Assembly: GCA_963748215.1 (NCBI GenBank)
Contig: CAVVHS010000006.1
Span: 768,001 to 832,000, forward strand
Source: an uncultured Gammaproteobacteria bacterium
Lineage (GTDB): Bacteria; Pseudomonadota; Gammaproteobacteria; UBA9214
Length of the DNA: 64,000 nt
Direction of reading: 5' to 3'
Each line of letters opens with the position of its first letter. Positions within the stretch are counted from its first letter, which is position 1. The notes under the pieces are model-generated. The model worked only from the letters and a program-made list of their open reading frames with translations. It did not search any database and was not told the DNA's origin. Below, one piece after another: positions 1-64,000 of this stretch. Both the position numbers and the translations under genes were made by a program.

Positions 1-327
1 ACCGACCTCGAACAGCTGGCGATGCGTTTTCATTCCATTCGCAATCATCCCAGCTGCCTGCCGGATGGCACCTGTGACCCAAGCATCGATGGCACCAGTA
101 TCACCCCGGTCAACTTCGTTCTGAACGGTAACCTGCCCGCCGTCGGCGCGCCCTATCACGAGCCCTGCATGGACGACAGCGGCGTGCGCCTCGAGGCCAA
201 CGTGCTGGGCAAGTTCTTCGGCAGCACCCTGACCGCGATGAACGACCCGGCAGGCATGACGGTCGTTGGTTCCAGCGTCTTCACTGCAGATAACCCGCGC
301 ATCTACAAGGGTGCCAACATGCAGTAT
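1..327 (+). CDS. mnxG: MnxG-like large multicopper oxidase, segment 1 (gene starts upstream of the window)
   Basis: Frame 1 is open from base 1 (TDLEQLAMRFH...PAVGAPYHEPCMDD...RIYKGANMQY). It joins DVVLNKAGYHYPQQR in the next frame if one base near 325-328 is removed. Confidence 0.65.
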
Positions 328-2467
328 CGACGTGGTACTGAACAAGGCCGGTTACCACTACCCGCAGCAGCGCATCATTGCCCTGTGGGAGGACGTGGTA
401 CCGATGATCAGCAAGACCAAGCCCGACGAACCGCTGGTGATGCGCTTCAACACCTTCGACTGCGGCGTCTATCACCACACCAACCTGGTACCCGAATACT
501 ACGAGCTCGACGACTACCAGGTGCGCACGCCGACCGACATCATCGGTCAGCACATCCACCTGCCCAAGTGGGACCTGACCACCGCCGACGGCGCCGCCAA
601 CGGCTGGAACTATGAAGACGGCACGCTCTCGCCCGGTTCGGTACGCGAGCGTATCCGCGCGCTGAACTGTTTCGCCACCGGTGACAGCGGCGATCCCGCC
701 CACCCCTGCCCGGCAGAGATTCCAGTTGGAGGCATCGGCAGCCACGTTGCGGGCACCGGCTCTGGCGGATTGATCCCGCCCACCACCCTGGCACCCCACG
801 CACATCCCTTCTGGGCGAACCAGGCGGCCACGCTGGGCGGCGCCTTCCCGGAACTCTGGGAGGGCACGCGGGTGACCCAGCAGCGCTGGTTCTTCGACCC
901 GGTGGTCAACACCGAAGGCGTCGACCGGGGACTGGGCATCATTTTCACCCACGACCACTACGGGCCTTCGACCCACCAGCAGATCGGCCTGTACGCGACG
1001 GTGCTGGCCGAGCCGGCCGGTTCCCGCTGGGTGCACAACGAGACCGGCGTGCAGCTGGGCCAGGGCCCCGATGGCGGCAATCCGAGTGGCCGCATCGATG
1101 GCGGACCGACCTCCTGGCAGGCGGTCATCACCCCGCCGGGTGGCGGCTCGACCGTCAATCCGCCCGGACAGCTGGAGCAGTACCGGGAGTTCTACTTCGA
1201 GTACACCGACTTCCAGCACGCCTACGAGGCCGGCGTGTACGTGGGTGCCGACCAGCAGGGCGTACCGATCGGCGGGCCGGTCGGCAACAACCCGGCGCTG
1301 ACGGGCATCCTCGATACCGGCAATGCAGATTTCTCTGGCCTGCCCGGGGATGCGTTCCGCTTCGCCATCAACCCGCCGAATCGCGAACAGGTCACACCCG
1401 TGTTCCCCGACCTGGTGCTCGAGGCGGTCGCGGGCCTGTTGCCGGGTTGCCCCGCCGGCGGACGTCCCTGTCCAACCGCCATCGACGTGCAGGATCCGGG
1501 TATGTTCTCGGTCAATTACCGCAATGAACCCGTTGCCCTGCGCGTCTTTGACCCGCTCGCCATTGGGCCGGACAACAAATTCGGCGCCCAGAGTGACCAG
1601 CGCGCCGGCGACCTCGCCCTCGCGTTCGAGACGCGCAGTGACCGTCGCCTGTTCGTGGAAGGCGCCAGTTTCGGCAGCATCGACGGCAACCTGATCCCCG
1701 GCTATGTCCTGAACGAGATGCCGGTAGTTGGCGATAACATCAACGGCACCCTCTTCCCGCCGCACATCAACGCCGGCGGCGTGAATGGCGGCGATCCCTT
1801 CACCCCGATGATGCGCGCCTTCGCCGGCGACCTGATCCGGGTAAAGATGCAGGCCGGCGGCGACGAGGAAGAACACGCCGCCAACATCCACGGCGTGAAA
1901 TGGCTGTACGCCGGTTCCGGCCATGGCGAGGCCCGCAACTCGGGCTGGCGCGGCAGCCAGTCGGGCGGTATTTCCGAGCAGTTCACCCTCAAGGTACCGC
2001 TGGTACCGCTGAAGGGTAATGTCGGGCGCCGTCTCGACTACCTCTATACGATGGATGCCTCCACCGACGGCTGGTGGAGCGGCATGTGGGGCATCCTGCG
2101 CGCCTACGAAAACCGCACCCAGGCAACCGACCCGCTGCAGGGCGGCGGTCCGCTGGTGGAACTGACCAACAATCCGCCGCCGCAGACGGGGCTGGTGCAG
2201 ATCACCAACGCGGCGGCCTTCGACGGCGCCTGTCCGTTGTTTAAACCCGATGGCGTGACCCCGACCACGGTGCGCGCGTATGACATTACCGCGGTACTGG
2301 CCAACGACGTCCTGCCCGGCAATCCGAATGTCATCATTCAGGACATCTGCCCGGGTGCGGGACCACAGATCTGTGGCGGAGCCGGTCATGTCGGTGTGGC
2401 ACCGGATCCGCTCGGCGGCACACTCGTGTACAACCCGCGCACCGACCAGATCGGTGGTGGCGTCTGA
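266..2467 (+). CDS. mnxG: MnxG-like large multicopper oxidase, segment 2 (homologous from ~329)
   Basis: Copper-ligand motifs GQHIHLPKWDL and FTHDHYGPSTHQQIGLY, plus HAANIHG and GMWGILRAY, as in Pseudomonas-type MnxG Mn oxidases. Followed by the typical accessory operon. Confidence 0.75.
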   Translation: MVPASSLQITRASTRVPTCSIDVVLNKAGYHYPQQRIIALWEDVVPMISKTKPDEPLVMRFNTFDCGVYHHTNLVPEYYELDDYQVRTPTDIIGQHIHLPKWDLTTADGAANGWNYEDGTLSPGSVRERIRALNCFATGDSGDPAHPCPAEIPVGGIGSHVAGTGSGGLIPPTTLAPHAHPFWANQAATLGGAFPELWEGTRVTQQRWFFDPVVNTEGVDRGLGIIFTHDHYGPSTHQQIGLYATVLAEPAGSRWVHNETGVQLGQGPDGGNPSGRIDGGPTSWQAVITPPGGGSTVNPPGQLEQYREFYFEYTDFQHAYEAGVYVGADQQGVPIGGPVGNNPALTGILDTGNADFSGLPGDAFRFAINPPNREQVTPVFPDLVLEAVAGLLPGCPAGGRPCPTAIDVQDPGMFSVNYRNEPVALRVFDPLAIGPDNKFGAQSDQRAGDLALAFETRSDRRLFVEGASFGSIDGNLIPGYVLNEMPVVGDNINGTLFPPHINAGGVNGGDPFTPMMRAFAGDLIRVKMQAGGDEEEHAANIHGVKWLYAGSGHGEARNSGWRGSQSGGISEQFTLKVPLVPLKGNVGRRLDYLYTMDASTDGWWSGMWGILRAYENRTQATDPLQGGGPLVELTNNPPPQTGLVQITNAAAFDGACPLFKPDGVTPTTVRAYDITAVLANDVLPGNPNVIIQDICPGAGPQICGGAGHVGVAPDPLGGTLVYNPRTDQIGGGV

Positions 2468-4209
2468 TGATCTCGGCCGCGGTGCCGCTGCCGATCCACA
2501 ACGGCCCGATACACGACCCGACCGCGATCCTGTATGTCCATACCTCGGATGTCGTCAAGGATGCCCTCGGTAATCCCATCGGCCTCAAGCCGAACACGCC
2601 GGTCGAACCGCTGGTACTGCGTGCCGCCGCGGGTGACTGTATCAGGGTCACGCTGCGCAACGAACTGCCTGTGCAAATGCCGGAGCTGCCGACCTATACC
2701 AGCCTGCTCGGCGCCAACAAGCGCGACCGGCTGGGTATCGAGGGCTCGACCACCTTCCAGACCAACCTGCTGGCCCCGTCCAACCGTGTCGGCCTGCATG
2801 CGCAGATGCTGGCCTATGATGTGTCGCGCGCCGACGGCACGGTGGTGGGTGAGAACCACACCCTGGCACAGGTCATCGGGCCAAACAGCGCCCCGGCCAC
2901 GTTCGAGTGGTATGCCGGCGATCTAGGCTTCACCCGCAACGGCGCGGGTCAGTGGACGCTAACTGCCACGCCGGTGGAGTTCGGGGTGTCGAACCTGGCA
3001 CCGGCGGACAAAATCAAGCACGGGATGAAGTCGGCGGTCGGCCAGCTGATCGTCGAGCCGCTGGGCTCCAGCTGGATCGAGGACGGCGTCAATGAAAATC
3101 CGACGGTCCCCGTGGCCGATCCGCTGCGCTTTGCCTATGCACCCGGTGCGACCCGGCTCGAGGCCTCGGTCATCAAGAACGGCGCCCGCATCTTCCGCGA
3201 CCTGTCGGTGGTGCTGACCAAGCAGCAGACCCAGTACTACGCGGACAGCCAGCCGGTCGAACACCTCAACGGTGAAGGAGCAGGCATCCCCGAGGATCCA
3301 CAGGAAGCCACCGGCATGGCGATCAACTACCAGATCGATCCGCTCTGGTTCCGGCTCGGCATCCTGCCGAATTCGCCCTTCGGTAACGACATGACACCGT
3401 CGAGCTTCGGCAATGCGGTGCCTCCGAATGTGGACGGGACCCAGTTCGACATCTACAGCAACAACCGGCCGCATCCGCCCGGCAGCCCGGAGGTCGGCCC
3501 CATCGGCGAACCGTCCACGCCGGTGTTCCTGGCACGGCCCGGTGAACCCCTGCGCGTGCGCCTCGGCGTACCGCATGGCACCAACCGCGGGTCCACCTTC
3601 AGCCTGCATGGCCACACCTGGCAGCGCGACCCGTACGTGTGTCCGGATGATGCGCGCAACGGTCTGGTTGGCGCCTGTCTGCCGACCAGTGTCGGTTCAC
3701 AGGCCATCGGGCACAACCCGCAGGGCTTCTACCAGGGTGCGCAGGAAAGCATCTGGTCCACCGCACACTACGACTTCGTGCTGGCGAGTGCCGGCGGTGC
3801 GGGTGGGATCCTGGGTGATTACCTGTTCCGCGATACGGGTTCCTTCGGTAACGCCTCCGGGCTGTGGGGTATCGTCCGGGTCGAGAACCGACCCGATGCC
3901 GATGGCGACGGTATCTTCGACGATGTGGACAACTGCATCAACGTGGCTAATGGACCGCTCGCCGGTCCGGTGAATGGCCTGAGTCAGTGCGATACCGACG
4001 GCGATGGTATCGGCAACATCTGCGATGCGGACTTCAATGGCAATGGCATCGTGGATCCGACTGATTTTACGCTCCTGAAGTCCACCCTGGGGTCGACACT
4101 GGCGCCGAATCAGGACCTGAACTGCAACGGCATCGTGGATCCCACCGACTTCACGACCATCAAAGCGTTGCTGGGGCAGCCGCCGGGCCCGTCCTGCTGC
4201 GGAGTCTAG
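2467..4209 (+). CDS. mnxG: MnxG-like multicopper oxidase, C-terminal segment, ending in thrombospondin-3-like Ca-binding repeats and a dockerin-like domain
   Basis: GPIHDPTAILYV, EPLVLRAAAGDCI, FSLHGHTW and GLWGIVRV cupredoxin motifs. C-terminus has DADGDGIFDDVDNC and a duplicated DxNxNGIVDPTDF. No signal peptide, so probably a continuation of segment 2. Confidence 0.75.
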   Translation: MISAAVPLPIHNGPIHDPTAILYVHTSDVVKDALGNPIGLKPNTPVEPLVLRAAAGDCIRVTLRNELPVQMPELPTYTSLLGANKRDRLGIEGSTTFQTNLLAPSNRVGLHAQMLAYDVSRADGTVVGENHTLAQVIGPNSAPATFEWYAGDLGFTRNGAGQWTLTATPVEFGVSNLAPADKIKHGMKSAVGQLIVEPLGSSWIEDGVNENPTVPVADPLRFAYAPGATRLEASVIKNGARIFRDLSVVLTKQQTQYYADSQPVEHLNGEGAGIPEDPQEATGMAINYQIDPLWFRLGILPNSPFGNDMTPSSFGNAVPPNVDGTQFDIYSNNRPHPPGSPEVGPIGEPSTPVFLARPGEPLRVRLGVPHGTNRGSTFSLHGHTWQRDPYVCPDDARNGLVGACLPTSVGSQAIGHNPQGFYQGAQESIWSTAHYDFVLASAGGAGGILGDYLFRDTGSFGNASGLWGIVRVENRPDADGDGIFDDVDNCINVANGPLAGPVNGLSQCDTDGDGIGNICDADFNGNGIVDPTDFTLLKSTLGSTLAPNQDLNCNGIVDPTDFTTIKALLGQPPGPSCCGV

Positions 4210-4411
4210 TTACCGCCGGTACCAGGGCGTGTTGCAGGTTGTCAGTTTGAGCCTGCAGCACGTCTCGGATGTCGTGCTGTACAATTTAGCCACACGTACT
4301 GGCTTGCCGGAGCCGGACTTCCCGACCTGATGCGTACGCCTGTTTAACCTGTGACCTGGAGTCCCATTCAAAATCAGTGACATTCCGATCGTGACTGCTG
4401 CCTGCGGGGTT

Positions 4412-4427
4412 TGGCGCAAAGAGTGCA
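4412..4427 (+). promoter_or_regulatory. Putative sigma-54 (-24/-12) promoter for the accessory operon
   Basis: TGGCGCAAAGAGTGCA: GG and GC are 12 bp apart, ~150 bp upstream of the 4575 start. Confidence 0.5.
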
Positions 4428-4574
4428 CGCGACAAACCCAGCCAGGCTGAATCGACATCCGTTCTGATATTCATGACATTTTTGCAACTTTTCATTGTTT
4501 TTTTTGACAAAAGCAAGCAGGAACCGAACGCGCCTGCTGATCAAAATTACAAGCGCCAAGGCAAGGGGTAAACC

Positions 4575-6551
4575 GTGCACTCCAGCTCTACAAACCGCCG
4601 CTTCTGGTGGCCTTTCATCCTGTTGTTACCCTTATTCCTGGCACTGATCACCGGCGGCCGCGCTGCGGAACCAGAGCCGGTAAAGCCCGATACGGGCCGC
4701 CTGGTCAGACACGGCATTGTGGTCGACTTCGAGGCACTGCCGCTCGCAGGCGACGACCAGGGGCTCATGGAAGGGCAACTGGCCGAGATCCGCTTCCGAC
4801 TCACCGAGGAGGCGACCGGCGCACCGGTCCGGGGTATTACGCCCGGCGCCTGGATGGACATGGGTGAAGTCATCCAGGGCCAGTCAGGGGCCGAGCAGAA
4901 AACCTGCAAGGAAAAGATCGCGCTCTATCTCAAGGGTGTGGTTGGCATCCGCCCCATGATCGACCTCAACAGCTACTATGTGCTGATCCTCAACAAGGAA
5001 CCGAGTATCTCCGTCGTTGATCCGCTGGTTTCGATGGTGGGCAAGACCAGCACCCTGGCGAGCATCCGTCTCGAGGCCGCGGGGGCCGACTGGGCCAGCA
5101 GCGCGGACGAAAAGCTCGTCTTCGTGAGCATGCCCAGGGCCGGCAAGGTGGCACTGCTGGATACCAGCAAGTTCAAGGTGACCGACAACATCCCGGCCGG
5201 CACGGCACCGACCCGGGTGGCGCTGCAACCTGATGGACGTTATCTCTGGGTCGGCAACAATGCGCCAACCGCGGATGCCAGCGGTGTCACCGTTATCGAC
5301 ACCGACACGCTGGAATCCCTGGCCACCCTTCCCACCGGGGCAGGACATCACGAGATCGCCTTCTCCGCCGACAGCCGTTATGCCTTCGTGAGCAATCGCG
5401 ATGCCGGCACGGTCAGTGTCATCGACGTCCAGTCACGCGCCGTGCTGAAGGACATCGAGACCGGCCCGCTGCCTATTTCGCTCGCCTATTCAGCGCTGTC
5501 CCGGGCGCTGTACGTCGCCGACGGCAAGGACGGCCACATCAGCGTGATCGACACCGAGCAGTTCGAGGTGCAAAAACGTATCGAGGCCAGTCCCGGTCTG
5601 GGACCGTTGCGTTTCGCACCGGACGGCCGCTATGCCGTGGTGGTCAACCCCAGCCGGGAGACGGTCTACGTGATCGACGCGGCGGCCAACGAAATCGTGC
5701 ACCGCATCGCCGTGGCCGGCCAGCCCTACCAGGTCGTGTTCAGCCGTGCCTTTGCCTACGTGCGTCCACTTGCCAGCCAGAGCATCTCCATGATCGACCT
5801 AAGCAGTCTCGGCGCAGGCAAGCAACCGATCGTGAAAAGCTTCGAGGCGGGCAGTGTAGCGCCCAGCCTGGCCGGTGACCTGTCACTGGCCGACTCGCTG
5901 GCCGCGACCAGCAGCGAGGCGGCCATGTTCATCGTCAACCCCGGTGACAACACCACCTATGTGTACATGGAAGGCATGAACGCACCGTCCAGCAACTACT
6001 CGGTGCGCGGTGCCAGCGCGCGCGGCGTGATGGTGGTTGATCGCAGTCTGCACGAAATCGAGCCGGGGCTGTTTTCCGCCAAGGTGAAGCTTCCCGCCCC
6101 CGGCCGCTACGATGTGGCGTTCCTGCTGGATACGCCGCAGATCCTGCATTGTTTTTCGGCGGAAGCCCGGCCCAATCCCCTGATCGATCACGTCACGGCG
6201 CCGCTCACCATTGAATACCAGCTGCAAGACCGGCGCATGCATGTCGACACCCCGGCGCCACTGCGCTTCCGGCTCGTCGATTCCCATACCGGCCAGCCCG
6301 TGACCGGGTTGAAGGACGTGGGCGTGCGCTACTTCCGGGTTCCAGGCACTGACCGCAAGGAGATGCGTGCCACAGAGGAAGGTGACGGCGTCTACCGGGC
6401 CGATCTGGCACTGTCGCATCCGGGCGCCTATTACGTGCACGTGGGTGTGCCATCCGCGGGCATCGCCTACCAGGATCTGCCCTACTTCACTCTGGTCGCC
6501 GTCCAGGCCGCCGCCGGTTCACCGCGTGTGCCACAGGAGACGTCGCCATGA
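4575..6551 (+). CDS. YVTN/cytochrome d1-like beta-propeller protein with C-terminal YtkA-like domain
   Basis: Signal peptide, repeated blades (PDGRYLWV, ADSRYAFVSN, VSVIDT), C-terminal EEGDGVYRA...PGAYYVHV. Confidence 0.8.
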   Translation: MHSSSTNRRFWWPFILLLPLFLALITGGRAAEPEPVKPDTGRLVRHGIVVDFEALPLAGDDQGLMEGQLAEIRFRLTEEATGAPVRGITPGAWMDMGEVIQGQSGAEQKTCKEKIALYLKGVVGIRPMIDLNSYYVLILNKEPSISVVDPLVSMVGKTSTLASIRLEAAGADWASSADEKLVFVSMPRAGKVALLDTSKFKVTDNIPAGTAPTRVALQPDGRYLWVGNNAPTADASGVTVIDTDTLESLATLPTGAGHHEIAFSADSRYAFVSNRDAGTVSVIDVQSRAVLKDIETGPLPISLAYSALSRALYVADGKDGHISVIDTEQFEVQKRIEASPGLGPLRFAPDGRYAVVVNPSRETVYVIDAAANEIVHRIAVAGQPYQVVFSRAFAYVRPLASQSISMIDLSSLGAGKQPIVKSFEAGSVAPSLAGDLSLADSLAATSSEAAMFIVNPGDNTTYVYMEGMNAPSSNYSVRGASARGVMVVDRSLHEIEPGLFSAKVKLPAPGRYDVAFLLDTPQILHCFSAEARPNPLIDHVTAPLTIEYQLQDRRMHVDTPAPLRFRLVDSHTGQPVTGLKDVGVRYFRVPGTDRKEMRATEEGDGVYRADLALSHPGAYYVHVGVPSAGIAYQDLPYFTLVAVQAAAGSPRVPQETSP

Positions 6552-7516
6552 ACCTGCGCCTGACAGGCGCACTCTGCGCGCTCGCCCTGGGGTTCGGCAC
6601 GTTGCCGGGGGTACTGGCCGATGCCTTCGGCCTGGCGGCCCGGGTCAACGGCATGGAGATCTCCAATGAAAAGCTCGAGAAGAGCTTTGAGGAATACCTG
6701 CGCGAGAACAATGTGAACGTGGGCGCCATTCGCTATCCCGATCGATACAAGGCCATGAGGCGGGAGACGCTCGATTTGCTGATCGACCAGCTACTGCTGT
6801 GGCAGGCGGCACAGGACAGCGACATGGTTGCGACACCCGCTGAAGTCAGCGCCGCGTTCGATGACATGCGTGCCCAGTTCAAGTCGGCGGAGAACTTTCG
6901 CGACCGGCTCACTGCCGAAGGTTACAGCGAAGACAGTTACCGGGAGCACCTCAAGCAGCTGGTCTCGGCCAGCAAGTACCTGGAGAGCCTTAGCGGCAAC
7001 ATTGAAGTGAGCGATACGGAAGTACACGACTTCTATACCCGGAACCCGGATAAATTCCAGCTGCCCGAAGTCATCCGGGCGCGCCACATCCTGATCAAGC
7101 TGGATGCCTCGTTGTCCGATGAGGAGCAGCGCGACAGGCGCAGGCATGTCGAGGACATCCTGGCACAGGCACGCGCGGGTGCCGACTTCGCCCGGCTCGC
7201 CACCGAGCATTCAGAAGATACCAGCGCCGCCCACGGTGGTGACCTCGGCTACTTTCCGCGCGGAAGAATGGTAAAACCGTTCGAGGACGCCGCGTTCGGT
7301 CTGCAGCCGGGCGAGCTGTCCGGGGTAGTGGAAACTCCCTTCGGCCTGCACATCATCAAGCTGGAGGAACGTCACGCGCCCAAACTGCTGCCCGAAGCCG
7401 ATGCCCGCGAACGGATAACCGGGTATCTCACGGCGCTGAAGCGTGAACAGGCCGTATCCACCGGCATGGAAACGCTGCGTTCCAGCGCCAAGATCGAAAT
7501 ACTGGTGCCGTTATGA
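6548..7516 (+). CDS. SurA/PpiC (parvulin) peptidyl-prolyl isomerase
   Basis: ARVNG SurA N-domain, RARHILIK, GGDLGYF, FEDAAF, VETPFGLHII. Confidence 0.9.
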   Translation: MNLRLTGALCALALGFGTLPGVLADAFGLAARVNGMEISNEKLEKSFEEYLRENNVNVGAIRYPDRYKAMRRETLDLLIDQLLLWQAAQDSDMVATPAEVSAAFDDMRAQFKSAENFRDRLTAEGYSEDSYREHLKQLVSASKYLESLSGNIEVSDTEVHDFYTRNPDKFQLPEVIRARHILIKLDASLSDEEQRDRRRHVEDILAQARAGADFARLATEHSEDTSAAHGGDLGYFPRGRMVKPFEDAAFGLQPGELSGVVETPFGLHIIKLEERHAPKLLPEADARERITGYLTALKREQAVSTGMETLRSSAKIEILVPL

Positions 7517-8244
7517 AACATTCTGCCGCACGGAGCGTAACCGGATTGCCGAAGCCCTGCTTGCGCCCTGCGCACCTGCCGGTCGCGCTGCTGACGCTGG
7601 TCCTGCTGGCGCCGCCGGCCGTGCGGGCGGCTGAGGAGCACCACCATCACCAGCACCCCGAGCCGGTTTCCGGCGCCGACCCGCACGCCCACCACCGGGC
7701 CATGCTCGAGCAGGCACAGCCGGGTCCGGCCACCGCCACCGATGTCACGCTGCACAATGCGACGCTCCTGACCCAGAACGGCGCGCAGGTGCGGTTCGCC
7801 AGCGATGTCATCGCTGACCACATCGTGGTAATGGACTTCGTCTACACCACCTGTACCACCGTGTGCCCGGTGCTGTCCGCGGTCTTCGGCCAGGTGCAGG
7901 AACGTCTGGGCGACCGGCTCGGACAGGAGGTGTCGCTGGTATCAGTCAGTGTTGACCCCGTCCGCGACACACCGCCACGACTCAAGGCCTACGCCGCCCG
8001 GCATCGCGCACAGGATGGCTGGGTCTGGCTCACCGGGGATAAATCGCAGGTGGACCAGGTGCTGACCGGGCTTGGTGCCTACGCGCCGCGTTTCGAGGAC
8101 CATCCGGCCATGGTCCTGGTGGGCGATGGACGTTCCGGGACCTGGATCCGTTTCTTCGGCTTCCCGGGTCCGGACCAGATCCTGGCCACGGTGGATGAAC
8201 TCTCGGCGGCCCGCCAGGCGGCCGCCCAATCCCTGCAGGAGTAA
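7513..8244 (+). CDS. SCO1/SenC copper chaperone with His-rich N-terminus
   Basis: YTTCTTVCP (CxxxC), SVDPVRDTP, conserved His, and an HHHHQH...HAHH linker. Confidence 0.9.
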   Translation: MKHSAARSVTGLPKPCLRPAHLPVALLTLVLLAPPAVRAAEEHHHHQHPEPVSGADPHAHHRAMLEQAQPGPATATDVTLHNATLLTQNGAQVRFASDVIADHIVVMDFVYTTCTTVCPVLSAVFGQVQERLGDRLGQEVSLVSVSVDPVRDTPPRLKAYAARHRAQDGWVWLTGDKSQVDQVLTGLGAYAPRFEDHPAMVLVGDGRSGTWIRFFGFPGPDQILATVDELSAARQAAAQSLQE

Positions 8245-8250
8245 TGCACC

Positions 8251-8868
8251 ATGCGCACGATTTTCAGCTTGTTACTCGCCCTGGCCTGGCTAGCGCCTGC
8301 CGTGTCCGCAACACCACCGGAGACTACGGGCGGCGCGGCAGCGACACCCGCTGCGACAACCCAGGCCGACGCTGACGAGGCCTCGAGGCAGTACTTCACG
8401 GACCTGAAGCTGGTCACCCAGGACGGGAAGGATGTGCGCTTCTTCAGCGATGTCCTGCAAGACAAGATCGTGCTCATCAATTTCATCTTCACCCACTGTG
8501 AGGGTGCCTGCCCGCTGATGACCCGCAAGCTCAAATCGAGCCGCGACCTGCTCGATGCGTCACTGCGTGCCAGGGTGCATTTCGTCTCCATCAGCATCGA
8601 CCCGGAACGTGACACGCCGGCCGCGATGAAGGCATTTGCCGCCCAACACGAACTCGCCGACGACAAGAACTGGCTGTTCCTGACCGGTGATCCGCAAAAC
8701 GTGAACCAGATCGTCAGGAAGCTCGGCCAGTACACGCCGGACGTCGAGGAGCACTCGACACTGGTGCTGGCCGGCAATGTCAGGGATCACTACTGGATGA
8801 AGATCTCGCCCATGGTGCCGGCGGAGGGTATCGCGGACAAGCTGCGCCTGCTGGCACAGGAGCAGTGA
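8251..8868 (+). CDS. SCO1/SenC copper chaperone
   Basis: FTHCEGACP, SIDPERDTP, WLFLTG, EEHST. Confidence 0.9.
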   Translation: MRTIFSLLLALAWLAPAVSATPPETTGGAAATPAATTQADADEASRQYFTDLKLVTQDGKDVRFFSDVLQDKIVLINFIFTHCEGACPLMTRKLKSSRDLLDASLRARVHFVSISIDPERDTPAAMKAFAAQHELADDKNWLFLTGDPQNVNQIVRKLGQYTPDVEEHSTLVLAGNVRDHYWMKISPMVPAEGIADKLRLLAQEQ

Positions 8869-10460
8869 GGCGCGCCATCACGGCCATGCGCCGGACCCGT
8901 CCCTGGTCAACGGCTGCGCTTGCCCTGTTGCTTGCCGGCACTGCCGCGGCCACGGCCCTCACGCCCCAGGAACAGCGCGGCAAGCAGATCTATATCCACG
9001 GCACCAGCGCCGCCGGCACGGCGATCACCGCGCACGTGGGCACGCAGGCGGTTGCATTGCCTGCAAGCGCGATACCCTGCGCCAGCTGCCATGGCCCCGA
9101 CGGACGCGGCCGCCCCGAAGGCGGTGTGAATCCGACCGACATCACCTGGCAGAACCTCATCAAACACTATGGCCACCGGCACGACTTCGGCCGCCAGCAC
9201 CCGGCTTTCGACACGGCTTCGCTGGCGGCCGCAATCACCCGGGGGATTGATCCGGCCGGCAACCGGCTGGATGCGGCCATGCCACTCTACAGCATGGAAC
9301 CGGATGACCTGGCTGCCCTGATCGCCTATCTGAAGTGCATCGAGACTGACAGCGACCGCGGCCTATCTGCAACAAACATCCGACTGGCCACGCAGCTTCC
9401 CCTGTCGGGTCGTCTGGCTGGACTGGGCGAGGCCATGCGTGCGGTCATGCTGGCCTATTTCGCGGACCTCAACGCGGCCGGTGGAATCCACGGCCGCCAC
9501 CTCGAACTCGTGGTCATCCCGTTCGGCGACTCGCCGCGCACGGCGCTGACCAATCTCGAGCAGGGTCTGGCCGAACAGGAAATCTTCGCCCTGATCGGCA
9601 GCTACAGCGTAGGCCTGGAAGACGAGACGACACGGCTGATGGAACAGCAAGCGCTGCCGCTGGTCGGCCCCTTTACCCTGCAGCCGCAGTCCGGAGCGGG
9701 CCTGGACCGCCACACCTTCTACCTGTATTCCGGGCAGGAACAACAGGTCCGGGTGCTGGTGGATCATGCGGGTGATACACAGGCAGCACAGGCGCCGCGC
9801 CTCGCCGTCGCAGGCCCCGACACGCCCACCCTCACCAGGCTTGGCCAGGTGATCACAGAGCAGGCACACCGTCACGGCTGGGACACGGTACAGACTTTCG
9901 GTTATCCGCCCGGCCAGCTGGTCCCGGCGCAGCTGGCCGCGGCACTGCGAGATACAGGGAATACCGCGCTGTTTTTCTTCGGCACCAGTGACGAGCTGAA
10001 TGCCTTACTCGTCACCCTGGGTGAATCAGACCAGCCACCGGCGGTTTATCTGCTCTCAAGCCTGGCGACGCCTGCCCTGCTCACCGCCCCGGCAGTGTTC
10101 GACCAGCGGATCTTTATCGCCTACCCGACACTGCCGCGTGACGTGACGGCGCGCGGCCAGCAGGAGTACAACGCACTCAGGCAAAAGTACGATCTGCCCG
10201 AGACGCACATCTCGGGACAGATCGCCGCCTACGCCGCCGCCAGAACGCTCGTCGAGGGTCTGAAACGCGCTGGCAGGGACCTGAGCCGGCAAGGGCTGGT
10301 CAGTGCGCTGGAAGGCCTGTACCGTTTCGACACCGGGCTCACCCCGCCGCTGACCTACAATGCGAATCGTCGCATCGGCGCACTGGGTGCCCATGTGGTC
10401 GCAGTGCAGCTCGAAGCCGGTCGCTACGCCCCGGTGGGTGCGTGGCAACCGCTCGATTGA
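8865..10460 (+). CDS. Cytochrome c fused to a periplasmic branched-chain-amino-acid-type ligand-binding domain
   Basis: CASCH heme motif with distal AMP Met, then PLSG...NAAGGIHGR and EGLKRAG periplasmic-binding-protein signatures. Confidence 0.8.
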   Translation: MRRAITAMRRTRPWSTAALALLLAGTAAATALTPQEQRGKQIYIHGTSAAGTAITAHVGTQAVALPASAIPCASCHGPDGRGRPEGGVNPTDITWQNLIKHYGHRHDFGRQHPAFDTASLAAAITRGIDPAGNRLDAAMPLYSMEPDDLAALIAYLKCIETDSDRGLSATNIRLATQLPLSGRLAGLGEAMRAVMLAYFADLNAAGGIHGRHLELVVIPFGDSPRTALTNLEQGLAEQEIFALIGSYSVGLEDETTRLMEQQALPLVGPFTLQPQSGAGLDRHTFYLYSGQEQQVRVLVDHAGDTQAAQAPRLAVAGPDTPTLTRLGQVITEQAHRHGWDTVQTFGYPPGQLVPAQLAAALRDTGNTALFFFGTSDELNALLVTLGESDQPPAVYLLSSLATPALLTAPAVFDQRIFIAYPTLPRDVTARGQQEYNALRQKYDLPETHISGQIAAYAAARTLVEGLKRAGRDLSRQGLVSALEGLYRFDTGLTPPLTYNANRRIGALGAHVVAVQLEAGRYAPVGAWQPLD

Positions 10461-10566
10461 CCCGGCGCTCGCCGGCAGCTACTCCGGTGCGCCCTGGTGC
10501 GGTTGCTGCGAGCGTACTGCTCGTCACCGCGTACGCCCGCGCGCGGCGTAACGGATCGGTATACGC

Positions 10567-11445
10567 CTAGCCCGCGGGTCGCTCCAGATAGGCCTGCCAG
10601 AAGCGGGCGGCGCTATCGATGTTGCGCCATACCGGACTCTGTAACACCGCATCGTCGAACACCCGCGGCCATTGCGGCGGCTGGGGCTCGACCCGGGCAC
10701 GAATCGTGTGCATGTCCTTGAAGCCGTAGACGTAGTCATCCTCGAAGGTGACCTGCCGGACGTGTTCAAAGTCGTGCGCATACGTCGCATCACCAAGAAA
10801 GCGATAGATGCCCTCCAGCGTCGCCTGCGGCGCACGTGTCAGGGTGTCGTAATCAACGAAGTGCATGCGATCCTTCCAGCCGCGGGTAACGGCATCGCGA
10901 ATGGCGTTGTAGGCCCGGCCGACCGGCTGTGCATCGTCTGCGAACACCTCCACGCGACCCTGTGCCGTTTTGAATTTCAGGGCGGTGGCCGCTTCCTGCG
11001 GCAACTGCCCCAGCGCGGAGGTCTTGCGGTAGATCTGCTCGAATGACGCCAGCACATCGCGCAAGTCCCGTACCGTGACCAGGACCTTGACCCGCTCCCT
11101 GCCACCCACCAGCACCGCCGCCATCTCCAGGAATTCCGCCCAGTAACGGTTCTTGTCGATGCACAGCGGCTGGCTGACGTGCGCGAAGTATGCCTGCAGC
11201 ATCGCCCGCAGCACCCGTTCCTTAACCTGTTCGCTCAGGCCGTGTGCCATCGCCTGGAAGGCATCGTTACGGTCCCAGCCATTGCGCACCGTCACCAGCA
11301 TGTCGACAATGCCCGACGTCGGGGTCACGTGCACGCGGGGATTTTGTGCCAGGATGTTCGCCAGCAGCGTCGAGCCACTGCGTGGCAACCCGGCGAGAAA
11401 GTAGATGGTCTTGTCGCTTGCCACGGTGCCGTCCCTCGCTACCAT
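10567..11445 (-). CDS. PAPS-dependent sulfotransferase
   Basis: GLPRSGSTLL 5'-PSB loop, IDKNR, VRDLRDVLASF 3'-PB motif. Confidence 0.85.
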   Translation of the reverse strand: MVARDGTVASDKTIYFLAGLPRSGSTLLANILAQNPRVHVTPTSGIVDMLVTVRNGWDRNDAFQAMAHGLSEQVKERVLRAMLQAYFAHVSQPLCIDKNRYWAEFLEMAAVLVGGRERVKVLVTVRDLRDVLASFEQIYRKTSALGQLPQEAATALKFKTAQGRVEVFADDAQPVGRAYNAIRDAVTRGWKDRMHFVDYDTLTRAPQATLEGIYRFLGDATYAHDFEHVRQVTFEDDYVYGFKDMHTIRARVEPQPPQWPRVFDDAVLQSPVWRNIDSAARFWQAYLERPAG

Positions 11446-13442
11446 TTGTTAAGCAGGCGTGCCCTGCCAGCCTCTGCACACCGTGCCTGTCCTGTTAGTC
11501 CGCTGTGGTCATTGCCCGGATGCGCAGAGGCTGATCGCGCAGTGGCGGGCTTGCGGCGCGCGACGACCGCCATACCCGCGAGGCCGCCGAGGAACAACCA
11601 GACACTTGCGGGCAAAGGCACCGGCGCCGCCGTAAAGCTCAGTTGCAGGTCCCATTCAGGGGTGAGCAGCACCTCGAAGTCCAGCCCCACCCCCGGGTCC
11701 AGGTCCGGAAAGCTGAAGAAAATATTGTCAAAGCCGCCCACATGCTGTGCGAACAGGAAGTCGACACGCTCACCGATGCCGGGCTGGTAGCCGTTCAGGC
11801 TGAACATGATCTGACTGTTCGGCCCGAAGTCGATGTCGCCCAGAATATCAACGCTGTCGAAGTCGAACAGACCCAGCTCAAAGCTCATCGAGCCGTCAAA
11901 GTCGACGTTGCCACCAAAGGTCAGCGTTCCGAAAATACCGCTCGCACCGCTCGCCGCGCTGTCTCCCGGATTGACACTCACCAGGGCATCGATCGTTACC
12001 GGCTGGGCAGTCGATGTAATCACCCCCGTGCCCGTCAGGCTGCCGCCACTGAGCGCGACCGCCGCCTGGGTGAGACTGCCGTCGACCCGCGTGCTGCCCG
12101 CACCCTGTGTGAAACTGCCGGTGCCGGTGACGGTGCCGGTTGCGGCCACTTCGAAGATACCGCTGTTATTCAGGCTGCCGGCATTGTTCAGGCTGCCGCC
12201 ATTGACCAGTACAGCACCCGGGTTGTTGGTCAGGGTGGCGGCGAGACTGTTCCTCAGCGCGGCACCCGGGCCGCTGGTCAGGGTCGCACCGGACTGATTG
12301 GTCAGGGTGACATAATTGTTCAGGTCCCGGTTGTTGACCAGGGAACCTGCATTGGCCAGGGAACCGTAATTGACCAGTGCACCGTGATTGGTGACCGCGC
12401 CCGTGTTGGTCACGGTATCGAGATTCGCCAGGCTGGCGCCGGCGCTGTTGTTGAATGAACCCGCGTTTTGCAAGTTACCGTAATTATTCAGACGCAAGCC
12501 ATTGGTCAGGGTGCCGCCTGACTCGTTAAGAAGCGTCCCGCCGTTGTACATGCTCTGTGTGGTCAACACACCGGCATTGGCGAGTGTCCCATAATTGGTC
12601 AGGTAGCCGCTGCTGGTCAGGCTGCCGCCGGACAGGTTGGCCAGGGTGGCGCCGGCCTCGTTAACCAGTGCGTCACTACTGATCAAGTCGCCGCTGTTAG
12701 ACAGGTTACCGTAGTTATACAGGCGATAACTGTTGGACAGGGTACCACCGGACTGGTTGATCAGGGTGGCACCGGCCTCGTTGAAAAAAGCGCCGCTGTT
12801 GTTCAGCCCACCCGCGTTGGTGAGCCTGCCGTAATTGCTCAGATAGTTACTGTTCGACAGCGTCGCACTGGACTGGTTGGCCAGTGTGGCACCGTACGCG
12901 TTAACCAGCTTGACATTGTTAGTCAGCAAGCCCGCGTTGGTCAGTGTGCCCGCATTGGCAAACAGGTAGTTGTTCGTGACGCTGCCGCCGGAGCGATTCG
13001 TCAACATACCTCCTGCCAGGTTATACAGCGCACCGGAATTTTTCAGCAGGCCATCGTTGCTGAAGGCCCCGCTGTTATTCGTGGTGCCGCCGGACTGGTT
13101 GCTCAGTGTCGCACCCGTCTGGTTGCCGAGGTTGCCGGCATTGTTCAGCAGGCCGGCGTTATCGAGGCTGCCAGTGTTCGCAAGATCGCCAGTGGTCTGG
13201 ATGTCAAGCTGACCACCGGCAGTGATCAGGCACGCAACATTGGTATCCAGTGTGTCAAGACTCACCTGGCCGGTGATAGGACAATCGAGCTGTGCCTGGA
13301 CGATCGGACTGACGAGCACCCCGGCGCCGAGCGCCAGCGTCAGCCTGATGGCCCGGTCGAGATGACGAAGCCGAAACACCGGCTCGCAGTGCCCTTTATG
13401 CTTTTGCTTGTCACTGGTATTGCTGAGCACGCTGAGACCCAA
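11439..13442 (-). CDS. Asn/Gly-rich beta-helix-like repeat surface protein with VPLPA-CTERM (PEP-CTERM-type) sorting signal
   Basis: Signal peptide, many N-x-G-x-L-x-N repeats, C-terminal VPLPASVWLFLGGLAGMAVVARRK. Start codon uncertain. Confidence 0.8.
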   Translation of the reverse strand: MGLSVLSNTSDKQKHKGHCEPVFRLRHLDRAIRLTLALGAGVLVSPIVQAQLDCPITGQVSLDTLDTNVACLITAGGQLDIQTTGDLANTGSLDNAGLLNNAGNLGNQTGATLSNQSGGTTNNSGAFSNDGLLKNSGALYNLAGGMLTNRSGGSVTNNYLFANAGTLTNAGLLTNNVKLVNAYGATLANQSSATLSNSNYLSNYGRLTNAGGLNNSGAFFNEAGATLINQSGGTLSNSYRLYNYGNLSNSGDLISSDALVNEAGATLANLSGGSLTSSGYLTNYGTLANAGVLTTQSMYNGGTLLNESGGTLTNGLRLNNYGNLQNAGSFNNSAGASLANLDTVTNTGAVTNHGALVNYGSLANAGSLVNNRDLNNYVTLTNQSGATLTSGPGAALRNSLAATLTNNPGAVLVNGGSLNNAGSLNNSGIFEVAATGTVTGTGSFTQGAGSTRVDGSLTQAAVALSGGSLTGTGVITSTAQPVTIDALVSVNPGDSAASGASGIFGTLTFGGNVDFDGSMSFELGLFDFDSVDILGDIDFGPNSQIMFSLNGYQPGIGERVDFLFAQHVGGFDNIFFSFPDLDPGVGLDFEVLLTPEWDLQLSFTAAPVPLPASVWLFLGGLAGMAVVARRKPATARSASAHPGNDHSGLTGQARCAEAGRARLLNKW

Positions 13443-14042
13443 CCTGAAACGTCTTGTTATAGTTATCGAGTGGCCTGAACGGTAACCACCCTGTTGTCCG
13501 GAGCTTCCGGGTCGGAAGGTCTGAGGACTTCTATATTACTTGTACTTTTATTATCTGCTTGATTAATGTCTTCTAACGAATATTGCATACCCCCTTCATT
13601 GACATCAAGACTATTTTTCAGTTGGCGGTAACGCCCGCGCGAGGCGCGGGGCAAGTTACACACAGCGCTGCCTGTGCTGAGTGTTTGACCAGGCAACGGG
13701 GGCGTCTATTGTCTTGCCCTGCCCGGTGTAAGGAATAGTGCCGTACATTAATCTATGCCTGCCACTCAGGTAAGCCTGCGGTAGCGATTCGTCAGGTACA
13801 TCCAGATGATCAATAGACCTTTATGCGTTGATTCAGCATGAGGTAGCAATTGATTTGTTGGAAATATTTACAAGCGTAGTTCCTGGCCTAATTTGTTACT
13901 GACTGATTATTAAGAAAATAATGAAACCGTCTGCCGAATTATCCTCGCGATACGTCACAATTTTTTACAATCTTTCTGCTCGCGCACCATCTGCAACACC
14001 AGAATGACACTATCGTATTGATAATTAAGTTGAATATATTTT

Positions 14043-14058
14043 TGGCGTAGTATTTGCT
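14043..14058 (+). promoter_or_regulatory. Putative sigma-54 promoter (distal)
   Basis: TGGCGTAGTATTTGCT with correct GG/GC spacing, in an AT-rich intergenic region. Confidence 0.5.
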
Positions 14059-14457
14059 TGCAAACAGACCGGCCGCGTTATACAAGCGACTTCAATGGAA
14101 GTTTGTCGCCAATTGGGTACAGAATGCGCATAAACAGCTGCGCGTACCCATCGAGCTACAGGCCTTGAAACTTATTTTAGTGCCAGTACTGGCCATTTAC
14201 GTATTTAGAGAACTAACAATGAGTTCCCGGCGAAACATAAAAACAACACGAGAGAAGCTGTCCGATTTCATCAGCAAAGCAAGCTATTGGCTGTGCCAGA
14301 TATGACATTTCTGTCTGCGACAATCTGCCACATTCGTCAATCATGACATGATTTACAGGCTGGACAAAACCACAGGCAACAGAATTTTGACAATAATTCA
14401 TTTATAACCATCTGTTAACTATGTATTTACTTCTTTACCACAATGATGACACAAAAT

Positions 14458-14473
14458 TGGCATTGAAATTGCT
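14458..14473 (+). promoter_or_regulatory. Putative sigma-54 promoter (proximal) for the second multicopper oxidase
   Basis: TGGCATTGAAATTGCT, a near-consensus TGGCAC-N5-TTGCW, ~260 bp before the 14732 ATG. Confidence 0.65.
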
Positions 14474-14731
14474 TTTACCACTCACAGGTCGTTCTCAGCG
14501 TGTGACTTTGTCACAAAACGGAAAGAAAAAAGTAACAGAGCAAGAAATTGAAATTATCGTTCAACAAGCAATCTCATAACGACTTTACGGTGACTATACG
14601 CAGCATTAAATCAGATAACAGACTGCCGGCCAGAGGGACAGCCAACACGCAGTTTTATGCATGGGATTATTGCTTTAACTAATCAATAAGGTTCAAACGT
14701 CAACTGCAGTTCAGGGGAGAGGAGACTACCG

Positions 14732-17656
14732 ATGTCAAGAAAAATCAAGAGAGACGGGTCGTCAGGCGAACTAGCCAAATCGACCATCACATCATCAGCG
14801 CGCAGGTACTCGGCACCTATACAGATTGCTGCCGGCATTCTGTTTACTTTGACCAGCACCTGTGCCTTCGCTGTCGATACCGACGGGGATGGCGTTGATG
14901 ACAACCTGGATAACTGCATCACCCGGGCGAATCCCGGTCAGCAGGATACCAACGGCGATGGTTTCGGCAACGCCTGCGATGCGGATTTTAACAACAACGG
15001 CATCGTAGACCCGACCGATTTCACTGCAGTCAAGGCCGCCATCGGGACGGTCAATCCGGACTTGGACCTGAATGGCAACGGTATCGTCGATCCGACCGAT
15101 TTCACCCTGACCAAGTCGTTGATCGGCACAAACCCCGGGCCCTCCTGTACCGGCCTGTTCTTTGGCTGCGTGGCACCGCTGGACCCGCTCGCAATTCCCA
15201 AGTACGTGTTGCCGCTGGTCATCCCGCCGGCAATGAACCCCGTTGGCGGAGCCGGAGGCGCAGCTGATAACTACGAAATCGCCGTCAAGCAGTTCCAGCA
15301 GCAGATCCTGCCGGGCGGACACTGGAACGCGGTATCGGCGAAATGTGCGGCAACTCCAGGGCTCTGCGACTTCCCTGCCACCACGGTGTGGAGCTATGGT
15401 CCGGCCGCGGATCCGCTGCCCGACTCCTCGGGCATTCCGGGCGGTGCAGTCGGACTGGCCCCAGCGCCAAACTCCCAGTACAACTACCCGGCCTATACCA
15501 TCGAAACCTCTAACGGTGGACGGAATCCGGATGGGACCTATATCGCCAACCCCGTCAGCATCACCTGGATCAACGGCCTCAAGGAAAACTTCGGCGCGGG
15601 GCCTAATTTCCTGCAACACCTGCTGCCGGTCGATCAGACCCTGCACTGGGCCAATCCGAAGGCAGACTGTATCGCCGGCTCACCGCGCACCGACTGTATG
15701 GGCAAGAATCCCGACTATTACACGGGCCCGGTGCCGATTATCACGCACGTACACGGCGGCCACACCAATCCCCAGTCGGATGGCTACGCGGAAGCCTGGT
15801 ACCTGCCCGACCCGACCGGGAGCAACTTCAACTGCACCAACAACCCGAGTGTGGCGAGCAATCCCCAGAATCCCAACACCTACGTGTGCGGTGGCAGTCT
15901 GATCAACCAGCTCGGTGCAATCACCAACCCGGCGCCCAATGCCGCCGGCTTTGCCAACTTCACCTACAATAATGATCAGCCCTCGACCACCATCTGGTAT
16001 CACGATCATTCCCTGGGCATGACCCGCAGCAACGTGTACGCGGGCCCGGCCGGCTTCTTCCTGATCCGGCAGCCGAGTGGCGGTGAGGACGGCGTGGTGG
16101 CCGGTGTATTGCCCGGACCGGCGCCGGTCAGAGGCGACGGCGTGCTGGAGCTGAATATCCCGGGTGACCCGCTCAGAAGCAGCATCCGCGAAACACCGAT
16201 CGCGATTCAGGACCGCTCCTTCAATGCGAACGGCTCCCTGTTCTATCCGGCGGACCGGGCCTTCTTCGAAGGTCTGGGGGACGGCTTTGGTAATATCCAG
16301 AACCAGTTCAATGGTAACGCGGCGGCGGGTCTGAACGTTGACTTCATCCCCAGCCCGACGTCCGACATGCCACCGATCTGGAACCCTGAAGCCTTCTTCA
16401 ACACCATGGTGGTCAATGGGTCGACCTGGCCCGAACTGCAGGTGGCACCAGCCGAGTACCGCTTCCGTCTGCTGAACGGCTGTAACTCCCGCTTCATTAA
16501 CCTGGCGCTGATCATCACGGATCCGGTTACGGGTGCGCAGACCACGGTCAACCGCACGGTGTGGGACGACACGACGGCACCACCGACCCAGGGCACGGTA
16601 CCCGTCAATGAGCTCAGCTTCTTCCAGATCGGTACCGAGCAGAGCGTATTGCCTCAGGTGGTCAAGGTGGAAACCGGTGCCGCGACCCCGCTGCTGGGTG
16701 ATGGCACCATACCGCCCGCTGTGCCGGCACCCGCTCCCCAGCAGGCACTGCTGATGGGGCTGGCCGAGCGCGCCGATGTGATCGTGGACTTCCGCGGTCT
16801 GCCCGACGGTACCGTGGTACGCATGATCAATACCGGACCGGATGAGCCGTTTGGCGGTTTCGACCCGGCCAGCGTCCCGGCCGATCCGGACACCACCGGA
16901 CAGGTGATGCAGTTCGTGGTGAACAACTCGCTGCTGGGCTCCTCGCCTACCGACGAGCTACGCGCACCGGACGGTACCCTGCAGAACCCGCTCACCCGCG
17001 CCACACCCCCGGAATCTCTGGTGCTGGGCCCGGCCGACATTGCGCTGCCTAACACCCAGATCCTGCGCCGACTCGCCCTGCTCGAGGAAGAGTCCGCACT
17101 GGTGTGTGTGACGATCGACGCCGTGACCGGTGAAATCACCCAGATACCCGGGGATATTCCTCCCTGTGTGACGGCGGAAGCCGAGCCCTTCGGACCGCTG
17201 GCTGCGGTACTGGGCACAGTGAATCAGGGCGGCGTACCGACCGTGCAGCTGTGGTCTGATCCGATGACGACCAACCCGGCGCTGGGTGCCACGGAAGCCT
17301 GGGAATTCCAGAACTTCTCGGCTGATGCCCATCCCGTCCACATACACCTGGTCAAGTTCAATGTGCTCGGGCGTCAGGCACTGGGTGGCGGACCCTCGGT
17401 CGGCGGTGATCCGGTGACCGGTATCAACCCCTGGGAGAACGGCTGGAAAGACACCGTCATTTCCTACCCCGGCGAGTCCACCACCGTCGCCTCCACCTTC
17501 GATATCCCGGGCCTTTACGTCTGGCACTGCCATATCGTCGAGCACGAGGACAACGAGATGATGGTGCCCTACTGTGTGGGTAACGCGAACTGCGGTGGTC
17601 TTCCGCTCCCGGCAGCGGCCACACAAGCCGCGTTTACCACCGGGCTCACTCAATAA
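14732..17656 (+). CDS. CotA/McoA-like multicopper oxidase with N-terminal TSP3-like and dockerin-like module
   Basis: GGAG RBS and a signal ending AFA. All four Cu motifs present: THVHGGH, WYHDH, HPVHIH, WHCHIVEHEDNEM. N-terminal duplicated DxNxNGIVDPTDF. Confidence 0.9.
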   Translation: MSRKIKRDGSSGELAKSTITSSARRYSAPIQIAAGILFTLTSTCAFAVDTDGDGVDDNLDNCITRANPGQQDTNGDGFGNACDADFNNNGIVDPTDFTAVKAAIGTVNPDLDLNGNGIVDPTDFTLTKSLIGTNPGPSCTGLFFGCVAPLDPLAIPKYVLPLVIPPAMNPVGGAGGAADNYEIAVKQFQQQILPGGHWNAVSAKCAATPGLCDFPATTVWSYGPAADPLPDSSGIPGGAVGLAPAPNSQYNYPAYTIETSNGGRNPDGTYIANPVSITWINGLKENFGAGPNFLQHLLPVDQTLHWANPKADCIAGSPRTDCMGKNPDYYTGPVPIITHVHGGHTNPQSDGYAEAWYLPDPTGSNFNCTNNPSVASNPQNPNTYVCGGSLINQLGAITNPAPNAAGFANFTYNNDQPSTTIWYHDHSLGMTRSNVYAGPAGFFLIRQPSGGEDGVVAGVLPGPAPVRGDGVLELNIPGDPLRSSIRETPIAIQDRSFNANGSLFYPADRAFFEGLGDGFGNIQNQFNGNAAAGLNVDFIPSPTSDMPPIWNPEAFFNTMVVNGSTWPELQVAPAEYRFRLLNGCNSRFINLALIITDPVTGAQTTVNRTVWDDTTAPPTQGTVPVNELSFFQIGTEQSVLPQVVKVETGAATPLLGDGTIPPAVPAPAPQQALLMGLAERADVIVDFRGLPDGTVVRMINTGPDEPFGGFDPASVPADPDTTGQVMQFVVNNSLLGSSPTDELRAPDGTLQNPLTRATPPESLVLGPADIALPNTQILRRLALLEEESALVCVTIDAVTGEITQIPGDIPPCVTAEAEPFGPLAAVLGTVNQGGVPTVQLWSDPMTTNPALGATEAWEFQNFSADAHPVHIHLVKFNVLGRQALGGGPSVGGDPVTGINPWENGWKDTVISYPGESTTVASTFDIPGLYVWHCHIVEHEDNEMMVPYCVGNANCGGLPLPAAATQAAFTTGLTQ

Positions 17657-17686
17657 ACCAGGGGTAGTTTTTTACCCGCAAAGACT

Positions 17687-17712
17687 GGGCCGCCTTCGGG
17701 CGGCCCTTTTCT
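17687..17712 (+). terminator. Rho-independent terminator
   Basis: GGGCCGCC-TTCG-GGCGGCCC followed by TTTT, after the oxidase stop codon. Confidence 0.85.
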
Positions 17713-17875
17713 TGCCAGAGGGTGTCCGCGGCTGTTATGTTTTTTAATGCCGGAACGGTAAATGCCCGCCGCGTGGCCGGCATCATCATCTGATGAGGCA
17801 ACCGCTGCGCCAGCAATCCCCCGGCATCTGCGGTTCACTACAACCAGTAATACACCTTCGGGAGAAGACTGCACT

Positions 17876-18640
17876 ATGCGTCTGCACAGACTATCAGCGA
17901 TGACCGCACTGATCCTGCTCGTCGCGGCCTGCACGGCCGATGAGTCACCCGGGCTGAAACAGGAAGACGAACGGATTAACTACAGCCTCGGTCACCAGAT
18001 CGGGACAGATTTCAAGCGCCAGGGCGTGACGCTGGACGCTGCCGCCATCGCGCGGGGCATGCAGGACGCGCTCGGCGAGGCCGAACCCCTGCTGCCAAAG
18101 GACGACATGGAGCAGCGCCTGCTGAAGCTGAAAGGACAGATCACCGAAGACATGCAATCCGAGCAGCTGCAGCGGGTCAAGGCGCGTAAAGAAGTCAATG
18201 AGCGCAAGCTCCGTGAGGCCCAGGCGTTCCTCGAGGAGAACGCCAAAAAACCGGGCATTAAGACACGTTCCAGTGGCCTGCAGTACCGGGTGATCAGCGA
18301 GGGCAGCGGTGCCAGGCCAGTGCCCCTGGACCAGGTGAACTTCCATTATACGGGTCGACGGATCGACGGGAGTGAATTCGACAATTCCCATGCTGCCGGC
18401 AAGCCGAGATCCATCCGCGTAGCGGACATGATTCCAGGCCTCAAGGAGGCCGTGCTTATGATGCAACCTGGCGCCAGGTGGGAACTCTATATTCCACCTG
18501 ACCTGGCCTATGGCAGGACATCTCCCCTCGCCTACCAGGCGGTGATCATAGAACTCGAATTACTCTCTGTGGACAGCAATGACAGCAAGACGACGTCAAC
18601 TACCGCGCCTGAAAGCGTGCAGGATACCCAACAACCCTGA
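17876..18640 (+). CDS. FKBP-type (Mip/FkpA-like) PPIase, lipoprotein, divergent
   Basis: ATG after GGAG, lipobox LVAAC, NYSLGHQIG dimer domain, SGLQYRV, EFDNS, IPPDLAYG. Confidence 0.85.
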   Translation: MRLHRLSAMTALILLVAACTADESPGLKQEDERINYSLGHQIGTDFKRQGVTLDAAAIARGMQDALGEAEPLLPKDDMEQRLLKLKGQITEDMQSEQLQRVKARKEVNERKLREAQAFLEENAKKPGIKTRSSGLQYRVISEGSGARPVPLDQVNFHYTGRRIDGSEFDNSHAAGKPRSIRVADMIPGLKEAVLMMQPGARWELYIPPDLAYGRTSPLAYQAVIIELELLSVDSNDSKTTSTTAPESVQDTQQP

Positions 18641-18723
18641 CCCGGTGGATTGCCCTGGCCCGCACACGCGACCCGCTATTTCACTCTCATGACCTTCGAC
18701 CATAACGACAACGGAGAATCCGG

Positions 18724-19533
18724 ATGAAACAGTTATTAATCCTCATTACCGCACTGCTCACCCCCCTGTGTCTGGCAGGCGAGCCCGATCTCGGCACGGA
18801 TGCGGCAAAGATCAATTACAGTGTCGGCTACCAGATCGGTGGCGACTTCAAACTGCAGGGTGTCGAAATGCAACCGGACACGGTGATCCGGGGTATCCAG
18901 GACGCGCTGTCCGGGGCGCAGCCGCTCATGAGCGCCGAGGAGATGAAAACCACCATGGGTGAACTGGGCAAACGCATCGCGGACCAGCGCACCCGGGAAA
19001 AACATCTCGCCAAGACCCGGATCGAGAATGAGAACATGGAATTCCTGACCGCCAATGCCAAAAAGGAAGGCGTGGTGACCACCCCCAGCGGACTGCAGTA
19101 CAGGATCATCGAGCCGGGCACGGGCAGGACGCCCGGGGCAACGGACACCGTCACGGTCAATTACCGCGGCAGCCTGATCGACGGCAAGGAGTTCGACAGC
19201 TCGGCCAAACATGGCAAACCGGCCAGTTTCCGCGTGGACCGGGTCATTGCAGGCTGGAGCGAGGCCTTGCAGATGATGCAGGAAGGCGCCAAATGGCAAC
19301 TGTTCATTCCCCACCGACTCGCCTATGGCGAGAAGGGACCGTTGCGCGAGAAGACCCTCATCTTCGATGTCGAACTGCTGTCGGTCGATACCCCCGCTAT
19401 GGCGGCGCCAGAGGGTGGAACCCCCGCAACCGATGCCGCACCGAGCGAAGCGCCGGCCTCGGTGAAGCCTGCGACACCAGTCGAACCTGCGACGCCAGTC
19501 GAGCCAGCGACGACACCGGCCGGGACGGACTGA
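18724..19533 (+). CDS. FKBP-type PPIase with Pro/Ala/Thr-rich tail
   Basis: NYSVGYQIG, SGLQYRI, VTVNYRG, EFDSS, VIAGWSEAL, and PATPVE repeats at the C-terminus. Confidence 0.9.
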   Translation: MKQLLILITALLTPLCLAGEPDLGTDAAKINYSVGYQIGGDFKLQGVEMQPDTVIRGIQDALSGAQPLMSAEEMKTTMGELGKRIADQRTREKHLAKTRIENENMEFLTANAKKEGVVTTPSGLQYRIIEPGTGRTPGATDTVTVNYRGSLIDGKEFDSSAKHGKPASFRVDRVIAGWSEALQMMQEGAKWQLFIPHRLAYGEKGPLREKTLIFDVELLSVDTPAMAAPEGGTPATDAAPSEAPASVKPATPVEPATPVEPATTPAGTD

Positions 19534-19655
19534 CCGCCGCCCGGCGCCTACCCGCCATCAGACCGGCAACCGGCACGGACTTCAGGTCCGTTGCCGGGTG
19601 GTCGATTCTGCCTGTATCCGGCCCTGTGGCACGTTCAGTCCGTTAAATATTACAA

Positions 19656-21080
19656 GTGAACAAAACAGCCCTTCGCAACCTGCCAATTCGCACCTGCGCG
19701 CAGCTGCTGCCCGTGCTGTTGCTGGCCGTGCTGCTGCTGGCCGGGTGCGGACCGGACACGGCAGATCCACCTGCCGTTGCGGAGGACGCCGTAGCGATCG
19801 ACCTGCTTGAGGCGGACGGCACTCACACCCATGCGCACTACGTCTGCCCCATGCACCCGCAGATCGTGCGCGATGAGGCCGGCACCTGCCCCATCTGCGG
19901 CATGCACCTGGTGGAAAAACACCTGGAGTCCCCCGTCCCGGAACAAACCGCTGAACACACGCACGCGCATTATGTCTGCCCCATGCACCCCCAGATCATC
20001 CGCGACGAGCCTGGCACCTGCCCCATCTGCGGCATGGACCTGGTGGAAAAACACCTCGAACCGGCCACGGACGACCGGCCTGCGGTCACACTGGATGCCT
20101 CCGTGGTGCAGAACATGGGGGTGCGTACAACGAAGGTGAAGCGCGGGGTGCTGCAACGCCATGTCACCACGCAAGGCAATGTCGCCTACGACGATGACCG
20201 CATCGTTCATGTGCACGCCAGAACGCCCGGCTGGATCGAAAACCTCAACATCCGCACCGACGGCATAGCGGTCAAGCGCAAGGATGAACTGGCGCAGTTT
20301 TTCTCGCCGCTGATCGTCCAGCTGCAGCTTGAGTACATCACCGCCCTGGAAGAGCTTGACCTGGCCCAGCTGAAATCCGCCGACCAGACCGAAATCAGTG
20401 CCCGGGTGAAATCGCTGCGCAACAACCTGAGGCTCCTGCATGTCATGGATATGGACATCATGAGCCTCGAGAAATACCGCACGGTCAAGAACACGATCCC
20501 GATCGTGGCCCCCCGGACCGGCGTAATCACCCAGCTCGGGGTCCGCGAGGGCATGTACGTGGAACCGGACGACAACATGTTCACCATCGTGGATTTCAGC
20601 CGCCTGTGGGTGATGGTGGATATCTACGAGCACCAGATGAGCTGGATGAAACCGGGACTCAAGACCACCATCACGGCACCGGCCCTGCCTGAGCGGAGCT
20701 GGGAAGGCACGCTCGAATTCATCTACCCCGAGGTGGATCCACTCACACGTACCCTGCGCGCGCGGATTGCGGTCGCGAATCCGGACGGGATCCTGGTGCC
20801 GAACATGTTCGTCGAGGTAACGATTGCCAGCGCTCCGAAACAGAATGTGCTGATCGTCCCGCGCGAGGCCGTTATTCCGACCGGTGAGCGCGAGACGGTG
20901 GTCAAGGCACTCGGAGCAGGCCATTTTCAGCCTGTCGAGGTCACCAGCGGCATGTGGGTCGGCCCCGATGTCGAAATCCTGTCCGGCCTGCAGGAGAACG
21001 ACGACGTGGTCGTGTCGGGCCAGTTCCTGATTGATTCGGAATCCAGTCTGCAGGCCGACTTTTCGCGCATGACAGAGTAA
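19656..21080 (+). CDS. cusB: CusB-family RND membrane fusion protein with two heavy-metal-binding domains
   Basis: LAGC lipobox, two YVCPMHPQI...CPICGM domains, [24 protein letters not shown]. Confidence 0.9.
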
Positions 21081-21085
21081 TTAGC

Positions 21086-31423: not shown

Positions 31424-34400
31424 ATGTATTTACGAAAGCTGTTGATTGGCATCATCACCCTGTTTGCCTGCAGTAACGCCATGGCCCTACGCGATGACGT
31501 ACTGATCATTGTCAACGACAACTCGGTGGATTCGCCCCAGCTGGGGACCTATTACGCCCAGCAGCGTGACATCGATCCCGCCAACATCGTGCATGTGCGC
31601 GTGCCTGCCGGTTACTTCATCGGCTGGGACGACTTTCGCCGCCTGCGCGATCAGCTCATCGACTTCATGCAGCGCAACACGCTGGACGACCCGACCCTGA
31701 CACCGGCGGTGTGTGTGGATGGCGAGCCGCCGTATTATTGCCCGGCGGCCGTGGAGCAGTTGCGCGCTCACAGCAGGATCCGCTACCTGGTCACCACGCG
31801 CGGGGTGCCGACCCGGATGGTGGTAGACGGCTCCACCCTGTTCGATGCGACCGCGCCGACCTCGGTGGACAACTACCTCAAGTACTGGCTGCTCAATTAC
31901 TTTACCGAGGACACGCGGCTCACGTTTAACGAGCGCGAGGTGGCGTTTGGCGATGGCCGCGGCATGCGCACCGTATTGCCGGCCACCGACCGGGAACTGA
32001 TCATCGGGCGACTCGACGGGCTCACGCTGGGCTCCGCCCGGGCGCTGCTGGACCGGACCCTGGCGGCGGAACGCGGCGGCCTGTCCGGCCGCCTGTTCGG
32101 CTCCACGCGCTTCAATCGCTGGGTGGATAACAGTACCGGGCGACTGATTTACCCATCCACCGGGATCACCGGCTGGCCCTATCAGCTCGGGTTGTTTGAC
32201 GAGGCCCGTCCGGAGTGTGTCGATTACCTGAATGTTTCCGGGCTGTCGCCGGCAGGCAAGACGCCGGCGCACTGCACGGTGCAACTCAACGAGGACAGCG
32301 ACCCGGTCACCAGCGCCAGCTACCCGGCCCCGGGCAATGCCGCGAGCCGCCAGCCGCAGGCGGTGAATGCGCTGCTGTATCAGGGCTGGGTGGACGGGCA
32401 GGCGGCGGTTGGCAGTTTCGATGCCCTGCTCAACTGGCGCAAGAACGACCAGTGCACGGTCACCGAGTGCCGCGATGCGGCCGATCCCGCGGCCTGCCAG
32501 GCGGCATCCACGGATGTGTTCGGGGAACTCAACACGGACTGTGTCGGCATGGCCGACGGGTTCATGGGCTACAACCACCAGTCCTGGCCGGTGTCGTACC
32601 TGGCGGTGTGGCCGACGGGCTGGTTCCAGAGCACCGGCAACAGCAGCTGGAACGATGGCGGTCACGGTGATGTCAACCAGCTGGCCTTGCCCGAGGTGCG
32701 TACTGACACCGGCTTCGATGACAGCTTCAGCCTGTGGTTCCGCAACACCGACCAGGTGGCCGCGCCGCGCTGTTTCCCGGCCAGTGACTTCTCGGCGCCG
32801 CCAGGCCTGCCCTGTGCCGACCAGCGCCGGATAGTGCTGGCCCAGCGTATACCGCTGGCCGCGCAGACCCTGGACACCGGCAACCCCCAGACCTACCGGA
32901 TCGGCCTGCACTACCAGGCGGCCGATCTTGTGGTTGATCCGGCCACACCCGTCACCCTGCAGGTGCGCTTCTTCGTGCGCGAGGCGGGCGGCGCCCAGGT
33001 CGACTACGGCACCCGCGAGCTCGCCACGCTGGCCCCGGGCAATACCGGCTGGACACCGGTCGAGGTTGCGTTCCCGCTCGACCCGGCGCTGCATGCCGCC
33101 GCCAGTTACGACGGCATCAAGTTCCGCATCGAAACCACCGGGGTGTTTGCCGGGGCGCTGGGTATCGACGCGGTCAGCGTGCAGCAGGTGGGCGCGGGCG
33201 CGGAGCTGGCGCTCAACGGTTCCTTCAGCGAGGGTCACCGCCAGGTGGCAGCCGGCGATCATGCGGCGACGTTTCTGGACCGGCTGGGCGGCGTGGCCTT
33301 CTGGGGCAGCGTGAGCCATCACCAGTCGGCTGGCTGTGCGTTCTGCCTGAGCGGCATGGCGCCGCTGGTGTATTTCACGCGCGGCCTGCCGCTGGGGGAT
33401 GCGGTATGGTTCGCCGCCGCCAACAACAGCGGCATTCTGTATGGCGATCCGCTGTACTCGCCGGTGGCGGTACGGCTCAATCCGGTCAATGCCACGGACA
33501 CCCTGAGCGGGGTGGTGGCGCTGTCGGGCAGCACCGTGAACGGCCGGGATCCGGCCCGGGTATCGACCGGCTATCGCATCGACGTCTGTCCGGGCGAGGA
33601 TTTCCTGGTCTGTGACCGGCAGGGCAGCTGGCAGCCGACCGGCCTCAGCGGCGTGGGCGGCGCGGAGAATATGCTGCTCGGCGATTGGGACAGCACCAGT
33701 GTCGCGCCGGGTAGCTACACGCTGCGCCTGGCGGTGACCAGCCAGAATACGCTGACAGGCCGCAGTCAGACGCTGCATGACTTTTATCCCGTCCGTGTCG
33801 GGGATGCTGTACCGCCGCCGGGGCCGGGCAGTGTGCAGTTCAGCGCCGCCGGTTACAGCGTGGCGGAGAATGGCGCGAGTGTGCTGGTGATGGTGCTCCG
33901 CACCGGCGGCAGCACGGGTGCCATCACCGTCGACTATGCAAGTAGCGACGGCACGGCCACCGCGGGCAGTGACTATGGCGCGGTGGGCGGGCGGCTGCTT
34001 TTCACCGATGGCGTGATCAGCCAGTCGTTCAGCGTACCGATCGTGGATTACAGCGTGCCCGAAGCAGACGAGAGCTTTACGCTCACGCTGTCGAATGCCA
34101 CCGCTGGCGCCAGCCTGGGTGCCGTGAGCACGGCCACGGTGACTATCATCGACAACGACACTGTGGCACCTGTGCCCGACCCTGCCCCTGTCACCGATCC
34201 TGCGCCGGTGGTTGATCCGGCACCCGTAACCGATCCTGCGCCGGTGGTTGATCCGGCACCGGTGACTGATCCGGCACCGGTGACCGATCCGGCACCGGTG
34301 ACTGATCCTGCCCCGGTGGTTGACCCGGCACCGGTGGTTGATCCTGCGCCGGTGGTTGATCCTGCGCCGGTGACCGATCCGGCACCCGTAACCGATCCTG

Positions 34401-34660
34401 CGCCGGCGGTTGATCCTGCCCCGGTGACTGATCCTGCCCCGGTGGTTGACCCGGCACCGGTGGTTGATCCGGTACCCGTGACCGATCCGGCACCGGTGAC
34501 CGATCCGGCACCCGTAACCGATCCTGCCCCGGTGACTGATCCGGCACCGGTGGTTGATCCGGCACCCGTGACTGATCCTGCGCCGGCAACTGATCCGGTA
34601 CCGGTGGTTGATCCGGCGCCGGTGACCGATCCGGCACCGGTGACCGATCCGGCCCCGTGA
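31424..34660 (+). CDS. TIGR03790-like secreted protein with Calx-beta domain and start of Pro-rich stalk
   Basis: Signal peptide, VLIIVNDNSVDS..G.YYAQQRDI, SVDNYL, GRLDG, GDPLYSP. Calx-beta motifs TVDYASSDGTATAGSDY and ATVTIIDND. Confidence 0.75.
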   Translation: MYLRKLLIGIITLFACSNAMALRDDVLIIVNDNSVDSPQLGTYYAQQRDIDPANIVHVRVPAGYFIGWDDFRRLRDQLIDFMQRNTLDDPTLTPAVCVDGEPPYYCPAAVEQLRAHSRIRYLVTTRGVPTRMVVDGSTLFDATAPTSVDNYLKYWLLNYFTEDTRLTFNEREVAFGDGRGMRTVLPATDRELIIGRLDGLTLGSARALLDRTLAAERGGLSGRLFGSTRFNRWVDNSTGRLIYPSTGITGWPYQLGLFDEARPECVDYLNVSGLSPAGKTPAHCTVQLNEDSDPVTSASYPAPGNAASRQPQAVNALLYQGWVDGQAAVGSFDALLNWRKNDQCTVTECRDAADPAACQAASTDVFGELNTDCVGMADGFMGYNHQSWPVSYLAVWPTGWFQSTGNSSWNDGGHGDVNQLALPEVRTDTGFDDSFSLWFRNTDQVAAPRCFPASDFSAPPGLPCADQRRIVLAQRIPLAAQTLDTGNPQTYRIGLHYQAADLVVDPATPVTLQVRFFVREAGGAQVDYGTRELATLAPGNTGWTPVEVAFPLDPALHAAASYDGIKFRIETTGVFAGALGIDAVSVQQVGAGAELALNGSFSEGHRQVAAGDHAATFLDRLGGVAFWGSVSHHQSAGCAFCLSGMAPLVYFTRGLPLGDAVWFAAANNSGILYGDPLYSPVAVRLNPVNATDTLSGVVALSGSTVNGRDPARVSTGYRIDVCPGEDFLVCDRQGSWQPTGLSGVGGAENMLLGDWDSTSVAPGSYTLRLAVTSQNTLTGRSQTLHDFYPVRVGDAVPPPGPGSVQFSAAGYSVAENGASVLVMVLRTGGSTGAITVDYASSDGTATAGSDYGAVGGRLLFTDGVISQSFSVPIVDYSVPEADESFTLTLSNATAGASLGAVSTATVTIIDNDTVAPVPDPAPVTDPAPVVDPAPVTDPAPVVDPAPVTDPAPVTDPAPVTDPAPVVDPAPVVDPAPVVDPAPVTDPAPVTDPAPAVDPAPVTDPAPVVDPAPVVDPVPVTDPAPVTDPAPVTDPAPVTDPAPVVDPAPVTDPAPATDPVPVVDPAPVTDPAPVTDPAP

Positions 34661-35460
34661 CCGATCCGGCACCGGTGACTGATCCGGCACCCGTGACCGA
34701 TCCGGCACCGGTGACTGATCCGGCACCGGTGGTTGATCCTGCCCCGGTGGTTGATCCGGCACCGGTGACCGATCCGGCGCCGGTGACTGATCCGGCACCG
34801 GTGGTCGATCCGGCACCGGTGACCGATCCGGCACCCGTGACTGATCCGGCACCGGTGACTGATCCGGCACCGGTGACTGATCCTGCACCGGTGACTGATC
34901 CGGTACCGGTGACTGATCCTGCCCCGGTGGTTGATCCGGCACCGGTGACTGATCCGGCACCGGTGACTGATCCGGTACCGGTGACTGATCCTGCCCCGGT
35001 GACTGATCCGGCGCCGGTGACCGATCCGGCACCCGTGACTGATCCGGTACCGGTGACTGAGCCGGTACCGGTGACTGAGCCGGTACCGGTGGTTGATCCG
35101 GTACCGGTGACCGATCCGGCACCCGTGACCGATCCTGCACCGGTGGTTGATCCGGCACCGGTGACTGATCCGGCACCGGTGACTGATCCGGCACCGGTGA
35201 CTGATCCTGCCCCGGTGACTGATCCGGCACCGGTGATTGATCCTGCCCCGGTGAGCGATCCGGCACCCGTGACTGATCCTGCCCCGGTGACCGATCCGGC
35301 ACCCGTAACCGATCCGGCACCGGTGGTTGATCCGGCACCGGTGACCGATCCGGCACCCGTAACCGATCCTGCACCGGTGGTTGATCCTGCACCGGTGACC
35401 GATCCTGCGCCGGTGACTGATCCGGTACCGGTGGTTGATCCGGTGCCCGTGACTGATCCA
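34172..35460 (+). repeat. Coding tandem repeat, 18-bp unit (DPAPV[T/V]) x ~70
   Basis: Consensus GATCCGGCACCGGTGACT. One unit near 34651-34660 (GGCCCCGTGA) lacks a base. Confidence 0.95.
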
Positions 35461-36063
35461 GGCGTAGCTGTAAACACGCAGTGTTCAGAAACCTCTAACA
35501 GTCAAGATACCCGCTGGGGACGATACCGCTGGAGAAATTCCACCTGGACCATCAACCTGCTCTCCTCCACTGACAGGGCAGATGTTGATGCGCTTGCTGC
35601 CAGGGCGGATAGCCTGAATATTTTGACCGTAATCCAGGAAACCGATATCAATGGAACGCATTACTGGCGCTTGCAGGTCACCGGCTTCAACAGCCAGTCG
35701 GATGCCGAAAAGAGCTCGGCAATCATCAAGGACAAACTTGACATCGATAACGTCTGGATCTTCCGCCAGAGGCAATCTGACAACAATGCCACCAGCGACT
35801 GCCGTACGAGCTCCAGTCAAGGCACCTGGGTGATCAACCTGATGTCCTCAACCGAGCAGGCCGGTGTCGAGCAGCTCGCCGCCAGTGCCGCCAGTCTTGA
35901 CCTGGAGACTTCAACTGAAACAGCCGTGGTCAACGGCACGACATTCTGGCGCCTGCAGATTACCGGATTTGACAGCGAGTCAGACGCTGACGAATACGCG
36001 AAATATGTCAAGCAGCTACTCGGTATCAATGATATCTGGGTCTTCAGAAGAGCGAACTGGTGA
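34657..36063 (+). CDS. C-terminal part of the same protein: Pro-rich stalk and two SPOR-like domains
   Basis: The repeat continues in the shifted frame. Two WxINLxS...WRLQxTGFxSxSDA...xWxF units follow. Confidence 0.7.
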   Translation: MTDPAPVTDPAPVTDPAPVTDPAPVVDPAPVVDPAPVTDPAPVTDPAPVVDPAPVTDPAPVTDPAPVTDPAPVTDPAPVTDPVPVTDPAPVVDPAPVTDPAPVTDPVPVTDPAPVTDPAPVTDPAPVTDPVPVTEPVPVTEPVPVVDPVPVTDPAPVTDPAPVVDPAPVTDPAPVTDPAPVTDPAPVTDPAPVIDPAPVSDPAPVTDPAPVTDPAPVTDPAPVVDPAPVTDPAPVTDPAPVVDPAPVTDPAPVTDPVPVVDPVPVTDPGVAVNTQCSETSNSQDTRWGRYRWRNSTWTINLLSSTDRADVDALAARADSLNILTVIQETDINGTHYWRLQVTGFNSQSDAEKSSAIIKDKLDIDNVWIFRQRQSDNNATSDCRTSSSQGTWVINLMSSTEQAGVEQLAASAASLDLETSTETAVVNGTTFWRLQITGFDSESDADEYAKYVKQLLGINDIWVFRRANW

Positions 36064-36709
36064 GACATCTGAAATAGTGGTCCGCACATTGACTACCGAG
36101 ATCGACCTGTTCTTCGTGACCCGCCCGAACAGGCAAAGTGCGCACTCGATATTTACCCTTCAATACCACCCGACACCGGATACGGAGTAATGCGTCCACG
36201 CAGAGGTAATCGTGAGACGGAAGGTTTACCACAAAATAGTGGGCAACAAGGTCCATAATTAGAGAACGGCCGTTACGGCATGGTATTTTAAACAAGGCTC
36301 TTCCCCAAATCGAGTGGGTAGATTACCGTTGCAGGGCCTAATTCACTTGTGCCCGGCGCTTTATCGGGTATTCGGCCACCGCCTGTTGCCATTGGAGACA
36401 AGGAGTCACCCTGTCCTGTGACGCATTGCGCAGGTGAGCATCATTCCCTGCACCATCAGGTCTATTGCATCACCACGGTTACCCGCGGTCGTCATTCTTT
36501 TGTTCACGGATATCAGCGCAGCACGCCTGCTGGTTCGTGAATGGTCGAATGAATTCGACCCTGCAGACGATGAGACACCGCTGGCCGAATTCATTCGGCC
36601 AACAACCTTGCCATCAGAAGGAATGCGTCTCGTCTAACTTGATGTGTTACCCACTCAATCAGGGAAAGGTCCTTAAACAAAATAGCCTGATCCCTGCGTT
36701 CAATACAAT

Positions 36710-36738
36710 AAGAAAGAGGCCTCGCATTGCGAGGCCTC
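36710..36738 (-). terminator. Rho-independent terminator of the cohesin-like gene
   Basis: GAGGCCTCGC-AAT-GCGAGGCCTC followed by TTTCTT on the minus strand. Confidence 0.75.
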
Positions 36739-36759
36739 CCTGTAAATGGTTGATGCCTG

Positions 36760-37350
36760 TCAGGCTGATCTGCGTCTGGCAACCCCGACCAAACCAATCA
36801 AGCCCGAGCCGAACAGCCACGCAGCGGCCGGCACCGGCACGGAGGTCACCGCCACCTGACCGGCGACGTAGTCGACAGGAACAGTAACACCACCAAGGGA
36901 CCATCCGCCGAAGACATCCGCGAAGATGATGTCCGTGGCGGATCCTGCAGCACCGATGACATTGAAACTCAAATCAACGATGTTAAAGTCCGACCCGAAG
37001 AAACCTGCGCTGCGCCCAAGGAAGACGAAATCCACTGTACCGGCGGCCGCGGAGGTGTCATCAATAAAGGGGGAATCCCAGTTCGGATCACTCACCACAA
37101 TACCGGTGTACTGCAGTACGGTGGAGTTCCAGCTAATCGTGAAGGCGGCACCATCCACTGACTGAATGCCTGGCAGTGAAGGATCCCCATCCGTAAAGGA
37201 CGTCCCCACAAGGTTCAGATTCAGTGTCGTGGCCCCGTCGGTTGTAATCGGATTGGACTGAGTCAGCTGCACAGTACCGGCCATGGCCTGTCCTGCAGCC
37301 AGCCCCAACAGCACCAGTGTACAAATGGACGTTAAAATCTTCTTGTACAT
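36760..37350 (-). CDS. Cohesin-like beta-sandwich protein with VPLPA/PEP-CTERM anchor
   Basis: Signal peptide (AMA). DGAAFTISWNSTVLQYTG, AGTVDF and FNIVDLSFNV...TDIIF resemble cohesin strands. C-terminal VPVPAAAWLFGSGLIGLVGVARRR. Confidence 0.7.
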   Translation of the reverse strand: MYKKILTSICTLVLLGLAAGQAMAGTVQLTQSNPITTDGATTLNLNLVGTSFTDGDPSLPGIQSVDGAAFTISWNSTVLQYTGIVVSDPNWDSPFIDDTSAAAGTVDFVFLGRSAGFFGSDFNIVDLSFNVIGAAGSATDIIFADVFGGWSLGGVTVPVDYVAGQVAVTSVPVPAAAWLFGSGLIGLVGVARRRSA

Positions 37351-37949
37351 TTTCGTAGCCCTCTGCGTAAATTAAACATTCATTTTTCGAAATTCTGCTT
37401 TTGCCCTTAACACCTCTACCGGCTGACGATCTGCAACTCGTTTATAATCGCTTCATGCCACTATTCGGTTCTGGTTGAAGCTCGCGTCGCAGTGGATGCC
37501 AACATTTCTCACAATGAGTAGCCGGATCGTTCTCCCCGGATTTAGTGATTCAGTCATGCGTGACTTGTATTCAACATAGCGCTCTGAACGCAACCTGCCT
37601 ATTGTCCTTAGGTACGATCCAGGCAATACATTTTCAATTCCCGTGTCGACCCCTGGTCCCATGGGATACAGTACGAATGCAAACATGAAGGTCGGCAATC
37701 CCGAACAGGATGGACCGAAATCCGGGGATACCTCAAACATGAAATGACGATTATTCCAGCTGCAATAGCTGGAGGGGAATGTCACAGGCACAAAGAATCA
37801 CGCCTCGTACATCCGTGTGCGAGGCGTGATGGTGACATATAGGAAGGAGAATATTGCATGTCACTGGCTTATAAATTAGCGACAGCTATACACTCTGTCT
37901 ATTGTACTTTGGTACGAGCTGAACGATTCCCGCAGCAACCTGTTAATAC

Positions 37950-38013
37950 GCCACCGGCTAAAGCCGGTGGCTTCGGGTTACGGCTGAAAGCCGAATCGAT
38001 CGGCCATTCGGCC
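37950..38013. mobile_element. Hairpin cluster resembling an IS200/IS605 end or REP-like element, no transposase
   Basis: GCCACCGGCT-AA-AGCCGGTGGC, then CGGCT-GAA-AGCCG. Confidence 0.4.
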
Positions 38014-38144
38014 ACTTAACCCCCCTCTCCCACCGGGACGACTGCATGGCCGCTACCGGGCTGGCCCGGGCCCTGCCAGAGCCGAGAGTGCTGGATAGCG
38101 CGGTTAAAAATATAGAGACTGTAAATAATTCTGTAAGCAGCGCT

Positions 38145-38777
38145 TCAGCTTCCCTTCTTAACCCCCTCGACAAGCAGATAAACATCATCTTTCAAGAAAC
38201 GTTGGCTGATGATGTCAAGTTCAGCGGATTCTTCAATGTATTGAATTGTTTTTCTGTCAAATCTGGCGCCGTAGACTTTTTCAACAAAAGAAGCAAAAAA
38301 GTCCTGGCGTCGTCTTATTTTCTCGTTATTTGAATAAATCATTTCAAGCAATCTGAATTTCCCACCCGGCTTCAGAACGCGGCTGAACTGCTCCAGCGCC
38401 ATAGGCTGGAATTCATCCGGCATGACACAGCAAAGGAAGGTGGATATTATCCAGTCATATTGGTTCGATTCGACCAGGCGCATAACACTGGCATCGTCAT
38501 GTAGAAGTTCTATTTTACATTTGGCTTTCTTTGCCTTCCTGGTGGCTTTTCTTAACATGACATCACTTAGATCGACGCCTGTTAATTCAACGCTCTCATG
38601 ATAGTGCTGGAAATTCCTTCCTGTTCCCACACCTGCTTCCAGTACCTTGCCACGTAAATCACCCAGTAACAGTGGTCGCCATTCCCTGTAAATCCGCTCC
38701 CATGGATAATCCAATATGTCATAAAACATCGCTGTGATATTGTATTTGGCGCGCAAGGACAGGTTTTCTTCTCTCAC
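38145..38777 (-). CDS. Class I SAM-dependent methyltransferase
   Basis: VLEAGVGTG, GVDLS, RVLKPGG. Confidence 0.85.
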   Translation of the reverse strand: MREENLSLRAKYNITAMFYDILDYPWERIYREWRPLLLGDLRGKVLEAGVGTGRNFQHYHESVELTGVDLSDVMLRKATRKAKKAKCKIELLHDDASVMRLVESNQYDWIISTFLCCVMPDEFQPMALEQFSRVLKPGGKFRLLEMIYSNNEKIRRRQDFFASFVEKVYGARFDRKTIQYIEESAELDIISQRFLKDDVYLLVEGVKKGS

Positions 38778-38859
38778 GAAAACACCCCTTTATATATTGC
38801 ACATATTTGGAATTATCTGCTGAAACGTGTTGTATTCACACGGCCAGAAGACCAGGACT

Positions 38860-39000
38860 TTTTCTGAATCGACCGTCCACTGCGCCAAGTTTGCCAGCGA
38901 CTCCGATCGTCTGATTGAGGCCTCGGAACGTCTTGGACAGGCCGGCACTGCCATCACCCAGCATGTCTTTCGACTGAAGCTCGTACGGATTCAGCCCTTA
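38860..39000 (+). pseudogene. Tyrosine integrase C-terminal relic
   Basis: AKFASDSD..EASERLGQAGTAITQHVFR resembles the RAK.ASD...A..RLGH....T..VY box II, with His and Tyr lost. Adjacent to the att-like tRNA fragment. Confidence 0.45.
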
Positions 39001-39086
39001 AAAAGGCAGGGGAACCTGATTCTACTGGACAATCGTGTATCTATCGGACAGTCACTCATCTAAGGCAGCGGCAAGTCCTTGAAAAA

Positions 39087-39256
39087 TGGCGCGCCCGGAG
39101 AGATTACTCACCCCTGCTGGGCTCGCCCTGCGGGCCACCGCTGCTGCGCGGCGACGTTCCCGGCTATTGCTCCCTGCATTGCTCTCGGCTCTGGCATGCT
39201 CCCTGCAATCGTGCGCTCCCTGCGGCCGCTTGACGAACTCCCGACCGCCTGGTTCG
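39087..39256 (-). other. att-like 3' half of tRNA-Arg, interrupted in the T-loop by 128 bp
   Basis: Minus strand reads CGAACCAGGCGGTCGGGAGTTCG-[39106-39233]-AATCTCTCCGGGCGCGCCA. Similarity to tRNA ends at the anticodon loop. Confidence 0.7.
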
Positions 39257-39922
39257 CAACCTGATTGAAGCATATGATTTACATATTCAATCAGTCACTT
39301 GCGGTACCTGCCCAGCCAATACCATATTTGAGTTATCAGTCACTTGCAGTTCACTGCCATTGGAAGTGAGCACAAAACCAGCATAGTCCAATCTGCCTTC
39401 TGAAAGGTCCTTTTAGTTATGTGAATTCGAATGCGGCATGCACAGGGCCTTGAGTAACCTGGCGTATAATCTGCGCCGCTGGTGCTGGCTGGAGGCGACA
39501 GCAATGTGAGAACCACGACGATTTGTCGGACCCTAAGGGATGCGATACATTCACGGCTGACAGGGACCCGGCAGGTGCGAATTTCCGTAAAGCCCTGCTA
39601 ACATGCACGTCGGTGGAGTTATGTCATGCCTGAAAACCCTTTCTCAAAGGCGCACGAAACGCAGTGCTTGACGAAACACACTAAAGACCCTGTGCCAACC
39701 TGCTTCTGTTTGGCCTGCCCCCCCGCTAAGATACGATTTCATAAGCCGGTGAGCCTTACATTGCGCAAAATTGATTCTGATCTCTGGGTTATAGGTGCGC
39801 GCAGGCAAAGTTCTTTTCGCCGTGCCTATTTCTTTACGCCATCCGCTGGGGAACGCATCGTTGATTCAAGACGTAGCGCGAACATGCTTTCATCGTCTAC
39901 CGGGTAATTGGACGGGAGTGAC

Positions 39923-40915
39923 ATGCAAGCCAATTTCCTGATAACCGGAGCCACTGGTTTTGTCGGGCATCGTTTGGCCGAGGTCCTGGTCGATAAGGGC
40001 GCGCGCGTCAGGCTACTCGTGAGACAGCCTGAGAATCTTCCCAATCGCGTGAAGTCATCATGCGAGGTCGTCGTGGGATCTCTTGGCGATATTACGGCCT
40101 TAGCAACTGCAGTTTCCGACGTCGATGTGGTATTCCATTGCGCCGCTAACGTAAGTACCTGGGACAGGACTGAAGCCTACTACGAGGCAAATGTCGCCGG
40201 CGTTGGAAATTTGTTGAACGCAATATGCACACACAACCCAGGACTCAGACGCTTCATACATCTCTCCACGGTCGACGTGTACGGTTTCCCCAGGCACCCC
40301 TGCGACGAAACCGACAAGACTCCCGATGTCGGCTTCGATTATGGTGACACCAAGCGGATGGGAGAATCGATAGTCAGGCAGTTTTGCGATCGTGTGCCTT
40401 ACACAATTATCCGGCCAGCCAATATCATTGGCCCTTGCAGTCAGCTCATTGAAAGGATTGGACATGCAGTCAGCTCCGGTGTAATGATCACCATAGATGG
40501 TGGACGTGCCAATGCCGGATTGGTGTTTGTCGACAATCTAATCACGTACATGATTTGGGCGGCACAATCAGAAGCAGCCACCAACGAGATCTTCAATGTC
40601 CGCGACAATTACGATGTAACCTGGATGGAATTCGTAAGTACCTTCAGAAAAGCGATCGCCGGCAAGGGTATCGTCATTAACCTTCCTTTTGTTGTCGCCG
40701 AAACGATTGCGAGAGCATTGGAAACCTTTCATGTAGCGATCCTTCCTGGAAAAGAGCCGACTCTGCATCGCCTGCTTGTGCGAATATTGGGAAGGACCTG
40801 CGGACATAGTGCACGAAAGATCAGAAACGTCAGCGGCATTGACACGGAAATCGGATTTGATGAGGCAATCAGACAATCCGCTCATTGGTTCTTGTCCGAG
40901 GTTAATACAGACTAA
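39923..40915 (+). CDS. NAD-dependent epimerase/dehydratase (3-beta-HSD-like extended SDR)
   Basis: LITGATGFVG, VFHCAA, YGDTK (YxxxK). Confidence 0.85.
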   Translation: MQANFLITGATGFVGHRLAEVLVDKGARVRLLVRQPENLPNRVKSSCEVVVGSLGDITALATAVSDVDVVFHCAANVSTWDRTEAYYEANVAGVGNLLNAICTHNPGLRRFIHLSTVDVYGFPRHPCDETDKTPDVGFDYGDTKRMGESIVRQFCDRVPYTIIRPANIIGPCSQLIERIGHAVSSGVMITIDGGRANAGLVFVDNLITYMIWAAQSEAATNEIFNVRDNYDVTWMEFVSTFRKAIAGKGIVINLPFVVAETIARALETFHVAILPGKEPTLHRLLVRILGRTCGHSARKIRNVSGIDTEIGFDEAIRQSAHWFLSEVNTD

Positions 40916-41099
40916 TTGCCACGCCGTCTCGGAAAATATGACGTAGAATACGAGCGACCCTTTACCAGATAACCATGACACCCAAGGACAACCACGAAAT
41001 TCCCTGTGTCCGCATCAACAATACCGGCCTATATAATCGACACAGGACCCTCTCGATATATGAATGTTTTGATATGTTAGCGATCTGATTTTACGTTAT

Positions 41100-42434
41100 A
41101 TGCCATTCCCCCTACCTGAAAAGAAGGTCTTCTTATTTCTGCAAGGTGCGCCCAACTCTTTTGCCAGACACCTTGCCGACGAACTGGAACGGCGCGGTCA
41201 CCGTGCCCTGCGTATCAATTTATGCGCTGGAGATTTCTTGTATTGGCTTGGACGACCCGCAGTAAACTATCGGGGCCGCTTACAAGATTGGGAGACTTTT
41301 CTGCGAAATTTTATCGCGCGTGAAGGTATTACTCATCTACTCTATTACGCAGACCGGCTTCCCTACCATAAGGTGGCGATGCGAGTGGCACTGGATCTCA
41401 ATCTGATCGGTATCAGTTACGAGTTTGGATATCTTCGTCCCGATTGGATCACCTTGGAACGCGGAGGGATGTCTGCGCAATCGCATTTTCCTGAAGATCC
41501 CGATTTAATCCGCCGTATTGCCCTACAAACACCTGCTCCAGATCTGACTGCGCGCTACCGATACACATTTTTCATGGAGGCGTTTAATGACGTGGTTTTC
41601 AATCTTTCTAATTTTTTCGGATTTTTTTTGTACCCCCGTTATGTGCCCGACAAGATATACAATCGGGTTGTCGAATACCTGAGTTATATTCCACGTTTGC
41701 TCAAGAGGCCTCGCCTTGCTCGACAAGCTGACGAGACCATCCATCGCCTTGTCGATTCTCAAAACGACGTCTTCGTTTTTCCATTACAGATGCAAAACGA
41801 CTATCAAGTTCGCGCGAATTCTCATTACCGACACCTCAGCGAGGTAATCCGAGAGACGCTTGATTCATTTTCAGTCCATGCGACCCCTCACGCACAACTG
41901 GTATTCAAGGTACACCCACTGGATAACGGTTTGGAGAACTGGTCAAATATCGTCGCCAAGGTCGCGCAAGACATCGGTGTATCGGACCGCGTAGCTGTAA
42001 TAGACGGCGGTGATTTAATGACACTTATACACCGTGCGCGTGGCGTTATTCTCGTTAATAGCACGGTGGGGCTGCACGCACTCCAGGCCCATTGCCCGGT
42101 CAAGGTAATGGGAATCGCTGTCTACGACATCGCAGGACTGACACATCAAGGACCACTCGATACCTTTTGGCAGAACCCGACTCAACCGGACACAGAGCTA
42201 TGCGACGATTTGGTGCGTGCCATCGCAGCAACTATTCAGGTCAAGGGAAACTTCTACACGACAGAGGGCCAGGCAAGGGCGATACCCGAAGTCGCCGATC
42301 GTCTCTTAGGGGGACGCATAAACGAGCCTGGGGCATTTGTCGATCCACCACCCCGCCTGGCGCGTGCGAACGAGTTAGGCGTTCCAGATGTCTTTAACGA
42401 CACGCCAATTGCGGCACAGCAAACATCCCGGTGA
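41100..42434 (+). CDS. kpsS: KpsS/WcbO/RkpJ-like capsule beta-Kdo transferase
   Basis: LFLQG, EFGYLRPDWITLE, PLQMQND, KVHP, VNSTVGL. Confidence 0.85.
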   Translation: MPFPLPEKKVFLFLQGAPNSFARHLADELERRGHRALRINLCAGDFLYWLGRPAVNYRGRLQDWETFLRNFIAREGITHLLYYADRLPYHKVAMRVALDLNLIGISYEFGYLRPDWITLERGGMSAQSHFPEDPDLIRRIALQTPAPDLTARYRYTFFMEAFNDVVFNLSNFFGFFLYPRYVPDKIYNRVVEYLSYIPRLLKRPRLARQADETIHRLVDSQNDVFVFPLQMQNDYQVRANSHYRHLSEVIRETLDSFSVHATPHAQLVFKVHPLDNGLENWSNIVAKVAQDIGVSDRVAVIDGGDLMTLIHRARGVILVNSTVGLHALQAHCPVKVMGIAVYDIAGLTHQGPLDTFWQNPTQPDTELCDDLVRAIAATIQVKGNFYTTEGQARAIPEVADRLLGGRINEPGAFVDPPPRLARANELGVPDVFNDTPIAAQQTSR

Positions 42435-42473
42435 TGTTCCACAACCTTTGACCGTACCCCCGTAATCCGAGCC

Positions 42474-43134
42474 ATGCGGGTCGAGGGAACTGGTGACGGC
42501 CGCGCAACGGCTACGGGCCATGGATCACCTCAAGAACCGCGGTGTCAGCGAACGCCGGGGCTGCCGGCTGACGGGCTTCAGCCGATCGGCCGCCTGGTAC
42601 CCGGTGAAGGGACGCGATGTTGCCGATCCCAGGGCGCGCCACAAGGCGCTGGCAGAGTGTTATCCCCACTACGGCTATCCGACGCTGCACGACATGCTTC
42701 GGCGTGAGTGTCTGGTGCAGATCCCCAAATGCACCAACCGGATCTACCGGGAGGAATGGCTGCAGGTAGTCGACTTCTCGATCTCCGGTCAGCGCCTGGC
42801 GCGTGAGCTGGACCGGCTGGTCTAGCGTCGACCGTTACCCAAGGCCATCGTCTGCGACAACGGGCCGGAACTGACCAGCAAGGCGATGTTCTTCCGGTCG
42901 GGCAAGTCCGGCGTGAAGCTGTATTTCATTCAGCCGGGCAAGCCGACCCAGAACGCCTTTGTCGAGAGCTTCAATGGCAAGTTTCGGGAGTACTGCCTGG
43001 GTCTGCACTGGTTTGCCAGCCTGGAAGTTGCCCGGTCAACGAGCGAGGACTGGCGTGACCACAACAACCACGTCAGGCCGCACCGGGCACTGGGCAGGAA
43101 ACCGCCTGCGGTGTTCGCCAAAGAGGCTGCCTGA
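42474..43134 (+). mobile_element. IS3-family transposase remnant (internally deleted, with a stop codon)
   Basis: VSERRGCRL, CDNGPEL, IQPGKPTQNAFVESFNGKFREYCL, RPHRALG. Confidence 0.85.
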
Positions 43135-43351
43135 TACGATCAGTCTCCCACATACCACCATGCTCGCATTCAGGGGTGCGGTCACACCACCGCCAGATCA
43201 GGCCGAACGCAGCCCGCGATGCTTTTAGCCGATCTCCTCCAGGTTTGGAAATCACCGAAAAGGTGGGTTATCTACCCTGTACGCCACTTCTACCAAGTAA
43301 GCCGAGGCACACGCAAACCACGAGTTAGCCGGTTTCGTTTTGCACGCTACT

Positions 43352-44176
43352 TTATCTAAGCCACTGCCACAGCCGATTGAATCGATTGACCATCTTCTCA
43401 ACGGTACCCGCCTGAGGAATGTCAAACAACGGCCGGGATAACTCACCGACGAGATTCAAAAACAGCCTGGGATGGGGTGTTACCGAGCGAGCCGTGACTC
43501 CATGCAACGAGTGGATCGAGTTGATCAGGAACACGGCCACGTTTCTTTCATACTCGACCGTGCTGACCACTTCCAGATTCTGGCGGCCAGTAAACTGGTG
43601 TTCAAACTTCATTGGTTGGCCGTCGCGCGATGCATACAACTCGAGCGCGCCGCCGGACGAATCATCTTGATCACTGCGCAAGTAGAAGAGACCAGCAAAC
43701 AACTTGTTGGGCAAATCAACATGCGGTCCGCGCACGGTGCTTGTGCGACGCCTGATAGGCGTGTTAACGCAGATTTGCGCATCGAGCAAGATGTCTGCAT
43801 CCGAGAAGGTGTCAACATTGCGCACACCGGCAGCAAGTTGGTCCAGTTGACCATAGCAGTCTTCCAGCCAGGGATACAGCGAGCGGATATTGCCGCCAAA
43901 GACACGCATCACATCGCCGAGGAATCTTTGACTTACGTGTTCTTCCACCAGATCGTGCCAACACTGGGCAATCTGCGAGTTAGCGCGCACACTGCGGCAC
44001 GAATAGCTAAACCGCCAGTTGTTACCGTAGTTTCGACCCTGGGTAATCGTATCTATCGGTGGGAATTGTTGGATCAACTGCTGGCAAAGTTCGTCATCCA
44101 GGGCGTCCCTAATGACCAGATGCGGGAATGGGTGCTCTATAACCTGCTGATCGGAGATGTTTGATAAGAGCGTCAT
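43352..44176 (-). CDS. 2OG-Fe(II) oxygenase superfamily protein
   Basis: PFPHLVI, GPHVD (HxD), GGALEL, SLHGV..R. Start moved to ATG 44176 because the ORF's upstream extension is IS sequence. Confidence 0.8.
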   Translation of the reverse strand: MTLLSNISDQQVIEHPFPHLVIRDALDDELCQQLIQQFPPIDTITQGRNYGNNWRFSYSCRSVRANSQIAQCWHDLVEEHVSQRFLGDVMRVFGGNIRSLYPWLEDCYGQLDQLAAGVRNVDTFSDADILLDAQICVNTPIRRRTSTVRGPHVDLPNKLFAGLFYLRSDQDDSSGGALELYASRDGQPMKFEHQFTGRQNLEVVSTVEYERNVAVFLINSIHSLHGVTARSVTPHPRLFLNLVGELSRPLFDIPQAGTVEKMVNRFNRLWQWLR

Positions 44177-44190
44177 TAGCTGTACCAGAA

Positions 44191-44400
44191 GAGGGTAGAA
44201 AGTATAAACCACGCATTTTGAAGGAATCCACACCGGAGCAGAGCACCACCACAGATAATATGCCAGGTTTTCCAGATGATCACCGGGTGTTCGATACTGG
44301 CGTTCACCTTGACCGTACCTCCGCAGGTCTGGCAGGTCTCGATGTCGATCCAGAACGCGCTTGAGGCGCTGTCCGCTGTACGGCCAAGTCGATACACCCG
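44191..44400 (-). mobile_element. IS91/ISCR-like remnant, copy A (oriIS-like end and transposase C-terminus)
   Basis: Plus strand GGGTAGAAAGTATAAACCAC; translation IDIETCQTCGGTVKV. Confidence 0.65.
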
Positions 44401-44429
44401 GTGCTTGCCACCGACCTAACCCATCTCGC

Positions 44430-44905
44430 GCAGATCCCGGCACACCGTGTGATTACCGTATGCTCCACCACTCTCCAACCAGAACTGCTTGATTAAACCA
44501 GCAGCTGCTAGAGAGCGGGCCTGTTCGGCTTCGGTTACCGTAACCGTGCGTAATAGCCGTTTGGGTGCACCTCAAGCAGGCGACATGAGCGTCGCACAGG
44601 CCGTGCAGCGCTGAATACCTTGAAGAAGTGTTCTCCACTTGGATTGGTTGGCGAAGTACACCGCAGTTTATTTAGGATGTCGCGTCCTCTTTCGTGCGCC
44701 GCAGCTGGGCGCGGAGTCCGAGTATCTCGCTCTCGGCTTCAACCGGTTCAGCTACTTGCTGCTCTGTTTTATCAGCCTGAACCGCTTTTGACCACTCGTA
44801 TGAGCTATGACTGGACGCACTCAGGCGACCCGAGACTTCGGACACTGAGAAACCACGATCAATGACCTGACGAACGGATTCATCTTTAAATTCGGGTGAG
44901 TTACG
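44430..44905 (-). mobile_element. IS3-family remnant (OrfA and start of OrfB)
   Basis: PEFKDESVRQVIDRGFSVSEVS...LRAQLRRTKE, a degenerate IS3 OrfA helix-turn-helix. Confidence 0.7.
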
Positions 44906-45583
44906 CTGACTGCCCAGTGGAACCTGCATTGCTCGGTATTCTTTCCACCAGACCTCAGAAAAATCACAATCACTGTAATCATTAAAGTATGGCCCACCAA
45001 GTGTAAAGTGGATAAGTGCAGGTAATTCCTCTGGCCTGTCATATTCATCAACCAGGAAATTCCACTCCAGTGGCAATTCACCAATTAATGAAACATTTTG
45101 AAGCCATTTGAATTGATGCAAGTATAAGCCGCTCTCATTATTCACGACTTCAGGGGTCAATGCCTTACATTTCCTGTTATTGAACAGCATTACCGATGAC
45201 CAATTCTTTTTTTCATACTTGCTTTGTGTCTGATTTAGAAATTTAGTAGATGTTTTTGGGGTGTAATCGTGCTTGACAACCTGAACGGCATACTGATCGT
45301 CAAACATGTCGACCAATTCCTTGATATCACGCGTCACGATCATATCGCAGTCCATAAATAACGATACCCCCTGATAATCGGACAAATAGGGGACCAGGAA
45401 TCTAGAGTAAGAAAACTCCGTTGAAGACAATTCTCCTTTATCGCGCTGATAAACCGGCTTAAGTGTATCTCTCGCAAGCGGGGTTATCGAAACGGGCACA
45501 CTGGATCGCATCAAAATAGAATGGCAAAGTGTATGGAATGCAATAATCTCCTGGCTATCATAGCCAACAAAAATTCTTATCAT
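44672..45583 (-). CDS. GT-A (GT8-like) glycosyltransferase, C-terminus fused to the IS3 remnant
   Basis: IRIFVGYD, STEFSYSRFLVP, FMDCD, KNWSSVMLFN, HFTLGGP. Confidence 0.8.
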   Translation of the reverse strand: MIRIFVGYDSQEIIAFHTLCHSILMRSSVPVSITPLARDTLKPVYQRDKGELSSTEFSYSRFLVPYLSDYQGVSLFMDCDMIVTRDIKELVDMFDDQYAVQVVKHDYTPKTSTKFLNQTQSKYEKKNWSSVMLFNNRKCKALTPEVVNNESGLYLHQFKWLQNVSLIGELPLEWNFLVDEYDRPEELPALIHFTLGGPYFNDYSDCDFSEVWWKEYRAMQVPLGSQRNSPEFKDESVRQVIDRGFSVSEVSGRLSASSHSSYEWSKAVQADKTEQQVAEPVEAESEILGLRAQLRRTKEDATS

Positions 45584-45892
45584 TGGTATTTAGCCCCGCG
45601 ATTCGCTATAGCTTGATAATCAAGGAACGCTTGCGCTGCATATTCATGTTGTGAAACTGTAATAAGTAATTTAGCGGAACAGAACCATATGGTGAACAAA
45701 CGATAATATTTAACAGTTACACCAGAAACAGATGAAATGGCTGAGTGAGATCGCAAGCAAAGTGCAACAAACCGTTCCAGATTCAATTTTTTGACCCTCG
45801 GTAACCAAAAGTTAAAAAATATGAATGAAAATATTCCACGCGTAGTTGTTATGCGCCAATTGATTGGCAAACATATCCATGTCGTTGAATGA

Positions 45893-46560
45893 GAATTGGA
45901 AGGATAACCCACGTAGTTCAAAAGAATCCACCCCGGAGCAGAGCACCGCACCGGTATCCTGGCCGCTGAATCTTTGTGATCCGGGCACCAACAGGCAGAT
46001 TGCGCCCGCCTGCCATCCGCTTTTACCGGCCATTTGCTCACACCACGGTGGGGGACCGGCCAACCGGCCGCGGCCACCCCTGCCCGCCCATCTGTCGGGC
46101 TGGCATCCTTGCCGGTTAATGTGAATTCACAGATTCCCGTATGCCAGACGTCAACTCCAACCGCTGGACGGCACACGCAGCTCCGGTAGCCGCAATACTT
46201 ATCTGCCCGGGTCCGTTTCCCCCGGATGTGCCAGAATTTTGCTGATCTCACCAGGTCTTGGATACTGGTAACCATCTTGAGCGCGCCGCCGCAGGCCTGG
46301 CAGGTCTCGATGTCGATGCGGAACACGCGCTTGCGGTGCCGTGCCCAGCTCATCGCTACCCTTGCACTGGACTCTTCGTAGCTGCCTGTGCAGGTTAGGG
46401 TCTGCAGGCTGCAGGCCTTACGGCCTTGATGTGGGCCTACCACAATGCGGTAGGTGATGGAACTTCCCAGCACCCTCGCCAGGCCGGTCTCATCCGCCGG
46501 CTCAAGGGCCAGGCAGCTGTTCTCCAGATCGCGCAGCAGCAACACCTGACGCTCCAGGTA
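45893..46560 (-). mobile_element. IS91/ISCR-like remnant, copy B
   Basis: SITYRIVVGPHQGRK and MSWA..KRVFRIDIETCQACGG transposase fragments, plus a ~170-bp end shared with copy C. Confidence 0.7.
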
Positions 46561-46784
46561 TCACCCCGTCCACTCGCAGACGGTATAGAAGAGGTGCTCC
46601 AGTTCTGCACGGTCGGGCCCCTTTACCCGCTGAGCAGAAATATTTCTGAAGTGCTTGACGAGCATGAGAAGTATGCGCACCTACGAATAAGCGACAGGAA
46701 ACAATTCGAAATAAATATTATTTCAGGACTATTTACCCGCCCAAGCAACTCTCTCTGCTTACAGGACACATAGGAACATAAAGT

Positions 46785-49334
46785 TTAGCAATTTCTTAAT
46801 TGTATGTTAGTTCGCTGTTTCACAATTTCTTTTATGTATTTTTCTTCAAAAGATGGGTTATGGGGGAAACGCTCGATTTGCTTTTTTTTGCGGCCGATAT
46901 GTCCTGAAGTAAAAAAATCGAATCCATAAAGATCCAATGACTGTATGGGCAAATCCTTGATCATTTCAAACAGGATTATTCCAGTGGAAGGGTCTATTTT
47001 GAATCGTTTACGAAGTCGCTTCTGGTATTTGAAATCAGTCCTGATTGTAGTATTCCAGAGCTTCGGGCATAAATTCCAGAGTGAAGGGTGCGGCCATAAC
47101 TGGATGGCACCATGGAACAAGCGGCTGAAAGTTTTTTGTCTGCGCCTGTCTGTCGTGGCGAACGACCAGATGTCAGTTCTCTTGCCGATATGCAGTATGT
47201 TGGTGTATTGACGGAGTATATCTTCAGGCGCTTCAGGGGAGACAATGATATGTTTCTCTGATGGTCTTGTCTTTCTGTCAATGAATACCTCGTTAATCCA
47301 TTCTTCAGGTATCAATGCTTGGCCTTGTTTATTTTTTTTCGACAGGTATGGGTATCCCAGGTTCATTCGGATCACGATATCATGACTGTCAATTTCCGAT
47401 CCCCATTCACGGTTCAATAAACACCGACCATTGCCGACCAAGGCGATGGATTTGCCTTCGAACAAATCAAGATTCAACTGATCGGGTAAGGCTTTATTCA
47501 TCAGCTTCATGATGCTGTTGAAGCGTTTCACTTTGGAGATAGATGGTATATCTATTAGTTCCGTGGCTTTTGTCTCGGCCATCAGTCCAATGTCACTCAG
47601 ATACTGATTTTTGTATTCAACCTGCATGTTGTTATGAAGGTTCATCTTGAATTGTTCTGTATTCAGCAGACAGCCTTTGTTAAACAGGTAATTCTGGATG
47701 AAAAAGAGATATTCGAGAGCAGGTTGCTTACGCATAATAGCCGCTTCGTAGGCATTTTGTATGTCATGGTTATTGGGTTTTGACTTAATGCATATCAGAT
47801 CGTAAATAGCACGCCCAAAGGTTATTACTGGTTTTTCGTGCAATATAGCTTCAAAGCCAACACCTGAGTTTATGACGAAGACAGCTTTGGATGCCTTGAT
47901 ATAGGCATGTATGTGGCCTTTGGTGACAAACTTGTAATACCTGGATTTCCTTGCGAAAAGCCGGGCCATGAGACCGGGACTTGATAACGGATGAAGCTTG
48001 AGTAATACCCGGGTTTTTGATGTTTCCGCCCAGTTAAGAACGGCATTCAAAACCTCATCAAAGCTGTATTCAGAATGGTATCTAATAGTTTCATCGTGTG
48101 GTATCTGAAGTGGGAAAAACACCTCGAAAGGCCATGATGTAATTTCTGCTGCTTTTTGCGAGATTTTGGTGATTCCTTGCGACTTGATGTCTTCTATAAG
48201 CATCTCAGCTTGACCGGTATCACATCTTTCGATCAGCGACTTTTCTCCATAGTAGCTGGCGCTTGCCGCCCACCCTCTACTGTCTAGCGTGAAAAAGAAG
48301 GGATAAAGTTCCTGCATGTAAAAATGGCACCGTTTGTCCGGTATTTGCCCAGCACTCTTATGCGGGACGTAGATACAGTCATGCGGCAGTGACTTGATAA
48401 ATTCAAGATTGATTTTAAAGAGTGGAAGGCAGATGAGTTCAGCTGTATACCCAGATGACTGTAAAGCATCCCTGACCATTTTCGGGAAGAACTGCCAATA
48501 GATCCTGACCGGGTCATGGAGGCGTTTCCGCATTACATTAATTCTGGTTGAGGTTTTTTGCTTAAAGCCAAGATCGACTCGTGGCGCCAGAATGGCAATG
48601 GTTTTCCTGCTCCTAAACTGACTGAGTATCTCCTGTTCCTTATGGTTTAATAGTTCATTGCTGTCTTTACGATCACCCTTGGCGCTCCATATGCTGCTTG
48701 CAGGCTCGAAATCCCAGTCAACATAGCGTTTATCCAGGTGAGCCAGTTTTAGGGATGGCATTTGGATGATGCTTCGGTAAAGCAGCGCCTGATCCTGGTA
48801 CCAGGCATATTTGTTCAATGAGTGAGTGAAACCTCTCAACAGGCGTCCTGTGCATTTGTTATGGCGAAACCAGATCAAGGCGCCAAGGACTTTTCTGCTT
48901 TCCAGTTTACGTTTGAAACGGGTGTGTATGGCAATATCGGCATGTCGATACTGATTTGACAGGATATGGAGGTCTTTCAGAACCAGGTTGTCTATATCGG
49001 TGAATATGGCATCGATTCCGTAATGCTCGAACACCTTTTGAAACTCGATGAATCGTTGGACGACATAATAGCCACGCCGGCTTTTCTTGTTTAACGAATC
49101 AGGGCATTCATCTGCTTCGTACAGAATGATTTCTGTAGATTTGGCGAGCCGCCGGATATCATCAAGCTGCTGCGTGATAGCGTCATTCGTGCCGAACACA
49201 CATAGTATTAATAGTTGTCCTGGTGAGTGGATATCGATGGATGCGATGAAGGCTTCTGCATGCCGCTCGAAATAATGCCGATCACAGGCGGTGAATATCA
49301 GTTGGGTGTAGGGGTATTTCGGGCTTGTGATCAC
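46785..49334 (-). CDS. Three-domain capsule glycosyltransferase (GT-A, KpsS-like, GT29-like)
   Basis: FTDID/WYQDQ; PLQIPHD/KLHP/INSGVGFEA; SIALVGNG..IDSHDIVIRMN/PSTG/LYGFDF. Confidence 0.7.
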   Translation of the reverse strand: MITSPKYPYTQLIFTACDRHYFERHAEAFIASIDIHSPGQLLILCVFGTNDAITQQLDDIRRLAKSTEIILYEADECPDSLNKKSRRGYYVVQRFIEFQKVFEHYGIDAIFTDIDNLVLKDLHILSNQYRHADIAIHTRFKRKLESRKVLGALIWFRHNKCTGRLLRGFTHSLNKYAWYQDQALLYRSIIQMPSLKLAHLDKRYVDWDFEPASSIWSAKGDRKDSNELLNHKEQEILSQFRSRKTIAILAPRVDLGFKQKTSTRINVMRKRLHDPVRIYWQFFPKMVRDALQSSGYTAELICLPLFKINLEFIKSLPHDCIYVPHKSAGQIPDKRCHFYMQELYPFFFTLDSRGWAASASYYGEKSLIERCDTGQAEMLIEDIKSQGITKISQKAAEITSWPFEVFFPLQIPHDETIRYHSEYSFDEVLNAVLNWAETSKTRVLLKLHPLSSPGLMARLFARKSRYYKFVTKGHIHAYIKASKAVFVINSGVGFEAILHEKPVITFGRAIYDLICIKSKPNNHDIQNAYEAAIMRKQPALEYLFFIQNYLFNKGCLLNTEQFKMNLHNNMQVEYKNQYLSDIGLMAETKATELIDIPSISKVKRFNSIMKLMNKALPDQLNLDLFEGKSIALVGNGRCLLNREWGSEIDSHDIVIRMNLGYPYLSKKNKQGQALIPEEWINEVFIDRKTRPSEKHIIVSPEAPEDILRQYTNILHIGKRTDIWSFATTDRRRQKTFSRLFHGAIQLWPHPSLWNLCPKLWNTTIRTDFKYQKRLRKRFKIDPSTGIILFEMIKDLPIQSLDLYGFDFFTSGHIGRKKKQIERFPHNPSFEEKYIKEIVKQRTNIQLRNC

Positions 49335-49371
49335 AGAAACAGGAAACGGTTAAATGAAGCGTTAATTCGGG

Positions 49372-49630
49372 AAACAGGAAGCATAACCCACGTATTTCGA
49401 AAGAATCCACCCCGGAACAGAGCACCACACCGGCATCCTTGCCGCTGAATCTTTGTGATCCCGCCACCAACAGGCCAATCGCGACCGCCTGCCACCGGCT
49501 TTCACCGGCCCTTTGCTCACACCACGGTTGGTGGGACTGGCCAACCGGCTGCAGCCGATCCAGATCATCCTGCAGCGGGCAGATGCACTCGATATCGACC
49601 TGGTCGCCAGGGTGAGCGAATGCAGGCCGC
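49372..49630 (-). mobile_element. IS91/ISCR-like remnant, copy C
   Basis: AGGAAGCATAACCCAC...GAATCCACCCCGGAACAGAGCACC...GCCGCTGAATCTTTGTGATCC, a near-copy of 45900-46075. Confidence 0.65.
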
Positions 49631-49892
49631 TGGATGAATCCGTGACTATGTGTGTATTGGTTCCCAATCACATATCAGGATGATGCGATCGTATCCAACT
49701 TCATGTGTGTTTATCGTGTTTATTCCCTTCAGGCATAATCACGCGTTTATGCCAGGCAGATAATCAGAAAACCGACCAGGGCAAGAAGCGTACCGAAACC
49801 CTACGGTCTTCCCGAGCATACCGTTGAACTACCGCATTGTTCGATGGCAATTCGGGAGAAACAAGACTGCGGGACAAATAATGCAAGAACGA

Positions 49893-50891
49893 TTAACCGC
49901 GTACTGCCCCGCTGCCCAAATCGTAAATTTGCAAAATACCAACGACTTTTCCGGCATCTCCCGTCACGATCAGTGAGTTGACTTTCGCCTCCTGCATGAT
50001 CTCCTCGGCCACTGAAAAACGCTCATTCACGTCGATGGTAATCGGATTAACGGTCATTAACTGGCTGGCGGCCAACCCTCTTGGATCATCCTCACTATCG
50101 AGAGCACGCCGGATGTCCCCGTCGGTAATAATCCCCTGCAAGCGATCCCCATCCATCACCATCGCCAGCCCGAGTCGGCCACGCGTAATGCTGTGTACGA
50201 CATCGCGGAAATTTTCATTGGCTGAGCATTTAGGAAGGTTCAGCCGATGCATTACATCAGAAACACGGGTGAGCAACTTACGACCCAAACTGCCGCCTGG
50301 ATGAAAGCGCGCGAAATCTTCTGGTTGGAATCCACGCATGGTTGACAGCACAACTGCCAATGCGTCTCCCATGACCAAGGTAGCCGTGGTGGAGCTGGTC
50401 GGCGCAAGGTTGTTGTTACAGGCTTCTCTCGGAACCGAGATGTCGAGCACGACGTCTGCATGCTTCGCCAAGGTTGAGTCTTTATTCCCTGTCATGGCAA
50501 TGACTGGATTCTTTTGGTACTCCATGAAAGGAAGCAGGCGGATCAGTTCCTCCGTCTCCCCACTGTTTGAAATCATCAGGGCAACGTCGGACGGGCGAAT
50601 CATTCCCAAGTCACCATGAAAGGCCTCCCCGGGATGCACAAAAAAGGATGGTGTCCCTGTGGAGGCCAATGTCGCGGCTATTTTTTTGCCGATGATACCG
50701 GACTTTCCCATCCCTACCACGACCACCATGCCCCGCGCATTCAATGCCAACTCGAGCGCTTTTTCAAACCTGTCATCCAGGCGAGTGGCCATCCCATCGA
50801 GAGCTGCCATTTCGGTGGCAATCACGCTTCTTCCCAAATCGATCAGATTTGTCTCTGCACTGCGGGCTGATACGCCAACCTGATTACTCAT
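49893..50891 (-). CDS. kpsF: Arabinose-5-phosphate isomerase (SIS and CBS domains)
   Basis: GMGKSG, ATLASTGTP, HGDLG, APTSST, FHPGGSLG. Confidence 0.92.
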   Translation of the reverse strand: MSNQVGVSARSAETNLIDLGRSVIATEMAALDGMATRLDDRFEKALELALNARGMVVVVGMGKSGIIGKKIAATLASTGTPSFFVHPGEAFHGDLGMIRPSDVALMISNSGETEELIRLLPFMEYQKNPVIAMTGNKDSTLAKHADVVLDISVPREACNNNLAPTSSTTATLVMGDALAVVLSTMRGFQPEDFARFHPGGSLGRKLLTRVSDVMHRLNLPKCSANENFRDVVHSITRGRLGLAMVMDGDRLQGIITDGDIRRALDSEDDPRGLAASQLMTVNPITIDVNERFSVAEEIMQEAKVNSLIVTGDAGKVVGILQIYDLGSGAVRG

Positions 50892-50894
50892 TGA

Positions 50895-51215
50895 GCCACC
50901 TCACTCGTGATCGAAGAATATCCTTCTACAGCCCCTGAACATGCGCCTTCACCCGAGCCGGATGTATAGCATCAGCCAACTCACGTAATTCGCTCACCCG
51001 GCCAGACGTTTGTGACGTCGCCATTGCTTATTCCTTTACGCAGGACGGTGATTCTGCTACCGCATATGACATGCCTCAAACAGTTCGCACGATGACTTCG
51101 CTTATCCCTGGCACCAATAGCGCCTTCCCATAGAGATGCTGGATCATCTGTTTACCATGAATATACGCGAGCGGATTACCGGGCTATCGCAACGAATAGT
51201 AGCGAGGATGTCATT
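50895..51215 (-). pseudogene. kpsU: Collapsed kpsU(kdsB)/kdsC relic
   Basis: One frame reads RYYSLR*PGNPLAYIHGKQMIQHLYGKALLVPGISEVIV (KpsU N-terminus), joined to *GMSYAVAESPSCVKE*...LRELADAI (KdsC C-terminus). Confidence 0.7.
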
Positions 51216-51266
51216 GAGCTCACGTTCAAACCAGTAAAATCAGGTCCGGTTTGATGATTCAATCTA

Positions 51267-53447
51267 TTAGTTTATTATTTTTTTTCGCTCTAAATACTCA
51301 TACAGTGGAACAAACACATCTACCACCTGCTCCATGATTGGCACACTTCTACTCCCACGATATATTCTGATCGCTAAATTATCCTTCTTTACCGGGCGCG
51401 GCGAAACAGCACTGTCGGACTTCTTAGAAGCACTCGAAGAATCAATCCCCGCGCCAGATATTTGCATAAGATAGGATTTCAGTGGAACCTGATTTGGTTG
51501 TTCACCAATTTCCACCGGCTCAGGAAGTACATTTCTAATGTAAGAAAATTCAATCTTTGAAACAATCTTTATAGCTTTCCCATCAGAATCTTTTGCAGTT
51601 TCATATCCCGACTTACCAAAACTATAAAAATTAAAAACTAAATAATATAGGTATTTATAAAGAGCTGCTTCATCGACATCTAATTTAGCCCCTGAAAGAT
51701 CTAGCAACTCATCAAAAGAATTTGCTTGATATGCTAGCCCCGGATGCGCGTAAAATGCGTTCCCACATACGATGACAGGCTTGCCGAAAGCCAAAGCCAA
51801 CAACCCCACTCCTGAGTTAATCACCACCACCCTATCGGCGAGTTCGATAAGATCGTGAACATGAGTATCATCTGGAACAAATAGCACACCTTCAATATCC
51901 GGTTGCTCAGATTCCAATGGGTGCCGCTTCACTAGTATCACAACCTCTGCTGGGTTTATATGTTTAGCCAAACCTCCAATCCACTGGTTAAACTGCTCTG
52001 TGGATTCCACGGGACCGGCAAAAATTCTTGTAGCGGTATCATTCGGTCTTTGAAGAGCTACAATTATTACTTCCCTTTCACCTAAACTAAAACAGCTTCG
52101 CCAATACTCACTAGAACGACGGATCCCATTGTGTTCCAAAGTATTATCAGAATCACGAAAATTATCGAGCCAAACCTTAATCTTTGATTCCTTTGTAGAA
52201 TCGAGAGGCTTATTCCATAAAGATTCACTATAGCTGTCGCTATCTCCTAAAAACCCCCCTCTATCAAAGAACCAACTATCAGGAAGCGCCCCCCTATCAA
52301 AAACTATGAAAGGTATCTTATTCTTTTTGACAGCCGCATAAAGTTCCTGGCGATGCGGATTTCCGTATGGATTCAAAAAGAATACTTGAGTAAATCCCCT
52401 TTTCTGGATCACAGAGAGCAAATCTTCAGCTGTTTCAAACCATCTCTCTGGAAACCAGTCATACACCCCAAGTGCTGGCAATACTTGACGGATCGCCTTT
52501 GCTGGCTTTGAATGTGGATCAACCATAACTAGAGTTTTATGACTAGATCGTGGGTCACTCAATGGTGCCAATTGGCAACCACCTGCATCCGTTTCCTTCA
52601 TCCTCCGCTGTAATAGTTTAAAATTATTCTGTGAACGCCTATAGGATTTATCCGTCGCCTCCCTACGGGGATGTTCCAAGTGGACCATCGAAATCCCACG
52701 CATAAATACATCCGCGCCATACAAGGCAAAAAAGGACCTAAAACCCTCATACCTGCCATCAAACTGAGTAATATTCTCGTAATATTTCTTCGGCCGGCCG
52801 GAACGAGGGGTTTCGCGTGCAACACGGTGATAGAACTCAAAGTCCTCAGCACCATGGCCTACAAAACTTGGATCATGACCCCCAGTCGTAAGATAATAAT
52901 ACCTATTCATCACGGTTGCGGAACTACCCAAGGCTACATGTTTAACGTACTGCCTACGCCCCTTAAGCGCATAATCATGTATAGATTGATCTACGTGATA
53001 GCCATTACCACTCTCATACCCATCCAAATATAATTCTGTGCCATGTATAGTTAGGAAAATAGTTGGCACACACAGAAAATCATATCCCCTTTTATCGAAT
53101 TTTCTCCTTTCGACCTCTTCAAAGAGACGATGATATGTTTTTTTGCTGCAAAGAAAATCAATATCATGGAACATGATAATATCTGTAGTCGACTGCTGCG
53201 CACCTATATCCCGCGCACGACCTATACTAAACGGAAGACCCTCAGAATCTACTCGATAAATGTCGACATGATCGAAATTTTCCGCGATATCTGATAATTC
53301 ATAGCTACGCTCCGATACGGTACCATAATCAATTATTAACACCTTGAAATAATCTTTTGGTATAGATTGAACTATACGGGTAATCCGTCTTGTTTCATCA
53401 TACAATCTCTCAACAGATAATCGGACCGGAATCACTGCAGTTATCAT
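51267..53447 (-). CDS. Two-domain capsule glycosyltransferase (GT2-like and KpsS-like)
   Basis: MFHDID and GHGAEDFE, then DRGALPDSWFFD, ALQRPND, KRHP, INSGVGL. Visibly AT-rich. Confidence 0.8.
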   Translation of the reverse strand: MITAVIPVRLSVERLYDETRRITRIVQSIPKDYFKVLIIDYGTVSERSYELSDIAENFDHVDIYRVDSEGLPFSIGRARDIGAQQSTTDIIMFHDIDFLCSKKTYHRLFEEVERRKFDKRGYDFLCVPTIFLTIHGTELYLDGYESGNGYHVDQSIHDYALKGRRQYVKHVALGSSATVMNRYYYLTTGGHDPSFVGHGAEDFEFYHRVARETPRSGRPKKYYENITQFDGRYEGFRSFFALYGADVFMRGISMVHLEHPRREATDKSYRRSQNNFKLLQRRMKETDAGGCQLAPLSDPRSSHKTLVMVDPHSKPAKAIRQVLPALGVYDWFPERWFETAEDLLSVIQKRGFTQVFFLNPYGNPHRQELYAAVKKNKIPFIVFDRGALPDSWFFDRGGFLGDSDSYSESLWNKPLDSTKESKIKVWLDNFRDSDNTLEHNGIRRSSEYWRSCFSLGEREVIIVALQRPNDTATRIFAGPVESTEQFNQWIGGLAKHINPAEVVILVKRHPLESEQPDIEGVLFVPDDTHVHDLIELADRVVVINSGVGLLALAFGKPVIVCGNAFYAHPGLAYQANSFDELLDLSGAKLDVDEAALYKYLYYLVFNFYSFGKSGYETAKDSDGKAIKIVSKIEFSYIRNVLPEPVEIGEQPNQVPLKSYLMQISGAGIDSSSASKKSDSAVSPRPVKKDNLAIRIYRGSRSVPIMEQVVDVFVPLYEYLERKKIIN

Positions 53448-53456
53448 ACATACATC

Positions 53457-54155
53457 CTATTCGCTTCTTGAATATACAACGACTGCACCAACAGAATAAT
53501 CAGGGTCATAGTAAAGTCCTTCTCCACGAAGATCCATCGCCATCGTATCTATACCCCTCAACCCTATTGACCCCTTATGCACCTCTAGCAATACTGTCCT
53601 CACGCAGCTCAAATCAACACGGTTAAAAAGATCGACTTCGCCACCCTCAATATCGCAAATAATTATCGTTGGCTTGAAATCATCAATTAATTCTTGAACA
53701 TCAAGAATAGGAACACTTATGCAAGAAATATAACCTGCCTTAGGCTCCAAAGAAGCCCCCCAAAAGTTTTCCGTAATATAAAAAGACACCACATTATCCT
53801 TTACCTCACCTAGTTTGCGACGCCCTATTCGTGATAGCGCAACTCCATTTATAACTTTAGATTTTACCCTATTCAGCACATGTGTAGACCTAATAACTTC
53901 TATAAGCTTAGGATTCGCTTCAACAGCAACACATTCTTCGAGTTTGCAGTGAGCAGCTGCAAGCGCTGAAAGATATCCCACACCAGCACCGAACTCCAAA
54001 AGCCGATCACCATCTCGAAATATACGTGGAATTTGCCTGGCCTCTAAATGTTCATATTTACCTGAGTCAAAGGCTTTCTTTATCGTCGACGTTAACATTT
54101 CATTCGGAATGTCAAGCTTCACCCCCTGAATGTTATACGTTGCTATATCATTCAT
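53457..54155 (-). CDS. FkbM-family methyltransferase
   Basis: LEFGAGVG, VEANP, CDIEGGE, LEVH. Confidence 0.8.
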   Translation of the reverse strand: MNDIATYNIQGVKLDIPNEMLTSTIKKAFDSGKYEHLEARQIPRIFRDGDRLLEFGAGVGYLSALAAAHCKLEECVAVEANPKLIEVIRSTHVLNRVKSKVINGVALSRIGRRKLGEVKDNVVSFYITENFWGASLEPKAGYISCISVPILDVQELIDDFKPTIIICDIEGGEVDLFNRVDLSCVRTVLLEVHKGSIGLRGIDTMAMDLRGEGLYYDPDYSVGAVVVYSRSE

Positions 54156-54227
54156 TCCTAGCTCCCCTATCTACCAAGTTCTACATGACTGTAAAGGAGC
54201 CTCTTAATATGCTCCCGCGTTCTTTGA

Positions 54228-54482
54228 TCAACCCATACCAGTGCTTACATCAGGTGGATACGCAACGTCACCGACAATGGGTAAGGCGGCTAACTGCCTG
54301 TCTTGCGATAGAATGATTTGATCCGGTTTCCCAGGCATTTCCACGGAATGAGCTGATCTATCACGGCAAGGAATTTTTCCCGGCGTGGTTGCTTGCACTT
54401 GGTGCGGTATTCTGCATCCAAAAAGCTCATCTGACCCATGGCTGCCCGCTGTCGAAAAAGATGCGTATTGTCGTTCATGCAA
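54228..54482 (-). mobile_element. IS5-family transposase N-terminal remnant
   Basis: MGQMSFLDAEY..K.KQPRREKFL..IDQLIPW. Confidence 0.75.
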
Positions 54483-54501
54483 GGACTTTCTCAGAGCCTC
54501 A

Positions 54502-55616
54502 CTAGTCCTGATGGTCCTTTACGATAAGAACTATCATATGAGTAATTAGCGCCAAAAATATGGCTATTATTGTAAAAACTGTTGAATTGTAGGCCCGTCG
54601 TGGCTCTAGAGGATATTCGGGCAAGGTAGGGGTCTGCAAAACCGACACTTGTTTCAATTGCCGCGCAGCATCAATTCTAGTGTTCTGTAGTGCAGCCAAG
54701 GCACCTGAATAACTTTCCTGCGCGAAACTGCAGCTTGAGTTCCAAAGTCTGGTAATCGGCTGACTTTACGTTCAAAGCATTCCCAGACTGTTCAGCCATT
54801 CGGCTCTGCTCATGCGCAATCTGAGTTTCCAAGGCCTTAATTTCGCTATCCACACGCTTAACTTCCGGCGAGTCTGCGCTTTGAAAACTGACAAGCACTG
54901 ACTTTCTTGCCTTGAGAATTGCACACTGTCCTTCGAGTTCTGCGACCAAAACGCCAATCGCTTCAACAGTACCGACCGGGGAAACGAGCCCATACTGGTT
55001 TTGGTAGTCAATAAGGGCTTTCTTGGCTGACTGATAATTTTTTACTCAGTTCATCGACCTGTTTCTCCAAAAAACGGACCTGCTCATCAGCGAGGCGATA
55101 ACCAAGTTCGTTCATGTAGGACTCCCCGGTTGTAATGAGAAGCTTGTTAATCCGCTGAGCTACATCAGGAGAAAATGCCTGTATCTTGATTCGCAACACC
55201 TGCGAATAGTCATCCAGTTCTACGGAGATCACTGATTGGTAGTATTCGTGCAGTTCTTCCAGGGGAACTTGATCGGATGACAATCTGGAGAACCAGTCGA
55301 TTTTACTGTTCGAGTAATGCTCTCTAAAACCCACAGCGTCGTTGACGTTCTGCATCATATCGACGGATAACAGATAGTCGCGCAACAACAGCATATCACC
55401 AGACTTGTTGGTGCCCGCTCCACCGAACAGTGATCCGAAACCCATCTCCGGTGGAGCAATCTGAGGGCTCTCAAGCACAACGTTGCTCTCAGACACATAC
55501 CGATCACTTGCTATAAAGACCCAGTAAGAGACAACGATAATGATCGAAACGAAGCAAATCGCCCAATGAGGATAACGTCTCGCAAACGCGAGTAATTGTG
55601 CACTACTTCTTGCCAT
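54502..55616 (-). pseudogene. kpsE: KpsE capsule export protein, split by two frameshifts (~55025 and ~54720)
   Basis: ASDRYVSES, LLRDYLLSVDM; KALIDYQNQYG...; LQTPTLPEYPLEPRR, spread over three frames. Confidence 0.8.
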
Positions 55617-56289
55617 TCGTCTTCGCTTGATCCGTTAACTCGTGGTACGCATTGATGGCATTTTTAATGTCGTTGTACCAGGTCGAGCTTCCTTGTGTAA
55701 GCAGTACGCCGGCTTGGCACAAGTCTTTCAATATGCCTTCCTGGTGGGAGACGATGATCAGGCTGGATCGGCCGACCCGATCACGAAAGGCCTTTTCCGC
55801 TTTGCGCTTGAAGACTCGATCGCCCACAGCCGTAGCCTCGTCAGATAGATAAACCTCAAAATCGAAGGCCAGCGACAAACCAAAGTTGAGGCGACTACGC
55901 ATGCCGCTCGAATAAGTTCGTACTGGCTTGTCGAAGGCATCGCCGATTTCGGAAAAATCCTCGACATACTCAATGAGGTGGGCTATTTCTTCCTCATCCG
56001 CACCATGCACCCTGGCAACGAATTTGACATTCTGGCGACCGGTCATTTTCCCCTGCAAACCGCCACCCAAACCGATCGGCCAGGAAACGCTACAGTTTCG
56101 TGTGATTTTACCCTTGTCGGGCGAATCCATTCCTGCGATCAGACGAAGTAGCGTAGACTTTCCAGCGCCATTGCCACCCAGAATGCCCACGCTCACGTTC
56201 GTGGGAAAATCGATATTGATATCTTTTAGCACCCAATTATGGCTAAAGTGATCTCGGTACCGCTTGTAAAGATTTCTGACGCGAATCAC
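55603..56289 (-). CDS. kpsT: Capsule ABC transporter ATPase
   Basis: GGNGAGKST, YSSGMRSRL, DEATAVGD. Confidence 0.92.
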   Translation of the reverse strand: MIRVRNLYKRYRDHFSHNWVLKDINIDFPTNVSVGILGGNGAGKSTLLRLIAGMDSPDKGKITRNCSVSWPIGLGGGLQGKMTGRQNVKFVARVHGADEEEIAHLIEYVEDFSEIGDAFDKPVRTYSSGMRSRLNFGLSLAFDFEVYLSDEATAVGDRVFKRKAEKAFRDRVGRSSLIIVSHQEGILKDLCQAGVLLTQGSSTWYNDIKNAINAYHELTDQAKTNGKK

Positions 56290-57071
56290 GATGCTGCCAA
56301 CCTATATTTGTAACGAATGTGCAGCATCAACCCCATCAACACCCACCCCAGTATCCAGAACCACATATAAACGACATCGGCTTCCGGTATCACACGATAA
56401 CTGTCGAAAAATGCCCCTCGCAGCAACTCTAGGCCATGGGCAATGGGATTTATCATAAGCAACTGTCGGAAATTGTCGGGCAGGTGGCTGATCGGGAAGA
56501 TCGCACCGGAGATCAGTAACAATGGAAATGACAAAATTCTAGTAATCCAGCCAATTTCCTGAATTATCGTGGACAAAGCGGATACAACAAGCCCGGCGCC
56601 TACCCCAAGCATCCACAATGAAAACCAGAGAAACATGGCCAGCATGGGTTTATCAGGGAGCAGATCCAATCCCTGTAAAAGACTCCCCAAAATAAAGAGC
56701 AATAATACGAATGTCTTCAGAACCCCTTCGACATAGAAACGCACCAGTACCGGGTCTATGGGTTTAACCTGCCGATAGGCAAACAACGCCCTGTTGCTGT
56801 CTATCGCACCAAGCGAGCGCATCAAGTTCTCACGGAACAGGAAGAATCCCAACAACCCGACCACCAACCATGGCACCTGCTCGACGCCGTTAAAGCTGAT
56901 ATGCGCACCCACAATGGCCCGAACACCGACCATTATGATAATCAGCGCAACCGGTTCGAACAACATCCAGAACCATGACAAACGTTCGCCTGCTACTCGA
57001 ACAATCGTTTCGCGCATGAAGATAGCGTGCCAAACTGCCAGTGTTACCTGCCACGAATTTCGCGCTTTCAT
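56286..57071 (-). CDS. kpsM: Capsule ABC transporter permease
   Basis: WMLFEP, LFAYRQVKPID, INPIAHGLELLR, multiple transmembrane segments. Confidence 0.9.
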   Translation of the reverse strand: MKARNSWQVTLAVWHAIFMRETIVRVAGERLSWFWMLFEPVALIIIMVGVRAIVGAHISFNGVEQVPWLVVGLLGFFLFRENLMRSLGAIDSNRALFAYRQVKPIDPVLVRFYVEGVLKTFVLLLFILGSLLQGLDLLPDKPMLAMFLWFSLWMLGVGAGLVVSALSTIIQEIGWITRILSFPLLLISGAIFPISHLPDNFRQLLMINPIAHGLELLRGAFFDSYRVIPEADVVYMWFWILGWVLMGLMLHIRYKYRLAAS

Positions 57072-57098
57072 AGTTCAGCGAATCTCAACCCCAAAAGA

Positions 57099-58820
57099 TT
57101 ACAGGTTCAAAGCGACACTAGTCGCAATCGCAATCTGGTAAAGTATCTGGGTTATGCTCGTTGCAAGCGACAGATTCTTGGTTGGCGCCTTGGGGAGCAC
57201 CAGGATCTCATCACCCGGTCGCAAGGCCACAGCATTTTCCTCACGCACCTCGCCGTTGCGGCGTACAATGAGAATCTTGTCATCGTCGGCTTGTTTAGTG
57301 AATCCACCGGAACCATCGATGTAATCACGTACCGACATGCCTTGCTGGAACACTGCGGCTTGGGGAACCAGCACTTCCCCACTGATCAGAATCGAATCAT
57401 TGATTTCGGGCAGAGTGATCACATCGCCATCCTGCAGACGAATATCGGCAATCCCCGAATCCTTGGCTACTACCAGACGGCCATTGGGTTCGATACGGGA
57501 AGCTTTGGCCACAAACTCCCGAATCAGTTGCGCTTCCTTTACTCGAATCGCAGACTCTTCCGGGGTCGCCGAGCTCGCTCCCAAGTAGCTGCTCTCGAGG
57601 CGCTGCAAGCTGTCGGTCAAGGCCTTCTTCTGGCGCTCAGCAACACTGACCCGGCGGATCGATACGCTTGCCGTATCAGTGAGCTCCTCCGGAACTGAAA
57701 CAACAGACAACAATTCTGTCAGCCGTACATCCTTGGGCAGGGTGTAGCGCGAGGGCCCATAGAAGCTTCCCTCCAACTGCACGACGATCGTCTGCTCATA
57801 CCAATCGGCACTGAAAAAGACATCGTCGCCATCACGCAGGCGTTGCTCGGCAAATTCGGACATTGTCCGGTAGGTCGAAAAGGGTCCCTCGTCACGACCA
57901 CCGCGCAGCAACACGTACGATACATTGGGCTGCAGCCGCGCCATCTTCAATAACGCCGCACCGTAGAGTTCATTGGACAGAAGCTCGTAACTATAGGCAC
58001 GCAAGACATCACCGGCAACCTGAACAGCAGCGCCGCGCGGACCAACCACGATCGTATCGCCATCGCGAAACTGCAGTTCTTTCAAGGTACCTTTGGTTAG
58101 AAAGTCGTAAAGATCAACCTGGGCTATCTCGCTACCAGAGCGCTTGATACTGATCTTTCGATAGCTGCCCAACGCATTATCAATGCCACCGGCCTGAGCC
58201 AGGAAATACAGCACCGAACCATCAGGTGTTCCCGCGTAATGACCGGGTTTATTGACATAACCGGAGACAAATACGGCTACGGGCTGAACGCCCTGGAGAT
58301 TTGTGTACACGCTGACGTTTTCAGGATACACGGTACGCACGGCCTCACGCACACGGCCACTCAGTTCTGCATTGGTCAGTCCCTGCACTTTTACCGGTCC
58401 AATGGCGGGAATAAAGATATTGCCCTTAGCGTCAACTGGCTGGATGCGTTCCAGTTCCACCGCGCCCCAGATCCGCAGGGTAATCTGATCACCCGGTACC
58501 ACACGGTAATCGGGGCTCAACCCGTCTGCCCTGACCCCGGCAAAACCTTTGCCACTGAACAACTCGCTACCGAAGGGCTGGATAATGTTGTCCTGACTCT
58601 CAGAGTCGGCACCTGGCGGTATCTCTCCGTATCCTCCGGTTCGCCAATCGGTACGTCCCGGCTCTTCGTTAACCGGCTGTTGCAACTGCTCGGCCTGTTG
58701 ATCGATCGTCAGATCACCTGCGCTCTCCAGGCCCGCCAATGCAGCTACAACCTGCGTAGCCGAAACAAGGCCGAGTGCGAGAACAACACACTGTATTGTA
58801 AGTCTGAAGAGAAAGCTCAT
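57099..58820 (-). CDS. kpsD: Capsule export outer-membrane protein
   Basis: PDYRVVPGDQITLRIWG, SLBB repeats, C-terminal TQILYQIAIA. Confidence 0.9.
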   Translation of the reverse strand: MSFLFRLTIQCVVLALGLVSATQVVAALAGLESAGDLTIDQQAEQLQQPVNEEPGRTDWRTGGYGEIPPGADSESQDNIIQPFGSELFSGKGFAGVRADGLSPDYRVVPGDQITLRIWGAVELERIQPVDAKGNIFIPAIGPVKVQGLTNAELSGRVREAVRTVYPENVSVYTNLQGVQPVAVFVSGYVNKPGHYAGTPDGSVLYFLAQAGGIDNALGSYRKISIKRSGSEIAQVDLYDFLTKGTLKELQFRDGDTIVVGPRGAAVQVAGDVLRAYSYELLSNELYGAALLKMARLQPNVSYVLLRGGRDEGPFSTYRTMSEFAEQRLRDGDDVFFSADWYEQTIVVQLEGSFYGPSRYTLPKDVRLTELLSVVSVPEELTDTASVSIRRVSVAERQKKALTDSLQRLESSYLGASSATPEESAIRVKEAQLIREFVAKASRIEPNGRLVVAKDSGIADIRLQDGDVITLPEINDSILISGEVLVPQAAVFQQGMSVRDYIDGSGGFTKQADDDKILIVRRNGEVREENAVALRPGDEILVLPKAPTKNLSLATSITQILYQIAIATSVALNL

Positions 58821-58854
58821 CGAATCATTCTATCCTGATCACTCATTATTTGCC

Positions 58855-59229
58855 TTAATAGAGCGGCACAACAAGACGCCGTGTATACCACTGCCCACCG
58901 GACTCCTGACAGGCCAACAAGGCCTGTTCGCCCTGAGCACCGCTCACGAAAATTCTACGGCAATACTCACCGATCGCAGAAAAATAGACCGGTTCAGCCT
59001 TTATCAGCACCCCGCCACCCCATGGACTCGCGGCAAATTCACGAGTTGCCGCTTCTCGATGGTCATTCAGAAATCGGGACAAATCCTCAGGCATGGCAGA
59101 AGCATCCCCTTGATCACTATGATCCTGGCTAACCGGCAGATACGCACATCCGTAGACGAGCATAAGACTCAGAATGACCGTAAAACGTACCAGCACTCGA
59201 TTCAGCATCTGATCTGAAAGAAAACCCAT
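58855..59229 (-). CDS. Small lipoprotein (DVU3141-like)
   Basis: Lipobox VYGC, YFSAIGEYCRR...LAC motif. Confidence 0.6.
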   Translation of the reverse strand: MGFLSDQMLNRVLVRFTVILSLMLVYGCAYLPVSQDHSDQGDASAMPEDLSRFLNDHREAATREFAASPWGGGVLIKAEPVYFSAIGEYCRRIFVSGAQGEQALLACQESGGQWYTRRLVVPLY

Positions 59230-59324
59230 CTGAAATTCTCGATAAACGAAAGTTGGGGCTGATTATACATGCGGCCCCTCCCGGAAACACTGCGGCCGGG
59301 CATCCCGAGCCGCGCGAAGAAGTT

Positions 59325-60653
59325 TCAACTGTCGGCCAAAGTCAATGCCTCGATAGTAGCGCGTGCCTGCTCCTCCTTATGCTGAGTGCTCAAGAAAAAA
59401 CGCAATCGTGCCTCCTTTTCCTCAACGGCGGGATATATGATCGGCTGCACATTGATTCCACGTTCGAACATTCGGTTGGAAAGCTTCGTCGCTTTCAGCG
59501 AACTACCAGTGATAACCGGCACGATGGCATACCCCAGCGAGTGACCTGTATCGAGACCTGCCTCTCTGGCTTTTTGCAGAAAGTCCTGCGATTGCTCACG
59601 AAGACGTTGTACCCGGCCGGGTTCCTTTTGCATCAGGCGTAATGCCTCCAAAGAAGCCGCTGCCAGCACGGGAGAGATTCCAACACTGTATACGAAACCC
59701 GGGGCTGCGTACTTAAGGTGCTCGACCAGGGCCCGCTCGCCTGCTATGTAGCCGCCGCTCCCGGCCAGCGTCTTGCTCAGCGTCCCCATCCAGATATCGA
59801 CATCTTTACCATGCACATCAAAATGCTCATGGATACCCCGGCCATTATTGCCCAGGACACCAAGCGAGTGCGCTTCATCGACCATCAGGAATACCTTGTG
59901 ACGACGCTTTATATCGATCAACGCAGGCAGATCAGGTATATCGCCATCCATGCTGTAATGGCCTTCGACCACGACCAGAACACGTTCGAACTGGCCGCGT
60001 ATATCGGCGAGAATCTGATCCAGCATCCGATGGTTGTTGTGCGGAAATGAACGGCGCGCACTGCCGGAAAGCTTGATTCCCTCGATCACGCTGTTGTGTA
60101 TCAGACTGTCATGGATGATCAGGTCCTTGGGACCGAACAGGTACCCGATCGTACTGACGTTGGTCGCATGACCGCTGACAAATACGATGCAGTCTTCCAC
60201 ACCATAGTTGTCAGCCAAGGTCTCTTCCAGTTCGCGCTGCACACCGCGCTCACCGGCGACCAGGCGACTGGCCGAAGCGGATGTCCCGTAACGGTCTATA
60301 GCCTCTTTCGCTGCCTTGTTGACTGCAGGGTGTCCAGCCAGGCCCAGGTAGTTGTAACTGGAGAAGTTGATGTACTCGCGACCGCCAATGCGAGTGGTGG
60401 CTCCGGCAACCCCATCATGAGTTATGAAAAAGGGGTTGGCCAGCTTAATGCGGTCCGCCGCCATCTTCGAGACCAGAATTTTTTCATAGCCCGGATGACG
60501 GTCAAAACGACAGAAGGCATCCGGCACCGAGGCATGCCTGGACGTGCGAGAAGCCGGCAATGAATCACCCGATTCGACACCCTTGCCTTTCTTCCCGAGA
60601 AAATGCTCGATCAATTGCGCTTTGGCGGCATGACCCAAACTCAGTTTACTCAT
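59325..60653 (-). CDS. wcbT: PLP-dependent alpha-oxoamine synthase (WcbT/RkpG-like)
   Basis: NFSSYNYLGL, HNS, DEAHS, GTLSK; overlaps the PKS stop codon. Confidence 0.8.
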   Translation of the reverse strand: MSKLSLGHAAKAQLIEHFLGKKGKGVESGDSLPASRTSRHASVPDAFCRFDRHPGYEKILVSKMAADRIKLANPFFITHDGVAGATTRIGGREYINFSSYNYLGLAGHPAVNKAAKEAIDRYGTSASASRLVAGERGVQRELEETLADNYGVEDCIVFVSGHATNVSTIGYLFGPKDLIIHDSLIHNSVIEGIKLSGSARRSFPHNNHRMLDQILADIRGQFERVLVVVEGHYSMDGDIPDLPALIDIKRRHKVFLMVDEAHSLGVLGNNGRGIHEHFDVHGKDVDIWMGTLSKTLAGSGGYIAGERALVEHLKYAAPGFVYSVGISPVLAAASLEALRLMQKEPGRVQRLREQSQDFLQKAREAGLDTGHSLGYAIVPVITGSSLKATKLSNRMFERGINVQPIIYPAVEEKEARLRFFLSTQHKEEQARATIEALTLADS

Positions 60654-63600
60654 ATGATCAGGCTGGCACCCTTCCGTGCAAGCGCCTCTGCATCCTCGAC
60701 GAGACTCTCGACCTCCTCTTGGCTCATTGCGGCCTCTCCGTGTTGCCGCAACATCCCCTCAACCATATCGGCGGCATTGACAACGTCCTGTGCAATCTTC
60801 TCTGCACCGAGCAACTTCTCCACAATGCGCGTGGTAACGCGCGCGGCACTGGGTGAATCGTTGAGCATCATAGCCGGCAATTGTATGCCAAAACGCTGCT
60901 CCAGCCCAAGCGCAAGCTCTACAGCCATCAGGGAATCCATACCGAAGTCGTGGAGGGATCGATTGACATCCACGCGGTCTGCACCGATACACAGGGTTTG
61001 TGCAATCTCCTGCACAACCAGATCACTTACCAGCCCGGTGACTTCCTCCACCGACTTGCCGGCGATCAGTGCCTTGAAATCGATACTGTCCTCAATTTGC
61101 CCTTTGCCCTTGAGGGTTCGATTAAGCATCGCAAAACGTGCACTGGATGACGAAGGCAGCAACCGGGAAAGCGTGTTCCAGTCAAAATTGGCAAGCGACA
61201 CCACCCCCTCATTACGGGCCAATACGGATCCAAGCTCCGCCAGGGCCTCATCCGCTGCCAGCGGCGCCTTACCCAAACGCTGTTCCAGGCTGCCCATGAC
61301 CGCGGCATTGCGCGTCAGGTAGCCCGTGTCACCAATCGGTCCCCAACCGATACTTACCGCCGGCAAGCCCATATGGCGACGAAGTTTCGCAAGCCCCTCC
61401 AACCCGGCATTCGCCGCAACGTAATTCCCCTGCCCGGGGTTGCCGATGCTGGTGGTGATCGATGAGTACATGACGAAATAATCAAGCGGTATATCCAGCG
61501 TCAGTTTGTGCAGGTTCCAGGCACCAACCAGCTTCGGTTGCAACACCGCCACCATGCTGTCTGCATCCAGGTTGGCGATCAGTCGATCGTCGATCACCAT
61601 CGCGGCATGCAGCACTCCCGTGAGCGGCGGCATGGAATCACGCACGTGCTTGATTACAACCTTAAGCTCCTTGGCATCGGTGATGTCACAAGCCATCGCC
61701 TCTACCCTGACACCCTGGGCCTCGAGTTCCTCGATTGCCTCGCCCGCACCAGGAGTGTAGATACCGCGCCGTCCCAACAACACCAGATTTCCAACACCCT
61801 GAGCAGCCAGCCACCTGGCCGACTGGAGGCCAAATCCGGCCAGCCCGCCGCTGATCAGCCAGGTACTGTCCTTCTCGAACGAGGTCTCGGCCGCCTCGAT
61901 TAGCGATTCCTGCAAGGCAGGACGCGCGTCCGCCAGCGACACCACCACCTTACCAATATGCCGCGCCTGTTGCATGAAGCGGAAGGCGTCGACCACCCTT
62001 TCGGCGCTGAATACCCGGTAAGGCAGGGGCGCAAGGGCACCTTCACGGAACAACGCCATGACCTCACGGAACAAACGTGCCGCTAGTTGCGGACGCCCGG
62101 TCAAGAGTTGATCAGCATCGATGCCAAAGTAGCTGATGTTGTCCTTGAATGGCCGCAGGCCAATGGGCGTATTCTCGATAAAATCACGTTTCCCCAGCTC
62201 GAGAAAACGTCCGAACGGCTTGAGCACCCGCAGGTTGCGACGGATGGCCTCGCCCGCCAGGGAATTAAGGACCACATCCACACCTTCGTCATCGGTGATG
62301 GCCAGGATGTCGTCGGCAAACGCCAGGCTGCGCGAATCAAGAACATGATCTGCGCCCAACAGGTGGACGAAATCACGTTTCTCGTCATTACCGGCCGTGG
62401 CAAAGACCTCCGCACCCAAATGACGCGCCAACTGAATCGCGGCAATACCGACGCCACCGGCCGCACCGTGAATCAGCACCCGTTCACCCGGCTGCAAATC
62501 CGCCAGATGCTTGAGCGCGTAGAAAACGGTAAAGAAAACCGTCGGCACAGTAGCCGCCGCCTCGAATTCCCATTCAGCAGGCATCGATGCCAGGGCATCG
62601 GCGCGTGTAACCACATGACTTGAAAAACACGAGGCACCGAATCCCATCACCGGGTCACCGGGTTGAAACTCCTGTACCCGCGCTCCGATACGGCTAACCA
62701 CCCCGGCAAATTCCAGACCCAGATTGGCTCCTGCAAATCCGTTTTCCACCGCCTCGTCCGGGAGCAGCCCCATCAGATACATCACGTCACGGAAGTTGAG
62801 CCCGGTCGCCATGGCACGCACCTCGACCTCATACTCATCCAGCGCTCGCTCCTGCGAGGGCAACCAGAGCAGGTTGCGTAATTGGCCGGGAACCTTGAAG
62901 TCGAGACGGAAGCGCGTTTTATCCTCGGCTGTCTGCCCGGCAGGTACGGCGGACTCGTGCAAACTCAGGCTGTAGCGGGCATGCTTTCCCAGAACTACCT
63001 CATTCACCCCATCCGGCCGCAACAACTCGTTCTGAATGCGCCTCGGCACGTCTGCCGCGTTCGGATCACAAGCGAGGTCGATGAGGGTGCATTCCAGTGC
63101 AGGGTACTCGTTCATCACCACCCTGCCAAAGCCCCACAATGCGGATTGCACGGGATTGCCGGCCTGCTCCGCGGGCAGCCCGGTTCCCAGAGCGCCACCA
63201 TGGGTCACAACCCAAAGCCGCGGCAGATTGTCGGGTTCAGTGAGCAGGCGCTGCACGATGGCCAGCGTATCAGACAGGATCGTCGGGGCCGCCTCGGCGC
63301 CACGTCCCCAGCCGATCATCAGCACCACATGGTCGATATCCTCGACCGGCACAGCCTGCCCAGTGTCGGTGACGATGACCTCCTGTCCTTGGGACTCGAG
63401 CTGGATACCTACATGTTCGGCCATACGCGATGCGGCCTCGTCGGTAAGCAAAACCCATTTCGCCATATCCGTGTCCGGAAGTGCCGTCACTTCGTCCTCC
63501 GGACATCGTGCGAGCAGCAGGTAGGCGCCCTCGGCCAGCCCTTCGGAGGCCGGTTCGGAAAAATTGCCGATGTCTTCAAAACCCTCTTCTTGCAGCGCCT

Positions 63601-64000
63601 GTTTCCAGGCAGCCGGAGAATGCAGAGAGGAAACCGGCAGCCCGAATTCGGCAACATCGGCGGCAGCATCGCCATGCCACCAGCCGGGATCAATACCTTC
63701 CACAAATTGAGCGCTCCAATCCTGGTAGCGCTCAGCGGCCAGCAACAGGCCTCCACCGGCGAGCAAGCGACGCACCCTCGTCAAAACCGCGTGTGGCTTA
63801 TCTGCGCGATGCAGGACATGTCGCAGGATCACCACGTCGTAGCACTTCGGCAACTGTTCATCACACTCCAGCTGCCACTCGACCATATCCAGCGTGGCAA
63901 CGTGAATATTGGTGTCATCCTGATACTCGGTCCGCTGCCGCTGGTACTGCGCCTCGTCGGCGGTCGCCAGCACATAGTCAAGCCGGTCACGCGGCAGCAT
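60650..64000 (-). CDS. wcbR: Type I reducing PKS (WcbR/RkpA-like), 3' part: end of MT, ER, KR, ACP
   Basis: GLNFRD, LIHGAAGGVG, ISGGLAGFG, GNPGQGNYVAAN, FGMDSLMAVEL. Gene continues beyond the window. Confidence 0.85.
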   Translation of the reverse strand: MLPRDRLDYVLATADEAQYQRQRTEYQDDTNIHVATLDMVEWQLECDEQLPKCYDVVILRHVLHRADKPHAVLTRVRRLLAGGGLLLAAERYQDWSAQFVEGIDPGWWHGDAAADVAEFGLPVSSLHSPAAWKQALQEEGFEDIGNFSEPASEGLAEGAYLLLARCPEDEVTALPDTDMAKWVLLTDEAASRMAEHVGIQLESQGQEVIVTDTGQAVPVEDIDHVVLMIGWGRGAEAAPTILSDTLAIVQRLLTEPDNLPRLWVVTHGGALGTGLPAEQAGNPVQSALWGFGRVVMNEYPALECTLIDLACDPNAADVPRRIQNELLRPDGVNEVVLGKHARYSLSLHESAVPAGQTAEDKTRFRLDFKVPGQLRNLLWLPSQERALDEYEVEVRAMATGLNFRDVMYLMGLLPDEAVENGFAGANLGLEFAGVVSRIGARVQEFQPGDPVMGFGASCFSSHVVTRADALASMPAEWEFEAAATVPTVFFTVFYALKHLADLQPGERVLIHGAAGGVGIAAIQLARHLGAEVFATAGNDEKRDFVHLLGADHVLDSRSLAFADDILAITDDEGVDVVLNSLAGEAIRRNLRVLKPFGRFLELGKRDFIENTPIGLRPFKDNISYFGIDADQLLTGRPQLAARLFREVMALFREGALAPLPYRVFSAERVVDAFRFMQQARHIGKVVVSLADARPALQESLIEAAETSFEKDSTWLISGGLAGFGLQSARWLAAQGVGNLVLLGRRGIYTPGAGEAIEELEAQGVRVEAMACDITDAKELKVVIKHVRDSMPPLTGVLHAAMVIDDRLIANLDADSMVAVLQPKLVGAWNLHKLTLDIPLDYFVMYSSITTSIGNPGQGNYVAANAGLEGLAKLRRHMGLPAVSIGWGPIGDTGYLTRNAAVMGSLEQRLGKAPLAADEALAELGSVLARNEGVVSLANFDWNTLSRLLPSSSSARFAMLNRTLKGKGQIEDSIDFKALIAGKSVEEVTGLVSDLVVQEIAQTLCIGADRVDVNRSLHDFGMDSLMAVELALGLEQRFGIQLPAMMLNDSPSAARVTTRIVEKLLGAEKIAQDVVNAADMVEGMLRQHGEAAMSQEEVESLVEDAEALARKGASLII

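Follow-up and report, generated by a model that had tools for sequence, protein, structure and literature searches.

A candidate cohesin-dockerin system for tethering redox metalloenzymes in an uncultured gammaproteobacterium

Introduction

The window analyzed here, a 64,000-nucleotide stretch of DNA from an uncultured gammaproteobacterium (genome G000), encodes two multicopper oxidases with an appended Ca-repeat module and a small secreted protein with a sorting tail. Does it specify a cohesin-dockerin system that holds metal oxidases at a Gram-negative cell surface, as the initial annotation proposed? Type I dockerins (PF00404) consist of two tandem 12-residue EF-hand-like Ca loops (D-x-[DN]-x-[DN]-G-x-[IV]-[DN]-x-x-D), each followed by a helix, and the cohesin fold is a nine-stranded flattened beta-sandwich (jelly-roll).

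Results

Two multicopper oxidases carry a TSP3-dockerin module

Translation bore out that two oxidases in the window carry the same module, at the positions given in Table 1. The C-terminus of P0001 consists of TSP3-like D-x-D-G-D repeats followed by two copies of NGIVDPTDF; in P0002, a module of the P0001 type comes directly after the signal peptide. Pfam searches of P0001 detected Dockerin_1 (25.8 bits, residues 522-569; cut-off 22.9) and TSP_3 (24.6 bits, residues 477-495). The P0002 module scored 33.8 bits with TSP_3 and 22.3 bits with Dockerin_1, just below the cut-off.

Six-frame translation of the 3.5-Mb genome yielded 18 occurrences of the motif G[IV]V[DN]P[TS]D[FLY] in 10 ORFs; the reversed genome and each of three codon-block shuffles yielded 0. 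In a genome scan, Dockerin_1 exceeded its cut-off at the sites of all ten ORFs with the module (alignment A2), several of them only when frame neighbors were scored jointly, and five of the ten carriers fell below 22.9 (17.6-22.3 bits) when scored as whole proteins. The dockerin Ca-loop pattern was present in 10 of 10 modules as DFNNNGIVDPTD and DLNGNGIVDPTD, each followed by F-T-x-x-K-x-x-I-G, and TSP3 repeats containing a conserved pair of Cys residues always precede the dockerin.

The AF2 model of the P0002 dockerin module (pLDDT 84.9) has two helices, residues 48-57 and 75-83. When this model was compared with the PDB by Foldseek, the first 19 rows listed were all dockerin-containing chains (TMt up to 0.77, rmsd 1.0-2.1 Å over 47-52 columns), with a best E of only 0.01 and no match at E <= 0.001. 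The profile of the A2 module matched solved dockerins, with 2jnk/2ozn at E 1.3e-5.

Table 1. Features of the window. Positions are counted from its first nucleotide.
Feature	Position	Strand	Evidence
MnxG-like giant multicopper oxidase, 3' 4.2 kb of the gene	1..4209	+	NF041487 profile
TSP3 and type-I-like dockerin module of the MnxG-like protein, C-terminal	3895..4209 (dockerin core 3988-4194)	+	Dockerin_1, TSP_3, alignment A2
Five accessory genes after the MnxG-like gene	4575..10460	+	Pfam
P0002, 974-aa multicopper oxidase (PhsA/CueO-like), signal peptide then N-terminal docking module	14732..17656	+	Cu-oxidase_2
TSP3 repeat and dockerin module of the 974-aa oxidase	14870..15145	+	TSP_3, Dockerin_1, AF2, Foldseek
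Two FKBP-type peptidyl-prolyl isomerases	17762..19533	+	Pfam FKBP_N, FKBP_C
CusB-like membrane fusion protein with heavy-metal-binding domains and CusA/AcrB-type RND pump	19656..24376	+	HlyD_D23, HMBD, ACR_tran
Lipoprotein-like Calx-beta protein with long (PVTDPA)n repeat and two SPOR repeats	31424..36063	+	Pfam Calx-beta, SPOR
P0003, single-cohesin protein with signal peptide and VPLPA-CTERM tail	36760..37350	-	AF2, Foldseek, profile search, TIGR03370

The first oxidase is encoded by an MnxG-like gene that begins outside the window

P0001 had been taken for an oxidase. It does belong to an MnxG-like multicopper protein, but P0001 itself (2467-4209, plus strand) is only the 3' third of a gene that starts at C6:765322, 2.7 kb before the window begins. 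In the assembly, this gene is spread over three reading frames, with breaks at ~327 and ~2463-2484 that were placed by comparison with the ortholog in genome G104. In contigs of runs X1, X3 and X9, the extra base at 327/328 is missing and the stretch 2463-2484 is 5 bases shorter or 7 bases longer, returning the gene to a single frame. Three consecutive ORF pieces matched NF041487 positions 1-832, ~833-1447 and 1466-1894, in this order, with a joint score of ~2263 bits (1138.6 + 748.6 + 376), below the equivalog cut-off of 3100. The MnxG profile ends upstream of the TSP3 and dockerin tail.

P0002 scored 77.9 bits with Cu-oxidase_2 (Pfam), 147.5 with PhsA and 80.9 with CueO, the latter two under their equivalog cut-offs. 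Its ortholog in genome G105 (66% identity) has the N-terminal module too.

Ten tagged proteins, nine of them in one island

The system is wider than the two oxidases initially considered: both are indeed tagged, but ten tagged proteins, two cohesin anchors and a dedicated type II secretion system (T2SS) were found in G000. Nine of the ten proteins with a TSP3 and dockerin module are encoded inside an island of ~96 kb. Three are multicopper oxidases (the MnxG-like protein of ~2,100 aa, the 974-aa P0002 and a protein of ~1,060 aa) and two are haem proteins, namely a di-haem cytochrome c peroxidase and a 2,034-aa cadherin/Ig-repeat multihaem cytochrome with an MtrC-like region. The remaining cargo comprises an S8 protease, a large hydrolase of 1,902 aa (beta-lactamase-fold/LamG/GDSL, DUF11) and three unknowns. 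All ten are predicted to be exported by Sec/Tat.

The island also holds the two paralogous cohesin anchors, copper chaperones, SCO1-cytochrome c fusions, PPIases and the T2SS genes GspE/F/G/H/K/D. After the MnxG-like gene, Pfam identified a YtkA-containing beta-propeller of the cytochrome-D1 type, a SurA-like PPIase, a pair of SCO1/SenC copper chaperones and a fusion of cytochrome c with a periplasmic binding protein. The lipoprotein-like Calx-beta protein is encoded by two ORFs in different frames that are probably one gene, located ~700 bp from P0003. Its product is 79% identical over 792 aa to the G104 protein L120:55-3300, which carries both Dockerin_1 (25.1 bits) and SPOR; the two are orthologs.

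The nature of the cargo bears on the substrate. Mn(II) may be oxidized by this set, and the odds are even that the pairing is real while the G000 cargo instead has Fe(II), Cu(I), phenolics or humics as substrate or takes part in extracellular electron transfer. The MnxG-like gene reaches ~2263 of the 3100 bits of the equivalog cut-off, the 974-aa oxidase is closest to the PhsA and CueO models, the CusBA and SCO1 genes indicate copper handling, and one cargo protein is an MtrC-like multihaem cytochrome. Geobacter genes with dockerin, cupredoxin and laccase annotations are discussed for Fe(III) reduction in the available passages of PMC6199725. However, the three pieces of the MnxG-like gene cover the whole 1,894-position MnxG profile, and the combination of large multicopper oxidases with a dedicated T2SS parallels the Mn oxidase set of Pseudomonas putida, although MopA of that set differs from the di-haem peroxidase found here.

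P0003 has a cohesin fold and an exosortase-type sorting tail

P0003 is a beta-rich protein of 196 aa with a signal-like N-terminal helix and the tail VPVPAAAWLFGSGLIGLVGVARRR, in which a transmembrane helix is followed by a basic cluster. The Cohesin profile (PF00963) gave 21.5 bits (E 2.9e-4), under its cut-off of 24.1. A paralog with 71% identity, encoded outside the window at C6:723696-724253, was borderline (23.8 bits; 24.2 with neighbors), and a precomputed PF00963 match was present in 3 of the 120 homologs listed. One relative bears the automatic NCBI name 'cohesin domain-containing protein'.

The AF2 model of P0003 (pLDDT 86.8) had 80 Foldseek matches at E <= 0.001 (best E 4.1e-9, TMt 0.71-0.78), and those ranked at the top were type I, II and III cohesins. 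In a search of the PDB with the P0003 family profile, 16 of 17 matches were cohesin chains (best E 1.1e-4). Together, these results confirm the cohesin fold suspected for this protein. In a library of 1.84 billion proteins, the family profile also matched multi-cohesin scaffoldin-like proteins; among the best 150 matches, 13 were proteins of 916-5,614 aa with 5-13 matched stretches. G000 itself contains two single-cohesin proteins and one decayed remnant, and a multi-cohesin scaffoldin was not found in this genome.

The anticipated PEP-CTERM-type anchor is of the VPLPA-CTERM kind: TIGR03370 (NCBIfam) scored 30.7 bits for P0003 and 26.8 for the paralog, above the cut-off of 25.35; generic PEP-CTERM models stayed below their cut-offs. 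A survey for an exosortase revealed an XrtA system. PF09721 scored 177.8 bits at C4:18212-18964, and the protein, which is fused to EpsI, was classified as XrtA (TIGR03109 216.7 vs cut-off 208), with PrsK, PrsR and PrsT adjacent and a chain-length determinant in the locus. The model of the VPLPA-specific XrtD scored 129.6 against a cut-off of 400, and the XrtA-like exosortase was the only one found in G000.

Cohesin and dockerin module tend to co-occur and are mostly encoded close together

In a family sample of 54 genomes, the cohesin was detected in 8 and the module in 14. The module was present in all eight cohesin genomes, and the cohesin was present in 0 of the 40 module-negative genomes. 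Among 401 genomes of the class, 15 from 12 families had both, 6 the cohesin only, 5 the module only and 375 neither (odds ratio 187); Fisher p values overstate this association because kin and islands are not independent. In this sample, 5 of the 20 genomes with the module and 6 of the 21 with the cohesin lacked the partner, and no cohesin at E <= 1e-5 was seen in 16 of 38 genomes chosen because they have the module. Where both occur in the class sample, they lie less than 10 kb apart in 14 of 15 genomes and less than ~1 kb apart in 9. Adjacency was also seen in Methylomonas rivi WSC-6, a culturable carrier in which a dockerin-tagged cytochrome is encoded next to the cohesin. G104, G105 and G247 carry the tag on the same cargo orthologs, and quite different cargo uses the same system in other families. 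As expected if tagged oxidases come with anchored cohesins, G104 and G105 have both tagged oxidases and cohesin genes with VPLPA-type tails.

Dockerin helices and cohesins diverge roughly in parallel

Identity in the helix columns of the dockerin was 62.8% within genomes and 33.0% between them, compared with 73.3% and 61.8%, respectively, for the non-helix columns. Every genome examined has its own dockerin signature, common to both repeats and to unrelated cargo. Cohesin identity follows helix identity modestly (Spearman 0.41, Mantel p ~0.02; 8 genomes). Relative to G000, G105 is closer than G104 in both cohesin and dockerin helix, whereas G104 is closer in cargo. The pair G000-G104 fits poorly, with 40-44% cohesin identity and 27% helix identity; the G104 genome is 61% complete. 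Judged from these alignments, the cohesins appear to diverge roughly in parallel with the dockerin helix residues.

Co-occurrence, adjacency and genome-specific signatures provide independent support for a cohesin-dockerin pair. We considered whether there may be no specific pairing at all, with the module being a Ca-dependent stabilizing, secretion or polysaccharide-binding tag, the cohesin-fold protein one of the ~23 exosortase substrates of G000 that serves a different function (e.g., in the EPS or floc matrix), and their co-occurrence a product of a shared mobile island. This is improbable. Hitch-hiking leaves unexplained the tight adjacency (often <1 kb) across 12 families with different cargo, the helix face that is alike within a genome yet diverges between genomes, and the parallel fast divergence of the cohesin. 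In its favor are the genomes with module or cohesin alone, the ~23 G000 proteins with tails of the P0003 type, and the weak resemblance that both cohesin proteins show to PepA, a floc protein (NF033554 22.8 and 29.5 bits; cut-off 80). Partner-less dockerin-like and cohesin-like modules are described as widespread outside cellulosomes, with their function stated to be unknown, in the available passages of PMC5244752 and PMC9012536.

Discussion

On domain identities, the cohesin fold, co-occurrence, adjacency and genome-specific dockerin signatures, we judge a tethering system to be probable. Our reading, a cohesin-dockerin system of a Gram-negative gammaproteobacterium whose cargo is held in the outer envelope or EPS, has a probability of about 0.6.

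Among the nearest counterparts of this system are the clostridial type I pairs with single-cohesin anchors on the cell surface (e.g., Clostridium thermocellum OlpA/OlpC complexes, 3UL4 and 4DH2; cellulosomal 1OHZ and 2VN5). Shared with them are the beta-sandwich fold of the cohesin, the duplicated dockerin of two Ca loops and helices in which both halves have the same contact residues, one dockerin type common to many enzymes with species-specific signatures, and anchors that combine one cohesin with a cell-envelope sorting element. In contrast to them, the host is Gram-negative, a VPLPA/PEP-CTERM exosortase tail replaces SLH or sortase, no multi-cohesin scaffoldin was detected in G000, TSP3 repeats with a Cys pair precede the module, a T2SS is associated, and the cargo consists of redox metalloenzymes and a protease, not of glycoside hydrolases. 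The gene content does not match a cellulosome, in which glycoside hydrolases are gathered on a multi-cohesin scaffoldin: the two intact cohesin proteins of G000 have a single cohesin each, and the cargo spans redox proteins (oxidases, a peroxidase and a cytochrome), a protease and unknowns.

Non-cellulosomal modules of the Archaeoglobus fulgidus cohesin (2XDH), Clostridium perfringens NagH-NagJ (2OZN) and ANME archaea are likewise not tied to the breakdown of cellulose. Among solved structures, the dockerin profile has its best sequence match in 2OZN/2JNK, and the fold matches of P0003 include 2XDH. For ANME, a role in attaching proteins and cytochromes to the cell exterior was proposed (PMC5244752, PMC9012536). 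Unlike the present analysis, these papers, in the passages available, name no partner pairs and call for experiments, and an exosortase-sorted cohesin, oxidase cargo and co-variation analysis are absent from those passages. Geobacter outer-surface multicopper proteins resemble our case in the dockerin annotation of a cupredoxin/laccase-type protein in a metal-transforming Gram-negative bacterium, but have an FnIII architecture and, in the description given in PMC6199725, come with no mention of a cohesin partner.

The gene set resembles that of P. putida GB-1 (MnxG, McoA, MopA and a specialized T2SS). In both, a giant MnxG-type oxidase is accompanied by another multicopper oxidase and by a peroxidase, Sec signal peptides are present, and the oxidase genes lie near a dedicated T2SS and among SCO1 and cytochrome c genes. 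The G000 set differs in that the peroxidase is of the di-haem CCP type and not MopA, the equivalog score is missed, and a dockerin tail extends beyond the MnxG profile. According to the available text of a review, Pseudomonas Mn oxidases are exported by Sec and a specialized T2SS and act at the outer surface; the words 'dockerin' and 'anchor' do not occur in that text (PMC13689576).

As in the XrtA/PEP-CTERM system (e.g., that of PepA), the cohesin proteins have a C-terminal sorting tail, and XrtA-EpsI, PrsK, PrsR, PrsT and the chain-length determinant form one locus. To our knowledge, neither a cohesin fold nor a function in docking proteins has been published for any PEP-CTERM substrate. Our literature search agrees with this: it turned up neither an exosortase-sorted cohesin nor a cohesin-dockerin assembly of metal oxidases.

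Where would the complex reside? The periplasm is the classical location of di-haem peroxidases, CueO-like oxidases, SCO1, SurA and FKBP. The pair could be real but periplasmic, with the cohesin on the inner membrane through its C-terminal helix or linked to the wall. It would then gather the copper and haem enzymes on the periplasmic side, and could serve metal detoxification or maturation instead of display. Neighboring genes of periplasmic types (SCO1, SurA-like, FKBP, cytochrome c, CusBA), the transmembrane helix and basic cluster of the VPLPA tail, and the G104 dockerin that adjoins peptidoglycan-binding SPOR in a lipoprotein-like protein, with the G000 ortholog beside P0003, all speak for such a location. 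We nevertheless regard it as unlikely. The island has its own T2SS, and the 2,034-aa cadherin/Ig multihaem and 1,902-aa DUF11/LamG cargo are typical surface proteins. Furthermore, in the available passages, exosortases are described as moving PEP-CTERM proteins to the cell exterior (PMC12188702) and Pseudomonas Mn oxidases as working outside the cell (PMC13689576).

We favor tethering in the outer envelope or EPS and propose the following mechanism. The two ~190-aa paralogs, each with a signal peptide, one cohesin and a VPLPA-CTERM tail, would be docking posts sorted by the XrtA exosortase/EPS system of G000. Cargo would fold and receive its copper or haem in the periplasm, supplied for this by the SCO1-cytochrome c fusions and PPIases of the island, and would most likely cross the outer membrane via the island's own T2SS. 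The Ca-loaded dockerin would then bind the cohesin anchor physically. The tether may keep the redox enzymes, plus any metal oxide made, on the cell surface. The locus is a candidate for a previously undescribed way to retain metal-oxidizing enzymes at the cell envelope by means of a clostridial-type module.

Ten proteins of the source genome carry a TSP3-dockerin module

The initial annotation had described two multicopper oxidases with a common appended module and a small secreted protein with a PEP-CTERM-type tail, and translation recovered all three in their places (see the table). In P0001, the 3' third of the MnxG-like oxidase gene, TSP3-like repeats at the C-terminal end are followed by two copies of ...N-G-I-V-D-P-T-D-F-T.... 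In P0002, the second multicopper oxidase, the same module directly follows the signal peptide. An eight-residue motif of the module occurred 18 times, in 10 ORFs, in the 3.5-Mb source genome (G000); neither the reversed genome nor any of three codon-block shuffles contained it.

Pfam searches matched TSP_3 in both oxidases and Dockerin_1 at 25.8 bits in P0001 and 22.3 bits in P0002 (cut-off, 22.9). The small secreted protein, P0003, scored 21.5 bits with the Pfam cohesin family (cut-off, 24.1). P0001 scored above its cut-off, and P0002 and P0003 lay slightly below theirs. A profile built from the ten modules (A2) retrieved 21 PDB sequences at E <= 1. The best matches were solved dockerins (2jnk/2ozn at 1.3e-5, next 8x39, 2vn6 and 3ul4), and the few EF-hand proteins among the matches all had E > 0.05. 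Modelled with AlphaFold2 (AF2; pLDDT 84.9), the module has two helices; the first 19 PDB matches listed by Foldseek for this model were dockerin-containing chains, with a best E of just 0.01. Four further Dockerin_1 matches in G000 are of another type (example, DIDVDGQITVSDYLLLMQMVLG, 47.8 bits). They too are preceded by TSP3-like repeats, and the A2 profile does not match them.

A survey of G000 for the tag and for exosortase, as suggested in the initial annotation, found ten module-bearing ORFs, nine of them on contig C6 at 711-786 kb, and one exosortase. Judged by eye, most cargo ORFs start with a signal peptide or with hydrophobic residues resembling one; the same inspection showed no such N-terminus in a 206-aa ORF or in the Cu-oxidase piece with the broken frame, both of which are probably just 3' portions of longer genes. 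In the protein atlas, two of the family-less cargo proteins matched just unnamed or 'Glycoprotein gp2' clusters, without a function. The 1,902-aa protein on contig C8 was considered as an intact MnxG paralog and rejected, because tblastn and Pfam found just the last 111 residues in common.

Features of the cohesin-dockerin locus and related sequences (C, source-genome contigs; L, loci in compared genomes)
Feature	Location	Strand	Length	Remarks
MnxG-like oxidase (P0001, 3' third)	window 2467-4209	+	about 2,100 aa (oxidase)	tagged cargo
Multicopper oxidase (P0002)	window 14732-17656	+	974 aa	module N-terminal
Cu-oxidase_2 protein			about 1,060 aa	two frames in this assembly; single 1,079-aa ORF in G104
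Di-haem cytochrome c peroxidase				tagged cargo
Big_9/cadherin protein			2,034 aa	module internal; multihaem, MtrC-like region
S8 protease				with Calx-beta
Beta-lactamase/DUF11/LamG/GDSL protein	C8		1,902 aa	tagged cargo
Three family-less proteins				tagged cargo
Cohesin protein (P0003)	window 36760-37350	-	196 aa	tail VPVPAAAWLFGSGLIGLVGVARRR
Second cohesin protein (P0006)	C6:723696-724253			71% identity to P0003, same tail; directly downstream of protease gene
Third cohesin gene, probably decayed	C6:115428-115712	-		weak cohesin-profile match (E 4.7e-6); two in-frame stops
Tailed paralogs upstream of the window	C6:752083-752817; C6:764215-764982		~250 aa	PEP-CTERM-type tails VPLPPAxxLFGSGL...RR
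Desaturase/ISL3 ORF	window 27215-28390	+		single ORF; fatty-acid desaturase domain plus ISL3 transposase fragment
(PVTDPA)n/SPOR gene	window 31424-36063	+		two ORFs joining inside long (PVTDPA)n repeat; two SPOR repeats at end
Dockerin-SPOR protein of G104, lipoprotein-like	L120:55-3300		1,082 aa	one ORF; TSP3 and dockerin, then SPOR
Other-type Dockerin_1 matches	C2:115630-115800; C7:364268-364423; C7:420729-420839; C3:123336-123485			
Tagged copper radical oxidase of G241	L132:1989-5018			galactose-oxidase/glyoxal-oxidase-like (Kelch plus GO-like E-set)

The anchor candidates are cohesin-fold proteins with an exosortase sorting tail

The cohesin fold ascribed to P0003 was borne out by its AF2 model (pLDDT 86.8), which matches cohesins at E 4e-9 (TMt 0.71-0.78), and by a profile of the 51-member cohesin family, for which 16 of 17 PDB matches were cohesin chains. 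A search of 1.84 billion library representatives with the cohesin profile gave 182 clusters at E <= 1e-30. Among the best 150 of these, 137 are proteins of 158-275 aa, and 13 are scaffoldin-like, being 916-5,614 aa long and matched in 5-13 stretches. In 112 of 125 small new representatives of 50%-identity clusters, a pattern of our own making detected PEP-CTERM-like tails. Six library proteins (P0125, P0167, P0242, P0251, P0255 and P0261) are giants of 2,100-5,600 aa with up to 13 cohesin-profile stretches. Their C-termini (...GxYYYxxxY...KGxxTIxR) resemble sorting domains of the Bacteroidota type-9 secretion kind.

The P0003 tail passes the VPLPA-CTERM model (30.7; cut-off, 25.35). The single exosortase gene of G000 is XrtA-like with a fused EpsI, and its neighbours encode PrsK, PrsR, PrsT and a chain-length determinant. 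The flocculation model PepA (NF033554; cut-off, 80 bits) weakly matches the C-terminal two thirds of P0003 (22.8 bits) and its paralog P0006 (29.5 bits), a hint that PepA-type floc proteins may share the cohesin fold. A control-free complex prediction of the cohesin domain with the dockerin module and two Ca ions scored 0.14 (mark, 0.32) and counts neither way.

The surrounding island encodes secretion and redox functions

The cohesin/protease pair and, on the other side, the peroxidase gene flank genes for a type II secretion system (T2SS; GspE, F, G, H, K, D and a weak C). Around the oxidase genes are SCO1-cytochrome c fusions and PPIases; the window itself holds two SCO1, SurA-like, FKBP and CusBA genes. 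The two ~250-aa tailed paralogs match no Pfam family. Each is preceded by an SCO1-cytochrome c fusion gene and adjoins a tagged copper oxidase gene. The paralogs may represent additional partners of the oxidases that exosortase sorts.

G+C content drops from ~0.62-0.68 to 0.42-0.52 directly past the cohesin gene (window 36000-56000), which places this gene at a compositional boundary. A scan found no tRNA genes in the window, so the island boundary could not be placed by a tRNA. The desaturase/ISL3 ORF suggests an insertion-sequence scar within the island.

The MnxG-like gene is probably intact

Taken in sequence, three ORF pieces span the 1,894-position MnxG profile (1138.6, 748.6 and 376 bits), and their summed score is below the cut-off of 3100. 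The profile ends at P0001 residue 473; the docking tail is thus an addition to the MnxG architecture. Comparison with the G104 ortholog showed two differences in the window, a surplus base at ~327 and a deficit of seven at ~2463-2484, such as a pseudogene might have. Contigs from two DNA runs and one RNA-library run (X1, X3 and X9) lack the base at 327/328 and differ at the second break by -5 or +7 bases, either of which gives a single frame; a fourth run, X8, covered neither site. With the frame restored at both sites in three runs, assembly error or strain variation is likelier than a pseudogene, and the gene is probably intact in nature. The X9 RNA-library contigs are 90-95% alike and were not counted as proof of expression.

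Several single-gene frame breaks were seen in the island (window ~327, ~2463-2484 and ~34657; C6:~749375-749382; C6:760830-762945). The oxidase at C6 749.38 kb, frame-broken here, is one ORF in G104, and the G104 MnxG ortholog is itself broken into four frame pieces. These breaks look like consensus errors of long-read assemblies.

Cohesin and module co-occur and are adjacent across genomes

Related loci were located with the dockerin alignment A2. Cohesins were counted by a tail-less profile (A3) alone, because the first cohesin profile (A1) included the sorting tail and matched every VPLPA-CTERM protein; both A3 and A2 counts used E <= 1e-5. Genome G019, with a full-length cohesin-like match to A1 and none to A3 at 1e-5, was counted as dockerin-only. 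Among 54 family genomes, cohesin was found in 8 and the module in 14, including all 8 cohesin genomes; none of the 40 module-negative genomes had a cohesin match. In a sample of 401 genomes across the class, each >= 90% complete, 15 (from 12 families) had both, 6 had cohesin alone (in three as partial matches within large ORFs), 5 had the module alone and 375 had neither. The odds ratio is 187, with the reservation that related genomes are not independent.

In 14 of these 15 genomes, a cohesin and a module shared a contig at a distance of at most 10 kb; in 9, the distance was within about 1 kb. In the cultured Methylomonas rivi WSC-6, the gene for a DUF642/multihaem protein with a terminal module is followed 4 bases on by a cohesin-VPLPA open frame. 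Of 38 genomes chosen for carrying the module, 22 had cohesin; the 16 without a match include Myxococcota, Sorangium and some MAGs.

Orthologs of the G000 cargo are tagged also in G104, G105 and G247. Other families carry different cargo (an LVIVD propeller, a galactose-oxidase-like protein, LamG/cadherin, DUF1800 and beta-helix proteins), indicating that tag and anchor are general and that the redox cargo characterises this lineage. The tagged copper radical oxidase of G241, from another family, lies beside a cohesin cluster; copper oxidases thus recur as cargo outside the G000 lineage.

Dockerin signatures are genome specific

We aligned 35 modules from ten genomes to one model. In the segments of the two repeats that span loop position 9 through helix position 19, identity was 62.8% within genomes (112 pairs) and 33.0% between genomes (483 pairs); for the remaining columns it was 73.3% and 61.8%. 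The resulting signature is genome specific and common to both repeats and to unrelated cargo: VDPTDFTxxK in G000, VDPxDFSxxK in G105, VDAFDIPxFR in G104, VNxxDLGxFK in G019 and VDAxDLxxFR in G002/G007, with further signatures in G154, G204, G241, G247, G259, G357 and G382.

Judged by identity, the cohesins diverge fast too: those of G000 share 52-61% with G105 and 40-44% with G104, at a cargo identity of 74-88% between G104 and G000. The G104 assembly is 61% complete and contains one G000-type module, and it may have a second, unassembled cohesin. In a set of eight genomes, the identities of cohesins and helices were correlated (Spearman 0.41, Mantel p about 0.02), which is suggestive only.

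Discussion

Cohesin and dockerin parts travel together, sit together and vary together. We give a probability of roughly 60% to a tethering system in which this putative pair ties oxidases to an exosortase-sorted post. The core of the proposal made in the initial annotation is thereby supported; its scope of two tagged proteins and one post had to be widened to ten and two. Cargo would be exported by Sec/Tat, loaded with cofactors in the periplasm and passed through the T2SS of the island. Cohesin posts that XrtA had released from the inner membrane would enter the outer envelope or EPS, where cargo would dock onto them in a Ca-dependent manner. We propose more tentatively, at somewhat below even odds, a widespread Gram-negative display of exosortase-sorted single-cohesin posts and T2SS-exported TSP3-dockerin cargo with lineage-specific, co-evolving codes. 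Here it would hold an extracellular metal-oxidising set (MnxG-like, two further multicopper oxidases, di-haem peroxidase and multihaem cytochrome) in the EPS or outer envelope. The substrate of the oxidases could be Mn, Fe, Cu or organics.

The dockerin-SPOR protein of G104 bears on topology. Its G000 ortholog has the (PVTDPA)n repeat instead of the module, and the gene is convergent to that of P0003, about 700 bp off. SPOR domains bind peptidoglycan; thus, the dockerin-SPOR contact at least would be periplasmic, or it would tie the post to the wall.

Among working systems, the closest counterpart is found in clostridia, where a single-cohesin anchor attaches dockerin-bearing enzymes directly to the cell (fold matches 3UL4 and 4DH2). 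In the accessible portions of two papers (PMC5244752, PMC9012536), non-cellulosomal cohesin and dockerin modules are recorded in all domains with function given as unknown, and a cell-exterior role is proposed for them in ANME with partners unnamed. Dockerin-like and cohesin-like ORFs, described as still untested, have been noted in Saccharophagus degradans, and one paper mentions once Geobacter genes annotated dockerin, cupredoxin and laccase (PMC6199725). The literature search found no paper joining dockerin, cohesin and PEP-CTERM; supplements such as S4 Data of PMC9012536, which may list ANME dockerin-tagged redox proteins, lay outside its scope. Cohesin domain with exosortase gave the ANME review alone, and 'VPLPA-CTERM' one unrelated paper. 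One relative is auto-named 'cohesin domain-containing protein' by NCBI. Thus, the domains are already annotated and the system itself is undescribed as far as the searches reach.

PEP-CTERM/exosortase substrates are numerous, and their function is mostly unknown. Anchoring by a cohesin-bearing subfamily would be a defined role for them and, if true, the first protein-docking function for PEP-CTERM proteins. Cohesin-dockerin biology, lineage-specific recognition codes included, would reach Gram-negative envelopes and redox enzymes, and would supply orthogonal natural pairs for proteobacterial surface display. According to the accessible text of a 2026 review, pseudomonad Mn oxidation uses Sec and a special T2SS with activity at the outer surface. 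That text gives no explanation of how secreted metal oxidases stay on the cell and are not lost to the medium, and 'dockerin' and 'anchor' are absent from it (PMC13689576). A docking tag would offer a concrete, testable answer and, if true, would explain Mn/Fe oxidase retention at the cell surface. The cultured carrier M. rivi WSC-6 opens the system to experiment.
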